NCBI GenBank assembly: GCA_951406725.2 | Contig: OX597822.1 | Location: forward strand, 74,524,001 to 74,588,000 | Direction: 5' to 3' | From: Octopus vulgaris | Taxonomy: Eukaryota | DNA length: 64,000 bases | In this document: one piece after another, positions 1-64,000 of the stretch | How positions within the stretch are numbered: position 1 is the first letter of the stretch | Layout of the letters: every line of letters begins with the position of its first letter | Notes under the pieces: model-generated | What the model saw: only the letters and a program-made list of their open reading frames with translations | Told to the model about the DNA's origin: nothing | The model's database searches: none | Program-made: the position numbers and the translations under genes

Positions 1-1089
1 ATTCAAAACCTAACATGCATACGTGTATGTGTATGTATATGTGTTGATAGATCAATCGATATGTGTGTGCCTGTGTCGGTGTGTATATATGTATGTGTCT
101 GTGTATGTGTGTGTTTATATATGTGTGTGTGTAATATTCTTTTATTCTATTACTTGTTTCGGTCATCTGACTGCGGCCATGCTGGAGCACCGCCATAAAG
201 AGCTTTTTTTTTTAATCGAACAAATCGACCCCAGGATATATTCTTTGTACGCCTAGTACTTATTCTATCAGTTTCTTTTGCCTAACAGCTAAGTTACGAA
301 GATGTAAACACACTCACATCGGTTGTCAATTGATGGTGGTGGTGGTGGTGGTGGCGACAAACACAGGCACAGGCACAAACAGACACACACACACACACAC
401 ATACATATATACGACGAGCTTCTTTCAGTTTCCGTCTACCAAATCCACTCACAAGGCTTTGGTCGGCCCGAGGCTATAGTAGAAGACACTTGCCCAAAGT
501 GCCATGCAATGGGACTGAACCCGGAACCATGTGGTTGGGAAGCAAGCTTCTTATCAGAGAGCCACTCCTGAGCGTCTATATAAATATATAGCGATATAGC
601 GAAAACGAGGCAAATAGATTGACAGACAGACATACATACATTTCAGGAATGGGTGTGCTCTTGTGGTTAAGAAACTCGCTTTGCAACTTTGCTGTTTCGG
701 TTTCAACCACGATGCACGACACCTTGGGCAAGTAATTTTTACTATAACCCCGGACCGACGAAAGCCTTGTGAGTGAGTTTGGTTGACGGAAACTGTGTGG
801 AACTCCGTCGTATGTATTATGTATATATACATATTCTTTTATTCTTTTACTTGTTTCAGTCATCTAACTGCGGCCATGCTGGAACACCGCCTTAAAGGGG
901 GTTTTTTTTAGTCGAAGACATCGACCACAGGACTTATTCTTTGTACGTCTAGTACTTACTGTATCGATATCTTTTGCTTAACAGCTAAGTTACGGAGACG
1001 TAAACACACCCACATCGGTTGTCGATCGATGGTGGTGGTGGTGGTGGAGTCGACAAACACCGACACAAAGACACGCACATAAATATACA

Positions 1090-1147
<58 letters not shown>

Positions 1148-1334
1148 CGCGACAGGCTTCTTTCAATTTTCGTCTACCAAATCCATTCACAAGGCTTTGG
1201 TCGGCCCGAGGCTATAGTAGTAGACACTTGCCCAATGGGACTGAACCCGGAACCATGTGGTTGGAAGCAAGCTTCTTACCAGAGAGCCACGCCTGTGCGT
1301 CTATATAAATATATAGAGATATAACGAAAAAGAG

Positions 1335-1555
1335 TCATGCTTTGGCATCCATAACAATATGTCACACGCCAGCTCTTGTTTAGCTCACCAGTAATGTTCC
1401 GCAAAGTGCAAACACCTTTCTCTCTTATATTGGTGGGAACAGGCAGGAAATCTTCATACAAATATTTATAGGTAGGATGAATTCTCCAAGATATGTTTAA
1501 CACTGCTCTTAACACTCGGGTGTAAGTTTCATCTGGCCTGGATTCCAAGCATCCA
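1335..1555 (-). mobile_element. Degenerate LINE RT C-terminal fragment
   Basis: TYTRVLRAVLNISWRIHPT...LY peptide, typical of RTE-like ORF ends. Confidence 0.6.
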
Positions 1556-2095
1556 GCTTTGTGGTATGGTGATGAAAACTCCCATCCATTGGGTCCCCTC
1601 TTTGCGGATTGGAGAAAGGCCTGAAGATATTTAGGCTAGCTGTGAAACTTTCAATAGGCAGTCCCGGACAAAATCACAGGTTGCCTTTTGGCAAGGTATA
1701 GCACTCGTTAGCCACCCTGTCAGTCATGGTGAAATCTTGAAACCCTGAAAAGTGCGGCAATGGCACAATCACTGGAAAGCAAGAGGGTGGTGGGGGAACG
1801 AAATGCAAAGCATAAAAAACACTTTGTCTTTGAATTGCTTCTCACTTCGCCAAACAAATTACACAATTATGAATCTTGGTCTAAGGAAACCCGTCGTTTT
1901 CACAGGCACTGCAGTTGTGTATAGGCTCTGCGACCAAAGCCGAGGAATTAGCAATCGAAACACATTCCATGGCTCGCATTAACCTCAGAAGATTTGAAAG
2001 ATGATGGTTAAACCAATATGATTTCCTTCACAACCTTTCTACTAAATGAGTGGCCGGTCAAAATTTATTCTAAATTAAAAAGAGAAAGAAAACAC

Positions 2096-2127
2096 ACGTA
2101 CATGCATGCATGCATACATACATACAT

Positions 2128-2178
<51 letters not shown>

Positions 2179-2238
2179 TACATACATACATACATACATA
2201 CATACATACATACATACATACATACATACATACATACA
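2096..2238. repeat. Compound microsatellite (TACA)n(CA)n(TACA)n
   Basis: Seen directly; similar (TATG/TG)n tract at 13390-13517 and many (TA)n tracts. Confidence 0.95.
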
Positions 2239-3409
2239 TTCTTTCATTCGTTCGTATTCCTCTGATGGAATAACTAAAACATCGACCTCAAGCTGTGAGC
2301 CGTGATCCACAAATGGGCCCCTGATGTGTTCTCTGTGGGTTTTGAACCATTTTCAAATGAATTTAATTTGAATTTAATTTAGTTATGGGCCATTAAGCAA
2401 TTGACGGGCTTTAGGTAATATTTTGTGTCACAATTTGTTTAAGTAATTCTAGCAGAACACCTTCGACAAGAGTTTTTTACGATAGCCCCTGGCCGACCAA
2501 TGACCTGTTACGGAATTTGGTTAGCGGAAACTGTGTGGAAACCTTTTATATATGTGTGTGAGTGTGTGCGCGCACGTGTGTTTCTAATTATGCTTATCCC
2601 CTGCCACCACTACTTGTCAGGTGGTGTTGATTTTTCAACATCTCCGTAAAGTAGCGGTTCGATAAAAAAAACCCGACAGAATAAGTACCAGGCTTTTAAA
2701 TAAAAGTACTGTAGGGCCGGTTTATTCGACTAAAGTCCTTCGAGGCGGTGCTCAAGCATGGCCACAATTGAATGACTGAAACAAGTAAAAGATAAAAAAT
2801 TAAGTCAAATTATTTTGCTCTTTACAGTTTTTTACCGACAAAACCATAATATACGCCATATCCGGAAATTTTTCTTTAAAATAATAGGTATTGTTAAGAA
2901 AGTTATGCGGAAACAAAGTTAAGATGGGTGTTCATTTCTGTAGCTAAGTCGTGTCAATGAGGGAGCCTCTACCGGGTCTTTTGGCTTGCTAGAAATAGCA
3001 ATCTTCAAATCACATTCCACTATCTTAAATAACGAGATACACATTTTAAAGAGATTTGTAAGGAAACAAATTACTTTTGAGCCGTCGCCAGGCGTCCGTG
3101 CCCAAAAGTACTTCAGAATATTTTAAACAGGAACTAAATTTCTAATAACGCTAAAGAGTTTCGAAATAAGTATATCACAGTAAATCTGAGGGTGCACTAT
3201 TGAATAGTGAGGTGACAGTGCCATCCAGTGCTCCCCTTAGGGACAGGCATGGGAGGACAGGAGAATGATCCAGAATACTCTAATTTTTTTTTCATATCAT
3301 CTTCATACTCGAAAACTTATCACTCCAAAGCTTACTTTATTTCGTTTTTGGATTTGGTTTGCAAGATTCTTTATGTGACTTTGTGTGTTGAAGCATATGC
3401 TGTTGTATA

Positions 3410-3599
3410 TGGGGAGAGTCATTCTCATTTAGTGCCTTATAATTTAACACACTCACCGGTAAAATTTCCACTCATTTACTTGCTTCTTTTTCCTGCAAGA
3501 CGCGACGAAAATTTTAGAAAATTAAACAAGTAAATGAGTGGAAATTTTACCGGTGAGTGTGTTGAATTATAAGGCACTAAAAGAGAATGAATCTCCCCA
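3410..3599. repeat. Near-perfect ~73-bp inverted repeat with ~44-nt spacer (MITE/foldback-like)
   Basis: TGGGGAGAGTCATTCTC...CATTTACTTG (3410-3482) pairs with CAAGTAAATG...GAATCTCCCCA (3527-3599). Confidence 0.9.
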
Positions 3600-3854
3600 G
3601 ACACAACTCCAACATTTCCTTCAAAGAATATACTTTTTCAAAAAGTTACGAAGAAACAACATCGTGGGAGCACAAAGCTGTAGTTGTGCTTACAAAAAGA
3701 TATGATGGTCACGGCTGGAATGCCTCTGATTTTATTGTTGAACTGAGATTAAATTACAACTGGAATACATCTATCTAAATTGATAAGAGAAGCTAGACGC
3801 AAACAGGTTGCATAAGGGGCGTAACTCTTTACATAGGAAAATAGAGTCACTTAC

Positions 3855-3930
3855 CTTGACATAAACTCTTTTAAAGAAAGACAAAGAAAAATACTTGTTT
3901 ATAAGTAGACAACGAAAATGGCGCGAATTC
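3855..3930 (-). other. Candidate first exon (5'UTR + ATG TCA AG) of an unidentified gene divergent from DHFR
   Basis: The minus strand reads GCGCCATTTTCGTTGTC...AGAGTTT ATG TCA AG|GTAAGTGA: a YY1-like GCCATTTT motif, an ATG at 3862 and a consensus donor at 3854-3849. No downstream exon could be identified in the window. Confidence 0.45.
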
Positions 3931-4099
3931 AGGGACAGCATGACACATGCACATACATAAACACACGTTTATGCATACACATTTATACATTCAAAGAGAA
4001 ACTGTTACGAAGTGAAAGGGCGAGAAAAAAAATATACAAGAAAAGCACTAACATTGCGCGCTCTTTAAAATGGCTGAAACGAATGGTTTTCATAGCACA

Positions 4100-4185
4100 A
4101 TGAATGGCATTAAACTGAATATGATTGTGGCTATGTGTAAGAACAGAGGCATCGGTTGTAAAAACAAAATACCTTGGAGATTAAA
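4100..4185 (+). CDS. DHFR: Dihydrofolate reductase exon 1 (86 nt, MNGIKLNMIVAMCKNRGIGCKNKIPWRLK)
   Basis: IVA...GIG...PW DHFR N-terminal signature; ends at a GTAAGT donor (4186) in phase 2. Confidence 0.95.
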
Positions 4186-6307
4186 GTAAGTATATATATA
4201 TATATATGTATAAATGATATTATGTAGAAACTCCGCCATTTATGCAATTTGTATACTTCTCAATAAACGTTATTCTGTCCAACGACGTAACAGATTTAGT
4301 TAGAAAGAATATATTCTTGAAGCTATCTTTTTCTATCATTTTTATCGGAAATGTTATCAGTAGAAGTCTTGTTATTTTCGGACGATTTCATAACAACGAA
4401 ATTATTTAATGTATTATGAATTAAATTATTTTGGTAAATTTTTACAATCACACCCCCCCCCCACACGGTTCCGTTTTTTTATGGATTAAAAATTTAATAC
4501 TAATCCTGATCGCTATAATTCGTAGTCAAAACATCAAATCAAATTCGTCGCTAAAATGAACTACAGTGAACCATGTGATCAGCCATATTCCAGTCGTGAC
4601 CATCCCATTATTTATGTCGTCCAACTCCACCATAGAATCAACGTATTCTCTTCTAATTTTTTGCTTGTCCTGTGTATCTTGATACACAGAATTTGTTTTC
4701 CTGACACCAGAAGCATCATATATGATACATATTCCCATTCGCACCACCACCCCTCGCTAAACATCTGAAACTCTGCCTAAATAAAAACAAACCTTTTTTT
4801 TTATTTATGGTGCAATTCAACTGAGTTTAAAATTTAACAACAGAAATGAAAGAAGGAAAAAATGAATCTAAAAATCATTGCATGTTATCCTTTTCCTTTT
4901 TGAGACACGTATTCAAAGAATAGTACCTCATTTGTTCTTTGTCAAATTGATACTTCGTTTCTTCAAAAACGTATTTAGAATCATGCCACCTGTGAAGACA
5001 CTAACTTCTACGTCCGGCACTGTGGTATGTCATATATATATATACATACATACACACACACGTAATGTCGAACGATGGAAATGAGTGCTCAACAACCGCA
5101 TTGGTGGATATTATTTTCTTTATTTGTGAATTAAGGCTACTATAAGTTTCAAGTTAAGAAAAGTAGGAAAATATCCTAGTATCTTAATTTCTAAGCCGAT
5201 CACATGAAGAATGGTGTTCGCCTCCGTGTGTATGTGTGTGTGTCCAGAGAGAAAGAGAGAAATTTTCAGATTTCCGATACAGTTATGTGTTTTATCTATT
5301 CTAAGTAAAATTTCGAGAAATGATACGTGTCTATTCTTCTAGCAGCCTATATACTGAAACGCAGTACATTTCGCCCTTTGCCTTTTTCGTATCGGTTTTT
5401 AATTTCTATTGCCGTATTTGGTTCCGGGTAAATCGCGCCATAATGCGGGTGAGCTTGCAGATCCGTTAGCACGTCGGACAAAATATTTAGCGGCATTTCT
5501 TCTAGCGCTTTCCATTTTGAATTCAAATTTCGCCAAGGTCAATTGGCGAATGTAAAGAATACGCACACCCGGTGTTTAGGGTTAGGGTTACGCCGAAAAC
5601 GGGTCAATTTTGCCTGTCTTTTCTTCGGGGTCGGTAAAATAAAGTATCAAGTACTGGGATCCATATAATCGACTTGTCTCCTCCGGTCGAAATTACTGAC
5701 TTTGAACTGTGCTAGGGACCGGTGTCCCCTTCAGCTGTCATGTGATCTTGGTTCTCTTGTATGCCATGGAAACCGGATAACCAGCCTTGTGGCTGAATAA
5801 AAATATGTTTCAGTCATTCGACTGCTACCATGCTGGGGCACCGCCTTTTAGTCGAGCAAATTGACCCCAGGACTTATTCTTTGTAAACCTAGTACTTATT
5901 CTATCGGCCCCTTTTGCCTAACAGCTAAGTTATGGGAACGTAAACATACCAGCATCGGTTTTCAAGCGATGTTGGGGGGACAAACACAGACACACACACA
6001 TATATATATATATACACGACGGGCTTCTTTCAGTTTCCGTCTACCAAATCCACTCAAGGCTTTGGTCAGCCCGAGGCTATAGTAGAAGACACTTTTACTT
6101 CTTTCACTCATCAAATGTGGCCATGCTGGAGCACCGGCTTAACGGGTGTTAGTCGACAAAAATCAACACCAGGACTTACTCTTTGTAAGCCTAGTACTTC
6201 TATCGGTCCCTTTTGCCAAACTGCTAAGTTACAGGGTCATAAACACACCAGCATTGGTTGTTAGGCGATGGAGGAGGGATAAACAGACACACACACCAAT
6301 ATATATA

Positions 6308-6361
<54 letters not shown>

Positions 6362-6373
6362 CATGTATACATA

Positions 6374-8156
6374 TCTTCTCTATATTATAATTCTGAAATG
6401 CGAAAAGTTTGTTTGTTTGTCTGGTTTTGGCATTGAGAATGGGTTAAAGGCCACTAGATCCCATCGAATTGACTCCAGAATTTACAGGGACATGTAAAAT
6501 GAGGTGAGGATGCGAGTGGGCTAGATTAGAAATCCCCATCTTAAAAGGTGTCATTGCTAGGGCCAAAAACGCACTTTGACAAGTCTATTCTCATTCTTTT
6601 ATGTGTCTGTCTTCCTCCATCACTCACTCTCTTTCCTCCCTTCCCATCACTTTCTATCTATAACGTCGTTTCACAGTGTCTATTATCTTTCCCTTGCCGC
6701 CATCGCATTCTATTGTCTGCCTGTCTTCCTCCATCTCTCTCTCTCCTCCCTTCCTTTCATTTTCTCTCTATAATGTCATTTGATAGCGTCTACTATCTTT
6801 CCCTCGCCAGCGCTGTCACTCTCTCTCTCTATGTCTGTCTGCATTCATAAAGAGAATTATCATCGCCACAACCACCACACAATCATGAGAATCTTTCTCT
6901 TAAAACACATCATCTTTAGGTTTCAAAATATTTCATTTTTCAGTCCTCTCTTTCATATATCACCTTTTCTTCCTCGATCTCTCTCTTTTCCCCCTTCTCT
7001 CCATTTTCTCTCTCTCTATAACGACGTTTGGCACCTCCACCGTCTCTCTTTCTTCTCCAACGTGTCTCTCAATGACAGCCGCAAAAGTTTAAATATTCCT
7101 ACCACAGGTCTTGCGTGGATAAAAAGAATTTATATGTATGCTCAAGCCGACCGTCATTAACAAAAAATTTTCTGTAAATTTGAAAAATTTTCTGTAAATT
7201 TGAAAAATTTTCCAGTTTTGAAATATTTAGGAATTCTCTGTTACATCAAGCTAAAAAATTTGCACCAGCCTTTTAAATCGTCAATGTGTTGCCATCCATG
7301 ATGAAGAAGTTTTGAATGCTTGCCATGGTGAGTCTACTGTCGAGAGAAAGAATCACTTCAAAACTTGGTGTTTAGGAATTTTCTTTTACATCAAGTTCAA
7401 AATTTTATGCCAGCCATTAAACTGCAACTACATTGCTGTCTGTCGTTAAGAAATGCCAGCCATGGTGACTCTACTATCTTCAGATTCCATCCCTTCAAAC
7501 TTTGGTTTCCAATATTTTTTTTTTCAGTTTGTCTGTCCCTTTTAAATGTTAGTATATTGCTTTCTGCCTTGAAGCACACCTTTCCGTTGTCACTGCCTGA
7601 TATTTATGATTGATCCTTCTAACTACTTTCTTTCTCAACTTACTCAAGATCTTTTGTTGTTTATAAATGGGAGAGAGATAGATAGAGAAAGATAGAGTAA
7701 GAGAAAGCGAGGGAGAGTCCGAGAGAAAAGAAGAGTAAGAGAGTGGGAAAGGGAGAGAGAAACAAAGAGGGAAAATCATCATCATCGTTTAACGTCCGTT
7801 TTCTGTGCTAGCACGGGTTTGATGGTTTGACCAGGGTCTGGGAAGCCAGGAGGCTGCACCAGGCTCCAGTCTGATCTGGCAGTGTTTCTACAGCTGGATG
7901 CCCTTCCTAACGCCAACCACTCTGTGATTGTAGTGGGTGCTTTTTTCGTGCCACTGGCACAGGTGCAACAGGGGGAGGGGCGCTGGCAGCGGCCACAATC
8001 GGTTGATGCTTTTTACGTGCCACCGGCACAAAAACCAGTCAAGGCGGCGCTGCCATCGGCCACGTTCGGATGGTGCTTTTTACGTGCCGAAAGGATGCAA
8101 CAGAAAATAACAACCACACTCTTACCCGCGCGTAGAGCGGGTCACCTTAAGCTAGT
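6374..8156 (+). mobile_element. Non-autonomous Helitron-like element with nested repeats
   Basis: 5' TC..TATATTATAA..(GTTT)n start; 3' GC hairpin ACCCGC/GCGGGT (8124-8142) followed by CTAGT. Confidence 0.55.
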
Positions 8157-8582
8157 ATATATATATATTTACATATATATATACATATATACACACGTAT
8201 ATGTGTGTACATATATATGTATGTATTTACATGACAAGCTTCTTCTAGTTTCCGTCTACCAAATCTACTCAAGGCTATAGTAGAAAACACTTGCCTGAGG
8301 TACCACACAGTGGGACTGAACCCGGAACCATGTGGTTAGGAACCAAGCTTCTTACCACACAGCCACTCTTGCACCTGCATTGTTCATTTTTAGAATGGCA
8401 TTGTAGGCTATGTGTGAGAGGTTGGCTCTGGCTAGATTCAACATGAAAGAAGTAGAATATTTATTCATACCAGGTGTGGCTTGTTTAAATTCTAAAAGGT
8501 TAAACATTATCATCACTGTCTGTGTTAATGCCGCCATTCTTTTCCTAACCTTAACATTTTCCACATTTTCTTCTTTTTTTAG

Positions 8583-8632
8583 GAAAGAGATGGCTTTCTT
8601 CTCCTTCATTACTAAAAAGTCAGAAGATCCAG
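8583..8632 (+). CDS. DHFR: DHFR exon 2 (50 nt, KEMAFFSFITKKSEDP)
   Basis: Polypyrimidine tract plus AG acceptor and GTTAG donor; frame compatible with exons 1 and 3; contains the conserved acidic active-site residue (E30 equivalent), F34 and T. Confidence 0.93.
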
Positions 8633-11329
8633 GTTAGAGCTTTTTCTCTCTCTCTTGCTTGCTTGTCGTTTGTTTTTCTTTTCTTTCTTTTTTACCTAGC
8701 TGTTTTCGATTATAGAACTACAGCCTTACTGGCAGGGCACCATACTAGAGGTTTCAGTTGACTCTATCAACACTTGTTTCATCATCATTTAACGTCTGTT
8801 GCCCATGCTGGCATGGGTTGGACGGCTTGACCAGAGTTGGCACGCTGGAAAGCTGCACCAGACTCCAGTCTAATTTGGTGTGGTTTTCTACTGCTGGATG
8901 CCTTTCGTAACACCAACTGCCTCAAGTGTGTAATGGGCACTTTTATATGCCACTGGCATTGGGTTCCATTTGCATGACACCGGGGCACTTTTACGTGCCT
9001 CCGGCACAGGTGTGACGCTGATATCTGTCACGACTGCAATTTTGCTGGGCTTGATGGGTCTTCTTCTCAAGCACAACATAATGCCAAAGATCTGTTATTG
9101 CCGCCGTGAGGCAATTGTATTTATTTTATCAATTTCTACTACGGGGACGTAAACACACCAGCATCGGTTGTCAAGCGATGTTGGGGGGGACAAACATTTA
9201 CACATACATATATACAACAGGCTTCTTTCAGTTTCTGTTTACCAAATCCACCCACAAGGCTTTGGTCAGTTATAGTAGAAGACACTTGCCCTAGGTGTCA
9301 TACAGTGGTACTGAACCTGGAACCATGTGGTTGGTAAGCAAGCTACTTACCACACAGCCACTCCTGCATCTACACTTTATAAATTTCATGAAACTACTGC
9401 AATTTATTTTCATTAATTGTTTTTTTTTCTTTCGTTTCTTTAACTCCTGTAACAAATTTTTATACAATAAAATTTATTAAAGAAAACAAACTTTTGTACT
9501 ATAAAAATTACTAAATTAAAAAGAGTGTTAATTCTGCCACACCCTGCATGTACCCTACTAAAAGTAATGAGTAATTCTTCAATTTAATGTTAAACTGATG
9601 AACAGGGCCTTAGGTTCAATTCAGGCAGCTATGTGAAGCTGGTGGAGAGGGTTGCTGCTCAAATGCCATATGTGTAGCCACAGGATTTGGCGCCTTGCCA
9701 TATCCTCTGAAAGTGTCAGAAGTGGTTGTTGGCGAATTTTTACAACTTTATCAGCCCAAGTTTCTGGCCTCCTCATTCCCCCCCTCCCCATTGTAATCCC
9801 ATAGATTATTATATGTAGGGCACAACTGAGAAAGAGACCAACCCCTCTGTCTGCAACAGCAAGGCTAAGCTGTTGGCTTCCTAAGGATTCTGAAGAACAC
9901 ATGAGCCATGGTGAAAGTTGAGTTATCTCCCATCTATAGTCTAGGTTGGTGTCTTTCGATTTTTTTTTTAAGATACTTTAATTTTTGGATGGGATATTGT
10001 GTTTTTGTTTCCTTTATGCAGACTGTCAAATTCATCCCAAACACCCTCTAGACACACATACACACACACACATCAGTCATTCATTTTACATGTTGGCATG
10101 GGTTAGATGAATACATATCAAACCATTGTTTTATGGTTGGGTGTTCTTTCTGCCATTAACCCTCATCTGTTTTTCAAGTAAGGAAAGTTTTCATTCTCCT
10201 TGTCTTTGAAGGAGTAGAGCCACCTTACAATTTATTGACAGCAGAATGACAGCAACCAATATCTTGTTTAGTTCAGCTGATGATGATGATAGTGCGTGTG
10301 TGTGTATATATATATATATATATAAAATGTACATGTGTAGAGAGAGAGAGATGTGTAACATGGGTTTTGTAGTTCCCATCACTTACAAGGCCTTGGTTAG
10401 CCCTAGGTTGTAGTAGAAGATACTTGTCCAATAACCTCCAATTTTCCATGTTTGCATAGGTCAGACTGAATTTGTTGAGACAGATTTCTATGGCCAGATG
10501 CCCTTCCTGCTGCTAGCCCTCACCTGTTCTCAGGCAAGGTAATATTTTCTCATGGCCAGATATGCTTTCCACTGTAGACTGGATACAAACAACCTTGCTC
10601 AAGATGACAGTGCTCATTTACAATCATCGTATGATGTCTTGACAAGAGTATGCACAAATCCATATACACACATACATGGGTGTGGATGTGTGGTAAGAAG
10701 CTTGCTTCCCAACCACATGGTTCCGTGTCCAGTCCTACTGCGTGGCACCTTGGTCAAGTATCGTCTACTATAGCCTCAGGTCAACCAAAGCCTTGCAAAT
10801 GGATTTAGTCAACAGGAAATGAAAGAAACCCATATACATACATACATATATGTGTGTGGATCTCTGTGTTTGTCCCCCACCGCTGCTTGGCAACCGGTGC
10901 TGGTATGTTTACATCCCCTGTAACTTAGTGGTTCAGCAAAAGAGACCAATAAAGTAAGTACCACGCTTTAAAAGATAAGTGCTGGGGTTGATACATTCAA
11001 CTAAAATTTTATGGCAGTGCTCCAGCATGGCCACAGTCGAATGACTGAAACAAGTAAAAGATATACTCACTGTGCGAGAAAAGCCATTGCCAAGAAGACT
11101 TACTGAAACACTGCCAGATCAAACTGGAGCCTGGTGTGGCTTCCTGGCTTCCCAGACCCCGGTCGAACCATCCATCCCATGCTAGCATGGGAAGCAGACA
11201 TTAAACGATGATGATGATGATATATATATATATAAAATGAGGAAATAAGTGGGATAATTATTTCCCACTTGTAATAATTATAAGCATAACTAATTAGCGC
11301 TCATAGCCTCAGGAATTTAAAATCAACCC

Positions 11330-11955
11330 AAGAAGGCGTGGGATGAGGCATGACCTTCAGATGTTGGCCTCACAGAGGCAGTGACAAAAGACCAAGCCCT
11401 CTGGAGGTATGCTGTGATTGAGAAGATCCAGCAAATAAAGTGAGTCCACAGCTGTAACCTACACCAGTGTTGCATAACCGGCCCACCCAAAAGTACCTTA
11501 GATCATAGGGCAACATGTTGTGCTTGAGGGGACCTATTGAGTCAAGTACAACAACATCAATATCAAAATCAAATCAAATGGAAATTGTAGTTGTGAACTC
11601 CGTTCCAGTAACACATAAAAAACACCATCTGAACGTGGCCGATGCCAGTGCCGCTTTGACTGGCCTCCGTGCTGGTGGCATGTAAAAAGCACCATCCAAA
11701 CGTGGCCAATGCCAGTGGCACGTAAAAAGCACCATCTAATCATGGTTGATGCCAGCTCCTCTGGCCCCTGTGCTGGTGGCACGTAAAAATCACCCACTAC
11801 ACTCTTCGAGTGGTTGGTATTAGGAAGGGCATCTGGCTGTAGAAATACTGCCAGATCAGATTGGGGCCTGGTGCAGCCTCCTGACTTCCCAAACCCCAGT
11901 CGAACTGCCCAACCGATGCCAGCATGGAAAATGGCTGTTAAATGATGATGATGAA
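11330..11955 (+). mobile_element. RTE LINE 3' end
   Basis: Same 3'UTR and subrepeats, ending in ATGATGATG. Confidence 0.75.
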
Positions 11956-12163
11956 GGAGAGAACAAATTTCAAAGGTCAGAGTTCATATATAATTTTTTT
12001 AATATATAAATGTACTTGCGAGGTTTTATGTCCATATTAAAATCAATGAGGATAATTAAAATATGCGGATGGTGGTAGTCCAAATAGATGAGGAAGTTGT
12101 TATAAAATGATTTTAAAAGGTATCTTGAGCAGGTGCAGTCTGCTCATAGTACTGGGTTCAGCC

Positions 12164-12208
<45 letters not shown>

Positions 12209-12209
<1 letters not shown>

Positions 12210-12835
12210 CTAGCAGTATCGCCCGGCGTTGCTCGGGTTTGTAAGGGAAATAACTATATAAGCATTTTTAGAGAGTTATAGCCAAAAAATGCATTAAAAT
12301 GGAAAAAATATGATGGTAAATTTTTTTTTAAATCGTTGACTCATCGTAGACATTTTTAGAGAGTTACTTCCTTATATAATAGCGAAAAAATGCATTAAAA
12401 TGAAAAAAAAACGATGGTAAATTTTTTTTTAAATCGTAGACTCATGTAGACGCTTTCTTAGCCATTTCTGTTTTGGTGTCTTCAAGCCATGAAGTCGTTG
12501 TTCTAAAAGAACACTGGTCTCCTTGACAACGCATTACGACGTTGATTTCCTTACACTCCCTTCCTCACAGGTGCAGGTGTGAGCGTGGACGCCAACTCCG
12601 CCGCCATCGACACACGAAAAATTATGCATTAAAATGGAATAAAAAATGATGTTAAATTATTTTTAAAATCGTAGACTCATCGTAGATGCGCGCTAATATT
12701 CAGACGGGCTCGATATGAATCACGACTATAAGCTACCCTAATTTGGTTAAACTGCACCGCAAAATGTGGGAGTAGTTAGGAATCTAAATCGAAGGGGACA
12801 GACACTCACACAACTACAGTTTTATATATATAGAT
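12209..12835 (-). mobile_element. Non-autonomous Helitron-like element
   Basis: Minus strand ends with hairpin CCCGAGC-AAC-GCCGGG then CTAGT; starts ATCTATATATATAAAA; internal direct repeats. Confidence 0.65.
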
Positions 12836-12899
12836 ATACATAGCGCAGTAGTGGTGAGATGTGACAGCAAAGAAAAGCATACATTCACTCTCTGCATGC

Positions 12900-13215
12900 A
12901 ATTAGACTCGGAAAGTTCGTGAGGAACCCATTGACCCAATTTGCTGACTTTTCCGATAGCACACAGGTGTCAATGAATGGTTGAATGACCAAATCCAAGC
13001 TTCTCTGCTAGTTCCTCAACAGTTACGATGATATTTTGTTCCACCGGGGTTTTCAGGATGTCCTTGTCGAGTTCTACAGATCTTTCAGGATGAGGCTCGT
13101 CTTCTAGGCTGTAGTTTATGGCTCGGGATTTCTGGAACCACCATTGACACTGCCTTACGCTTATTGTCCAATCCCCATATACTGCATTAATATTTCTTGT
13201 ACTTTGCACACATTT
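12900..13215 (-). mobile_element. Mariner-like transposase HTH fragment
   Basis: RNINAVYGD..ISVRQCQWWFQK...SLEDEP...TVEELAEKLG...STIH. Confidence 0.85.
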
Positions 13216-14591
13216 ATATTCTGTTATTCTTTTATATGTTTCAGCCTTGAGGTTGTGGCCATGCTGGATCGTGTGTGTGTGTGTGTGTGTCTATCTGTCT
13301 GTCTGTCTGTATGTATATGTATGTGTGTGAACAATAATATTTTCAACAGATGTGTTGCAAATGTATCTGATTGTTCTCAAGCTTCAATACTGTGTGTATG
13401 TGTGTGTGTGTATGTATGTATATGTATGTATGTATGTATGTATGTGTGTATGTATGTATGTATGTGTGTGTGTATGTATGTGTGTGTGTGTATGTATGTA
13501 TGTATGTATGAGTGTATGTTTACTTTATTACTAACACAAGCCACTACGGTTATTTAATGTAAAGTCTTCCTCAAATCACTCTCTCGCTATTTACTCTCTT
13601 CCAAGAACATTTTCACTCACTCTTAGCTCTTAGCTTCCCATACATTTTACTCATGTATCTATCAGCATCATAGACAGAATACTTTCAGTTTAGTCTTCCT
13701 CAAATCACTCTGTCGCTATTTACTTTCATTTTATTCGTTGCCCACTGTGTGTGTGCGTTTGCGTGTGGTGTAAACCAGACTAAGAAAAGCATTTGACACA
13801 CACACCAGAATGTGAGTTTTCTGTAAATTTTGCTTAATTGGAGTTTAAATTTTAAAAACTGGACCTGGCATGACGCGATGCATTGTACTCTTAAAAATGC
13901 TAGGTAAATTGTAATTGAAGAAATCCTATATTGTAGATTTGTATAACTCCCAAAGGGAGGCAGATAAAATCTGCCTTTTATAATAAGAGATATATGTATG
14001 TGTGTGTGGTAACCACACTTAGTCACATCAACAAAGGGATGTTGGTTCATGTCCCACACGAAGGGGAAAGCCTACTTATTTCTGTCAAGGGCTTATATGC
14101 CCCATTATTAGACTATTTTCCTTAGTCATTGCATGGTGATCACCATACGCTTGTATAAAAATACTATTATTTACAGGATTGTAAAACACGGCACCGTATT
14201 AGAAAACCATTCACACTGAAAGCATAAGCATATTACTCTTTTACTTGTTTCAGTCATTTGACTGTAGCCATAATGGAACACCGCCTTTAGTTGAGCAAAT
14301 TGACACTAGGACTTATTCTATCAGTCTCTTTTGCCGAACCGCTAAGTTACGGGGACATAAACACACCAGCATCGGTTGTCAAGCGATGTTTTGCGGGGAC
14401 AAATACAAACACACATACATATATACAACGGGCTTCTTTCAGTTTCCATCACCCAAATTCACTCAAGGCTTTGGTCAGCCTGAAGCTATAGTAGAAGACA
14501 CTTCCCTAAGGTGCCACACTGTGGGACTGAACCCGGAACCATGTGGTTCGTAATCAAGCTACTTACCACACAGTCACTCCTATATATATAC

Positions 14592-14636
<45 letters not shown>

Positions 14637-15038
14637 TAAATAAATGGAGTTGACTTATACAAATTACTGCACATTAACCCGGAGTTTCTACCTTTGGATA
14701 GGTCACTACATCCTTGTTACTTGTATGAATTTTGCTACCCTGGTAACTGTTTATTGAATTTTCCATGTTAATGGTAAACAAAGGATAATTCATTCATCCA
14801 TTTATATATATATATATGCTGAGGAATTAATCCCAAAACCATGTGTTTAGGAAACTAGAGCTACTTAACCACAGAGCCACGCTAACACCTATACATTAAT
14901 AAAATGTCTCAACAATCTGTTTGTATTGCCAATTCCGTATAATATACGCAATTATTCGGGGGTGGGGTTGTTAACCAAATATTTAGAAGCTTCTGTATTT
15001 AAGTTCCTTGGCAGACAGATGAATTAGTGGACGGATGA

Positions 15039-15200
<162 letters not shown>

Positions 15201-15220
15201 TAAGTATCTGTCTTCCTCTC

Positions 15221-15259
<39 letters not shown>

Positions 15260-15757
15260 GTGAAGTGAAAGGACTCAACTACTGGCCACATTGTTTTGCA
15301 TTTAAAAAGTTTTAATGCATCTACTGAGTGGTTGGTGTTAGGAAGGGCATCCAGCTGTAAAAATCCTTTTCTACTCTAGGCCCGAAATTTTGGAGGCAGT
15401 CAATTAGATCAACTCCGGTATGCAACTGGTACTTAATTTATTGACCCTGGGAAGAGGAAAGGCAAAGTCGACCTTGGTGGAATTTGAACTCAGAACGTAA
15501 AGTCAGATAAAATACTGCTAAGCATTTCACCCAGCATGCTAACGTTTCTGCCAGCTCACCGCCTTAAGCTGTAAAAGTCCTGCCAAAACAATCACAGGAG
15601 TCTGGTGCAGGCTCCTGTCAAACCATCCCACCCATACAAGCATGAATAGCGGACATTAAATTATGATATATCAAGACACCTATTGTGTTGTTTCTCTTGG
15701 ACAAAATACAAGAATTCTGCTTACTCCATTTTCATCCATGCTGGGCATAGCTTGGAC

Positions 15758-16040
15758 AGTTCTATATTTAAGAGACAAGGAATTATGTACATTATTTACA
15801 TTTGATGGGCATATGGCATGGTTAAGAGCACGGGCTGCTAACTCCAAGATTCCGAGTTCAATTCCAGGCAGTGACCTGAATAATAATAATAATAATAACA
15901 TCAAAAAATACCTTAGGAATGAGAACCCAGGTTCGAAATTTCCCCAAGACACCTGAAGAAGGCTGGAGGGTATATCAGCCGAAACGTGTTAACAACAAAC
16001 AAGATAAGAACAAATATCTGTCAAATGTAAATAATGTATA
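15758..16040 (+). mobile_element. tRNA-head/hammerhead element with inverted 5' tail (DHFR intron 3)
   Basis: Same family as 43770; the HHR at 15948-15990 lacks the GTT cleavage triplet. Confidence 0.75.
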
Positions 16041-16917
16041 GGTTGGACAGTTTGATAGGGGCTGGCCAGCTGTAGAACTGCACCATCTGTTTTGGCATGG
16101 TTTCTATAGCTGGATGTCCTTTCTAATACCAACCACTTTACAGAGTGTACTGGGTGCTTTTTATGTGGCGCAGACATGGACATATCTTGTGTAGCACCAG
16201 CACAGCTACTGTTCACATAGTGCCAGCATATGTGCTTTTGATGTGGCACCAGCACCAGTAGATGTAGATTTTTTAGAAGAGGGAGAAATGGTAAATGTGT
16301 GTTGTTTGCACCTTTTGGGTGGGGTGAAGGAATATATATGCCACAGAATCCAGGAGACTAGTCCTATGAGTCTAGGGCTCAGGATGGAAGATTGTTGGTC
16401 CTTTTTTTGTACTATTTCCAAGCAACGTTATTAAATTGAAAATTCCTCAAAAAATTAAGAATCATAGGTAAACAGGCACAGGCATGGCTGTGTGGTAAGA
16501 AGCTTGCTCTCCTGCCATATGGTTTCAGGTTCAGTTCCACTGCATGACATCTTGGGCAAGTGTCTTCTATAGCTTTGGGTTGACTAAAGCCTTGTAAGTG
16601 GATTTGGTTGATGGAAACTGAAAGAAGCCCATCATGTAGATATGTATGTGTGTGTCTGTTTGTCTCCCCCCACCATCACCACTTGACAACCGGTGTTTGT
16701 GTGTTTACATCCCCATAACTTAACGGTTCAGTGAAAGAATTCCTAGGGTCGATTTGTTTGACTAAAACCCTCCATAAAACAATAAAAGTTGATTTGACCG
16801 TTTCCTGAAAACTTGTCTTATTTTGTATAGAACTTGTTTCCCTAAACTTCCTATAGAAATTTATTCACATCTTACTCACCTTTCATTTTCTCTCTCCCTT
16901 TTTTATTCTTCTTCTAG

Positions 16918-17041
16918 CAATGCTCCTGAAGGAGCTCACCTTGCCAGAGATTTAAAAGAAGCTATCGATTTATTCCAAAATGGTTCCATCAAAGATAAAG
17001 TGAACAAGCTTTTTATTATTGGTGGCAGCGGAGTGTACCAA
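16918..17041 (+). CDS. DHFR: DHFR exon 4 (124 nt, NAPEGAHLARDLKEAIDLFQNGSIKDKVNKLFIIGGSGVYQ)
   Basis: FIIGG..VY motif; long pyrimidine tract plus TAG acceptor; GTAAGT donor. Confidence 0.97.
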
Positions 17042-17524
17042 GTAAGTTCCAGATCTTTGGTTTACTTCCTTGTTTTGCTTTCTTTGTTACCTTTATGGCC
17101 TGAAACTGATAGTCAGATCCCAATTACCAACATCTTTAAAACATTATCAGGCGTGGCTGTGTGGTAAAAAGCTTGCTTCTCAACCACATGGTTCCCGGTT
17201 CAGTCTCACTGCTTGACACCTTGGGCAAGCGTCTTCTATTATAGACAATAGTGGGTGGCAAAAATGGATGGATGGATGTTAATATTTAGAACCCTTTTGA
17301 GGAGGTGCCTGAGGACTCTACCCCCAAGGCCCACGGAGGAATAGTGGGTGGGAAAAATAGGTTAACTTTGCTTTGCATCCTTCTGTATTAAAATAAGAAC
17401 CTGTCAGTATAATCAATGATATCCATCACCTAAATTTAAAGTGTACTGCTTATTTTACAAATTATTTAGATGTGTCGGCTAGGATAACAAATGTCTTCAT
17501 ATTTTTGCTTTTCATTTTCTCTAG

Positions 17525-17640
17525 GAAGTTCTCGAATCAAACTACGACATCCGACTTTATCTCACCAGAATACATGCAGACTTCGATGTTGATGTGTTTT
17601 TCCCAGAGTTCGAATCCAAACAATACAAGGAACTCAACAA
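17525..17640 (+). CDS. DHFR: DHFR exon 5 (116 nt, EVLESNYDIRLYLTRIHADFDVDVFFPEFESKQYKELN)
   Basis: LYLTRI...F..D.FFP motif; CTAG acceptor and GTAAAA donor. Confidence 0.96.
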
Positions 17641-17824
17641 GTAAAAATTTTAATTATTACAGGAGAAATTCCACCAAATTAATATTTGTCAGCGTCATCA
17701 TTACAGAGAATTAAATGAGATTATTAGGACAAGATCCTTAAGATTTCTGTGATGGTGCCTAAGCTAATATAAGTTAATTGAAACAAAGTTAATGAATGTG
17801 GAGGGCAGTCTTAGATTTTTACAT

Positions 17825-18440
17825 TTGACCCTTTTGCTACTGTATTTCTGTTGGGATGCTCTGTGTTTCTTTCAATTAATTTTAAATATAACAAAGAGTT
17901 TAGTAAAATAACTTAGTTACCGTTAAGCTGGTGTTAGGAACTTAAATTGTGACTAAGGTTTGGTGGAAGATTTTAATTCAAAACATGAAAACCAGGCATT
18001 TGTACCACAGAACCAGAGCCGGTTTCAGCCAGGTCGGTATCAAAAGGGTTAAGAATATTGTTTCTCTATTATATATTTTAACCCTTTTGTTACCATATTT
18101 CTGTTGAGGTGCTCTGTGTTTCTTTCAATTGATTTGAAAACAAGACATTTGTACCACAGAGCCAGAGCCAGTATCAAAAGGGTTAGGAATATGTTTCTCT
18201 ATTATATATTTTAACCCTTTTGTTACCATATTTCCGTTGAGGTGCTCTGTGTTTCTTTCAATTAATTTTAAATATAACAAAGAATTTAGTAAAATAACAT
18301 AGTTATCATTAAGCAAGTGTTAGGAACATAAATTGTGACTAAGGTTTGGTGGAAGATTTTAATTAAAAAACTTATGAAAACAAGACATTAGTACTACAGA
18401 GCTGGAGGTGGTTTCAGCCAGGTTGGTATCGAAAGTCTTA
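17825..18440. mobile_element. Tandem array of TTAACCCTTT...AAAGGGTTAA piggyBac-like MITE units (also 28874-29270, 45833-46313, 63940-end)
   Basis: Repeated ~220-bp units with CCCTTT/AAAGGG termini, TTAA flanks and a shared spacer. Confidence 0.75.
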
Positions 18441-18999
18441 ATGCCATACATACAGGCATCTCTTTTATGGCTATGCCCCTCACTCCCTCTCTTAGCCAAA
18501 AGGTCTTCCCCTTGCAGGCTCACATATGCTGGTGCCACATAGAAAATCACTTGTGTGCTGGTACCATGTAGAAAGCGCTCATGCCAGTACCACACGAAAG
18601 CATTCTGTAGTGCAACAACGTTCTTATTACATCATTTACATTCTAACTTCAAATTATGCTGCAATCAATTTTGCCTTTCAACCTTATGAGATCAGTGGAA
18701 TACAGTACCAGTAAAATACTAGGGATCAATGTAATCGCCTATATAGTTTCCCTAAATTTCTGGCCTTGCATCTACATCAGAAATTTGTATTGTGGTTAAG
18801 GAGAAATTTAGGTTGTGGAGAATGAGGCTGAAGGGACTAAAAACAGTTACTTTGCCTCATCAGTCAAATCCTCAATAACTTCCTTCAAGATCCTCTTAGA
18901 AAGAATAATGAAAAGTGAAGGGTGATGTGCTGTCTTCCAATAAATTTGCTAAAAAAGTGAGCAACTGTGGTGAAAATGCCAAGAGTGAATAGGAAAACA

Positions 19000-19437
19000 A
19001 CAGTTCTATATTTAAGAATTGAGGAATTATGTACATCATTTACATTTGATGGATATTTGTCCTCATCTTGTTTGTTGTTAACACAACGTTTCAGCTGATA
19101 TACCCTCCAGCCTTCATCAAGTGTCTTGGGGAAATTTCGAACCTGGGTTCTCATTCCTAAGGTATTTTTTAATGTTAGCGTTAGTATTATTGTTGTTGTT
19201 GTTATTATTATCATTATTGTTGTTGTTGTTATCATCATCATTCAGGTCACTACTTGGAATTGAACTCGGAATCTTGGGGTTAGTAACCTGTGCTCTTAAC
19301 TACATAACCTTAGGAATGAGAACCCAGGTTCGAAAAATTTCCCCTGGGGCACTTGATGAAGGCTGGAGGGTATATCAGCCGAAACGTTGTGTTAACAACA
19401 AACAAGATGAGGACAAATATCCATCAAATGTAAATAA
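19000..19437. mobile_element. Inverted pair of tRNA-head/hammerhead elements (DHFR intron 5)
   Basis: HHR(-) 19080-19125 and HHR(+) 19348-19393, both with a TTGATGA core. Confidence 0.75.
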
Positions 19438-20471
19438 GGGAAGCAACAGTTGGAAATGATCTCTTGGTCCTGGTGGTGAAGGTGATCGTAGATCATGAGG
19501 ATCTCCCTATTTGCTCTCATTAGAGGGGCTCCTCCTGTACAAGAAAAAAATCTGCGTTATTATTTATTTGTATAGCATGTATAGTTTTTGAGGGTGTGGG
19601 CTGTTGGTTAGAGTGTCCTTGAGCAAAGCACTTCATCTCATGTTATTCTCTGATCACTTCAACATCTGGCATGTGGCACACCATGCACCAAGTGAGCAAA
19701 TGTAGAACACAATCATTTCACCACTATTAACGAATTGTGTGCACAGGTCATTTGATAAGAAATTGCTGAACCCTAATCTGTCATCTAGAACAGGAGTCTC
19801 CATGAGTTATTTCAATCATTCCCTCCTCACATCTCTTTTTTGTTTTTTTTTGTGTAATCCTAGGAGTGGCTGGTTGGTAAGTAGCTCGCTTACAATCACA
19901 TGGTTCTGGGTTCAGTCCCACTGCATGATACTTTGGGCAAGTGTCTTCTGTTATAGTCTCGGGCCAACCAAAGCCTTGTGAGTGGATTTGGCAGACGGAA
20001 ACTGAAAGAAGCCTGTCGTATATATGTATATGTTTGTATGTCTGTGTTTGTCCCCCCCAACATCGCTTGACAACCGATGCTGGTGTGTTTACGTCCCCTT
20101 AACTTAGTGGTTCGGCAAACGAGACCGATAGAATAAGTTCTGGGGTCGATTTGCTCGACTAAAGGCGGTGCTCCAGCATGGCCATGTCATATGACTGAAA
20201 CAAGTAAAAGTGAATCCCCTTCATCCTTTATGTAACCTGATTTCATTATATTTCACTCATTAAGCAACTGTGTTACAAATAAAAAAAATTTTTTTCCTTT
20301 TTGAATTTATTCCCTTTTGGAAAAGTGGACGTCAAGGCTCATAGCCTCCAGATCCACTGGTCCAAAACTGAATTATTTCATGTTCTCTCAAAAGTTTATA
20401 AAATTCTACTAATGTCAATTATTTTGTTTTTAAATCCTAAAAAAATAACTATTTGTTGTTTATGCTTCTAG

Positions 20472-20547
20472 TGTTGAAGATGTTCCAAGTGAAGAACAAG
20501 AGGAAAATGGTACTAAATGGACCTACCATGTGTATGAAAGATGCTAA
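20472..20547 (+). CDS. DHFR: DHFR exon 6 (76 nt to stop, NVEDVPSEEQEENGTKWTYHVYERC*)
   Basis: EENG..W.Y.VYE C-terminal motif; CTAG acceptor; TAA at 20545-20547. The spliced CDS totals 558 nt (185 aa) and stays open throughout. Confidence 0.95.
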
Positions 20548-20596
20548 CCTTTCTTCCACTAAATTGACAATATTGAGATTTGTATCTATCATTACC

Positions 20597-20602
20597 AATA
20601 AA
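20597..20602 (+). terminator. Candidate DHFR polyadenylation signal AATAAA
   Basis: AATAAA 50 nt after the stop codon, followed by a GT/T-rich tract (tgttgtttttgttgctgtt). Confidence 0.6.
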
Positions 20603-20643
20603 CAACTTCATTGCTCTGCTGTTGTTTTTGTTGCTGTTATTGC

Positions 20644-20845
20644 TACGAGGAGGTGCTGGAAAGTTCTTGGCATTGGCTAAAAGAAACTGCGGGAGGATCA
20701 GATTCACACAATTTCTCCTAACCATTTATTGCAGCGGTCCTTCAGTTTTTCTAAGCCCTGTAAAAGAACTCGGAATGTTGAGCCTCCAACCAGGCCATTC
20801 GCAATACCCTCAAAGCCAGGAACTTTTCGATGCCCCACCCCTCAT
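20644..20845. mobile_element. Mariner-like MITE (second copy 53712-53928)
   Basis: TIR GGGGTGCTGAAAAGTTCCTGGC / GCCAGGAACTTTTCAGCACCCC; the two copies share their internal sequence. Confidence 0.75.
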
Positions 20846-20959
20846 GAAATGATAATAGAGCACTTGACTTAATATTTAATATTCTGTCTCGGGTTAAAAT
20901 CCAGGTGGGGTTGTGCTACAGAAGTTTTGATACGAAATACATATTTGTACTTACGTGAT

Positions 20960-21990
20960 GCATCATCATCATCATCATTTAACATCCGTTGTCCATGCTG
21001 GCATGGGTTGGACGGTTTGACCAGAGCTGGGTAGTTGCACCAGAATCCAGTCTGATTTGGCACGGTTTCTACAGCTGGATGCTCTTCATTAACACCAACC
21101 ACTTTACAGAGTGTACTGGGGGCTTTTACATGACACCACATGGGTGCTTTTACGTGACACCACTTGGATACTTTTATATGGTGCTGCCACAAGTGCTTTA
21201 CACCACCAGAGGGACTGGTTTTAACACTTCTGCTGTGGAGTATGGGTTTTTTGAGTACTGCAAGGCACCAGACATCTCGGTCCTTTGTCAGCTCATCTGA
21301 AAGGTTCAGCGTCCTGAGGTCATTCTTCAGTACTTCATCCCATATATTCCATGTACCTTGAGAGATCAGCACTTCTTTATGGAGTTGTTGGCAGCCATCT
21401 GCATCACTTGACCGAACCAGTGCAGTCTTCTCTCTTGCACACAGCAACTTAATCCTCTTATGCCTAACTCCTCTCTCTCTCTCTAAAAATACTGGCACTC
21501 TGTCAAACATGAACACTTACATTACACATCCAGCAGAGCATACTAGCCTCATTCCTTACTAACTTTTGCATGTCCTCTCTACTCGGGGCCCATGTCTCAT
21601 CACCATGTAGAATTGCTGTCCTTATACATGCATAATTCCTTTCACTTGGTGAGAGAAACCTTTCATGGCCAACAGACGTAGCAACTCTGAATTTCCTCCA
21701 GCATGAGAGCCAGTCAGGGGGTACCGGCATTGGCCATGTTTGGATAGTGCTTTTAGGTAGCAGAAATTATCTACTACCTCTAATGATCCACCAGGACATT
21801 TGAGAGAATCAATTTCCCAAGTCTCTAAAGTTTTAATGGATCTTGTGCGTCTTCCACTTGGGAAAACTATCTTCTCTTATAACTTTCCTATTAATCCACT
21901 GCACCTCTTGTGTGTCCATAACTTACACTCGGTACACCGTTTGGCACTCCTGCCTATGCCTTTCCTACAAATCGAACAGGGTCACCTATG
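20960..21990 (-). mobile_element. Fragmented RTE LINE of the same family
   Basis: ACIRTAILHGDETWA and WDEVLKNDLRTLNL fragments plus a 3' tail ending in (ATG)n. Confidence 0.8.
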
Positions 21991-24229
21991 CATAAGTTTC
22001 CACTAGTTCAACCACTACTGACTTCACCCCTCACTTTTGCACAAACTAGTGAGATTAATGCATTCAGTACACAGCCTGAACATCAGCAGGTTGATATTTT
22101 GTTAGAAAAACACAGGAAATGAACCAGGTATGAATGCTTGCAATAAAGTCACATAAGTAGTTCCATTTCTCTAAAACTTTTGGTTTCGATGTGTATATAA
22201 ACAGATTGGTTGCTTGCTTTCCTGTGATGTTTGCTCATCATCAGTCTGGAGTAGACTGATGATGACCAATGGCTCTGAAATTAATCTCTGGATGCTAGCT
22301 TTGCTAAGTGGAGGTGCTTGTCTACACTTTGAAGACATAAGGACACAGGAAATGTGTCGTGTCCAACAGCAAACGGTGTTTCCTAGGGCTAAATAGCAGT
22401 AGCATTCTTCCCTTTCATGGGACTTTCACATTGACAACATACTATCACTTTAAATATTATCTTGTTTGGGAACAGATGAGTGTTGGGGCAAGGAGAGCAT
22501 CTGACCATAGAAATTCAGCTTCAACATATTCTGTCTGACCCACGCAAACATCAAAAAGCGGGCATTAAATTATGACGATGATGATGATGATGATCTTGGT
22601 TGAAAGAGATAAAAAGGAGTGGTTTGTGCATGAGGACAGAAAAAAGTTAGAAAAGGGAAGTGGAAAAAAATTATCTTGTTCAATATTTTGTACAGAAAGA
22701 TCAAGTTTCTTATCTTTCATTCCTCTCTACTCAAGAAATTGCAATTGAGTTCAGCCTGATATTCTGGATCTAAGAGGTTTGGCATCCTGTTTTCAAGTGA
22801 GTAAGCATGTTGTATTCATGATTTGAATATAAATTGGGTTTCAAATGTCTGTTCATCATCATCATCATCATGATCGTTGTTTAATGTATTTTCCATGCTG
22901 GCATGGCTTGGATGGTTTTTACTCGGGACTGTCAAGCCAGTAGGCTGCACCAGACTCCAATCTGATCTGGCAATGTTTCTACAGCTGGATGCCCTTCCTA
23001 ATGCCAACCACTCCGAGAGTGTAGTGAGTACTTTTTACATGCCACTGGTACAGGAGCCAGTCAGGCAAGCCTGGCATCAATCACATTTGAATCGTGCTTT
23101 TTATGTGCCACTAGCACAAGAGCCAGTCAGGGGGTACTAGCATCGGCCATGTTTGGATAGTGCTTTTTACATGCCACTGGCACAGGAGCCAGTCAGGCGG
23201 ACCTGGCATTGACTGCATTTGGATGGTGCTTTTTATGTGCCACCATCACTGTAGCCAGTCAGGTGGACTTGGCATTGACCACATTTGGATGGTGCTTTTT
23301 ATGTGCCACCAGCACAGGAGCCAATCAGGTGGGCCTGATATTGACTGCATTTGGATGGTGCTTTTTACTTGCCACCAGCACAGGAGGCACTGGCCACAGC
23401 TACGATATTGGTTTTACTTGACTCGACATCTTCTCAAGCATATCATATCGCACAATGCATCAGGGGTACCTTGTATACCATGGAGAATTTCGTTAATATG
23501 GATTGAATGAATATATACATTGGCCCTTGAATTTGTTTTCTCCTCTCCTTAATTTTATATGTATATGTATATTACATATTCCTACTTAAGTCTGTCATAA
23601 GTTTTGTTTATAGAAAATAAGATACTTTTTGCCTTTGTCCAAGAACACAAAGGTAAACATTCTTCTTCACAAATGACTAACTGAGATACTTCATAATGCC
23701 ACATCAGAAATTCCTGTCTCTTTGGAATGTCCTCAATCTCATGTTGTGCATCTCTGCCTCTAGTATCAGTTATCTTTTAACATTTAAATTGGTCACGTCC
23801 TGCTGAAATATCCAACCTGTTTTATGTTCAAACAGGCTAGATCTGGCCATTTACACTACCCCTAAGTCATTCTAAAAATTTTTTTAAAATACATCATCAA
23901 AATCTCAAAGCAGCAAAATATTCTATAATTAAATCAAAACAAAATGTTTAGATAAGAACTGCATTTAATAGAATAATCTGAATTTTAAAGGGTCAACTAT
24001 TCTTCATTTCCCTCCATTCCTTTTTTTTTTTTTTTTTTTTTTTTTATTCAGAGTGGTAGTCTCCATGATATAATAATTTATATGGCATCTCTACCACTAA
24101 CATTCTTTCTATGAGAGTAGAAATTTCTTGGATATAATTGACATGGTGTCTCTGACAACAGGATTAACTGAGTGATCCTCATCCTGCTTTAGGCTGTGGA
24201 AGTCTCCAGAATAAACAACTTTATGGCTT

Positions 24230-24520
24230 TATTTACATTTGATGGATATTTGTCCTCATCTTGTTTGCTGTAAACACAATGTTTCAGCTGATATACCCTC
24301 CAGCCTTCATCAGGTGTCTTGGGGAAATTTTAAACTTGGGTTCTCATTCCTAAGGTATTTTTCGATGTTGTTGTTATTATTAAATGAGAACTCAGGTTCG
24401 AAACTTCCCCAAGACACCTGAAGAAGGCTGGAGGGTATATCAGCTGAAATGTTGTGTTAACAAGATGAGGACAAATATCCGTCAAATGTAAATAATGTAC
24501 ATAATTCCTCATCTCTTAAA
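24230..24520. mobile_element. Inverted pair of the same hammerhead element, head deleted
   Basis: HHR(-) 24273-24318 (CTGATGA core) and HHR(+) 24413-24458 (CTGAAGA core). Confidence 0.75.
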
Positions 24521-25173
24521 CTTTATGGCTTGTCATTCATCATGGTTGCAGTGGCCATGAAGGCTTACCCTGTTTTGAGCAACAATAGCAGGGATAGGTG
24601 GAATGTGTCCATAAATCTCTCTGGTTCTTAAAAATTGTTACAGCTGTAGGCTTAAACTTTTTTAGAAACTGCTTGACAATAAATATTGAATGCTTAGATT
24701 AGTAATTGTAGAAACCTAGGGAATGTGATTAGAATCAAGTTCTTATATTACATTTGAGTATTACCTTACCTTAAATTGAACAGGACAGTCTTAGGTTGTA
24801 CTGAACCTGCCCATCATCATTTCAACATCCATTTTTCTATACTGCCATAGGTGAAATGGAGTTTATTGAGGCAAACTTTGTACAGATGGATGCCCTTTCT
24901 GTCACAAACCTTCACCAGTTTCCAAACAAGCTAAAATTTCTCCATGGCCAAACATGTTCTTCCAGAAGACTGGAAATGATGTCACTGCTTGTATAACAGT
25001 GACACTCATTTACAACTATCATGTGATGTCAAGACAAGGAGAGAGAGACACACACACATAATTACAATAGAGTTACTAAGACTTTTATTTATCTCTCACT
25101 GAATGGAGCACTATTTTTGTTGATTCTACACTTAATGCATCTATATACATGTGTGTGTGTGTATACATATATA

Positions 25174-25912
25174 TCATCATCATCATCATCATTTAGCGTC
25201 CGCTTTCCATGCTAGCATTAGTTGGACGGTTCAACTGGGGTCTGTGAAGCCAGAAGGCTGCATCAGGCCCAGTCTGATCTGGCAGTGTTTCTACGGCTGG
25301 ATGCCCTTCCTAACGCTAACCACTCCGTGAATGCAGTGGGTGCTTTTTACGTGCCACCGGCACGGGGGCCAGGCGAGGCTGGCAACGGCCACGAACGGAT
25401 GGTGCTTTTACATGCCACCGGCACGGGGGCCAGGCGAGGCTGGCAACGGCCACGAATGGATGGTGCTACGTGCCACCGGCACAGGGGCCAGGCGAAGCTG
25501 GCAACGGCCACGAACGGATGCTGCTTTTTACGCGCCACCAGCATGGAGGCCAGTCGGGGCGGCGCTGGCAACGGCCACGATCGGATGGTTCGCTTACTTG
25601 TCACCGGCACTGGTATCACAGCTGCAATTTCCATTTATGTTGATTGACTTCCATTTTGGTTCTGATTTCTGATTTGATTTGGTTTGATTTTCACTTGCCT
25701 CAACGGGTCTTCACAAGTGGAGTTTTGTGTCCCAAGAAGGAAAGGTATGTATAAGTCAACTGGCTACATACCAGGTAGAGGCCACGGATTATGGTCTCAC
25801 TAGTCTTGCCGGGTCTTCTCACGCACAGCATACTTCCATAGGTCTCGGTCTCTAGTCATTTCCTTGGTGAGACCTAAAGTTCGAAGGTCGTGCTTCACCA
25901 CCTCGTCCCAGT
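25174..25912 (-). mobile_element. RTE LINE 3' end with ~60-bp tandem subrepeats
   Basis: WDEVVKHDLRTLGL codons at the 5' end; four to five units of GGTGCTTTTTACGTGCCACCGGCAC...; (ATG)n tail. Confidence 0.8.
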
Positions 25913-27044
25913 TATATAGTTAATAATTTAATGGTGTGAAACCTTGGGTAACTCTATATAAAATTTTGTTGTAATACATATATATATACACACATACATA
26001 TATATATATATATAAATATCGGTTCATTACAGCTGTTTCTAACGCATTTTTAACAGATGAATGAGTACATTACACCATTGCAAAAAAAACGTTTTCTTCA
26101 GATCATACATAGAATTTCAAAACAATAGAACAATCCATAAAAGCAGTGGGAACATGCCTAGCAGCCAGCCAAGGTTGTCCTTGAATCACACACACACACA
26201 CACACACACAATGGGCTTCTTACAGTTTCTGTTAACCAAATCCATTCACGAGGCTTTGGTCAGCCTAGAGCTATGGTGGGAGATATTTGCCCGGGGTGCC
26301 ACACAATGGCACAAAACCATGTGGTTGGGAAGCAAACTTCTTAACTACACAGCAATGTTTGCTCATTGACGTTTTTTTCACATATTGTATGTCAAGGGCC
26401 TGAAATTTAATATAGCATTATCTATATGTAATCTTAATGAGCTTGATTTAATAACTGATGTTGTAATCATTGATATAAATATGCAAGTGAGGATTATCTT
26501 CTATATAAACAAACTAAATTCTCTGAGATAACTAATCTTTGCCCTGTTATATCATTATCATGACAAAATCATAAGACTGATATTTTTTGTTTAAACTTAT
26601 AACTAATAAAACCGAGACCAGCTCAAGGCCACTTTCCTCTACAGCTGTATTGACTCAAATACCTGAGGGATATTTGCCAAGCCCCACCTAAAGTGGTGGC
26701 TTGTCATCAATGAGGGAACAGGCATCAAAGACGCAAAGAGAAACTTGCAATTCGTTGTCCCCTACCAATTTTTTACGGTGATAAATCCCCCTGGCTCATA
26801 CTACCTTTGGCCTGAACTGCCACATCAGGCACTGACACCTTTTGCAGTCATCAGGATGAACTGGCTCAGTTGCTCACAATAGGCGCAGGAGTGGCTGTGT
26901 GGTATGTACCTTGCTTACCAACCACATGGTTCTGAGCTCAGTCCCACTGTGTGGCACCTTGGGCAATTTTTTTCTACTATAGCCTCGGGCTGACCAAAGC
27001 ATTGTGAGAGGATTTGGTAGACGGAAACTGAAAGAAGCCTGTCG

Positions 27045-27076
<32 letters not shown>

Positions 27077-28324
27077 TGTGTTTGTTCCCCCAACATCGCT
27101 TGACAACCGATGCTGGTGTGTTTACGTCCCCCGTAACTTAGCGATTTGGCAAAAAGAGACCAATAGAATAAGTACCAGGTTTACAAAGAATAAGTCCAGG
27201 GATCGATTTGCTCGACTAAAGGCGGTGCTCCAGCATGGCCACAGTCAAATGACTGAAACAAGTAAAAGAGAATAGACTTACTACTTGGATACAAATTTAT
27301 GCTGACAACATTGATTATAACCAATAGAATTGAATGCTTTTGTTATATTGATATAGAGAATAACTATAGGTTTGTTACCATCAGTTTCTTTTGCCTAAAT
27401 GTTTAAACAAGAGAGCAATGGAGTGATTTAGAATAAAACCATCTTGGATAATCAATCAAAGTTTATTTTGAGTTAAACTATTTAAATTAGAGAAAAACAA
27501 CCACTTTTATATCTCTCAGTGAGAGATATGCAGTGGCCAAGTGGCTTCCATGCCGGTGGCACGTTAAATGCACCATTCGAGCATGATCGTTACCAGCATC
27601 ACCTTACTGGCATGTGAAAAAACATTCGAGCGAGGTCGTTGCCAGTGCCATTGGACTGGCTCCTGTGCAGGTGGCACATAAAAAAACACCATTTGAGCAT
27701 GGCCGTTGCCAGTACCGTCTGACAGGCCCTCGTGCCGGTGGCATGTAAAAGCACCCACTACACTCTCGGAGTGGTTGGCGTTAGGAAGGGCATCCAGCTG
27801 TAGAAACTCTGCCAGATCAAGATTGGAGCCTGGTGCAGCCATCTGGTTCGCCAGTCCTCAGTCAAATTATCCAACCCATGTTAGCATGGAAAGCAGACGT
27901 TAAATGATGATGATGAATGTGTATGTGTGTGTGAGTGGATATTTCTTTGTCTTGATTTCCCATGATAGTAGTAAATGAGTGCCACTGTTGTACAAGGGTG
28001 ACTTCCAAATCTGAGCTTCCATAAAAACATATTGAGCCAGGGGGTAAAAAAAATCGCCTTGTTTGGAAACAAGTGAAGATTGGCAACTGCGGGTGCATCT
28101 AGCCATAGAAAATTTGCATCCACAAAGTCATCTTTGTGTGTGTGTGTATATGAGTCTAGGACATTTACCCGCCTCTCCATGAATAAAAACCCCCACCCAA
28201 GGACAATAACCCCTGAGAACAACAGATGATGATTTAAAACTTCTTAGTATATTGAAGGTGGGAGGGGTTATTAACCAAACGGGTAGTTGTCATCAGGGGA
28301 ATTGTCCTGATACGATGTATATAC

Positions 28325-28363
<39 letters not shown>

Positions 28364-28368
<5 letters not shown>

Positions 28369-28527
28369 TTTATTTAAAAGCAGCAGAAATATAATAAAAG
28401 CTGTTACTCAGAGTTTCACGTTCCCATTCGTCGGACAGTTTTGTTAACAAAACTGACCAACAAATGAGAACGTGAAACTCTGAGTAACAGCTTTTGTTAT
28501 ATTTCTGCTGCTTTTAAACAAAGCATA
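28364..28527. repeat. ~164-bp indel-free palindrome centred on TTGTTAACAA (28441-28450)
   Basis: The arms pair directly with a few mismatches; each arm carries a hammerhead-like motif. Confidence 0.9.
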
Positions 28528-29272
28528 TTACTCTACCTCTGGTATTTTGAGTACTCTTTTTTTCCACCCGCGGCGGCGATGGTGGTGGGATGGCGGCTGA
28601 GGCTGCAATGATGATGATGATAATGACAATTACACCATCTCGGTTCTCTTACATCTCAAGCACTTAAGTGCTATGTAAGTCATTGTCCACATAAGTAACA
28701 TTTGTCATTATTTTTAAACGTACTATTAATCATTATATTTAGAGAGGGATTTCTCTTGGTCTCTGTGGTCTTTGACAGGATCTGATGACTACTGGAAAAA
28801 GAAGATTATTTTAATCCTAGTAGTGACTAATTTTGCACAGTGAGTACAATCAACACTGTCATTTGCTATTCCATTAACCCTTTTGTTACCAATCCAACTG
28901 AAACTGCTTCTGGCTCTGAGTACAAATGTCTTGTTTCCATAAGTTCTGAATTAAAATCTTCCACCAAACCTTAGTCACAATTTATGTTCCTAGCACTAGC
29001 TTAATGATGACTAAATTATTTTACTAAATTCTTTGTTATATTTAAAATTAATTGAAAGAAACACAGAGCATCTCAACAGAAATATGGTAACAAAAGGGTT
29101 AAAATATATAATAGAGAAACAATTCTTAACCCTTTTGGTACCAACCCAGCTGAAACCAGCTCTGACTCTGTGGTACAAATGTCTTGTTTTCATAAGTTTT
29201 GAATTAAAATCTTCCACCAAACCTTAGTCACAAAACACTGGGCATCTTAACAGAAATACAGTAACAAAAGGC

Positions 29273-29595
29273 ACAGTTCTACATTTAAGAGATGAAGAAT
29301 TATTTACATTTGACGGATATTTGTCCTCATCTTGTTTGTTGATATACCCTCAGGTGTCTTGGGGAAATTTCGAACCTGGGTTCTCATTCCTAAGGTATTT
29401 TTCGATGTTATTATTATTATTATTATTTAGGTCACTGCTTGGAATCAAACTCAGAATCTTTGGGTTAGTAGCCTGTGCTTCTAACCACTATGCCATATGC
29501 CCAAGACACCTGATGAAGGCTGGTGGGTATATCAGCCAAAACGTTGTGTTAACAACAAACAAGATAAAGACAAATATCCATCAAATGTAAATAAA
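29273..29595. mobile_element. Inverted pair of the same hammerhead element
   Basis: Tail(-), internally deleted HHR(-), tRNA-like head(-), then HHR(+) 29505-29550 with GAAA mutated to AAAA. Confidence 0.7.
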
Positions 29596-29802
29596 GTAAG
29601 GAAAGGGTTAAACATTTACCTACTTTAGATTTGTGAGCAACATACCTAATATCTCCATGGAAGTGTCGTTAAGGAACTTGCTCTGCAACCATGTAATTTG
29701 GTGTTCAGTATCATCGTGCATGAAGCACCTTGGGCAAGTCTCTTTTACAGTAGTCTCAAACTTCTTAGTTATGCAACCATACTTGTGAACTTTTTGTAGT
29801 TA

Positions 29803-29939
29803 CTAGAGGTGGCACTGCCAAATTCCCGTTTGAGATTTAAAAAAAAGAAAATAGCAAGTTTCTGATTTATAAATCAGTGACTAGTTGTCACTATGAAAAC
29901 TATATATTTCCAACAGGAATTTGGCAGTGCCACCTCTAG
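29803..29939. mobile_element. Small MITE with a perfect 24-bp TIR
   Basis: CTAGAGGTGGCACTGCCAAATTCC / GGAATTTGGCAGTGCCACCTCTAG. Confidence 0.75.
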
Positions 29940-32394
29940 CCAAACAATTATTCTGTGCTGATGAAGAGAAATAACCCAGAAATCGCGATGCACAGATATT
30001 GTTTTGAACTGAGTTGAGGTGCTAGATTCCCTTGTTCGAAAATGTAAGGACACAGATCGTGTCATATAGCCAGCTGGAGATGTCTCCTGGGGCTAAATTA
30101 CAGCAACATTAGTCCTAAACCAGGACTGCCATGTTATGTTGGCAAATAATCTTTACTACAAAGTACTGTTGCTGAATATCTCTTGTTGTGAGATTAAAAA
30201 ATAGTAATTTTCTAATATCCAAGAATGCTTACTGCATGAAACCTAAATAGTAAATTGGACATACTTGGTGTACAAAGTTCAAGATTTTTAATTGATTAAT
30301 TAAAATATATCAGCAGTGATAATAACAATAAATATCTAAATGATTAGTGGAGGTGAGTGGCTTAGTGGTTGGGGTGTTGGACTCATGATTATAAGATTGT
30401 GGTTTCAATTCCTGGACTGGGTAATGCATTGTATTCTTGAGCAAAACACTTCATTTCACATTGCTGTGGAGGTGCATGGCTTAGTGGTTAGGGTGTTGGA
30501 CTCATGATCCAAAGATTGTGGTTTCAATTCCTGGACCCATTGATGCATTGTGTTCTTGAGCAAGACACTTCATTTCACATTGCTCCAGTCCAGGCGAAAA
30601 TGAATAATCCTGCAATGGATCAGCATCCCGCCCTGGTGGGGAATATATACGCCACTGAAACCAGGAAACTGGTCCTTATGAGCCTGACATGGCTCAAGAA
30701 GGTTACATTTATTTATTTATCTAAATGATTAATGTAAGACAATTAGCTGGTAGAGTCGTTAACACACAGGGCAAAATGCTTACTGGTATTTCATACACCT
30801 TTTCACTCTGAGTTCAAATTTTGGCTAGGTCAGCTTTGCTTTTCATCTTTTCAGGGTCAATAAAATAAATACCAGTTGTGTACTGGGGTCGATGTAATTG
30901 ATTTATCCTCTCCCCTGAAATTGCTGGCCTTGTGTGAAAATTTTAAACTAATATCTAAATCATTAATGTAAAGCAACAAGCTAACAGAATCATTGTTGGG
31001 CAAAATGCTTAAAGGAATTTTGTCTATCTATACATTCTGGGTTCAAATTCCACCAAAGTCGGCATTGTTTTCCATCCTTTTGGAGTTGAAAAAATAAATT
31101 GAGTCTGAGCACTGGGGTTGATGTAACTGACTTCCCCACTTCCCCCTGAAATTGCTGACCTTGTGCCAGATTTTGAAGTTAACGTCTAAACCAGTGCTTC
31201 TCAACCAGGATCCATATGACCTCTGGGGGTTCATATAAGGCTTTTGGGGGCCCAAGCAAGGAAAATAGTAAATTGGGGACAAATGGTAGTACTTTAGGAG
31301 TCTGTGTATTTATTGCAAGAATCAGCTAGGTTTCATTCTCTGACATTTCACATCGATTAATATGTTTCTGGCCTCCGGAACATGTTCTCTCAGAGATTTC
31401 TTTTGCAAACCTCAAAGGTGCAGGAGTGGCTGTGTGGTAAGAAACTTGCTTACCTACCACATTATTCCAGGTTCAGTCCCACTGTGTGGCACATTGGGCA
31501 AGTGTCTTCTACTATAGCCTCAGGCCGACCAAAGCCCGGTGATTGGATTTGGTAGGCAAAACTGAAAGAAAACTGTCGTATATATATATATATATATAGG
31601 TGTGACTGTGTGGTAAGAAGCTTGCTTCCCAACCACATGGTTTCGAGTTCAGTCCCACTGCATAGCACCTTGGGCAAGTGTCTTCTACTATAGCCTTGTG
31701 CCAACCAAAGCCTTGAGAATGGATCTGGTTGATGGAAACTGAAAGAAACCTGTCGTATATATATATATGTTTGTGTGTCTGTATTTGTCTCCCCCCCCAT
31801 CACTTGACAACTGATGTTGGTATGTTTATGTCCCCATAACTTAGTGGTTCGGCAAAAGAGACCGATAGAATAAGTACTAGGCTTACAAAGAATAAGTCCA
31901 GGGGTTGATTGGTTTGACTAAAATTGGTGCTCCAGCATGGCTGCAGTCAAATGACTGAAACAAGTGAAAGAATAAAAGAATTTATATATATATGTGTGTG
32001 TGTATGTATGTATGTATGTATGTATCTGTCAGTCTGTGCGATGTGAGGTGAAGAGAATGGCTCATTAGTACTACATCACATGGCCATTACAATAAAGAGA
32101 AATTGAATGGAACAAATAAGTGCCAGAGGGCAAAGGAGACACAACTGCGTAGAATTATTAAGAGAACATTTATTGATATATTAACATGTGTGCGTCATGT
32201 ATACAGAATAGACAAGCCATCATGGGAACAAATTGTATGTATGTGTGAGTGTTAAGAACATATAATGATGGCAACAAGAAGGAACAGTGAAAGAGTCTCT
32301 AGCCATTGAAGTGAAGAGTAAGTTCATTGACACAAGGAAGATAATGCCAGTTCATAGTCAATAGTACACAGTAGGTGAAATGTTGAAACCCCAC

Positions 32395-32725
32395 CTCAGT
32401 CACGACACAGACCATGGGATTGCACCTGAAAAGTTACCCTCCCAGGCACAAGTCCAGGCAAGGTTATTTCTGGAAGACTAGCAGTCGCCCTTGCATACCG
32501 GCCTCCCCCCTCCACGCCACCAGTGTTATCCAAGGGAAAGGCAAAGGCCAATACAGCTTGGCACTTGTGATGTCGCAATTCATTTCTACAGCTGAGTGAA
32601 CTGGAGCAACGTGAAATAAAGTGTCTTGCTCAAGAACACAACACGCTGCCTGGTCTAGGATTCGAGCTCACAACCTCATGATCGTAAGCTCGACGCTCTA
32701 ACCACTGAGCCATGCACCTTCACAC
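32395..32725 (-). mobile_element. Third tRNA-derived SINE family
   Basis: Minus-strand head GGTGCATGGCTCAGTGGTTAGAGCG...GCTCGAATCC; related heads at 30348-30700 and 60895-61200. Confidence 0.7.
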
Positions 32726-34272
32726 TGTAGGTGAAATACTGTATCAAGAAGTTGCGGCCATGATGCTGAGCATGAAGTTGTGGCTGTGATGCTTCTGCCT
32801 GGTTCACTTGTACAGGAGTTTGTACAGGTTGTATATTCGCTGTTGATCCATGGTGAAGTAATTCACAAACAGTGAACTGTTGGAACCTGGGTGAGTTGCT
32901 TGCAGAGCTGTGTACGTAGGGATGATGTTGATGATGTTAAGAAGGACATGATAGTGGTGACGAGGACGGAGGTTGCCGTAATGCTGTTTGATGAAGTTGG
33001 CAAGTCTTAACATAACTGCTGTGGAGTTGTCACTGGAATTGGATGTATCTTTGTAGTCAGTGGCTAGATCTTAAAAGGTCTGGAACCAAAGACCTCGGAA
33101 CAAGGAAAAACTGAGTTTTTATAAGGAGCTGTAGACTTAAGCAGGGTTGTAAACAGGCTGTCCCACCTGATCCTATTTAGGGCTTCCAACTGGTTATACA
33201 GGGCAAGTTGGCACAACAGAGTAAGAGACAAATTGCATCAATGCCAACCAATCAGAGTAGTGGACACAATGTGATCCAAATAGCGGCCAAAGGCTAGCTG
33301 CTCCCTGCTACGTTCGAATGCACATATATATAATATATAGGAGAGTGGAATTTCACCTGAGTCTATGCTACATATCTATGTATTTGTGGGTCTGTGTTCG
33401 TCCCTCCACCATCGCTTGACAACCGAAGTTGGTGTGTTTGCATCCCCATAACTTAGCGGTTCAGCAAAAAGAGACCCATAGAATAAGTACAAGGCTTACA
33501 AAGAATAAATCCTGGGGTCAATTTGTTTGACAAAAGATGGTGCTCCAGCATGACTGCAGTCAAATGACTGAAACAAGTCTAAAAAAATAAAATAAAATGA
33601 ATGGATGAAAAGCAAAATTTGAAAAAAACTGTAAAATCAGTCATTAAACATCGAATGGTTTTGAGGGTCCACCAGAATAAATCGGTAATGAAAAGGGTCT
33701 ATAAGTGAAAAATGGTTGGGAATCCTTCAACTAAATGATTAGTTGTGATAACAAAGAACAAATAATTAAAAAAAAGCAAGGTGAGACAACCCCGAAAATT
33801 TCATGAAATATAGAATATAGTGAGGATCGATAAAGCAAAAAGCAAAGTAATTAGAACATTTCTATAAGAGATGAAAGTAATAACTGTACTATAAAGTAAT
33901 GCTTGTCGACACTTCAACATGACTGTTCCGTACGAACCGACCTAACTACCATTTTTGAACCCCAAAAGGGCACCTCCTCTTGCTTGTTATCAATGCAACC
34001 TGTACGTGAATGTGTCTGGGGTTATCAGTTGTGCTAGCATATTGACTCCCCTTCACATGTTATTTTTATTTAATTTTATTCTGGTGGGGTTGTCTCGGTC
34101 TTTTCTGACTATTATTGGGATCGTTCAGGTAATGATCATTTTCACTACTCAAGATATATATATATATATATATATATAAAGTTAATTCAAGCAAGAAAGC
34201 ACAAAAAAAAACACAGCAACGCGAGGACGTGGAACAAATATAGTATTATTGGACGCTCAGGAAAGAAGGAGG

Positions 34273-34307
34273 GTTTAACGTTTCGAGCGGAGCTCTTCGT
34301 CGGAAAC
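34273..34307 (-). ncRNA. Hammerhead-like motif with variant core CCGACGA (same family as 58107)
   Basis: Minus strand GUUU-CCGACGA-A-GAGC(UCC)GCUC-GAAACGUU/AAAC. Confidence 0.55.
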
Positions 34308-34455
34308 ATAGGAGAAAGAAAGATCCAGAGAAGGGAAGACAGATGGGAAAAAATCTCCAACGGTACACACGAGGTCACATTTTGAAAGACCGGAAGGAAA
34401 AGATATATATATATATATATATAATGTGATACAAGTCTTTGGTGTTGCAATTGCA

Positions 34456-34549
34456 TGCGGCTGAAGAGGGCTTTAAACTATCTGTTATGTCGATTTTACA
34501 TTGATGTAAGAATAAGTTGTTTTATAAAGCTCGAAACGTGTGTACCGCG
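34456..34549 (+). ncRNA. Minimal type I hammerhead ribozyme motif, intact core
   Basis: UGCGG-CUGAAGA-GGGCUUUA(long loop)UAAAGCUC-GAAAC-GUGU-GUA/CCGCG. Confidence 0.8.
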
Positions 34550-35467
34550 ACATCCTTTGTGTTCTGTTTTTTATTTCATTTGATACATATATCCTCTCAC
34601 CTCTGCTACTAACTGGCATATACAGGTGCTTATACTTATCAAGTATTCACCCTGAATTTATATATATATATATATATATATAAAGATATGCCGATATTTT
34701 TTATTTATTCATTGTTATTATTATTGTTTTTGCGGAGTTTCAGTAACACCCGATAATAAACAAACAGAAAAAGGAGTTGTGCTTTTTTTTTTTCTTTAAG
34801 TATTCTGTTTCGTACATGGATATTAGATTCTCGAAGATTTTCTCTTTTCTCCCCAGAATTAAATTTTTTTCTTTTTTTCTCCATATTTTATACTCCAATT
34901 CTGTCACTTTTCTTTCCCCATGAAGTACTAATAATTATTCCGAAACACTTTTTTTTTGTGTTCTTTACGGCATCAAGCAAGTATGCTACCTGTTATCTTA
35001 TAATTTTTGCTCGTATTATTGACTGTTACGAAACCATCATTAGTTTCCTCGTAGTTTGCTGTTTCTTGTAGACTAGACATGTGTAAGAAGAGATAACGCC
35101 GGTGAATGATGAGAAATATTTAAATAATAATGAAAGAGGAGTAATGAGTGAGTGAGAAAGAGAGGGGGTAGTGAAATGACAGAAAAAATAGGAAAAATTA
35201 AAAAGAATGAAAGAAGAATGAAATGAACAAAATAAAACCAAAAGGGTGTGTGAACGGAAAAAATGTAAAAGCTGCGTAAGGAGCGATGTGAATTAATGAG
35301 AAATTAGAGGGAGAGAGAGAGAGAGAGAGAGAATATGGAAATGAGAGTAAGACCAGAGAGTGAGGAAGGGTGGTGACAAAGTGAGGAAGATAGAGTAAGA
35401 GACATTTGTATCAACATATTGCAACGTTGAAGTCCTATGTTACGGACGTCGTCAAGTGCGAGAGACC

Positions 35468-35641
35468 ATGGAAACTATACCAGTCGATGAACCTTTATTT
35501 ACCAAAGTAGCATCAGATGTTCTTGGCTCAGAAGGCCCTGTCTTTGATAAATCAGGTTGTTTTTACGTTGTTGCTCCTGAAGTCGAAAAAAACAATAAAC
35601 CAGCCGGTCAGATATTGTGTGTGAATTTGAAAACAAATAAA
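35468..35641 (+). CDS. Squid-type diisopropyl-fluorophosphatase (DFPase) exon 1, 58 codons
   Basis: METIPVDEPLFTKVASDVLGSEGPVFDKSGCFYVVAPEVEKNNKPAGQIL closely resembles the Loligo DFPase N-terminus as I recall it (MEIPVIEPLFTKVTEDIPGAEGPVFDKNGDFYIVAPEVEVNGKPAGEIL); ACCATGG Kozak context; GTAAGT donor in phase 0. Confidence 0.93.
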
Positions 35642-37016
35642 GTAAGTGAAGAAAGATTTTATCGTTCGAAATCGATCATCTTTTAAAAGATATTCTTTTT
35701 TTTTTTTTTGTACATAGATAGGTTCCTAGGAAACAGAGAAGTAGGTAAGGCGGCTCTGTTTTACGTGCGGACGAAAATATAATAGGTCCAGCTGAGAATC
35801 TAAACCGGAGTTGCGGTCTTTATTTGAATAAAGCAAATACTTCTTAATGCTTTAGTTGTTGCAAAAGATCCCTGATAATCCATTACTTGGGCCTCTGACT
35901 TAATTTATACTACACGACGATTTTTTCATATGCTTTTAATTCAAGTTTCTGTGGTTGAGAACTGAGACCATTCTTAATATTGATTAGTATCTATCTATCA
36001 TTCTATCTGTCTGTCTAACCTTAATTATCTATCTATCTATCTATCTATCCACACACACACACACACATATAGACAATTAAACAAATGTATATTGTGAGAT
36101 CGAAAAAGTGGTGGATTAAAAATTCGAAGGAGAAAGTGCTTATTGTATTTCCACGTGGAAGGTTATGCAATATGAATATAGAATCAATTATATTAGTATT
36201 TATTCCGACATTCATAGTTCAGTGGTTATTCATTTCCTTGAATAGGCGCCGAATCACATCATATCACGTTTGTATGATAGAAAAGAAATTAGGTTAGTTA
36301 CGACTTCGTCAAAAAGAATTAATCATTTGAATAAAAGAGACACGGTTATCTAAACTGAAAATGCAAACGAAAATCTAAACTGGTTGTCGGTCTCGTATTT
36401 CCCGGAATTTGTGGATATCGAACAAGAATCACAGCTCTTGTTGCACTAAATTCTGAACAGTTGCCGTATTTACTCGTGTATACGTTACACCGATTTGTGC
36501 CTGATTTTATCTGAAAATACTGGGGTGCGACTTACACGCGGAGCAAAGCTAAAACTATGAAGGAAGAAAAAATTGCACCAAGATTTAGTTATGCGATTTA
36601 TGCAGTAATAACACCCGTTTGCAATGAGTTTAAAATTTGTCCGGTTTAATTTTGTCTTTCATTCTTCCGGAATCAAAGAAAAAGTGCCAGCTGTTTACAC
36701 TTTATTACATTAACCATTTCTCCTCCCCACCACCACCACCACACACACGCACACAAAAAGAAAGTGTATGGTATTACACCTCACACCGTACATATCCGGG
36801 TCGAGTGCTGGTTTAAATACCTTGTGGTAATAGTTACATTCCTTTGCGGTATAGACGTAACATTGAGGTCCCGCCTTCAAACCAGGGGGAGTTAATGCAA
36901 ACACTGAAGATACTTTCATAGAGAAAATGAAAGCACTATTATCAGCTGGTAACAATTAACAAAATTAATTTTTTTTATAAACAGAAATGTTTATAAAGGC
37001 GCAGGAGTGGCTGTGT

Positions 37017-37162
37017 GGTAAGTTTCTTGTTTACCAACCACATGGTTCCGGGTTCAGTCCCACTGCGTGACACCTTGGGCAAGGGTCTTCTACTATAGCC
37101 TCGGGACGACCAAAGCCTTGTGAGTGGATTTGGTAGACGGAAACTGAAAGAAGCCCGTCGTA

Positions 37163-37208
<46 letters not shown>

Positions 37209-37420
37209 TGTGTGTGTCTGTGTTTGTCCCCCTAGCATTGCTTGACAACCGATGCTGGTGTGTTTATGTCCCCGTTACTTAGCGGTTCGGCAAAAGAGAC
37301 CGATAGAATGAGTACTGGGCTTACAAAAGAATAAGTCCCGGGGTCGAGTTGCTCGATTAAAGGCGGTGCTCCAGCATGGCCGCAGTCAAATGACTGAAAC
37401 AAGTAAAAGAGTAAAAAGAG
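37017..37420 (+). mobile_element. tRNA-derived SINE, dominant family (representative full-length copy)
   Basis: GGCGCAGGAGTGGCTGTGTGG head with A/B-box-like motifs, central (TA)n(TG)n, 3' CAAGTAAAAGAG tail. More than 20 copies or fragments, e.g. 140-575(-), 835-1300(-), 10675-11065(+), 14235-14582(-), 19862-20212(+), 26881-27272(+), 31417-31975(+), 38938-39362(+), 39705-40135(-), 49297-49718(-), 53348-53712(+), 56170-56576(-), 56836-57266(+). Confidence 0.9.
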
Positions 37421-37649
37421 AGTGTGTGTACGTTCATTTGAAAGGGCCCTTTGTGTAATTAGTTTAAACGAGAATAATAGTATATTATGAAATGCGTAGG
37501 CGAGGGCGTAAGTCGTGTGGTAAGAAGTTTGGTTTCCAGCTAAATGATTTTCGAGTTCATTCCCAATGTATGGCACATCGAGCAAGTCTCTTCAACTACA
37601 ACCCCGGGCGGCGCGCATGACGGAGACGTGACCCGCCCACTTCCCACTT

Positions 37650-39585
37650 CATTTTTTTTTTTTTTACGGAAACTCGCGTTTTCGGCTATGGAGATTCCGA
37701 TTCTAAAAAAAAATAAATAAATAAAAGGCAAAAATCGCGACTTCAAAATTTCAGATTTATCCCCCCCCCCACTCCCCTCCTGCCATTTCTTCATTTTTTT
37801 TTTTTTTTTTTTTACTTTTTCTCAGAAACTTGGGTGTGAAATACGTAGAGAAATACAGAGATTACGATTCTGAAAACAAACTGTTTGTACATTTTCAATC
37901 TCCTCCCGCTACCCACCCACCCCAAAAAAAAATTAACCAACCCCCTTCCCCCCGATTCTACGGCCTTTATACAGGCTATCTACATGCTAGAAATAACAGC
38001 CAAATCTCACACAAACTCTTTTTTTTTTTTTTTGGCACATACGTACATACTCTGTATCGAATGCCTTGCGTTGTGCATTCCTACACAAGTGTACACCCTC
38101 GAGTTTGTTGCCTTTTAACTTTCAGAAAATTAATATTTTTTAATAAAATTGTCGACATATAGACTGCGATAAAATAATGAAAGATAAATGTAATCAATCT
38201 ATCTACACTCACGATCGCACGCATGCATATATATATATATATATATATAAACATACAAAACAATTCTAAATTGCTTATAATCATTGCCTTGATTGTCATC
38301 AACTAAGGAGTTAACATCATCACTTTTATCATCATTATCATCATCATTAAGTCTGCAGTAATTATTTTTGTGTGGTCTTTTCACTAAAAATATATAAATC
38401 ATCATCATCATCATACATCTACGTCTAACATCCATGTACCTCGCAGTACTTCAAATCCTGTGGGGGTGGTGTCAGCTCCATGCCAGTAGACAAGGGAAAG
38501 AATCTATGAGAAGGAGGTGCGGTAGTGCAGGTTTTCGTGGAGGACCAGTGTGGTTGCTAATATCTAGCAGGGGAAAAGGGTAAAGATCCCGTTTGGTCAT
38601 GAATGGCCATGAGATTACACCTAGGAAGTTCGGTCAGTATAAAGATCCTCACACGGGAACAAAACAAAAAAAAATAACCATCCTGGTGGTGGGGTGTGTT
38701 AATAAGTGTGTAGAAAACGAATATGTAAAAGCAAATGTTCACTGACGGATGGGGAGGGGAATTCGGAAAATTCGCAAGATACGATTTTTCCGTCATTTTT
38801 CACTTTTTCCATTTTTTGGGGGCGTTTTTTTTTTTTTTTTTGTGAAATACGTAGAAAAATACGAAGATTACGATTCTGGAAAAAATTTGTTTGTAAGATT
38901 TCAATTTTTCAACAAGAAAAAAAAAACAAGAATATATAGGCGCAGGAGTGGCTGTGTGGTAAGTAGCTTGCTAACCAGCCACATGGTTCCGGGTTCAGTC
39001 CCACTGCGCGGCATCTTGGGCATGTGTCTTCTACTATAGCCCCGAGCCAACCAATGCCTTGTGAGTGGATTTGGTAGACGGAAACTGAAAGAAGCCTGTC
39101 GTATATATGTATATATATGTATATATATGTATGTATGTGTGTGTATATGTTTGTGTGTCTATGTTTGTCCCTCTAGCATTGCTTGACAACCGATGCTGGT
39201 GTGTTTACGTCCCCCGTCACTTAACGGTTCGGCAAAAGAGACCGATAGAATAAGTACTGGGCTTACAAAAGAATAAGTCCCGGGGTCAAGTTGCTCGATT
39301 AAAAGGCGGTGCTCCAGCATGGCCGCAGTCAAATGACTGAATCAAGTAAAAGAGTAAAGAGTATATACCCTCAGGCCTTCAGCAGGCTATCCACATGCTA
39401 GAAATAACAGCCAAATCTATAAAAAAAACTTCGATAACATAACGAAATTTTGAAAATGCGATTTATAAAAAAAAATTTTCAGAATCGGAATCTCCATAAC
39501 CAAAAACGTGGGATTCCGTAGAAGAAAAAATCAATATATATAAAGAAGTTATGACGAAAAAATCGGATCTTGTGAATTTTGTTTT
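37650..39585. mobile_element. Nested degenerate TIR elements with direct and inverted segments, plus a SINE insertion
   Basis: 37665-37752 is inverted relative to 39445-39525; 37836-38008 is repeated at 38842-39418 (split by a SINE); TIR-like pair 38768-38795 / 39551-39580. Confidence 0.55.
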
Positions 39586-39906
39586 TTCAAATGTTTTTTC
39601 AGGGGCCCTTAAAATATTATCGTAGATCCTCAATTTATTATTTGGCTGTGTGAACCACCAAAAATCTTATGTGGACTCCGGGTGAGAATCCCTGATCTAT
39701 ACAAATACTCTTTACTCTTTTACTTGTTTCAGTCATTTGACTGCGGCCATGCTGGAGCACCGCCTTTAGTCAAGGAAATCAACCCCAGGACTTATTCTTT
39801 GTAAGCCAAGTACTTATTCTATTGGTCTCTTTTGCTGAACCGCTAAGTTACAGGGACGTAAACACACAAGCATCAGTTGTCAAGTGATGTTGGGGGGGGG
39901 GCACAG

Positions 39907-39974
<68 letters not shown>

Positions 39975-40678
39975 GACGTGTTTCTTTCAGTTTCCGTCTA
40001 CCAAATCCTCTCACAAGGCTTTGGTCGGCCCAAGGCTATAGTAGAAGACACTTACCCAAGGTGCCACGCAGTGGGACTGAACCCAGAACCATGTGGTTGG
40101 TTAGCAAGCTACTTACTACACAGCCACTCCTACGCCTGGATTATTTACATACGTTTTCTTCTCACTTTCAGATTATTTTCCCTCATCGTAAGATTTTATC
40201 ATCATCATAATCATTATTTAACGTCCACGTTCCATGCTGGCATGGGTTGGACAGTTTGACAGGTGCTGGCTGGGCAGAAGATTGCACTATGTTTTGCTGT
40301 CTGTTTTGGCACGGTTTTTATGGCTAGATGCCCTTCCTAACACCGACCACTCCACAGAGTGGACTGAATGCTTTTTATGTGGCGCCAGCACAGGCATAGT
40401 CAGTTTTGGCATGTTTTTTTTTTTTTTACAGCTGGATGCCCTTCCAAATGCCAACCACTTTACAGTGTGAACTGGATGCTTCTTACATGGTACCAACACT
40501 GACAGGGGTTGTGGAATTGTAGGAGGTGGTCTTCTGCCAGATGATGAAAGGTTAGAGTGTGGCAGAGAGGCAGAAACAGGTGTCTTGCTGTAGTGGAGAT
40601 ACATGGGTACCTGGTGAGAGAGACAGAGAAACAAAGAAGGGTGACTATTGACAGATAAAATGCTTTTCAGACACAAGT

Positions 40679-40711
<33 letters not shown>

Positions 40712-40778
40712 TACATACACTCAAACACACGTACATACGGGCTTTGTACATTTTCTGTCTGCCAAACTCAAAAGGCAA

Positions 40779-41891
40779 GATAGCCGATTATTTTCCCTCA
40801 TTGTAAGATTGCATATGACAAACGCCTATTTTCGTTAGTGTTTAAGTAATTTGGCGCCAGAAGTGTACACTGTGTACATACAAATTGTTCGTTCCTTTTT
40901 TTTTTCTGTTTACAAAGCATTTCATCTGTCTACAGTTCTCTCGCTGGGGCTTAGTCCAGACCCACGTAGTCAAGAATTGAACACCTTAACTGCATACCCA
41001 TCCTGTGTGTGTATGTGTATGTTTATTTGTAAGGCACGCCGTGTCTTATGATGGTGCTCTTAACATACTATCCAGATTTGACTGACCAGAACTAGAGAGA
41101 CAGAACTGTTTACCGATAAAATGCTTTGTTGATAGAAAGAAGTAAACAAACAATTTGTATTGAGACAGTGAATGCCTTTGGCGCCAAATTACTTAAACAG
41201 ACACCCAAAATATGGGTTTGTAATATGCAATCTTACAATATGAGAAAAAATAATCGGTAATTTTTCAGAGTAATAGCCGCACGATTTTCACGAAGAAAAA
41301 AAAAAACAACTCGGATATTTTGCATGGAATCAAGGACCCTGACCTCCTAATATGTTACAAATCCCTTCTTTATTTTGGTTGGGAAAAGGAGGGGAGGGGG
41401 AGAATTCCTGTGACATCCTAATATGCTACAAAACTCTTTGGTGGGGGGGGGGGGCGTAAAACGGAGTGGGGTCAGGTTGAAGCCTCGGAAATTTCATCCA
41501 CCCCCACCCTCATTAATCTTTTCACCAGCCCGATTTTCACTAAGGAAAAAAAAAAAAAAAATTTCAATGAAACCGGGACGGAATTCCCTAACCCTAACCT
41601 TAAAACCCTAATCCTAACCCGAGGCTTGTACCTCACCCCAACTCCGTTTTTCGGACCCCAAAAAGGGTTTTGTAGCATATTAAGATGTCACAGGAATTCA
41701 TTCAACGGAAAAAAATTTCCAATGAATCCGGGAACGGGGATACCCCTTTCCCCAACCAAAATAATGGATTTGCAGCATATTAGGAGGTCAGGGTACTTGA
41801 TTCCAAACAAAAAATCCGATTTTTTTTCTTTTTTTCTTTAATGAAAATCATGCGTGTGTTACTCTGATAAATTACCAAATAATCGGCTATC
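40779..41891. mobile_element. Older TIR element interrupted at its right end by the 41256 element
   Basis: Left GATAGCCGATTATTTTCCCTCATTGTAAGATTGCATAT...; right ...ATATGCAATCTTACAATATGAGAAAAAATAATC|insertion|GGCTATC. Confidence 0.75.
41256..41876. mobile_element. Long-TIR foldback (Mutator-like) non-autonomous element with 8-bp TSD and internal CCCTAA repeats
   Basis: Termini GGTAATTT...AAATTACC; ~190-bp imperfect inverted arms; AAATAATC duplicated at 41248-41255 and 41877-41884. Confidence 0.85.
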
Positions 41892-42054
41892 ATCCTTCGA
41901 AGGTATATCAAAACATAAAGTATTTGTTTGGCAATTTTCGTACAGAATTTTTTTTTTTTTTCAGCTGAATCACTGATGTCGAAATATTTGCTGTTTATCT
42001 ATGCGTGTGTTTTTGTGTGCATGTATATGTTATACATACACAAATATACTTAAT

Positions 42055-43477
42055 CATCATCATCGTTTAATGTCTGTTTTCCATGCTAGCATGGGTTGGA
42101 CGGTTTGACCGGGGTCTGGGAAGCCAGGAGGCTGCACCACGCTCCAGTCTGATGTGGCAGTGTTTCTACAGCTGGATGCCCTTCCTAGCGCCAACCACTC
42201 CGTGAGTTTAGTGGATGCTTTTTATGTGCCACCGGCACAGGTGCCAGGGGAGGCTGGCAACGGCCACAATCGGTTGGTACTTCTAACGTGCCACTGGCAC
42301 GGGTATCACAACTACAATTTCCATTTGATTTTTTTTTTTTTTTTATGTTGTGGTACTTGACTCAATAGGTCTCTTCAAGCACAGCAGACCGTCCTTCAAT
42401 CCAAAGTACTTTGGATGGGCTGGGGCTTCTATGTGAAGCTGGCACAGGAAACAGCCATGAACTCATGGTATTTGTTGGGTCTTCGCAATCACAGCATATC
42501 TCCAGAGGTTTCTGTCTTTCATCATTGCCTCTGTGAGAGCCAACATTCGAAGGTCATGCTTGACCACCACATCGCATGTCTTCCTAGGTCTACCTCTACC
42601 CCGGATTCCTTCAACTGTTTGGGAGTGGCACTTCTTCGCACATCTCTCCTCATCCATCCATAGTACATGACCATGCCAGCGCAGACGTCTCTCTTGCACG
42701 CCACATCCAATGTTTCTTATGTCCAGCATTTCTCTCAGGGCACTTACACTCAGTCGTGTATGCACACTGACATTACACATCCAGTGGATCATGCTAGCTT
42801 CATTTCTTTCAAGCCTACGCATGTCCTCTGCAGTCACAGCCCATGTTTCACTACCGGGCAGCATAGCAGTTCGCACACATGCGTCGTACAATCTACCTTT
42901 CACTCTGAGCGAGAGACCCTTTGTCACCAGTAGGGTTAGGAGCTTTCTAAACTTTGCCCAGGCTATTCTTATTCTAGTGGTAACACTCTCTGAGCATCCA
43001 CCCCCACTACTAACTTGGTCACCTAGGTAGCAGAAACTATCAACTACTAGTTTCTCCCCCAGGAGTATAATGGAATCTGTTTTCTGAGTATCAATGGTGT
43101 CTATTGCACCTGTGCATCTGCCACACATGAAAGCTATCTTCTCGGTTAATTTTCCTTTGATGGTGCTGCACCTCTTATGTGTCCATAGCTTACACTGAGT
43201 CCATCTTATGGAGTTTCTACCCACACCTTTTCTACAAATCGAGTAGGGCCACCTGCCTGAAGGGGTGTGTGGTGTGTTTGCCTTCCTACTTACTAGAACT
43301 TTGGTCTTTGCTACATTGACTGTAACGCCTTTTGATTCTAAACCTAGCTTCCACACCTAAAATTTCTTTTCTAGTTCCAGTAGTGATTCTGCTATGAGTG
43401 CCAGGTCATCAGCATAGAGGAGCTCCCAGGGGCAACCCATCTTGGGAGCTCCTCTATGCTGATGACCTGGCACTCAT
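42055..43477 (-). mobile_element. 5'-truncated RTE-clade LINE: RT C-terminus, 3'UTR and (ATG)n tail
   Basis: WELLYADDLALIAES upstream of the 297-aa ORF 43356-42463 (VNVAKTKV, F.YLG, RI..AW..F, GSETW, RLRWHGHV, RGRGRPRKT). Confidence 0.92.
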
Positions 43478-43714
43478 TAACACATATATATTCTTTTATT
43501 TGACAGCGGCCATGCTGGGGCACCACCTTGTAGTCAAACAAATCGACCCCAGGACTTATTCTTTGTAAGTCTTGTGCTTATTCTCTCTGTCTCTTTTGCT
43601 TAACTGCTAAGTTATGGGGATGTAAACACACCAGCATCAGTTGTTAAGCGATGGTGGGGGGACAAACACAGACTCTATCTCCCTTTCTCTCTCTCTCCCT
43701 CTCTCTCTCTCTCC

Positions 43715-43767
<53 letters not shown>

Positions 43768-43769
43768 AT

Positions 43770-43931
43770 ACAGTTCTATATTTAAGAGATGAGGAATTAT
43801 GTACATTATTTACAATTGATGGATATTTGTCCTTATCTTGTTTGTAGTTAACACATTTCGGCTGATATACCCTCCAGCCTACATCAGGTGTCTTGGGGAA
43901 ATTTTGGATATTTTTATTATTACTATTATTA

Positions 43932-43979
<48 letters not shown>

Positions 43980-44264
43980 GGTCACTGCCTGGAATCAAAC
44001 TCGGAATCTGGGTTAGTCGCCTGCACTCTTAACCACTACGCCATATGCGCGGGCATATGGCGTAGTGGTTAAGAGTGTGGGTTACTAACGTCAAGATTCC
44101 GAGTTTGATTCCAGGCAGTGACCCGAATAATAATAATAATAATAACAACAACAACATTGAAAAATACCTTAGGAATGAGAACCCAGGTTTGAAATTTCCT
44201 CAAGACACCCGATGAAGGCTGGAGGGTATATCAGCCAAAACGTTATGCTAGCAACAAACAAGAT
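43770..44264. mobile_element. Head-to-head pair of tRNA-head + (AAT)n + hammerhead elements
   Basis: Order is tail(-), HHR(-) ~43850-43892, (ATT)n, tRNA-like head(-), centre ~44050, tRNA-like head(+) with TGGCGTAGTGG and GTTTGATTCC boxes, (AAT)n, HHR(+) ~44204-44250; inserted in (TA)n. Confidence 0.8.
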
Positions 44265-44279
44265 ATATATATATATATC

Positions 44280-44921
44280 TGATATGTATAGTATTAAATA
44301 TCCATCACGGCTGATCTTACTAATCGGTTTCGCGTAAAGAATACAATCGAGTATTAGGTAACAATCTGATTATATAACTTTATGCTCATCAGAGTTAATA
44401 TGGTGCTCCCGCGGAGATGGAGTGTGTGGTATGTGCAGCGGTGTAATATGTATAATTTTTTCCAGGGGTGTAGGTATATATAGCTGTGTTCATTGGTTTG
44501 TTTTCTTTCTGTAAATGATAAAGTTGTGGGGGAGGATGTTTATGTTAGCATATGGTGTGTAATGTGTGTATGGGGGTGGTCTGCGTATATGTTGGGATAC
44601 AATTTGTGTGAAGGGGTATGTGTTGGGGTGGTAGAAGAGTTTACTTTGTGGGGTGTCTGCCTTATAGGGTTGTGCATTGGTGTGTGCTTTGGTCAATCTC
44701 TTTTTGCTGGGCTCAAGGGCTTTGGTGAAAGGGCAAGGATTAAACATCTCACTCTTGCTATTCAGGTAAACATCCAGGTGTTGGGTCCCTTTTAAAATTG
44801 CCGTCTTGTCAGCCAGGCATAATCTGCCCTTCCTGCTGCTACTGAAGTACAGTTTTCATCTTTTTAGGGTCTTCCACTTTATGCTGAACTCCGTGGCCCT
44901 TTCTTTCAGATGTGCTATATA
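44280..44921 (-). mobile_element. Penelope-like element (PLE) 3' remnant: GIY-YIG endonuclease C-terminal region plus 3' region
   Basis: From 44921 the minus strand translates YIAHLKERATEFSIKWKTLKR*KLYFSSSRKGRLCLADKTAILKGTQHLDVYLNSKSEMFNPC, resembling the PLE I.W.I...C.LCL.EK..I...LN.RSE...C tail; one internal stop. Confidence 0.7.
44319..44395 (-). ncRNA. Hammerhead motif 3' of a Penelope-like ORF remnant
   Basis: Minus strand ACU-CUGAUGA-GCAUAAAG(long loop)CUUUACGC-GAAAC-CG-AUU/AGU; slightly decayed. Confidence 0.65.
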
Positions 44922-44924
44922 TAT

Positions 44925-45630
44925 CATCACCATCGTTGTTGTTTAATATCTGCTTTTCATGCTGGCATGGTTTGGACGGTTTGACTGAGGACCGGCAAGC
45001 CAGGAGGCTGCACCAGGCTCCAATCTAATTTTGCAAAGTTTCTACAGCTGTGTACTTTTTATGTGCCACTGGCACGGGAGCCAGTCAGGTGGCACTAGCA
45101 TCACCCATTCTCAAATGGTGCTTTTTATGTGCCACCAGCACAAGTACCAGTAAGGTGGCACCAGCATCGGTGATGCTCAAATGGTCCTTTTTATGTGCTA
45201 CCAGCATGGGTGCAAATCAGGTGGCACTGGTGTTGGCCATGACTACAATTTCACTCAATTCAACAGGTCTTCACAAGCACAGCATATTGCCCAATGATTA
45301 AAGGGTGCTTTCAAATGGGCCAGTTATGTGTCACTGGCATCAACCACGACTAGGATCTCACCTCGCTTGCTGGGTCTTCTCAAGCACAGCACATCTCCAA
45401 AGGTCTTGGTTGCTTGTCATTGTCTCTGTGGGGCTGAACATTTGAAGGTCGTGCTTCACCACCTCAATCTGTGTTTTCTTGGGTTTACCTCTTCCACAAG
45501 TTCCCTCCACTGTTAGGGTGTGACAGATCTTCACACAGCTCTCCTCATCCATCTGATGCTTCTTATGTCTGACTTTTCTCTCAAGGTGCTTACACTCTAT
45601 TATGTATGCACACTGACATTACACATCCCA
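44925..45630 (-). mobile_element. RTE LINE 3' fragment
   Basis: VEGTCGRGKPKKT..EVVKHDL peptide plus the family 3'UTR. Confidence 0.8.
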
Positions 45631-46849
45631 TTGATAAAGAACATGGAAATACAAAAGGTTACATTCACAAGAGTAAAAAATGTGAGTGCATGTTTAGATA
45701 GATATATGAATGCATATACAAATGTATGTACATTAGTGTTGTATAAATGTATATGTATGTATATGGCAAAATCTTTCAAAAGTCATTCAAATAAAGGCTG
45801 TATATGGGAGTTTGCAAGTAGATTTTGTTAGTTTAACCCTTCCGTTGCTGTATTTATTTTGAGATGCTCTGTGTTTCTTTCAATTAATTTTAAATATAAC
45901 CAAGAATTTAGTAAAATAATTTAGGTATCATTAAGCTAGTATTAGGAACATAAATTGTGACTGAGGTTTGGTGGAAGATTTTAATTCAAAACCTATTGAA
46001 ACAAGACATTTGTATTCAGAGCCAGAGCTGGTTTCAGCCAGGTTGTTATCAAAAGGGTTAAGAATTGTTTCTCTATTACATACTTTAACCCTTTTGTTAC
46101 CATATTTCTGTTGAGGTGCTTTGTGTTTCTTTCAATTAATTTTAAATATAACAAAGAACTTAGTAAAATAACTTAGTTATCATTCAGCTAGTGTTAGGAA
46201 CATAAATTGTAGCTAAGGTCTGGTGGAAGATTTTAATTCAAAACTTATGAAAGCAAGATATTTGTACTACAGAGCCAGAGCTAATTTCAGCATTGTTGGT
46301 AATGAAAGGGTTATCTCAAGTATTCAGATTAACTCTAATGTTCATCTGTCAAACATGATTCCTATTTATTCACATTGCTTCCAGTTGATCATGCCTTATC
46401 TCACATGTTTTTACTCTCATGAATGTATATCATTTCATGCCTCTCCAGTTATAAGCTTCCAAACGCACCCATGTGTTAATATTGTTTTCTTTTAGAACTT
46501 AGATGAAATTAAAAATATAATGCTGTGGAGTACTTAGTTCTATATATTGCAATATGTCCATTCTAGCATGATTATCATCTTGATCACCTTGACTGACCAG
46601 TCCGTCGGGGATCCATTTGACACCACTCCTCTTTGGATTGCGCCTTTCTCATCCACGTGATCCCAATCACCCACCTGAAATTGTAACTCCACCATCGTGG
46701 AGGTCTTCTGAGTGGTCATTTCTGCTCGCATGGGCACCACTCATCAACTGTGCAGGTCCACCGACCATCGGTGAGCCAGGCGACGTGTAACCCATCCAAA
46801 CCTACTGCGCACATACTCCATGACGACATCCTTCTGACCACATGAACTT

Positions 46850-47440
46850 CATTTTCATGCAGTTCATCTTGAGACCTACTGCAGAGCTTTTCATGTCGAG
46901 CTCGATAAAAAACAGAAAGGCGCCAGGGAAAGATGGTATAACATCAGAGGTTGTTAAAGTCAGGCAGAGAGCAGCACTGGAAAATCCTCGCTGAGCGATT
47001 CTCACACTATCTGGATGAGGGAAGAATTCCCTTGCAGTGGAAAGAGTCAAATACCATTCTGCTATATAAGAAGGGTGATAAAGAAGATCTAGGGAAGTAT
47101 TGGCCCATATGCCTGCTGTCTCATGTGTACAAGCTGTTCACAAAGATAATTCTGAACAGGTTGTCACGTCATCTCGACGAACAACAACCAAGGGAGCAAG
47201 CCAGCTTCCGGAAGAACTACAGCACGATGGACCATATATTTACTCTAACACAACTGCTTGAACGAGCGAATGAGTACAAGCTGCCTCTTTGTGTTGCATT
47301 TGTAGACTGAGAAACCCTTCGACAACATTGAAACCAATGCAGTGCTGAACTCGCTGCAGAGGCAAGGAGTTGAGGTGCAATATGTGCAACTGCTCAAGGG
47401 GGCAGATTCCGGATGCACCACCGACATAACTCTCCAAAAC
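46850..47440 (+). mobile_element. RTE-like reverse transcriptase N-terminal fragment (disrupted)
   Basis: KAPGKDGITSE and WKESNTILLYKKGDKEDLGKYWPICLLSHVYKLFTKII...EQASFRKNYSTMDHIF...FVD. Confidence 0.88.
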
Positions 47441-47443
47441 TTT

Positions 47444-47700
47444 TCACCGCATGACAATTAGAGTATCACATACTGAATTTGAGTATGACAGCAAGACCTT
47501 GGGTGTGAGGTCTTCACGGATGTATATAGCAACTCCACCATGGCTCCTTTCCCTTCTGTCTGTTCGCAGTATGGTATATTTTGGTACATGTACTTCTGCA
47601 TCCTCTATATCAGGACTCAGATGAGTTTCCACAAGTGCTATGCATAGGGCTTGATTGCATGCAGCAAGGTCTCTCAGGAAAAAAATTTTGCTTTTGTTGC
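47444..47700 (-). mobile_element. APE endonuclease fragment of a CR1/Jockey-like LINE
   Basis: ETHL...YTILRTDR...GGVAIYIRE motif. Confidence 0.8.
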
Positions 47701-47910
47701 AACAGGCCCTCAGTATTTAGTTAAAATATTGGCTTTATGACTGTGCAGGCATTAGGGGAGGCCATCCCGTATCCATTGATTGTTGTGGTCTTGCACAGTA
47801 GTGGGCAAGGTTCCTTTTTTGCACTTGATGCAGCCAGATCAGCTGCTGCACAATCTTTTGCACCATGCACAAACAAGACACTTGCTCAACTACTGCCTTG
47901 TGCATATATT

Positions 47911-47967
<57 letters not shown>

Positions 47968-48648
47968 CTATAAATATATCATCATCATCATCGTTTAACA
48001 TCTGCTTTCCATGCTAGCATGGGTTGGACGATTTGACTGAGGACTGGCAAACCAGATGGCTGCACCAGGCTCCATTCTTGATCTGGCAGAGTTTCTACAG
48101 CTGGATGCCCTTCCTAACACCAACCACTCTGAGAGTGTAGTGGAGGCTTTTACGTGCCACCGGCACGAGGGCCAGTCAGGCAGTACTGGCAACGACCACG
48201 CTCAAATGGTGTTTTTTACATGCCACCTACAAAGGAGCCAGTCCAGCAGCACTTGCAATGACCTCACTCGAATGTTTATTCACATGCCACCGGCACAAGT
48301 GCCAGTAAAGCTATGCTACAAATTAGCATTTAGTGTGGCTATGTACCATCAATAGCAACTTCATTCCTGGTTGACTTGAAAAAATGAATTTTTTAAATTT
48401 TAATCTTTTCCATGAGAGAGAGACGGAGGAAGGGAGGGAGAGAAGAGAAGGTAAAGAGAAAATACAAACATTTTAACGTAACAAAGAAACGGAAAAGATC
48501 AACCAGTAAGTGGTGAGCTTAACATAGCAAGTAACTCTTTGTTGTGGTTATAGCTTTAAGAAATCTCAATTTATGCATGTCAGACTGCATGCATGAGCAC
48601 ACACACACAAAATAAATAAAAAATTGAGTACAAACTTAAGCTAATTCA

Positions 48649-48880
48649 TTGTCTTCAGTAGTAGCTAATGGAGCCACCTCCAGTGTCATGCAAATAGTGA
48701 GTGGGGTTCTGCAAGGCACTGTTTTGGGACCACTATTGTTTATAATGGTCCTCCCAGCTATGCCCTCAGCCATACAGAGAGCCATGATCACAAGGTATGC
48801 AGATGACACAAAAGTTTCACGGGTAATTCAAAACATTGGAGACGTTATGAGTTATATGAAACATACAAGTGGGCTAAGAA
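48649..48880 (+). mobile_element. CR1/L2-like RT fragment
   Basis: SGVLQGTVLGPLLFI...YADDTK. Confidence 0.8.
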
Positions 48881-48951
48881 GACCAGGACAGACACTGTGC
48901 TGCTAAGCATTTTGCCTAGTGTGCTAACAATTCTGCCAGCTCACTACTTTT

Positions 48952-48982
<31 letters not shown>

Positions 48983-49184
48983 TAAGGATTTCAAATTTTT
49001 GCCACAGGGGCAGCTTGGGGAAGGGGATTAAGTTGATTACATCGACCCCGGTGCATAACTGGTACTTATTTTAACGACCCCAAAAGGATGAAAGGCAAAG
49101 TTGACCTTGGCGGAAATTGAACTCAGAAGGTAGCGATGGGTGAAATGCTGTTGAGCATTAGCACGCCGCCTTAATAATAATAAT

Positions 49185-49845
49185 TTCTCTAAAAGAAATG
49201 GAGAAACTTTCAAAATGCAATGACCTGCAAATAGAGGTAACCTGGATGTGGAGTCTAAAAGCAGAAGCAATTCCTATCATAGTGGGCACCTTAAGTATAC
49301 TCTTTTACTTGTTTCAGTCATTTGACTGCGGCCATGCTGGAGCATCGTCCTTTAGTCGAGCAAATCAACCCCAGGACTTATTTTTGGAAGCCTAGTACTT
49401 ATTCTATCATACTCTTTTGCCGAACCACTAAGTTACGGGGATGTAAACACACTAGCATTGGTTGTCAAGCGATGTTGGGGGGACAAACACAGACACACAA
49501 ACATATGCACACACATACATATATATATATATATATAATATATACATACATATATACGACAGGCTTCTTTTAGTTTCCGTCTACCAAATCCACTCACAAG
49601 GCTTTGGTCAGTCCGAGGCTATAGTAGAAGACACTTGCCCAAGGTGCCAAGCAGTGGGATTGAACCCAGAACCATGTGGTTGGTAAGCAAGCTACTTACC
49701 ACACAGCCACTCCTGCCTCTGATGATAAAAAAATATTCAAATACATAACAAAAACACCAGGACTTACGAATATATATAACATACAGAAAATAGCACTACT
49801 AGGCACCACACGCATCCTACATAAAACACTTTCAATACAGTAAAA
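49185..49845 (+). mobile_element. Restriction-like-endonuclease (R2/R4/NeSL-type) LINE C-terminal fragment split by a SINE
   Basis: EKLSKCNDLQIEVTWMW...IPIIVGTL before the SINE and IQKIALLGTTRIL after it. Confidence 0.65.
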
Positions 49846-49944
49846 ATAAGAGCACCACAACAAACCACAGCACATACCCAAGGCACACAGAGCTGCGCAT
49901 GTTAGTGCCATGAAAGCACGTGATAAAATTAAGACTACTGAGTG

Positions 49945-49976
<32 letters not shown>

Positions 49977-52667
49977 CATTAAACTATTGATTAAATATAG
50001 CTACAGAAATATTTGTCATCTCTTTTTTTTTTTCTTGCCTTGTTTATAGTATTGATTTAACTATTTAGTTACTTAGTATATAAAATATCTGCTATGTTTT
50101 ATCCAGCAAAAGTAAAAACAGGTTTTCGCATGTTTCAGCCAGTTATTTAAAGATTTGTGTTTTGTGTATGGTTGTGTTTTGTGTTCAAGTGGTGGTCTTC
50201 TATGGTGTCGGTTGATATCTGAGTGTTCTGTGTTGAACTTGATCTTTTTATATTTCTAAAAATTTGCTAAGAAATTTTAAGTTTTTTTTTTTTTTACCTT
50301 TTCTTTTACTTGCTTCACTCATTGGACTTACAGCCAAGCTGGAGAACCACCTTGAAGCATTTTAAGTCAACCCGATGCTATTTTTAAAGTCTGGTACTTA
50401 TTCTGTCAATCTCTTTTGCCAGACCAGTGTTACAGTGACATAAACAAACCAACACCAGTTACAAAGCAGTGGTAGAGGGAATAAACACATACATACATAC
50501 ATGTGCGCATACACACACAGAACCATATACATACTTGGTGGGCTTCTATATAGTTTCCAGCTATCAAAATCACCCATAAGGCATTGGTCAGCCCAAGGCT
50601 ATATTAAAAGACACTTGCCCAAGGTGTCACACATTGGGACTGAACCTAAAACCCTGTGGTTACAAAGTGAGCTTCTTAAACACACAATCTTGCCTGCACA
50701 TGTTCTTTTTAATTGTTTAATGCTGAGTTCCATTTTGATTATGCATTGGTCAGTGCCATTGAGTCGAAGTTGGTAAAAATGCAGTCACCAACAAATGTTG
50801 TCATCATCACCATCACCATTTAATGTCCATCTTGCATCCTGGCATTGGTTGGACAACTTGTCAGAAGCTGGTAAGCCAGAGGACTGCGCCATGCTCCACT
50901 GTTTTGGCATGCTTTTTATGGCTGGATGTCCTTCCTAATGCCAACCACTTTAAACTGGACTGGATGCTTTTTATATAGCACCTACATCAGCTAGGTCTGC
51001 TTTGGTGGGCATCTTATGGCTGGATGCCCTTCCTAATGCCAACCACTTTAAACTGGACTGGATGCTTTTTATGTAGCACTTACATCGGCTAGGTCTGCTT
51101 TGTCGAGCAGTTTATGGCTGGATGCCCTTCCTAATGCCAACCACTTTACAGAGTAGACCAGCTGCATTTTACAGTAATGTGTTATTAAAATTGCTCATTT
51201 CACAGATACTGCTATGACTGTTTCCTGCACTGAAAATTATCGACTCCTACTTAAGGACTTCTGAGATGGTGGAGCTGATAGGAGCAGCTCTCTTTCTTAT
51301 GAGCAAGATGTTATCTATCTTCCTTTCTTTTTCTCTTATTTGTTTTAGTTATTGGACTGAGGCCATGCTGGGGCACTGCCTTGAAGGGTTTGGCAGAACA
51401 AATCAACTCCAGCACTTACTTTTTTTTTTGAAGTCTGGTATTTATTATATCAATCTCTCTCACTAAACTGCTAAGTTACAGGGACCAAAACCAACTGTCA
51501 AATAGTGGGGAAGAGACAAACACAATGTCTCACACACACACACATACATGTTTATGACAGGTTTCCACCCAGTTTCCATCTACCAGATTCACTCACAAGG
51601 TATTGGTCAGCCCAGGATGTAGTAAAAGACACTTGCCCAAAGTGCTGCACTGTGGGATTGAACTCAAAGCTACATGGTTGCAAAGCAAGCTTCTTAACAA
51701 CACAACCATATTCACACCTGTTAGTAATTTTTTTTTTTATTTATTTAACCCCTGTTCTATAAATACAATGTTTCTTTATTAAATTTTGTAGGGATAAACT
51801 CTTCAATCTTTTATAATATAATTTTATATTTCATTTCATATAATTTTTCATATTTCATTCACTTAAATTTTATATAAAAAGAAACAATGTTAGAATTTTG
51901 TAAAGAAGGTTTATATCTAACCGAGTTTGTTTTTAAAATATCCATTTAATATTAACGAGCTTAAAAGCCACCTGATAGGATGACTTTTGAACTAGCTCCT
52001 GTGGAGGGCTCTTCATTAGGCCTTGGGCCCAACAATGACACTTCATGTATTGAGTACATATTAAATTTTATTAAACTTGACCAATATTTTTCAAGCATTG
52101 AACAATTTTCGTCAAAACAATGATATAATTTGTCAACTTGGAACTTATTGTAAAGCTGCATGATAAACAACAATACCACCATCATCGTCACCATATCTGC
52201 CATACACACACCATTCAGACTTCTAATGCCACCACCATCAATACCTTTTACTTTGCTGCTTTCCCCTCCACCACCATCACCAATGTCTTTCACATCACTT
52301 GCTCTCTGACCACCTCAGCTACCACCACACCATCATCACTGCCGCCTCCGCCTCTATCACCTCTACAGTTCATACTATTACTATCACCCCATTACCATCG
52401 GTCATTATGTTAGTTCAGTGTCCAGTCCCTCTTTCTCTCACATACCCACTCTTTCTCTCTCTCTCTTATTATTACTCCCACTGTCACCATCAACAATACT
52501 AGTTTTAATAAAAACATCATCAACTCTCCCTAAATTTTGTCTCTATGCTCTCACCCCAGTATGAGCAATAGTAGAAGTGTCAATGAATAGTGAAAGAGGG
52601 GACCGAAGTGTGACACACTGACACACAGAAATTAGTTTTTGCATTTATTATATTAGATTAGCTATTA

Positions 52668-52872
52668 AGGCAGCGAGCTGGTAGAATCATTAGCATGTCC
52701 GGCAAAATGCTTAGTGGCATTGCATCTGTCTTTACTTTCTGAGTTCAAGTTCTGCTGAGTTCAACTTTGCTGTTTGTTCTTTCAGGATCATTGAATAAAG
52801 TACCAGTTACACACTGGGATCAATTTCTCTGACTGACCCCTCCCCACAAATTTCAAGCCTTGTGCCTTTAGT
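52668..52872 (+). mobile_element. Second SINE family (GGCGAGCTGGCAGAATC head)
   Basis: Copies at ~5445-5715(+), 15365-15570(-), 30745-31180(+), 48990-49170(-), 60520-60850(-). Confidence 0.75.
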
Positions 52873-55819
52873 AGCAAAGTAGCTATTAGCAACAGAAGCA
52901 CCCTTTGTAATGAATGTTAATTAGAACGTTCAACTTAACACGGATATGTTGTTAAGAACAGCATAGACTGCAGTAATCTTTATGAGATATCCTCTTGTAT
53001 AGACATTAGGTTCTATAAATAACATAAATCATATCTATACTTTTTATAACACCTAATATCTATCAATGTTCAAAATGACACATCCAAGTTAAGAAGGATG
53101 TACCAATTAATATTCAGTCATTTATTAAATTGATTTAAGTATTCAATCTTTTAGTTTTAACTTTGATATCCTTTAGTGCTGTACTTCTAAACCAGGGTCC
53201 AAATAAGATTTTGTTGTTAAAATTTATAAGCAATAAATTGCTTGTACTTACTTCTACAAAACATAAAATATTTTATAGTGTTTTTTTTATGCAATTCTTA
53301 ATAATGTTTAATCATAAAAATACCACAGGATTTTTTTTTATATAATAAGGTGCAGGAGTGGCTGTGTGGTAAGTAGCTTGCTTACCAACCACATGGTTCC
53401 GGGTTCAGTCCCACTGTGTGGCACCTTGGGCAAGTGTCTTCTACTATAGCCTCAGGTCGACCAAAAGCCTTGTGAGTGGAATTGGTAGACAGAAACTGAA
53501 AGAAGCCCATCATATATATGTGTGTATATGTTTGTGTGTCTGTGCTTGTCCCCCTAACATCACTTGATAACCAATGGTGGTGTGTTTATGGCCCTGTAAC
53601 TTAGCGGTTCAGCAAAAGAGTATGATAGAATAAGTCCTGGGGTCGATTTGCTCGACTAAAGGGGTGCTCCAGCATGGCAGCAGTCAAATGACTGAAACAA
53701 GTAAAAAAGTAAAGGGGGTGCTGAAAAGTTCCTGGCATTGGGTAAAAGAAAATACAGGAGGATCAGTTAATTATGATTTTATTCAACATATTCCCCTCTC
53801 AGATTCACATATTTATTACAGCAGTCCTTCAGTTTTTCTAAGCCCTATAAAAGAACTTGGAAAGTTAGGCCTCCAACCAGGCCTTTAGTGATACGATACC
53901 GTTAAAGCCAGGAACTTTTCAGCACCCCATTGTACATCGAATGACTATGGGGATCTAGTAGAGTGAAATAGGAATCAAAGGGCTCCATAGACAAAAAACA
54001 GTTGAGAACCACTGTTTTAGGGTGCTAAACAAAAAATGTTACAGATTTTCTTTTATAATGTTTTTGCCACCTGACTAGCTCCTGTGCCCGTGACATGTAA
54101 AAAGCACCATTCAAGCATGGTTGATGCCAGTGCTGACTGACTGGCTCCTGTGCTGGTGATACATAAAAAGTACCATTCAAGCATGGTTAATGTCAGTGAC
54201 ACCTGACTGGCTCCCATGCAGATGGTATGTAAAAAGCATCATTTGAGCAAGATCAATGCCAGTGCTGCTTGACTGGCTCCCATACTGGTGGCACATAAAA
54301 ACCACCACTTGAGCATGGTCGATGCCAGTCCCACCTGACTGGCTCCTGTGCCAGTGGCATGTAAAAAGCATCATTCGAGTGTGGTTGTTGCCAGTCCTGC
54401 TTGACTGGCTCCCATGCCGGTGACATGTAAAAAGCACCATTCAAGCGTGGTCGATGCCAGTACTGCCAGTGGCACGTAAAAAGCACCCCCTACACTCTCA
54501 GTGGTTGGTGTTAGGAAGAGCATCCAGCTGTAGAAACCTTTCCAGATCAGATTGGAGCCTGGTGCAGCCCCCCGGCTTGCCAGTCTTCAGTCAAACCATC
54601 CAACCCATGCCAACATGGAAAGCAGATGTTAAACGATGATAATGATGATGATGATAGTTTATTTCTTTTGCATTCTTATATTTTCATAGACTTTTGATTA
54701 AAACAGTTCTTTTTTAAATTTCCAAAGTCTTGTTGTTTGCTTGCTTGAAGTTGGTTGTGTGGTTAGATGCAGGCATGGGTGTGTGGTTAAGAAACTTACT
54801 TTGCAGCTAAGTGGAACAGGGTTCAGTCCCACTGTATGGGAACATTGCAAGTGAATTTGCTAGACAAAAACTGTGTGGAAGCCCACCATATATGTGTGTG
54901 TGTGTGTACACATACTCCACTTTGCAACTGGTGTTGGTTTGTTTATGTCCCCATAACTTGTTGCTCAGCAAAATAGTCCGACAGAATAAATACCAGGCTT
55001 AAAAATAAGTACAGAGGTCAATCTGTTTGGCTTAAAAAGAAAACCTTTAGGATAGTGCCCCAGCATGGCCACAGTCCAATGAATGAAACAAGTAAGAAAA
55101 ATGCCTCAGAGACACAGTTATGTTCTTTAAAGTCAAACTTCAACAGGTTTGAATGGCACAAAATATCCTGATGACTTCCATTAACTGTCCATGTTGTGTG
55201 CTTTCAATCGATGTCAGAAATATTTGATTAATTTGAAACACAGGAGTTCAAGTCCAAGAGGGAGTCGATGTCGATGGTACCATAAATTGATAAATCAATG
55301 TCTGCGTCAATACTGAATCAGTCACTTCTTGTTTTCATGTATTGTGTTTGAGAAGTTTTGATGAGGTTATCAATATCTGGTGTGTTATTTCTTTTGTATT
55401 TCTTTTTTAATTTGCCTTGATGGATGTATTTTTAGCCACACCTGTAATTATTTACTTAGATGCATCTGCTGCTAACTGTGCAATTATTGAATTCTGAAAA
55501 CCTGTACCAGATGTTATCTGAACAGGTGACTTTGATAAGTATATTGCCAGTTGCCAGGGTTTCTGAATGACATCAAAGCTGTTGGTAGATAGACTTTTTT
55601 ATGACATCCAACAGCTGCTATTTATTGTTCATGGTATTGCACAATACTGTTTAGACTGCAATAGTTAAACTAAAGAACTAAATGGGGAAAACAAAAGCAT
55701 ATATAACTAAGCTCAGCTTGGTGGGGGACAATTACTAATAATGTGTCAGGAGTTTTGAAGTAAGCAGAGAATGGTACCAACACCAAACAGAGAGTTTGAT
55801 AGAATAATCAGTCTGAAGT

Positions 55820-56090
55820 CTTGTGGCACTTCACTGTACAAAACTGAGCTTGAGATTCAAGAGAGATCACTGGACATTATCACCCTGGACAAAGTATCTA
55901 AAGAGTGCATCATCATAGATGTGGCTATGCTTGCTGATATGAATGTAGCAGTTAAAGGACGGGGGAAAAAATAAGGAAATACCAGGACTTAGCGAGGTAA
56001 CTGCGAAGACTGTGGAGGGTTTCTGCAAAAGCACTCCTAGTAGTTATGGGTACCTTAGGTACTGTTACCAACAAGCTCGATAGTTTTCTT
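55820..56090 (+). mobile_element. RLE-type LINE endonuclease fragment
   Basis: R.LDII..DK..KECIIIDVA...D then KYQDL...RLW...VVMGTLG (frameshifted PD..D-type motif). Confidence 0.6.
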
Positions 56091-56121
56091 TACTGGGATC
56101 AGCATAATTATAAGAGTTGCA

Positions 56122-56367
56122 TTAACCCTTTAGCATATAGATCTTTCTATCAAATGTAGAGCTTATTTACTCTTTCTCTTTTACTTGTTTCAGTCATTTG
56201 ACTGTGGCCATGCTGGAGCACCGCCTTTAGTTGAACAAATCAAACCCAGGACTTATTTTTTGGAAGCCTAGTACTTATTCTATCGGTCTCTTTTGCCGAA
56301 CCACTAAGTTATGGGGACGTAAACACACCAGCATCGGTTGTCAAGCAATGTTGGGAGACAAACACAA

Positions 56368-56410
<43 letters not shown>

Positions 56411-56815
56411 CGCGACAGCCTTCTTTCAGTTTCCGTTTACCAAATCCACTCACAAGGCCTTTGATCAACCCGAGGCTATAGTAGAAAACACTTGCCCAAA
56501 GTGCCACACAGTGGGAATGAACCCGGAACCATGTGGTTGGTAAGCAAGCTACTTACCACACAGCCACTCCTGCACCTAAACACTGTCATTGTTTTGAATT
56601 AATTATACATTCTATGTGAACCCGAGATCAATGGTTATGGTGGAATCCCTGCCGGATGTCACTTTGATAACCTCTTTTTCACCAACATGAGACTTGGGTT
56701 GAAAGTTCAATAACATTATCACAATAGCTGTGAGAGATCAGATCCGGCTGGTTTGAGCGTAAAACAGATAAAATATTTAGGCTGGATATGACTAGCTTAA
56801 TTGCTAAAGAATTAA
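56122..56815. mobile_element. TTAA-flanked MITE carrying a SINE insertion and the DFPase exon-2 copy
   Basis: TTAACCCTTTAGCAT ... TTGCTAAAGAATTAA; the flanks are homologous to the reverse complement of the 59142 copy. Confidence 0.7.
56608..56701 (+). pseudogene. Degenerate partial copy of DFPase exon 2
   Basis: Translates ILCEPEINGYGGIPAGCHFD---NLFFTNMRLGL; aligns to 58638-58740 with a 9-nt deletion; no AG acceptor at the homologous position; in-frame TAA at 56711. Confidence 0.9.
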
Positions 56816-57006
56816 TATGGATATCTACTCAATTAGGTATAGGAGTGGCTGTGTGGTAAGTAGCTTGCTTACGAACCACATGGTTCCAGGTTCAGTCCCA
56901 CTGCGTGGCACCTTGGGCAAGTGTCTTCCACTATAGCCTCAGGCCGACCAAATCTTTGTGAGTGGATTTGGTAGACGCAAACTGAAAGAAGCCTGTTGTA
57001 TATATG

Positions 57007-57049
<43 letters not shown>

Positions 57050-57920
57050 ATATGTTTGTGTATCTGTGTTTGTCCCCCCAACATCGCTTGACAACCGATG
57101 CTGGTGTGTTTACACCCCCATAACCTAGCGGTTCGGCAAAAGAGACCAATAGAATAAGTACTAGGCTAACAAAGAATAAGTCCTGGGGTCGATTTGCTTG
57201 ACTAAAGGTGGTGCTCCAGCATGGCCGCAGTGAAATGACTGAAACAAATAAAAGAGTAAAGAGAGTATTAGGAATAGCAAGGATTGTTTGAAATTCCTCA
57301 TTATCTAAGGAAAGTAACTGCGTCTCAGTATCAGGGACATTGATTCCTCTCACAGTACATTTGTACATACTTTTCCAATAATAATGGTTCCTAATTTAGG
57401 TACAAGGTCAGGGTATTAATTGGCACCATCAATTCCAGTACTTTATCAGAACTTTATTGTATTGACCCGAGAGAATTTGCGCTAGACAATGCAGTACTTG
57501 CTAATAATACAAAGGCTTTTACTATTTATGAGAACAAGCTGTCCTTTCCCATGGTACGCATGTGAAACTAGGTGGAGAAAGCAGAATATATTAGTCTTTT
57601 GTATAAAGTATTATGTTAGTAACACTAGCTTAATGAATTATTAAGGGTTTTCAAAAGATGAAAAGGTATGCATTAAGGATTGTCTGTTCAATACAGAATG
57701 TTAAGTGACACACATGGAAGTGTGAATGTGATTGAATTTTAAAAAAATGTGATCATGTAGTTATAGGCATGGCTGTGTGGTTCAGAAGCTCATTTTGGAA
57801 CCATGTGGTCTCAGGTTCAGCCCCATTGCCCAGCACTTTGGGTACGTGTCTTTGACTGTAGCCCTGGTCCAACCAATGCCTTGCAAGTGAATGTTGTAGG
57901 TAAAAAGTGTATGGAAGTTC

Positions 57921-57966
<46 letters not shown>

Positions 57967-58106
57967 TATATATATATATGTTTATACACACACACACACA
58001 CACATATATATATTTACCTATATATATGTACATATATATATATATATAATCATTGGCGATTTTTTTTTCCCTCCGTCTTCCCTTCCTTGGATCTTTCCTT
58101 TCCTAT

Positions 58107-58141
58107 GTTTCTGAAGAAGAGCTTTGCTCGAAACGTTAAAC
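58107..58141 (+). ncRNA. Minimal hammerhead ribozyme motif within a ~190-bp repeat (58050-58240)
   Basis: GUUU-CUGAAGA-A-GAGC(UUU)GCUC-GAAACGUU/AAAC. A second copy of the repeat lies on the minus strand at ~34180-34385. Confidence 0.7.
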
Positions 58142-58632
58142 CCTCCTTCTTTTCTGAGTGTCCAATTATACTATACTTGTTCCACGTCCTCATGTTGTTA
58201 TGTTTTCTCTTTGTGTTTTCATGTTCAGATTAACTTTATATATATATATATGTATGTATGTACATATATGTGTGTGTGTGTGTGTCTACCTGTCTGTTTG
58301 TCACTGTTTCTCACTGCTCCCCTACCACTTGACAGCCAGTGTTGGTTTGTTTACACCCTCATAACTTAGCCATTTGGCAAAAAAAAAAGACTAATAAAAT
58401 AAATACCAGATTTATAAAAGCTATGAGTACTGGGGTTGACTTGTTCGACTAAAACCCTTCAGTGTGATGCCCCAGCATGGCCACAGTCCAACAACTGAAA
58501 CAAGTAAAAGACAAACGATATCCTGAAGGTATCAATTGCTATACATAAGAGATAGACTTCCTAGGGCATCGAGAGGCAAATAAATGATGTGTCCTGGTTC
58601 TGTTTCTAATCATATGCCGTTTATTTTGACAG

Positions 58633-58773
58633 AATGCCATTCTCTGTGAACCTGAAATCGACGGTTATGGTGGAATCCCTGCAGGGTGTCAGTTTGATCG
58701 CCTTGATAACCTCTTTGTGGCTGACATGAGACTTGGTTTGCTTCAAGTGAAACTCGATGGAACATATAAACAG
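58633..58773 (+). CDS. DFPase exon 2, 47 codons (NAILCEPEIDGYGGIPAGCQFDRLDNLFVADMRLGLLQVKLDGTYKQ)
   Basis: GYGGIPAGCQ and LFVADMRLGLL match squid DFPase; ACAG acceptor and CAG|GTAAAC donor, phase 0/0. Not listed in the ORF track. Confidence 0.95.
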
Positions 58774-59141
58774 GTAAACTCAATGATTTCCCTTCATTTT
58801 AACAAGCTTTGATCACTTTTCTAGGCTCCCAAGTAGTAAAGATCATTCATGCTATCAATCACACATTTTTTTGTCTTGCTTGTCTTACTATTCATGATGG
58901 CATTCCGCCGGTTAGGGATGAGAACTAATTTCAAATGCAAAATACTATATGCTTTTTCCAGTGACAAACTGTCGCTGGTCTCAAAAACGTGGAAACAAGC
59001 AATAATAAATCTCTTAGCGAGATGTAAAACAATAGCAGCACGACATCATGAAGTATATTTGCCACCTAAATGTGGAGAGATTTATTATTGATTTTTCAAT
59101 TATTTAAATAAAAAAATTCTCCTAGAAAGATAAAAGGAACG

Positions 59142-59863
59142 TTAACCCCTTAGCATTTAAGCAGGCCAAATCCAGCCCAAATATTCTACCTGCCTTACCG
59201 TAAATCCTCGAGTATAATTCACATTTTTTTCCCAAAATTTAAAGGTCAAAATCCCTAGTGCATGCTATATACGAGGTTAAAAATGAAAATTATTTTCTAA
59301 GCAATATCCGAGTCTCTATTTACTGTCCGGCAATGTTTATTGAGACGCATTTTGTTATGTCGGGCGCGAAAAAACCTTAAGCTAAGCCTGAAAGCAATGA
59401 AGTCATAAAAGAATCATCCATAACTTGCAGTAAGTAACAGTTATTAAATGTTATTACTGTTATTTCTTTATTTTCTGCAAACAAAATGCACAAAAAAGCT
59501 ACACATTTGCATTGTTATATGTACAATAATAACAAAGGACATTACCGTATACATTTTTACAAACCAAGGACGTTATATATACCTCCTTGACTCAAGTTAG
59601 AGAAGGGGTGCATATTATACACAAGGTTTAGGTTTTTCAGAGGTACAGCTCCCTAAAAATCCCCTGCGTATTATACTCAAGGGCGGACTATACTCGAGGA
59701 TTTATAGTATGTTAAACCTAATCAGATCTGGATTCTCAAACCGACTCTAAAATGTTATATTGAAAATAAACAATCTTGAAGTTACAACATAATGCATGAT
59801 TAATTGGAAACAATATGAATAAATATTACATTTGCTTGAATAATCCGAATGCTAAATGGTTAA
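59142..59863. mobile_element. TTAA-flanked piggyBac-like MITE (other copies 56122-56815 and ~23775-23996)
   Basis: TTAA-CCCCTTAGCATT ... AATGCTAAATGG-TTAA. Confidence 0.7.
59196..59709. mobile_element. TA-flanked MITE (Tc1/pogo-like) nested in a TTAA element
   Basis: TA-CCGTAAATCCTCGAGTATA ... TATACTCGAGGATTTATAG-TA. Confidence 0.8.
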
Positions 59864-61756
59864 ACTTCCATCTATCTATCAGCGATTTGCAACAATGAAT
59901 GCATAACAACAAACCTGTGGCAGTCCTGTGCCACAGGACTTAATGAGTAAAGTACATTGATTATCTATTGTTAAGTTCATGAAGACTTGTTTTGCAGTGC
60001 GGCTGATAATGTTAGCTTGAGATGCATATAGCAGGTGGTGACAATCATGCTGTTTCCAATGATATAAATCATGTGTAACAGCCACGGTTGTGACAATTGC
60101 TTATTTTTGAAAGTATATGCTTAGCTTTGTTCGATTTAAAAAAAAATTTTGTTGTCATATGTTTTTAAAGGTATTTGAGCCGATTCTTAGCAGGAAGCTT
60201 TATTTTACTTATGAATTGGGTCAGGTGTTTTAAATGTTGATAAAAGAATGTGCTGAGGTGTCATTTGTATGAGATTATATTTAGTTCAAAAAAGGAGACA
60301 CATTAGGTTGTTATTATTACAGACAAGGAAAAACAAATATTAGACAACTGTTCCTTGACTTTCATCCCATTGTAATTGGAAGAGCTGATTAGAGGCTTTT
60401 TATCAAGATATTGTGGGCGGAGCTTGTTAGGTGGCAGTCATAACTGAGGCAGTGATTAGGTGAAAGATTTAGCAAGAAGTGAGCTTGTTGCTATTTCAAA
60501 TATCTCAAAGCAGCTAATATTCTTTTCTACTCTAGGCACAAGGCCCAAAATTTTTTGGGGGGGGGGGCCAGTCGATTAGATCGACCCCAGTACGCAACTG
60601 TTACTTAATTTATCGACTCTGAAAAGATGAAAGGCAAAGCCGACCTCAGTGTTGTTTTGAACTCAGAACATAAAGACAGACAAAATACTACTAAGCATTT
60701 CTCGCCTGGCATGCTAACGTTTTTGTCAGCTCACCACCTTCAGTAGCAAGAATATTCTTTTCTACTGTAGACACAAGGCCCAAAATTTTGTAGGAAGGGC
60801 CCAGTTGATTAGATTGACCCCAGAACGTTTCTGCCAGTTCACTGCCTTCAAAGCAGCTAGTATTGACACAATAGTCAAGTGAACAACTCCTAATAAGGCA
60901 TGTAGCCTAGTGGTTAAGGTGTTGCATTTAGAATTGTATGGTCACGGTTTCAGTTTCTGAATCGGGCAATGTGTTATATTCATGAGCAAAACACTACATT
61001 TTACATTACTCCAGTTCACCTAGTCGTGAGTGAGTAAACCTGTGATGGACTGGTATTTCATCCAGGGAAAGTGTGAATGTGTGTGGCTTAGTGGTTCATG
61101 ATCATAAGGTCGTGAGTTCAATTCCCGATGTTGCATTGTATCCTTGAGCAAGGCACTTTATTTCACATTGCTCCCGTCCACTCAGCTGGTCAGAATGAGT
61201 ATTTCAAAGGGCCAACCTTGTCACACTCTGTGTCATGCTGAATCACCCTAAGAACTACAGTTAAAGGTATACATGTCTGTGGAGTACTCGGCCACTTGCA
61301 TGTTAATTTCACAAGCTTCCACACAGTTTCTGTTCTACTTCCCAAGGTGGTGTACAGTGGAACTGAACCAGAAACCACAGTTGCAAAGCAAGCTTCTTTA
61401 CACGACCATGCCTAGGGTGTGGTATAAGCTTTATTTCTAATAGGTCAAACAACCAAATAAAGGCTTTGGGTGCTGTCTACAGACTTTGAGATAGCAAGCT
61501 AGCTATAAGAAGTGCTTGTACGTCATCACATAGCTGGTATCAGATTAGAATTGGATTTTGAGCTCAATGCTATCTCAATCTTATACATACCAACTAGCTG
61601 GAGTTCACACCTGCTTCTAATCACACAGACTCCATGTTTTAAAATGATCTGAATTAAAACCTTCCACCAGTTTAATTCCTAAACACCTTCCAATTATTAG
61701 AAATATTGCATTTCTAAATCTATCAGAGAGACTTATACAGTAACAGCATTATAAAG

Positions 61757-62184
61757 TGATGGTTTGTTGCCAACCTAATGTGGCAATCCCAGGAAAGGGA
61801 AGAATGCTACTGCTATTTAGCCCCAGGAAACATTGTTTCCAGTTGGCTATGTGACACAAGCGTTCTGTGTTCTTAAGTTTTCAAACAGGGGAGATAAGCA
61901 CCTCCACTCAGCAAAGCCAGCACCCAGAGACTAGTTTCAGAGTCATTGCTCTTCATCAGTCTGGTGTAGCTTGGCCTTGCTAGTTGTCAATGCTTATTTG
62001 CCTTTGAAAACTTATAGAATACCAAGTGAAATAAGTTCACTGATCTACAAAATTAAACGTAATGCATTTCTACAGAATGCTTGTGCCACATAGCCAACTG
62101 GAAACGGTGTTTCCTGGGACTAAATAGCAGTAGCATTCTTCCCTTTCCAGGGACTGCCACATTAGGTTGGCAACAAACCATCAC
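61757..62184. mobile_element. Hammerhead-bearing element with ~110-bp inverted tails (PLE pseudo-LTR-like)
   Basis: 61757-61868 and 62072-62184 are reverse complements flanking the HHR; related degenerate copies at ~22235-22452 and ~29950-30110. Confidence 0.7.
61910..61981 (-). ncRNA. Type I hammerhead ribozyme motif, intact core
   Basis: Minus strand: CCAGA-CUGAUGA-AGAG(CAAUGA)CUCU-GAAAC-UA-GUC/UCUGG. Stem III is the palindrome ACUAGU; stem I extends via AGCAAGGCCA/UGGCUUUGCU. Confidence 0.85.
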
Positions 62185-62299
62185 CTTCCTATTAGTTTAT
62201 ATCCTAAATATCAGCTTAATAAAGATGTGGTTATTTCACTACAAAAAAGCAGTGTATTTCAACAGGAATATGGTAGTAAAAGAGTTAATTCTGTTCTAA

Positions 62300-62915
62300 T
62301 CATTATCATCATTTAATGTCCGTTTTCCATGCTGGTATGAGTTGGACGGTTTGACAGGAGCCACACCAGGTTCCTTAGCCTTTTTTTATTTGGTTTTACA
62401 GAGTGTAATGGGTGCTTTCCATGTGGCACCATCACCAGTGATTTTTACATGACATAAGTGTCCTTCATGAGCAAGAATTACCAAGGTGGTTTTAGGATAT
62501 CAATTCTGTTGTGGTAGGCAAGTCATCTTGAATCCAGTGACATGCCATATACCTCGGTCTTTTGTCATCTTCATTATAAGGCTCAGCATTTTGAGATCGC
62601 CTTCAATACTTCATCTCATGTCTTCCTCTTTAACAACTTCCATCCACTTTAAGTCTTCATCACTTCTTTATGCAATCCTCCTCATCCATACACATCATAT
62701 GGCCAGCCCAGCACAGTCTTCTTTCTTGCTCACTGCATTTAATTCTTCCAATGCACGACCACTCTAACATATGTACACTGACATTACACATCCAGCAGAG
62801 CATACCAGCTTTGTTTCTCTCTAGTTTTTGCATGTCCTCTGCATTCAGGGCCCACATCGCACTTTCATGTTGCATTGCAGTTTTAACACATGCATCATAC
62901 AATCTTCCTTTCACT
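62300..62915 (-). mobile_element. RTE LINE 3' fragment
   Basis: KGRLYDACVKTAM...RRLCWAGHMMCM peptide plus tail. Confidence 0.8.
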
Positions 62916-63239
62916 AGAAGAGAGAGAGAGCTTTGGTTGCCAACAGATATTATTATTTATATTGTTGTTTTAATGACTATTATTGGCAATAAAGGATGAT
63001 GGTTTATTGATTAAACATAATTTGCATCCCTGGGAGAATGTTGTCTGAAGAAATGTCACCTTTGTAAACTGCTTATTTTATACATTCTCATTCCTAAGGT
63101 ATTCTATAGTGCTAAACTGCTAAGCTACAGGGACATAAACAAACAAACACAGGTTATAGAAACAGTAGGGGAGGACAAGCAAAAACACAAAGACAAGCAT
63201 ACACTCACATATGTACACACACACACTGATGTTATTTCC

Positions 63240-63650
63240 CAAGTCCCTGCCTGAGATTGAACTCAGAATCCAAGGGTTAGTAGCCCACGCTCTTATTCAC
63301 TACGCTATATGCCCATAGGCAATTATAGAGTGAATTTTGGGCTTATAAACCTAATATTTTATCTTTTCTTAATACTGGTTCCCATATTACATTCATAACT
63401 GCATTAGATCTGTTTAGGAGGTTATTGTGTCAAAGTATATGTGCAGCCTCTTTTAATAACATCAGAAAACAAATACTTTAAGAATGAGAACAGCATACTC
63501 CTTTACTCAAATAAAGGGTTGGGTTCGAAATTCTGATGAAGGCTGGAGAATACACCAGCCAAAACGTTGTGGTAACAACAAACAAGGTGAGGACATATAT
63601 CCGTCCAATGTAAAGAACGTACATAATTCTTCATCTCAAAAATATAGAAT
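63240..63650. mobile_element. Older divergent copy of the tRNA-head/hammerhead family just upstream of DFPase exon 3
   Basis: tRNA-like head(-) ~63243-63313; HHR(+) CTGATGA-A-GGCTGG(AGAATACA)CCAGCC-AAAACGTT at 63533-63568; family tail to ~63650. Confidence 0.65.
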
Positions 63651-63685
63651 AGTGCTTATTTTATGTGTTACCATTCCATATTTAG

Positions 63686-63817
63686 GTTGCAACATGTGAT
63701 TCGACTGGTCAGTGTATGCAAGGCTGCAATGACTGTGCTTTTGATTATCAAGGAAATCTTTGGATTACAGCTCCAGCAGGAGATATTGCCCCAGCACCAT
63801 TCAGGCGATCAATGGAG
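63686..63817 (+). CDS. DFPase exon 3, 44 codons (VATCDSTGQCMQGCNDCAFDYQGNLWITAPAGDIAPAPFRRSME); gene continues beyond the window
   Basis: MQGCNDCAFDY.GNLWITAPAG matches squid DFPase, including calcium ligand N120; TTTAG acceptor and GTAAGT donor. Confidence 0.95.
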
Positions 63818-64000
63818 GTAAGTGTCAGCCTCACTGATGTGAATATCTTTCTACAGAACATCTTAAACAGTTTTCCGTTATATATACCACTCAACCTGCT
63901 AGAAATAGCATTCAAATCTTCTTCAACAAGCTTAGGAAATGTTTCTCTATTATATATTTTAACCCTTTTGTTATCATATATCTGTTGAGATGCTCTGTAT

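Follow-up and report, generated by a model that had tools for sequence, protein, structure and literature searches.

Hammerhead motifs in an Octopus vulgaris window: shown or likely ends of Penelope-type elements, one family with a tRNA-like head

What do the many hammerhead-ribozyme motifs in this part of the Octopus vulgaris genome belong to? In the window analyzed here, a stretch of 64,000 nucleotides, a preliminary description had placed 17 such motifs in about six repeat families and had taken them for a diverse, high-copy population of non-autonomous, Penelope- or retrozyme-like elements. The motifs and the family count are borne out. All 17 positions (10 on the plus strand, 7 on the minus strand) fall into six families, each aligned to a type I hammerhead, and self-BLAST of the window recovered the same six. 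Family A accounts for nine motifs, B for two, C for three, and D, E, and F for one each (Table 1); a further broken family A arm, at ~29330, had not been listed. With a type I descriptor, the window gave three perfect-core matches and seven matches with at most one core mismatch; across 12 dinucleotide shuffles, the corresponding figures were none in any shuffle and 0–2 (mean 0.33). Applied to 800 kb of random genome, the descriptor gave nine perfect-core matches versus none in four shuffles. High copy number also stands, with 4,956 exact-flank genome matches for family A and 3,736 for family B, and 0 for reversed controls; arms of family A number about 30,000 genome-wide.

The structural claims hold for the families more than for their members. 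In consensuses built by homology (from 19 copies each for B–F and ~30–110 copies for A), stems I and II are paired and stem III is self-complementary, as had been proposed. These consensuses have the CUGANGA/GAAA core and the NUH site of minimal type I hammerheads, with the exception of family D, which has a U4C core and a 3-bp stem II. Most copies in the window, however, are damaged, and core, stems, and cleavage triplet are intact together only in the motifs at 34456, 58107, and 61921. No hammerhead family reached E<=1 when the window was scanned with Rfam, and Rfam scans of 43750–44450 and of eight family A loci gave no hammerhead either; none of these scans called the family A head a tRNA. 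The possibility that repetitive AT-rich DNA produced the motifs by chance might seem to gain from the broken state of most individual copies and from the silence of the Rfam models. We rejected it as having a negligible probability, given the shuffle controls in both the window and the 800 kb, the intact homology-built consensuses, the thousands of copies, and the placement of the motifs in pLTRs of elements that encode reverse transcriptase (RT).

Table 1. Repeat copies and their parts in the window, with the motif positions given in the preliminary description.
Feature	Position	Strand	Motif (strand)	Details
Family A insertion	15756..16038	+	15948 (+)	short inverted tail arm 15756-15808 (-); head-to-3' arm 15807-16038 (+)
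Family A hammerhead	15948-15990	+		without cleavage triplet
Target duplication of insertion 15756..16038	15747 and 16038			15 bp, 14/15 matching
Family A head-to-head pair	19000..19437		19080 (-), 19348 (+)	- arm 19000-19303 with tail; + arm 19307-19437
Hammerheads of pair 19000..19437	19080-19125, 19348-19393	-, +		C3U in both arms
Family A head-to-head pair	24229..24520		24273 (-), 24413 (+)	5'-truncated arms; hammerheads 24273-24318 (-), 24413-24458 (+)
Target duplication of pair 24229..24520	24217 and 24519			13 bp, perfect
Family A head-to-head pair	29273..29598		29505 (+)	- arm from head start, hammerhead partly deleted; + arm hammerhead 29505-29550 (G12A)
Family A head-to-head pair	43770..44264		43850 (-), 44204 (+)	two near-full pLTRs, junction at tRNA-like heads
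Arms of pair 43770..44264	43770-44048, 44051-44264	-, +		hammerheads 43850-43892 (triplet deleted) and 44204-44249
Family A tRNA-derived head	44051..44125	+		A box (head 8-18), B box (head 51-61), then (AAT)n
Family A insertion	63232..63649			- arm with head (63232-63314); endonuclease C-terminus before head at 63319-63456
+ arm of insertion 63232..63649	63533-63649	+	63533 (+)	diverged hammerhead 63527-63573
Family B copy	34156..34353	-	34273 (-)	(TA)n at end; hammerhead 34273-34307, U4C in this copy
Family B copy	58063..58259	+	58107 (+)	flanked by (TA)n runs; intact hammerhead 58107-58141
Family C copy	22251..22452	+	22250 (+)	damaged hammerhead 22251-22291
Family C head-to-head insertion	61752..62180		61921 (-)	- arm intact hammerhead 61924-61964; short + arm 62072-62180
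Diverged C-like copy	29953..30110	+	29952 (+)	hammerhead 29953-29996: stem I swapped, stem III an 8-nt palindrome, G at cut position
Family D palindrome	28363..28528		28401 (-)	- arm hammerhead 28401-28438 equals family consensus; + arm 28453-28490 damaged
Family E copy	34424..34655	+	34456 (+)	flanked by (TA)n runs; intact hammerhead 34457-34548, long stem II
Family F copy	44296..44900	-	44319 (-)	hammerhead 44309-44400, long 3' UTR, broken Neptune-like endonuclease C-terminus 44490-44855

The suggested link to Penelope is shown for two of the six families. Families A and F both extend upstream into RT/endonuclease coding sequence, window copies included, and for them the label "non-autonomous" fails. 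The motifs of families B–E are likely Penelope-type ends too, but a search of 19 loci each (tblastn with the A protein, and shared upstream extension) found no coding partner within 1.5 kb, and these four families may be non-autonomous. The bare presence of many hammerhead-bearing fragments of Penelope-like elements (PLEs) in a genome is ordinary and already known.

Family A has a unit of 2,661 nt that consists of a head (1–75), (AAT)n, an ATG at 125, the hammerhead (154–199), the ORF, the stop codon, 29 nt, and the next head, such that the hammerhead falls inside the first 25 codons. The consensus ORF is intact, with 835 aa comprising RT and GIY-YIG, and no CxxC linker finger separates its RT from its endonuclease. 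RVT_1 matches real copies, and homologues of the protein (52–68% identity) carry RVT_1 and PF26215. Pfam gave no score to the endonuclease domain of family A, which was read from motifs, and a PDB sequence search gave weak RT matches only. Individual copies preserve this order. For example, the frame of copy L272 stays open for 207 codons, starting at the ATG position and passing through the hammerhead, the head stands in front of the ORF in both L272 and L226, the layout of L271 is near pLTR-ORF-pLTR, and 27 of 29 loci picked by their endonuclease continue directly into the head. Judged by its sequence, family A represents the pLTR of an old element that codes for protein and is probably of the Penelope/Poseidon type. 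Among 50 long matches, 83–95% identical, there was no young intact copy, and the family looks inactive now, with most copies decaying neutrally. A covariation check within family A, covering 44 arms and 484 pair-cells, turned up 0 double changes; this is expected of copies under neutral decay after insertion, and we do not count it as a refutation. The last DHFR exon was sought and not located.

The usual layout of family A is head to head, with an inverted copy adjacent in 29/39 and 27/43 arms. Tandem units were found for 1 of 39 copies in family A and for 0–1 of 19 in each of families B–F, and the window holds no tandem array of hammerheads. Consequently, the term "retrozyme-like" does not apply in its tandem sense, and a tandem retrozyme reading was rejected. 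The 3' ends of family A copies form two clusters, a tail is present on both arms in only 1/39, and target duplications in the window measure 13–15 bp.

The family A pLTR, which starts 29 nt past the stop codon, opens with a tRNA-derived segment in which the A and B boxes are intact and at tRNA spacing. This head was overlooked in the preliminary description. Compared with tRNAs of the genome, 48–50 of its 75 nt match, best with Arg (z ~7), although Ala and Cys tRNAs score nearly equally; cmscan did not call it a tRNA, nor did ARAGORN call any in the window. When arms that reach the head were ordered by position, 16 of 21 stopped at −13 to +8 and five continued for 117–757 nt; in a second set, 22/23 stopped at the head start. 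Most arms (38/43) are short and free of the ORF. Like tRNA-derived SINEs, the short copies have a tRNA-related 5' head with A and B boxes, but they are not a non-coding lineage apart from an autonomous partner. A single pLTR consensus, free of alternative alleles, covers both the 54 head-start and the 28 ORF-linked copies. What looks like a SINE is therefore a short product of the element, and the last 160 nt of a short copy are the first part of the ORF.

This segment likely serves as the promoter of family A, for Pol III, as far as can be read from its sequence. The sense strand contains no TTTT versus 2.9 expected (P 0.024–0.029, a single marginal value obtained on the consensus), while 24 other PLE ORFs contain 106 versus 91 expected; G4 runs are likewise absent from family A (P 0.28). 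No A and B boxes follow the ORF in 24 PLEs with frames of at least 300 aa, taken from 80 distant metagenome relatives (26–42% identity). In RNA-seq data (three unstranded runs from a related species), both strands are represented, 87–89% of reads continue into unlike flanks, and there is no pile-up of starts or ends; with one contig run included, the signal is unstranded and mostly read-through, and does not bear on cleavage or on the start site.

We consider it fairly probable that family A is an autonomous Penelope element with RNA that begins at the tRNA-like head, that the short copies are its own product, and that the triplet deletions come from RT jumping on cut RNA. The element's protein would nick DNA and prime RT at two internal sites near the ORF start, ~250 and ~282, by the mechanism known from Poseidon (PMC11167929). 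Two priming sites would give two 3' ends and a one-sided tail. Priming next to the 5' pLTR would run off the 5' end of the RNA and yield a 250–285-nt copy from the head, priming at the 3' pLTR would yield copies that enter the ORF, and two cDNAs joined at their ends would produce head-to-head pairs. A minority of events may start from RNA that the hammerhead, acting as a dimer or with protein assistance, has cut; RT may then jump the cut on GU microhomology and delete the cleavage triplet. Only tentatively would we go further, to an element driven by a captured tRNA promoter, transcribable by Pol III from end to end, and spawning its own SINE, with about one copy in eight scarred by a germ-line hammerhead cut and an RT jump.

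An autonomous Penelope element could also carry the head in its pLTR as a captured passenger, in which case an internal Pol II promoter, or RT stalling or folding back at the head, would set the 5' ends. A small palindrome at the head start could have such an effect on RT, and many inversion junctions lie there. In addition, the pLTR of D. virilis Penelope has an internal LINE-like promoter (PMC2377424), and the 5' ends of family B are fairly clustered without a tRNA head. The ORF must also be translated, which favors capped RNA; poor translation would be expected from an uncapped Pol III RNA with the 2-codon upstream frame found at position 7. However, the boxes are intact although the cloverleaf has decayed, the 5'-end pile-up coincides with tRNA position 1, and T4 runs are absent across 2.66 kb, and we regard a mere passenger as unlikely. 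The two accounts partly overlap, as both polymerases could act. We give still less credence to the short copies being a SINE or retrozyme of their own, non-coding and served by borrowed Penelope enzymes, with the ORF-linked copies as chimeras in which the SINE replaced the Penelope 3' end. The abundance of short, ORF-free arms would suit such a lineage, as would Schistosoma Sm-alpha, a hammerhead-bearing Pol III SINE (PMC6765202), the capacity of short copies with intact boxes to seed others, and the lack of an ORF found for B–E. For family A it is largely refuted, and was rejected, on account of the consensus common to short and long copies, the 3' part drawn from the ORF start, the head at the endonuclease-picked loci, and its place before the ORF in L272 and L226.

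The preferred reading also includes cleavage. The cleavage triplet is missing from 13/92 family A arms, a 3-nt deletion that is the commonest indel of the element. As a control, 113 sites with the same microhomology were deleted in 8 of 3,298 copy-sites (0.24%), and longer true repeats delete at ~2%. Among the first 100 genome matches, 11 had deletions of 2, 3, or 5 nt, all of which can be placed at the cleavage bond. A comparison of 15 deleted with 78 intact arms showed no substitution linked to the deletion, and paired arms were discordant 14 times and both deleted 5 times, which speaks against one source copy. Jumps of RT over cut RNA would be expected to leave a deletion of this kind, recurrent and the top indel of the element, and the deletion is likely a trace of ribozyme cutting during copying. 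A serious possibility, if on balance a doubtful one, is that no cleavage was involved, and that the deletion stems from RT slipping at the base of stem I on uncut folded RNA, from DNA polymerase slipping once the copy was inserted, or from a minor source copy that already had it. The site is an imperfect GT/GTT repeat with periods of 2, 3, and 5 nt, uncut RNA is reported to be the main template (PMC11167929), and partner arms were also deleted in 5/22, slightly above the 14% base rate. Family B had no cut-site deletion in 100 matches, so the scar is not general. Against slippage stand the far lower rates at comparable sites and repeats, and against a single source the missing linked variant and the mostly discordant arms. 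RT slippage at the folded junction is compatible with all of these tests. None of 28 ORF-linked family A copies ends at the cut.

Several known systems resemble family A. PAc of Anolis, a Penelope/Poseidon element, likewise has a single ORF with RT and a GIY-YIG-type domain at the C-terminus, without the Neptune linker finger (PMC11167929, PMC8557442), a hammerhead that overlaps the ORF start, two internal priming sites, a 30–40-nt one-sided tail, and an inverted 5'-truncated partner (PMC11167929). Family A differs in that its pLTR begins with the A/B-box segment, where most copies start exactly, and in its recurrent loss of the cleavage triplet; the cut lies 70 nt after the ATG, compared with 26 in PAc (PMC11167929). 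The minimal hammerheads of metazoan PLEs are likewise type I motifs, dispersed by the thousand and belonging to several families, with a palindromic stem III, an extra base before stem II (here in A and B), and some opposite-strand pairs 100–700 bp apart; family D aside, they show no essential difference from ours in the available portion of PMC4209133. Schistosoma Sm-alpha/Sj-alpha combine a Pol III-type promoter with a type I hammerhead downstream (PMC6765202, PMC8490949), but Sm-alpha is described as non-coding and tandem, whereas head and hammerhead of family A form the terminal repeat of a protein-coding element inserted head to head. In TRIMp3 (Cassandra, Helenus, Ajax), a small-RNA-derived Pol III promoter likewise lies in the terminal repeat. 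These are non-autonomous LTR elements, in contrast to an autonomous PLE, and the same paper argues for obligatory Pol II use by their autonomous partners (PMC10886601). Metazoan non-LTR retrozymes carry type I hammerheads related to those of PLE pLTRs but are defined by tandem hammerhead units, which are rare here (bioRxiv 10.64898/2026.07.22.740005).

We found neither the tRNA-headed pLTR nor the cleavage-triplet deletion in print. Penelope hammerheads cut poorly (PMC4209133), and in vitro one reconstituted element needed no cleavage and, in the available portion of the report, had no RNA ends at the cut (PMC11167929); the scar result bears on their role in cells. If our reading is true, scissile-bond deletions in thousands of genomic copies would leave a record from which in vivo cleavage can be counted, and a Pol III head in an autonomous terminal repeat would be a route by which a SINE can be born from its own partner and would make a tandem neighbor needless as a source of promoter.

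The family F copy in the window sits inserted in the 3' end of a family A pair (43770..44264). Broken RT/endonuclease coding fragments lie upstream of its hammerhead in L322, in L325/L440, and in the window, and a homologue carries PF26215. We take the motifs in the endonuclease fragments to be those of Neptune, and family F is the 3' end of a second PLE, probably a Neptune-like one. With Neptune PLEs (PMC8557442) it shares (TA)n targets and the position of RT, thumb, and endonuclease sequence upstream of the hammerhead; only broken fragments of family F were seen. Per 19 copies, inverted partners numbered 0 in family B, 12 in C, 10 in D, and 5 in E, and the copies end in (TA)n.

The 17 hammerhead motifs of the preliminary description, there assigned to about six families with mostly paired stems, are real: each listed position falls on the border of a type I hammerhead, self-BLAST of the window sorts the motifs into six families (A–F), and consensuses built by homology restore the stems in all of them, with a self-complementary stem III in each. 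A descriptor search found three perfect-core motifs in the window and none in each of 12 shuffles; a relaxed descriptor gave seven, against a shuffle mean of 0.33. Across 80 random 10-kb stretches of the genome there were nine perfect-core motifs, from several further families, and none in four shuffles. Stem III exceeded 2 nt in four of these and was palindromic in three, where the descriptor constrained the first pair alone. An Rfam search of the window scored no hammerhead. Individual copies are mostly dead, with core, stems, and cleavage triplet retained in only 3 of 17 window motifs and 9 of 44 unselected family A arms (an arm is one copy in a usually head-to-head insertion). Minimal hammerheads left by truncated Penelope-like elements (PLEs), dispersed in thousands of copies and belonging to several families, are already described in passages of PMC4209133. 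The words "hammerhead" and "ribozyme" are absent from the available main text of a 2026 octopus repeat annotation (PMC13282606).

The claim of high copy number was borne out. Patterns with exact flanks have 4,956 genome matches for family A and 3,736 for family B, and none for reversed controls; since 5 of 32 family A arms fit the exact pattern, family A would number, very roughly, 30,000 arms. A random 800 kb contained four A insertions, eight B loci, three C, seven D, no E, and one F; with six A insertions, the window is richer than average. Matches to family A are also several-fold denser in the first 5 Mb of another contig (C1) than in the genome on average.

The sequences of family A are terminal repeats (pLTRs) of a coding PLE. 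In their short form, a 75-nt head is followed by (AAT)n, then by the hammerhead, and last by a tail. Endonuclease-coding DNA lies directly upstream of the head at two loci elsewhere (L002 and L095) and in the window, and 27 of 29 other loci, chosen by such DNA, continue into the head. The unit reconstructed by walking upstream is 2,661 nt long and contains an uninterrupted frame of 835 aa. Genomic copies match RVT_1, and database homologues of the protein (52–68% identity) have RVT_1 and PF26215. At locus L272, the frame is open through the ribozyme for 207 codons, and locus L271 approximates a pLTR-ORF-pLTR arrangement; no intact young copy was found among 50 consensus matches longer than 500 nt (83–95% identity). 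An inverted partner adjoins 29 of 39 copies, and the tail is present on both arms in one of 39. Target duplications of 13–15 bp clearly exceed a random null at two window sites and are borderline at two others. Copies end 3' in two clusters, at 243–259 (27/43) and 275–287 (14/43). The inverted partner and one-sided tail are the PLE insertion signature as described in part of PMC8557442, and the two clusters and the ribozyme at the ORF start match Anolis PAc, for which excerpts of PMC11167929 report two internal priming sites and a ribozyme overlapping the start codon. The coding PLE, its insertion signature, and its two priming-type ends are known biology. The PLE link made initially stands, but the non-autonomous status proposed with it fails for family A, whose copies adjoin RT/endonuclease coding sequence, as does a retrozyme-like tandem layout, seen in 1 of 39 copies.

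The head of family A resembles a tRNA, with A and B boxes placed by the standard patterns. Its best matches among genomic tRNAs are identical at 48–50 of 75 nt (z ~7), best for Arg with Ala and Cys close behind, in a comparison set of 35 distinct sequences from 30 loci that covers isotypes incompletely; cmscan and ARAGORN called no tRNA at the head. In 43 arms from the start of a position-ordered match list (22 arms fetched as pairs or deleted copies excluded), 22 were truncated within the pLTR, 16 ended at −13 to +8, and 5 extended 117–757 nt into the ORF. Arms stopping at the head outnumbered those reading into the ORF 27 to 5 in all 65 arms, and 22 to 1 in a set chosen by 3' similarity. ORF-linked (28) and head-start (54) copies share one consensus, with no alternative allele; the latter look less diverged because they were chosen by similarity. 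The sense strand of the unit has no TTTT (2.9 expected, P 0.024–0.029), and GGGG is absent too (P 0.28). In 24 distant PLE frames, TTTT occurs 106 times (91 expected; two frames have none), and no A/B boxes follow the stop codon.

These features suggest that family A RNA begins at the head, most simply through Pol III, and short copies would then arise when cDNA synthesis, primed shortly within the ORF, runs off the template. Pol III promoters accompany the hammerhead in Sm-alpha (PMC6765202, in part) and lie inside terminal repeats of non-autonomous LTR elements (PMC10886601, in part). A Pol II promoter is a live alternative: D. virilis Penelope has one, according to a portion of PMC2377424, and the A protein probably needs a capped RNA. 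So, too, is stalling of the RT at a small palindrome at the head start, which would set the 5' ends of copies. Reads from three unstranded raw-read runs, whose coded species label is perhaps other than O. vulgaris, are at least 100-fold deeper over the pLTR than over the ORF on both strands, with 87–89% of reads continuing into dissimilar flanking sequence and no pile-up of read ends. This signal is read-through of scattered copies and is silent on promoter and cleavage. Full-text literature searches turned up no autonomous PLE that carries a tRNA-like head; Repbase, Dfam, SINEBase, and supplements, outside their scope, may list the element, as may a 1994 octopus SINE paper, also outside the comparison, cited in a section of PMC4824008.

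The commonest indel of the whole A unit is a 3-nt deletion at 192–194, exactly the cleavage triplet (13 of 92 arms, none chosen with a deleted query). At 113 control sites with the same 2-nt microhomology, 8 of 3,298 copy-sites are deleted, and at longer repeats the figure is ~2%. Among the first 100 genome matches listed, −3 occurs in six, −5 in three, and −2 in two, all placeable at the bond. No substitution is common to 15 deleted as against 78 intact arms (best uncorrected P ~0.03). Opposite-strand neighbours within 750 nt pair deleted with intact 14 times, deleted with deleted 5 times, and deleted with other 3 times, although in a few cases the two arms could have inserted independently. 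Judged from sequence, the pattern fits an RT jump across cut RNA: the RT would reach the end of the 3' cleavage product and re-anneal on the GU immediately before the cut, losing the triplet. Against such a scar count the lack of cut-site deletions among 100 family B matches, the lack of ends at the cut in 28 ORF-linked A copies, and the dispensability of cleavage in vitro for PAc (a passage of PMC11167929); RT slippage at the folded junction may instead give the deletion. The full-text literature searches turned up no cleavage-site scar; they did not extend to supplements.

Non-autonomous status also fails for family F, which carries RT, thumb, and endonuclease fragments upstream of its hammerhead; a homologue has PF26215, and the fragments are probably of Neptune type by their motifs. 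Families B–E end in (TA)n, and a search within 1.5 kb of their copies found no ORF; inverted pairs number 12/19 in C, 10/19 in D, 5/19 in E, and none in B. The source copy of family D had the core substitution U4C, found in 11 of 19 selected and 4 of 6 random copies, and its ribozyme would be of doubtful activity or a natural core variant. The C3U change on both arms of one inverted A pair looks as if one template had been copied, or conversion had occurred.

Features of the window, the family A unit, and other loci
Feature	Position	Remarks
Family A motifs	window	9 of 17, plus broken arm near 29330 (self-BLAST)
Family B motifs	window	2 (self-BLAST)
Family C motifs	window	2, plus diverged copy at 29952 (self-BLAST)
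Family D, E, F motifs	window	among the 17 (self-BLAST)
A unit, head	A box 8-18; B box 51-61	
A unit, 5' part	ATG 125; hammerhead 154-199	cut after 194, codon 24
A unit, 3' part		RT, thumb, endonuclease, stop; next head 29 nt beyond stop
Endonuclease-coding DNA before A head	window 63319-63456	
Inverted pair with C3U	window 19080-19125, 19348-19393	
D source	window 28401-28438; L340-L358	U4C core, 3-bp stem II, GNRA-like loop, 9-nt stem III
F coding fragments	window 44490-44855	
Nested B and E	window 34156-34655	adjoin across (TA)n run
Nested F	window 43770-44900	within 3' end of A pair
PLE coding remnant	L083:2-1644	27-31% identity to A protein; random sample
Additional hammerhead families (at least 4)	L065, L118, L137, L138	perfect cores; 800 kb random genome
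One further family	L073:2151, L076:6313, L134:7243	CUGUUGA core (A6U) in all three; stems intact; random sample
Frames beside F copy	L440:3784-6887	465-aa single-exon frame (presumably GPCR-like); helicase frames (presumably Helitron-like)
DHFR exons	window 16918-17042, 17527-17641 (+)	two, spliced and expressed
Two-copy 119-bp repeat	window 30347-30584	second copy 30470-30539, Rfam tRNA, 32.6 bits
Arrays of 61-66-bp units	window 23027-23386, 25339-25610, 45055-45227, 48155-48311, 54068-54467	within another abundant repeat family
LINE-type RT fragments	window 42463-43478, 46942-47310	
Near-perfect hairpin	window 43393-43478	terminal to one LINE-type RT fragment

The dihydrofolate reductase (DHFR) exons were identified by matches to PDB DHFR, with the splice joint taken from reads; the last exon was looked for and not found. 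The A insertion at 15756 probably lies within an upstream intron of this gene, and the two-copy repeat is probably a SINE head.

What the first reader, a model, noticed from the sequence alone, without database searches (positions are those of the whole stretch)
43770..44264. tRNA-promoter + hammerhead chimeric element: a candidate Pol III-driven retrozyme/PLE-SINE
Seen: the unit is a tRNA-like head (GGCATATGGCGTAGTGGTTAAGAG...GAGTTYRATTCCAGGCAGTGACC), an (AAT)n linker, GACAC-CUGAUGA-A-GGCUG(GAGGGUAUAU)CAGCC-GAAACGUU/GUGUU, and a conserved tail. The consensus over the six loci (15758, 19000, 24230, 29273, 43770, 63240) restores a canonical core; individual copies carry lesions, often at CpG sites. 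Every locus is an inverted, head-to-head arrangement. Known: inverted 5' pseudo-LTRs and hammerheads are PLE hallmarks, whereas typical SINEs borrow LINE tails. Inference: a SINE-like element mobilised by Penelope machinery and processed by its own ribozyme. I do not know of a description of this in cephalopods.
Basis: partly seen in the sequence, partly recalled or inferred. Interest (0 to 1): 0.9.

Follow-up and report, generated by a model that had tools for sequence, protein, structure and literature searches.

The report
Penelope retrotransposon with tRNA-derived promoter

Summary
It is the ~272-nt pseudo-LTR of an autonomous Poseidon-type Penelope-like element (PLE). The tRNA-derived head (Arg is the best match) starts 31 nt after the stop of an RT + GIY-YIG frame. 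The frame's ATG lies behind the (AAT)n linker and reads through the minimal hammerhead and tail into ~825 codons. Exact probes find 8,313 hammerhead halves, 4,356 heads, but only 771 copies of the 22 nt upstream of the head. 31 of 37 independent heads begin within 7 nt upstream of tRNA position 1. Likely mechanism: Pol III transcripts start at the head and PLE reverse transcriptase primes at two internal tail sites. This gives inverted pairs with the tail on one end (64 of 70, never both) and 10-15-nt target duplications. No shared TTTT occurs in 2.6 kb, compatible with Pol III read-through, but weak. A recurrent 3-nt deletion over the predicted scissile bond may be a cleavage scar. Both hammerheads and both B boxes at the flagged locus carry lesions. 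Pol III use and cleavage are untested; Repbase/Dfam could not be checked. New variant of a known kind.

The parts
43771..44048 (-). Left arm: full pseudo-LTR copy (unit positions 3-272) with the ~30-nt tail extension
   Evidence: blastn to natural copy L021:1519-1790, 80% identity
43771..43801 (-). PLE 'tail' extension, present on this arm only
   Evidence: one-sided in 64 of 70 two-arm loci, both-sided in 0
43850..43892 (-). Left minimal type I hammerhead; A9 changed (43881) and 3 nt missing over the predicted cut site, predicted inactive
   Evidence: sequence; variant census
43916..43978 (-). (AAT)n linker of left arm
43980..44048 (-). Left tRNA-derived head; A box 44033-44043 intact, B box 43992-44000 with the C56 position changed to T
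   Evidence: tRNA comparison
44041..44060 (.). Head-to-head junction, a near-perfect palindrome centred on the short hairpin at the element's 5' end
   Evidence: fold-back junctions in 9 of 37 independent heads
44051..44123 (+). Right tRNA-derived head; A box 44058-44068 intact, B box 44103-44111 with the C56 position changed to T
44126..44155 (+). (AAT/AAC)n linker of right arm
44175..44177 (+). ATG that opens the PLE reading frame in ORF-bearing copies (frame runs through hammerhead and tail)
44204..44249 (+). Right minimal hammerhead; U4 and G12 changed, two changes in stem I, predicted cut after 44244, predicted inactive
15757..16038 (.). Family locus: inverted tail-only piece plus full arm (unit 1-241), ~12-nt target duplication
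19001..19437 (.). Family locus: minus arm (15-272) plus truncated plus arm (110-237)
24229..24520 (.). Family locus: two headless inverted arms, 14-nt target duplication
29274..29598 (.). Family locus: full minus arm plus truncated plus arm (144-241)
63227..63649 (.). Family locus: minus arm with head, plus arm with hammerhead and tail
63319..63455 (-). 3' end of the PLE RT-GIY-YIG reading frame and spacer, directly upstream of the head
   Evidence: blastn 79% to natural ORF copy

Best explanation
[quoted passage not shown] Shown: the element's order is head, (AAT)n, ATG, hammerhead, tail, rest of an ~825-codon RT + GIY-YIG frame, stop, 31-nt spacer, head again. Shown: 5' ends of copies pile up at the head, 3' ends fall at two sites ~30 nt apart, and arms are usually inverted and bounded by target duplications. 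Inferred: the PLE protein nicks both strands and primes at the two internal tail sites, as the Anolis protein does in vitro. On an RNA that begins at the head this yields 240-270-nt SINE-sized cDNAs without any separate SINE family. Inferred: the cDNA ends in a short self-complementary stretch at -7..+5, which folds back or pairs with a second cDNA and gives the head-to-head inversion. Inferred: the hammerhead is not needed for copying; a cut would remove promoter, start codon and 23 codons, so it more likely limits than enables expression. Copies are ~5% from the column majority and no intact frame was seen, so the family is probably decayed.
For: ORF-head link: 29 of 30 loci found with ORF-end DNA (21 of 22 independent). 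Upstream pseudo-LTR running into the ORF in 8 of 30 loci found with ORF-start DNA; ORF with repeat pieces on both sides in L135, L256, L260-L262. RVT_1 E=1.4e-10; 51 long relatives, best 68%. An 847-aa relative aligns from residue 18 through the hammerhead-coded peptide. Head aligns best or tied-best to tRNA-Arg genes of the same genome in 4 of 4 copies, z 6-8; B box intact in 25 of 37. 5' step: exact probes 771 (spacer) vs 4,356 (head). Of 58 arms chosen by hammerhead+tail only, 25 reach +5; 21 stop in -13..+5 and 4 run on (my count; binomial P 4e-17). 31 of 37 independent heads keep 0-7 upstream nt, and 17 of them keep 3-7, which argues against a cut at tRNA position 1 (my count). L187 is one duplication-bounded insertion running from the head past the tail into the ORF. 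Tail on one end in 64 of 70, on both in 0; duplications of 8 nt or more in 43 of 70 vs 1.8% in mismatched flanks. The same two 3' termini appear as loose ends in RNA reads of organism C.
Against: No direct evidence of Pol III occupancy or a start site. The three RNA runs laid (one study, unstranded, 150 nt) show depth following copy number and no pile-up of molecule starts at the head or cut site. The hairpin at -7..+5 could itself end reverse transcription on a longer RNA. About 18-20% of head copies do carry the ORF end upstream, so longer RNAs were also copied. The junction loop orientation does not tell which arm was made first. Pfam gave no hit for the endonuclease piece and PDB none; GIY-YIG is read from motifs. 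No tree was built.
Confidence: 0.75

Rival explanations
1. Ordinary Poseidon PLE transcribed by Pol II or read-through. The tRNA-like piece is a passenger (an old SINE head caught in the 3' UTR), and 5' ends pile up there because the hairpin or tRNA-like fold stops the reverse transcriptase or triggers fold-back.
For: A 5-bp hairpin sits exactly at the step, and 9 of 37 junctions show fold-back extension. D. virilis Penelope uses an internal promoter with an Inr/DPE layout (PMC2377424 passages). About a fifth of head copies continue into the ORF. RNA reads give no start-site signal.
Against: Ends lie just upstream of the hairpin's far arm, after the enzyme has copied the whole head, and also in copies without fold-back. 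A and B boxes keep canonical sequence and spacing, with the step 13-14 nt before the A box. L187 and L166 begin at the head and run into the ORF. No shared TTTT occurs in the ORF.
Confidence: 0.15
2. One reading: a separate non-autonomous SINE/retrozyme family, Pol III-driven, mobilised in trans by a PLE and cut to unit length or circles by its hammerhead.
For: About 80% of head copies lack the ORF. Solo copies have both boxes and the tail, so some may have been re-copied in trans; my data cannot exclude that. Minimal hammerhead features are present; exact intact motifs in 18 of 210 copies scanned. SM-alpha is a precedent.
Against: The unit is the autonomous element's own pseudo-LTR at the same divergence. 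No tandem arrays of short units were seen in the loci fetched, only partial tandems and inversions. Copies begin at the head, not at the cut site. A cut separates head from tail. The energy model does not favour the double-hammerhead dimer (-24.3 kcal/mol vs -31.4 for the best dimer).
Confidence: 0.1

Closest known systems
Penelope/Poseidon PLEs, e.g. Poseidon_Ac of Anolis (PMC11167929, parts 1-2 read)
   Same: Single RT-GIY-YIG frame that starts inside the pseudo-LTR and overlaps the hammerhead; tail bounded by two RT start sites; partial tandems; inverted truncated copies.
   Different: Here the pseudo-LTR begins with a tRNA-derived A/B-box head plus (AAT)n, the ATG lies upstream of the hammerhead core, and most copies start at the head.
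Schistosome SM-alpha / Sj-alpha (seen only through review passages PMC6765202 and PMC6155905; the 1998 paper was not held)
   Same: Pol III-type promoter followed by a type I hammerhead in a short repeat.
   Different: SM-alpha is described as non-autonomous and often tandem, with a hammerhead that has tertiary contacts and cleaves fast. This unit has a minimal PLE hammerhead, is inverted rather than tandem, and belongs to a coding element.
Animal non-LTR retrozymes (PMC7229834 passages; bioRxiv 10.64898/2026.07.22.740005 parts 1-3, vertebrate-focused)
   Same: Short non-coding copies related to PLE pseudo-LTRs, with type I hammerhead.
   Different: Defined by tandem units and circular RNA; the parts I read describe no tRNA head. 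No tandem arrays were seen here.
TRIMp3 elements Cassandra, Helenus, Ajax (PMC10886601 passages)
   Same: Small-RNA-derived Pol III promoter inside a terminal repeat.
   Different: Those are non-autonomous LTR elements, and that paper argues the autonomous partners must use Pol II and are unlikely to share the repeat. Here the coding element itself carries the head.
Octopus tRNA SINEs OK, OR1, OR2 (Ohshima and Okada 1994; seen only as a reference line, details recalled)
   Same: Recalled as tRNA-derived, two of them from tRNA-Arg, in an octopus.
   Different: One of them might be this short unit.

Membership tests
EN+ Penelope-like element (Poseidon type) | Single ORF with PLE-type RT and C-terminal GIY-YIG endonuclease | tested here: met
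   RVT_1 hit; collinear with an 847-aa relative over residues 18-844; endonuclease motifs read by eye, with no Pfam or PDB hit for that piece
EN+ Penelope-like element (Poseidon type) | Pseudo-LTRs from partial tandems | tested here: met
EN+ Penelope-like element (Poseidon type) | 30-40-nt tail on one end only; inverted truncated copy at the 5' end | tested here: met
   64 of 70 one end, 0 both (many loci were found with tail-bearing queries); 28 of 32 inverted
EN+ Penelope-like element (Poseidon type) | No extra Zn finger in the RT-EN linker (separates it from Neptune/Nematis) | tested here: met
   translations, read by eye
EN+ Penelope-like element (Poseidon type) | Placement in the Poseidon clade on an RT tree | not tested
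   no named reference set; no tree built
Minimal PLE hammerhead (PMC4209133) | Core boxes, extra nucleotide between 9 and 10.1, G10.1-C11.1, 4-5-bp helix I, palindromic 15.2-16.2 | tested here: met
   column census of 210 copies; the main non-CpG core variant is at the free position N7 (T 82%, A 17%)
Minimal PLE hammerhead (PMC4209133) | Large helix II (7-8 bp in the schistosome families) | tested here: inconclusive
   5-6 bp here; 6 bp is reported for D. virilis
Minimal PLE hammerhead (PMC4209133) | Self-cleavage | not testable with these tools
   only indirect signs: deletions and 5' ends near the scissile bond
tRNA-derived SINE | tRNA-related head with A and B boxes | tested here: met
   not called by Rfam or ARAGORN
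tRNA-derived SINE | Non-autonomous family distinct from its coding partner | tested here: not met
   the whole unit is the coding element's pseudo-LTR
tRNA-derived SINE | Transcribed by Pol III | tested here: inconclusive
   5'-end step supports it; RNA reads uninformative
Non-LTR retrozyme / SM-alpha type | Tandem short units, each with a hammerhead | tested here: not met
   no arrays in the loci mapped
Non-LTR retrozyme / SM-alpha type | Unit-length linear and circular RNAs | not testable with these tools
   needs Northern blot or RT-PCR

The most novel reading that the evidence does not exclude
An autonomous, protein-coding retrotransposon transcribed end to end by RNA polymerase III from a captured tRNA-Arg promoter. 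Its 2.6-kb sense strand is kept free of TTTT terminators, its uncapped RNA is translated, and the same promoter spawns tens of thousands of SINE-like solo repeats. Its hammerhead does cut in the germ line: the recurrent 3-nt deletion is the scar of reverse transcriptase jumping across the cut by a 2-nt GU match.
Probability: 0.3. Interest if true: 0.85.

Novelty: new variant of a known kind. Interest (0 to 1): 0.62.

Why it matters
Coding retrotransposons are taken to need Pol II, and SINEs to be separate Pol III passengers; PMC10886601 states both. Here one element appears to be both, which offers a direct route from PLE to SINE-like repeat and may account for some of the many unclassified octopus SINE families (PMC13282606 lists 893 unclassified among 900 recently active). 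Because the template's 5' end looks fixed, the family is a natural data set of tens of thousands of insertions. It bears on two open PLE questions: how inverted 5' copies form, and whether the hammerhead cuts in vivo. Even on the conservative reading it corrects an annotation: these copies are PLE pseudo-LTRs.

Tried and rejected
Rfam and ARAGORN: no hammerhead or tRNA call for the element. PF26215 is not in the local Pfam copy. The metagenome scan found no relative; PDB none. A distant PLE query meant to fetch a control family without a tRNA head returned this family in 30 of 30 loci, so the TTTT test has no outgroup. TTTT test: 0 majority runs in 2,353 ORF columns against ~4 (base shuffle) or ~2-4 (dinucleotide shuffle) expected, but G4 runs are also 0. 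Codon shuffles give P(0) 0.01-0.20. TTC over TTT is significant in 2 of 6 overlapping copies. I therefore treat it as compatible only. Sequencing runs: no RNA holder listed; laid reads were unstranded and showed no start or cut signal. AC versus GT junction loops did not tell strand order. The 3-nt deletion as a subfamily marker was rejected: no linked column except a CpG site that the query carried. Its 24% share in search hits is query bias; the chromosome-order share is 6 of 100. An intron starting in the tail was considered and dropped because the frame is open through it. An RNase P-type cut at +1 was rejected because 17 of 31 ends keep 3-7 upstream nt. Earlier-findings look-ups returned nothing. 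Not held: PMC108972, PMC4795812, PMC5785218.

Full report
Observation. The flagged stretch holds two inverted arms, 43771-44048 (minus) and 44051-44264 (plus), meeting in a near-palindrome. I used natural copy L021:1519-1790 (272 nt) as ruler: head 1-75, linker, body, hammerhead 148-193, tail to 272. The host is a cephalopod by inference: a window exon matches diisopropylfluorophosphatase at E 9e-18 in a 2.8-Gb genome. Exact probes give 8,313 hammerhead halves and 4,356 heads, controls 0. With 41% probe survival (112 of 274) that means at least ~20,000 arms; 4 loci in 400 kb of evenly spaced samples gives ~28,000 loci (95% range 7,600-72,000).

The head. Rfam and ARAGORN do not call it. Against 35 distinct tRNA genes of seven isotypes from the same genome, four heads align best or tied-best with tRNA-Arg, 46-51 identities, z 6-8 against shuffles; the set is incomplete, so Arg is the best guess. 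The A box fits the recalled consensus and the B box is intact in 25 of 37 independent copies. At the flagged locus both B boxes have lost C56. Head and hammerhead are linked in 33 of 40 head-selected loci taken in chromosome order.

The hammerhead. It has the features listed for minimal PLE hammerheads in PMC4209133 (passages): extra nucleotide after A9, G10.1-C11.1, 5-bp helix I, palindromic helix III stub. Over 210 copies the main non-CpG core variant is at the free N7 position. Stems I and II fold as drawn, but the double-hammerhead dimer is not the lowest-energy dimer. Both hammerheads at the flagged locus carry core lesions.

What it belongs to. Two loci had GIY-YIG-like coding sequence directly upstream of the head, as does window locus 63240. 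Searching with that DNA, 29 of 30 loci continue into the head 31 nt after the stop; nine are duplicates of one insertion, so 21 of 22 are independent. Searching with the ORF start, 8 of 30 loci have the unit upstream in the same sense, running straight into the ORF. L135, L256 and L260-L262 carry the whole frame with repeat pieces on both sides. The frame opens at an ATG behind the linker and reads through hammerhead and tail. An 847-aa relative aligns from residue 18 through the hammerhead-coded peptide to the end, and ATG to stop spans ~2,480 nt. RVT_1 hits at 1.4e-10; 51 long relatives were found. So the unit is the pseudo-LTR of a Poseidon-type PLE; the clade call rests on domain order and linker, not a tree. 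All copies read have stops or frameshifts.

PLE signatures. In 70 two-arm loci the tail extension is on one end in 64, neither in 6, both in 0 (many were found with tail-bearing queries). Target duplications of 8 nt or more occur in 43 of 70 against 1.8% for mismatched flanks. 3' ends cluster at 237-247 and 269-272. The same two termini show as loose ends in RNA reads of organism C. This matches the two internal RT start sites reported for the Anolis PLE, whose protein nicks and extends both strands and does not need its hammerhead for insertion (PMC11167929).

The step at the head. The 22 nt just upstream of the head occur 771 times, the head probe 4,356 times; 8 of 40 sampled heads continue into the ORF. 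Among 58 arms chosen only by hammerhead and tail, 33 end before +5, 21 end in -13..+5 and 4 run on (my count); the truncation rate downstream predicts about 3 stops there (P 4e-17). After dropping three duplicates, 31 of 37 heads keep 0-7 upstream nt and none 9-18; 9 of 37 show fold-back extension from the 5-bp hairpin at -7..+5. L187 is a single insertion with a 10-nt duplication that starts at the head and ends 174 nt past the tail inside the ORF. The simplest reading is a transcription start at about -6/-7, 13-14 nt before the A box, as expected for a tRNA-type Pol III promoter (recalled). The rival is a structural stop on longer RNAs. RNA data did not decide: three unstranded runs from one study show depth tracking copy number.

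Could Pol III read the whole element? No TTTT is shared among copies in 2,353 ORF columns, nor in the ruler copy of the repeat, against about 2-4 expected; but GGGG is also absent. Codon shuffles give P 0.01-0.20, and no head-less control family was recovered. This is compatible with read-through, not proof. How an uncapped RNA would be translated is unexplained.

A possible cleavage scar. A 3-nt deletion spanning the predicted scissile bond occurs in 6 of the first 100 probe matches and 25 of 185 arms not selected by a query. It sits on both N7 backgrounds and has no diagnostic partner column. The two arms of one insertion share it in 3 of 21 pairs that have it, whereas they share subfamily variants in 5 of 11 and 7 of 15. 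Other deletions touch that bond 14 times (median 4, maximum elsewhere 8), and 11 of 103 internal 5' ends fall at 186-192 (P 0.054). The deletion is what a template jump across the cut by a GU match would give. Against this, a 3-nt slip in the adjacent AAC repeat occurs 8 times, some arms were query-selected, and replication slippage beside a hairpin is not excluded. I put the scar reading near 40%.

Comparison. Pol III promoter plus hammerhead is described for schistosome SM-alpha (review passages). Pseudo-LTR-derived non-coding copies are described as retrozymes. Small-RNA promoters in terminal repeats are described for TRIMp3, with the stated expectation that coding partners use Pol II. Ten full-text searches showed, from listings and the passages read, no PLE with a tRNA-derived pseudo-LTR. 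The 2026 octopus repeat annotation (parts 1-2 and supplement search) has no hammerhead term in its supplement and no such description in what I read. Repbase, Dfam, SINEBase sequences, that paper's Zenodo library, bioRxiv supplements and most subscription papers were out of reach, so the family may be catalogued under another label.

Verdict. The feature is real and the PLE membership firm. Pol III origin of the short copies is likely (overall confidence 0.75). Whole-element Pol III transcription is open (0.3). New variant of a known kind; interest 0.62.

Noticed in passing
window 63716-63817 (+): Exon matching squid diisopropylfluorophosphatase (E 9e-18); the 63240 insertion lies just upstream, probably in an intron.
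   Followed up: partly
window 16910-17047 (+): Exon matching dihydrofolate reductase (E 8e-5); loci 15758 and 19000 flank it.
   Followed up: partly
window 43393-43478: Long perfect inverted repeat made of RT-like coding sequence at the end of a LINE fragment (open frame 42463-43356, minus); Rfam matches it to a microRNA below cut-off, likely only as a hairpin.
   Followed up: no
window 30350-30540, 10662-10830, 36979-37273 and others: Several other, more abundant tRNA-SINE families; the 30470-30539 head passes Rfam's tRNA cut-off.
   Followed up: no
L169-L193: 11 of 30 copies that run from the tail into the ORF end 229-274 nt past the tail, often followed by another repeat in the same sense. 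This may be a further RT start or jump site, or partly an effect of the query length.
   Followed up: partly
L264, L268, L283, L298, L299, L080, L083: The (AAT)n linker is often hit by later insertions of other elements and expands to hundreds of bases; the family seeds AAT microsatellites.
   Followed up: no
G000:C31 (L108, L114, L116, L118, L121-L125): Nine near-identical copies of one insertion with shared flanks on one contig: a multiplied segment or an assembly feature.
   Followed up: no
window 23025-23423, 45049-45249, 53999-54526: 66-nt tandem minisatellite family in several places.
   Followed up: no
window as a whole: Six loci in 64 kb is about nine times the density in the 400-kb sample; the window holds exons of at least two genes.
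   Followed up: no

Follow-up and report, generated by a model that had tools for sequence, protein, structure and literature searches.

A copy of DFPase exon 2 within a TTAA-flanked MITE in intron 1 of the octopus DFPase gene, a probable Pack-TIR made in cis

Results

The DFPase gene and its surroundings

In the window, i.e. the whole stretch of 64,000 nucleotides of Octopus vulgaris DNA that was analysed (contig OX597822.1), the plus strand encodes the 5' part of an Octopus DFPase gene, with exons 1-3 located by tblastn:

35468..35641, plus strand: DFPase coding exon 1, residues 1-58, tblastn 100% to P0002
58633..58773, plus strand: DFPase exon 2, parental copy, 141 nt, AG/GT boundaries, phase 0 at both ends
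63686..63817, plus strand: DFPase exon 3, residues 106-149, tblastn 100% to P0002

The protein encoded by exons 1-3 is identical to the Octopus sinensis entry P0002. Exon 2 matches the squid DFPase structure PDB 1e1a (E 7.5e-17), a motif of this exon is found at three further places in the squid-derived chain, and the DFPase protein carries an SGL domain (PF08450, E 3e-30). As ~44% of the 64-kb window falls in a self-hit, the gene lies in repeat-rich DNA.

Around exon 1 (35000-36500) the CpG observed/expected ratio is 1.06, compared with 0.36-0.50 elsewhere and 0.46 and 0.36 in the introns. By its base composition the 5' region at exon 1 would thus be unmethylated within a CpG-depleted background; gene-body methylation has been reported in octopus (PMC9476566).

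Two overlapping long inverted-repeat systems, by their sequence probably foldback elements, occupy 40784-41876 (40784-40945/41096-41257, 78%; 41256-41488/41619-41876, 71%). A low-copy repeat occurs twice, ~1 kb apart (37655-38007 and 38842-39530), the match consisting of three pieces in mixed orientation, one of them SINE-interrupted. Moreover, a 175-bp repeat is found twice, inverted, 85% identical and 24 kb apart (34179-34353 and 58063-58236), its second copy being part of a SINE-like relic that lies 400 bp ahead of exon 2. Broken reading frames at 55760-56115, directly left of the MITE described below, presumably resemble the C-terminal restriction-like endonuclease region of R4/Dong-type LINEs. 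Pfam matched none of four other ORF-like stretches, these frames included, and Rfam gave no match over 55000-60500.

A MITE with exon sequence in place of its middle

Intron 1 of DFPase, 23 kb long, contains a MITE into which a SINE and a piece of exon 2 are set. Its parts and its relatives in the window are:

56122..56125: TTAA target-site duplication, left, read from the sequence
56126..56169, plus strand: MITE left arm, part 1, starting with the terminal CCCTTTAGCAT
56170..56577, minus strand: SINE nested in the left arm, 408 bp, with a central microsatellite
56578..56611, plus strand: MITE left arm, part 2, ending in CATT (blastn, alignment)
56608..56611, plus strand: CATT microhomology, common to the MITE (ATGCATT in the sister at 59142) and the exon (ATGCCATT)
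56608..56701, plus strand: captured copy of DFPase exon 2, residues 61-94, with 14 substitutions and a 9-nt deletion
56702..56710, plus strand: right junction zone, exon-like (K-V-Q), MITE-like (GTT(C/T)A) or a junctional insertion
56710..56811, plus strand: MITE right arm, beginning with an in-frame TAA (56711-56713)
56812..56815: TTAA target-site duplication, right, read from the sequence
59142..59863, minus strand: sister MITE with intact middle, interrupted by a TA-flanked TIR element
23771..23996, minus strand: sister MITE with intact middle, full length (226 bp, alignment)
8367-8503 and 46340-46422: partial MITE copies, collinear with both arms

The element is ~225 bp long. Of the filled stretch, 408 of the 694 bp are nested SINE, a feature that the original prediction had passed over, as it had the interruption of the sister at 59142. 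In blastn searches, part 1 of the left arm matches 23996-23949 (E 1.8e-4) and 59863-59827 (E 6.2e-4), part 2 matches 23942-23924 (18/19) and 59814-59791 (20/24), and the right arm matches 59198-59142 (E 2.6e-7). An nhmmer arm profile built from the four other window copies recognizes both the left arm (E 1.5e-4) and the right arm (E 1.2e-13) at collinear, non-overlapping model positions; the left arm is identical to the two sisters at 55/73 and 60/76 positions. The flanks of the exon copy hence belong to the MITE family, a point on which the original prediction depended. What is absent from the filled MITE is the middle, 17-32 bp of the sister at 59142 and 48 bp of the sister at 23771. The sister at 59142 was reconstructed one base short at its inner insert, which affects one alignment column.

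Non-autonomous piggyBac-type elements are recognized by a TTAA duplication and CCC...GGG ends. The MITE with the exon copy, a candidate piggyBac-type element by its TTAA duplication and CCC end, shares with such elements the TTAA and the lack of coding capacity and may share the CCC...GGG ends with a TIR of ~13 bp, the assignment being based on these hallmarks. Kolobok would be another TTAA-targeting superfamily to consider. TTAA stands at both ends of the copies at 56122 and 59142, CCC at the left end here and GGGG at the matching end of the sister at 59142. The right terminus of the filled copy is present, with two mismatches at its tip relative to the window sisters, i.e. decayed to AAAGAA where the sister at 59142 has AAGGGG. 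A hairpin as fragile site within the MITE finds no support in the copy at 23771 (z -0.46). The family is not described in the consulted part of PMC13282606, one of two papers found to name octopus, MITE and piggyBac, whose repeat library may already name it.

The sister at 59142 carries an insert of ~510 bp (about 59196-59709), flanked by TA and bounded by imperfect TIRs of ~19 bp, which by these hallmarks we take to be Tc1/mariner-like. Overall, other elements or fillers break up or truncate three of the five MITE copies that were examined.

The captured fragment and its junctions

The segment 56608-56701 matches 58638-58740 of exon 2 on the same strand (E 6.6e-20 within the window), with the exon 1,937 bp downstream in the same orientation. 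The fragment of ~94 nt (94/103 nt relative to its parent) is identical to exon 2 at 79 of 93 positions (85%). It lies wholly within the exon: the stretch that it covers begins 5 nt past the acceptor and stops no less than 30 nt short of the donor. The original prediction of a TTAA-flanked MITE whose middle, present in the sisters at 59142 and ~23775 (here 23771), is replaced by ~94 nt of DFPase exon 2 from ~2 kb away, joined at a common CATT, was thus borne out in each of these parts. We give practically no credence to chance similarity or an assembly artefact, as the local alignment score is 95 against a maximum of 33 in 2000 shuffles, and a divergence of 15% plus an indel is unlike a mis-assembled second reading of the same exon. 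Among 14 two-copy-like pairs in the window, the pair of fragment and exon is the only exon-derived one; six of the other 13 were inspected more closely and are apparently low-copy repeats or foldbacks.

At the left junction CATT may be assigned to either the MITE or the exon, and at least four shared nucleotides are expected by chance with P = 0.020 (100,000 random switches). The right junction is less tidy: similarity to the exon can be followed to about 56701-56704, and from 56710 on the sequence is clearly that of the MITE (ATAACATT, 8/8 with the sister at 59142). The zone in between reads as K-V-Q if one codon has been lost, and K is also the residue of Argonauta at position 96. By eye, we rejected a copy that would run through the remainder of exon 2 or reach exon 3 (T-x-S-Q), ATAACATT...TGTGAGAG being better explained by the MITE sisters. 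Extended homeology between MITE and exon found no support as an explanation for the differences at the 5' side (against the two sisters, P = 0.57 and 0.41 for the exon and 0.076 and 0.41 for the copy).

No duplicated intron DNA was found beside exon 2 within the window, the nearest repeats ending at 58515 and starting at 59142. The fragment is therefore not part of a larger tandem duplication that includes intron sequence, the second point on which the original prediction depended, nor does the 64-kb window hold any other second copy of exon 1, 2 or 3. These observations bear on the idea that the fragment is the in-place remnant of a tandem exon-2 duplication, fused by deletions to two MITE halves. 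Such a remnant would account for the position of the fragment as well as for the synonymous excess described below, but it would need two MITEs in the same orientation and two deletions that left exactly complementary, non-overlapping arms, with no intron homology surviving. The TTAA at both ends does not discriminate here, as it is common to every MITE copy. Altogether, we regard this origin as very improbable.

Coding capacity and amino acid changes

Over 31 codons, the 14 substitutions fall on first, second and third codon positions in the ratio 4/0/10, as had been predicted; if the gap is placed differently, at no cost to the alignment, one of the third-position changes counts as first-position instead (5/0/9). 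The predicted in-frame 9-nt deletion removes three codons between two TTGAT repeats. All four first-position changes are G>A or G>T, which is the direction of neutral decay in the window and thus supports a decayed neutral copy. Five of the 14 substitutions, causing V87F, A88T and D89N, are clustered:

56678..56684, plus strand: cluster of 5/14 substitutions (P = 0.034)

The cluster possibly reflects one complex event; a micro-inversion lowers its five mismatches to three only, and no second copy of its sequence occurs in the window.

For comparison, 36 of 91 homologous hits were aligned (34 named entries including P0002 and the two top unnamed ones). In all 34 homologues with a residue at the respective site, position 78 is Q, 87 is V or I, 88 is A or S, and 89 is D. 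The fragment changes these near-invariant residues (Q78H, V87F, A88T, D89N), and since it has H, F, T and N there, the copy evolved for some time free of DFPase constraint.

Three codons before the fragment, a MITE-derived in-frame TAA (56600-56602) closes the frame, and in the sisters this upstream position is likewise a stop (TAA or TGA). Between the TAA and the fragment there is no AG acceptor, in agreement with the prediction that the copy lacks one, and no donor scoring at least 6/9 is found between 56541 and 56855. An open frame bracketed by acceptor and donor, as expected for a present-day alternative or mutually exclusive exon, is thus absent. Judging from these signals, the fragment would be non-coding now and since its capture, would be transcribed only as intron, and would do nothing as coding sequence.

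Position 68 and the sequence EINGYGG

The original prediction had seen in the N of EINGYGG, where the live exon has D, a likeness to squid. The squid-derived chains read EVNGYGG, the exact EINGYGG being that of Argonauta hians, and N68 was rejected as evidence for an ancestral or paralogue state in view of its CpG context at a variable site. The step from GAC to AAT comprises two changes. Both are CpG transitions, and the aligned live sequence has no CpG sites other than these two. CpG bases in the 16 SINE copies of the window have undergone transitions at 127 of 502 positions (0.25), ~10x the A>G rate. Among 35 homologues, site 68 is D in 14, N in 9 and G in 8. If the site is free to change, a D ancestor is favoured over N by ~7:1 before any prior. 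Argonauta shares N68, and this N would pull against a D ancestor, so that N68 appears roughly uninformative; a retained ancestral N68 would also fit capture from the same DFPase gene.

Codon-pattern tests

Against a uniform null, the distribution over codon positions has p = 0.004. This null is wrong, however, because the live exon keeps gaining only synonymous changes after capture. In its place we used a null with a constrained live exon and a neutral copy, in a codon model with the mutation spectrum of the window. In simulations under this null, the third-position share reaches two thirds or more in 3-4% of the runs, and zero second-position changes occur in 0.5-1.5%. The neutral-copy model yields t = 0.12 per lineage (95% range 0.08-0.18). 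If a constrained phase is allowed on the copy branch, the best fit is f = 0.7 with t = 0.18-0.26, and the likelihood-ratio statistic relative to the neutral copy is 3.1-4.5 over 8 settings, with the 95% range of f reaching 0 in three of the four CpG-aware settings and in none of the four without CpG. The constrained phase obtains a parametric bootstrap p of 0.017 and a Bayes factor of 4.7. The Bayes factor is 5.7 without codon 68, 12.9 without the clustered codons 87-89 and 2.4 without the first eight codons (p 0.066); it rises to 29.7 without codons 68, 78 and 87-89, an exclusion that is biased as it removes every amino acid change. Finally, the NG86 omega is 0.13-0.22, where ~0.5 is expected.

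All these values come from 31 codons of the exon and its copy, with an approximate treatment of CpG, and the pattern was chosen after the fact. Thus, the coding-type divergence noticed at first is reproduced as a pattern, and its signal survives the proper null in weaker form (p 0.004 becoming about 0.02). Selection on the live exon explains the codon bias only in part, and a modest synonymous excess remains. As the neutral-copy model under-predicts the synonymous share, this counts against the reading that we prefer, i.e. capture from the live exon followed by neutral decay.

The excess might be explained if the template of the same capture had been a functional exon-2 duplicate that was later lost, be it a tandem copy, a mutually exclusive exon or an adjacent paralogue. 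Such a duplicate would have diverged under selection by ~0.13 substitutions per site and would have been captured late (~0.05). Besides the fit at f = 0.7 and the low omega, the structure of exon 2 speaks for this origin: an additional exon of 141 nt in phase 0-0 would not shift the reading frame, and, its motif being a recurring one, it would presumably contribute or replace roughly one repeat unit. Argonauta, which shares N68, also shares K96 under the K-V-Q reading of the junction. On the other hand, the 64 kb hold no relic of another exon 1, 2 or 3 or of a duplicated intron, the D ancestor is favoured at site 68, f reaches 0 in most CpG-aware settings, the codons are few and the pattern post hoc, and one additional duplication plus one additional loss are required. 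Moreover, the Octopus proteins form one cluster among the 91 hits, with no separate DFPase paralogue beside it; this cluster consists of four sequences, and a paralogue more than 90% identical would be hidden inside. Argonauta is likewise represented by one protein (also among 8 hits). A short-protein search for other cephalopod versions of exon 2 gave only two distant matches, and 150 listed representatives, all at most 72% identical, were left out. The original suggestion of a paralogue or formerly functional exon as the source thus gains a little from the synonymous excess and loses by the lack of any paralogue or exon relic in these searches. With the prior for a lost functional local duplicate judged to be a few percent, we consider this origin rather unlikely.

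Ages of the MITE arms, the capture and the nested SINE

The arms of the filled MITE have a JC distance from the family ancestor of 0.13 in a three-point estimate and of 0.24 against the poor majority of the window copies, and the nested SINE differs from the window consensus, built from 16 copies aligned over more than 330 bp, by JC 0.059. A SINE burst has been described at JC 0.065 in PMC13282606, where a rate of 0.0036 per My is used. At this rate the arms would be ~35-66 My old, the nested SINE ~16 My and the capture, if the copy was neutral, ~33 My, all of which are rough values. Being as old as or older than the capture (0.12), the arms conform to the order that gap filling predicts.

The nested SINE has no clear target duplication beyond a possible TA. 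Close to the right end of the MITE lies a further SINE:

56833..57263, plus strand: second SINE, inverted relative to the nested SINE, 85% over 432 nt

In the pre-mRNA the two would form a stem of ~400 bp (-680 kcal/mol, computed without a shuffle control), with the exon copy in a loop of ~250 nt. This stem is likely to be a substrate of A-to-I editing, although the inverted arrangement may be due to chance, SINEs being dense here. In antisense direction the nested SINE offers a strong, pyrimidine-rich acceptor at 56193 (0.88 Y) and a GTAAGC donor at 56540, so that on sequence grounds it could be exonised alone (347 nt, frame-shifting).

Discussion

The filled MITE as a probable gap-filling product

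The collinear arms, the nearby parent, the microhomology and the absence of co-duplicated intron argue for a gap-filling capture in cis. We thus regard the fragment as probably a dead-on-arrival, single-copy Pack-TIR. A non-autonomous TIR element of ~225 bp with its TTAA duplication is resident in intron 1 of DFPase. A break inside this element would have removed 17-48 bp of its middle, and a 3' end in ...ATGCATT would then have paired with ...ATGCCATT at the start of exon 2, as the junction suggests. About 95 nt would have been copied from 2 kb away before the synthesis rejoined the right arm, a process of gap filling with template switch for which transposition would not be needed. A tract of 95 nt from this distance presumably fits SDSA-type gap filling as well. 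Subsequently, the copy, as its protein changes attest, decayed without coding constraint, presumably from the capture on, while the live exon would have gathered mostly synonymous changes, giving part of the third-position bias. The SINE split the left arm, either before or after the capture. The proposal of an old templated insertion or Pack-type capture is hence upheld by the presence of both arms around a replaced middle, the cis source, the microhomology and the lack of duplicated intron.

One point against gap filling from DNA is that the filler is wholly exonic, as a DNA template does not require an exon-only source. The template that mended the break might instead have been a transcript of DFPase itself (nascent RNA, mRNA or cDNA), which would agree with a filler that is sense-strand and exonic and with a break inside a transcription unit. 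However, the fragment spans no splice junction and has no poly(A), being too short to be informative in this regard, and only one of its 14 differences is A>G, i.e. there is no editing footprint. Moreover, an exonic bias is also seen among DNA-templated Pack-TIRs (PMC8277862), and exon matches are easier to notice. A transcript template is, in our estimate, quite unlikely.

Comparison with Pack-TIRs and other insertions

The Pack-TIR process has been described in 55 animal species, with 370 Pack-TIRs, nearly all of them single-copy (Tan et al. 2021, PMC8277862). In that set 56.9% lie within 15 kb of their parent, 67.6% show microhomology, and exonic sources are enriched 3.2-fold (PMC8277862). 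The filled MITE has in common with them a non-TE filler between the two arms of one short, degenerate TIR element, a parent less than 5 kb away in cis, breakpoint microhomology, internal breakpoints and an exonic source. It retains both arms including at least 10 bp of the termini, as judged against the window sisters, and its filler has 80-120% of the parental length (94/103 nt). There is no segmental duplication, no flank is shared, and no TE lies within 100 bp of the parent; parental copy and filled MITE are each single within the 64-kb window. The close cis parent (1,937 bp) and the CATT at the left breakpoint would place it in the gap-filling class of PMC8277862.

Because of its ~94 nt and 85% identity, the locus falls outside the filters for young Pack-TIRs, which ask for fillers >100 bp and >=90% identity (PMC8277862). 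Further differences from the published set are the larger share of the element that is missing (median 4.6% there, 17-48 of ~225 bp here), which counts against our reading, the position in an intron of the filler's own parent gene, and the residual synonymous excess, codon-level divergence of single-copy fillers not being analysed in the consulted parts of PMC8277862. Supplementary Data 1 of that survey contains 8 PiggyBac superfamily rows, several with a consensus of 188-205 bp; for the sea hare it gives 0 Pack-TIR cases, and octopus is not mentioned in its searched text and supplements (PMC8277862). In the open library that was searched, no cephalopod Pack-element paper appeared among the top 15 matches, and no paper was found that names diisopropyl, fluorophosphatase and octopus together.

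Plant Pack-MULEs likewise carry a host gene fragment between TIR arms (PMC8277862), but belong to another superfamily and are often multicopy with capture in trans, whereas here we find TTAA, a short TIR, a cis parent and a decayed right terminus. Insertions by polymerase theta or MMBIR are similar in combining a deletion with a microhomology-guided copy from nearby and an untidy second junction, although the enzyme cannot be read from the sequence of this locus.

Implications

If, contrary to our main reading, the template was a lost duplicate, the fragment would be a molecular fossil of a functional second DFPase exon 2, about one propeller repeat that was selected for tens of My, which we hold to be a slim prospect. 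In that case a dead MITE would have copied the exon before its deletion and would record an extinct DFPase isoform. Degenerate transposons would then archive extinct exons and isoforms, and old fillers in octopus MITEs could be mined for lost exons.

Taken together, the filled MITE is most likely a further case of the described Pack-TIR process, in a lineage outside that survey. If this main reading holds, a cephalopod example is added and no model is changed, and the dated neutral exon copy could serve to calibrate synonymous versus neutral rates in octopus.
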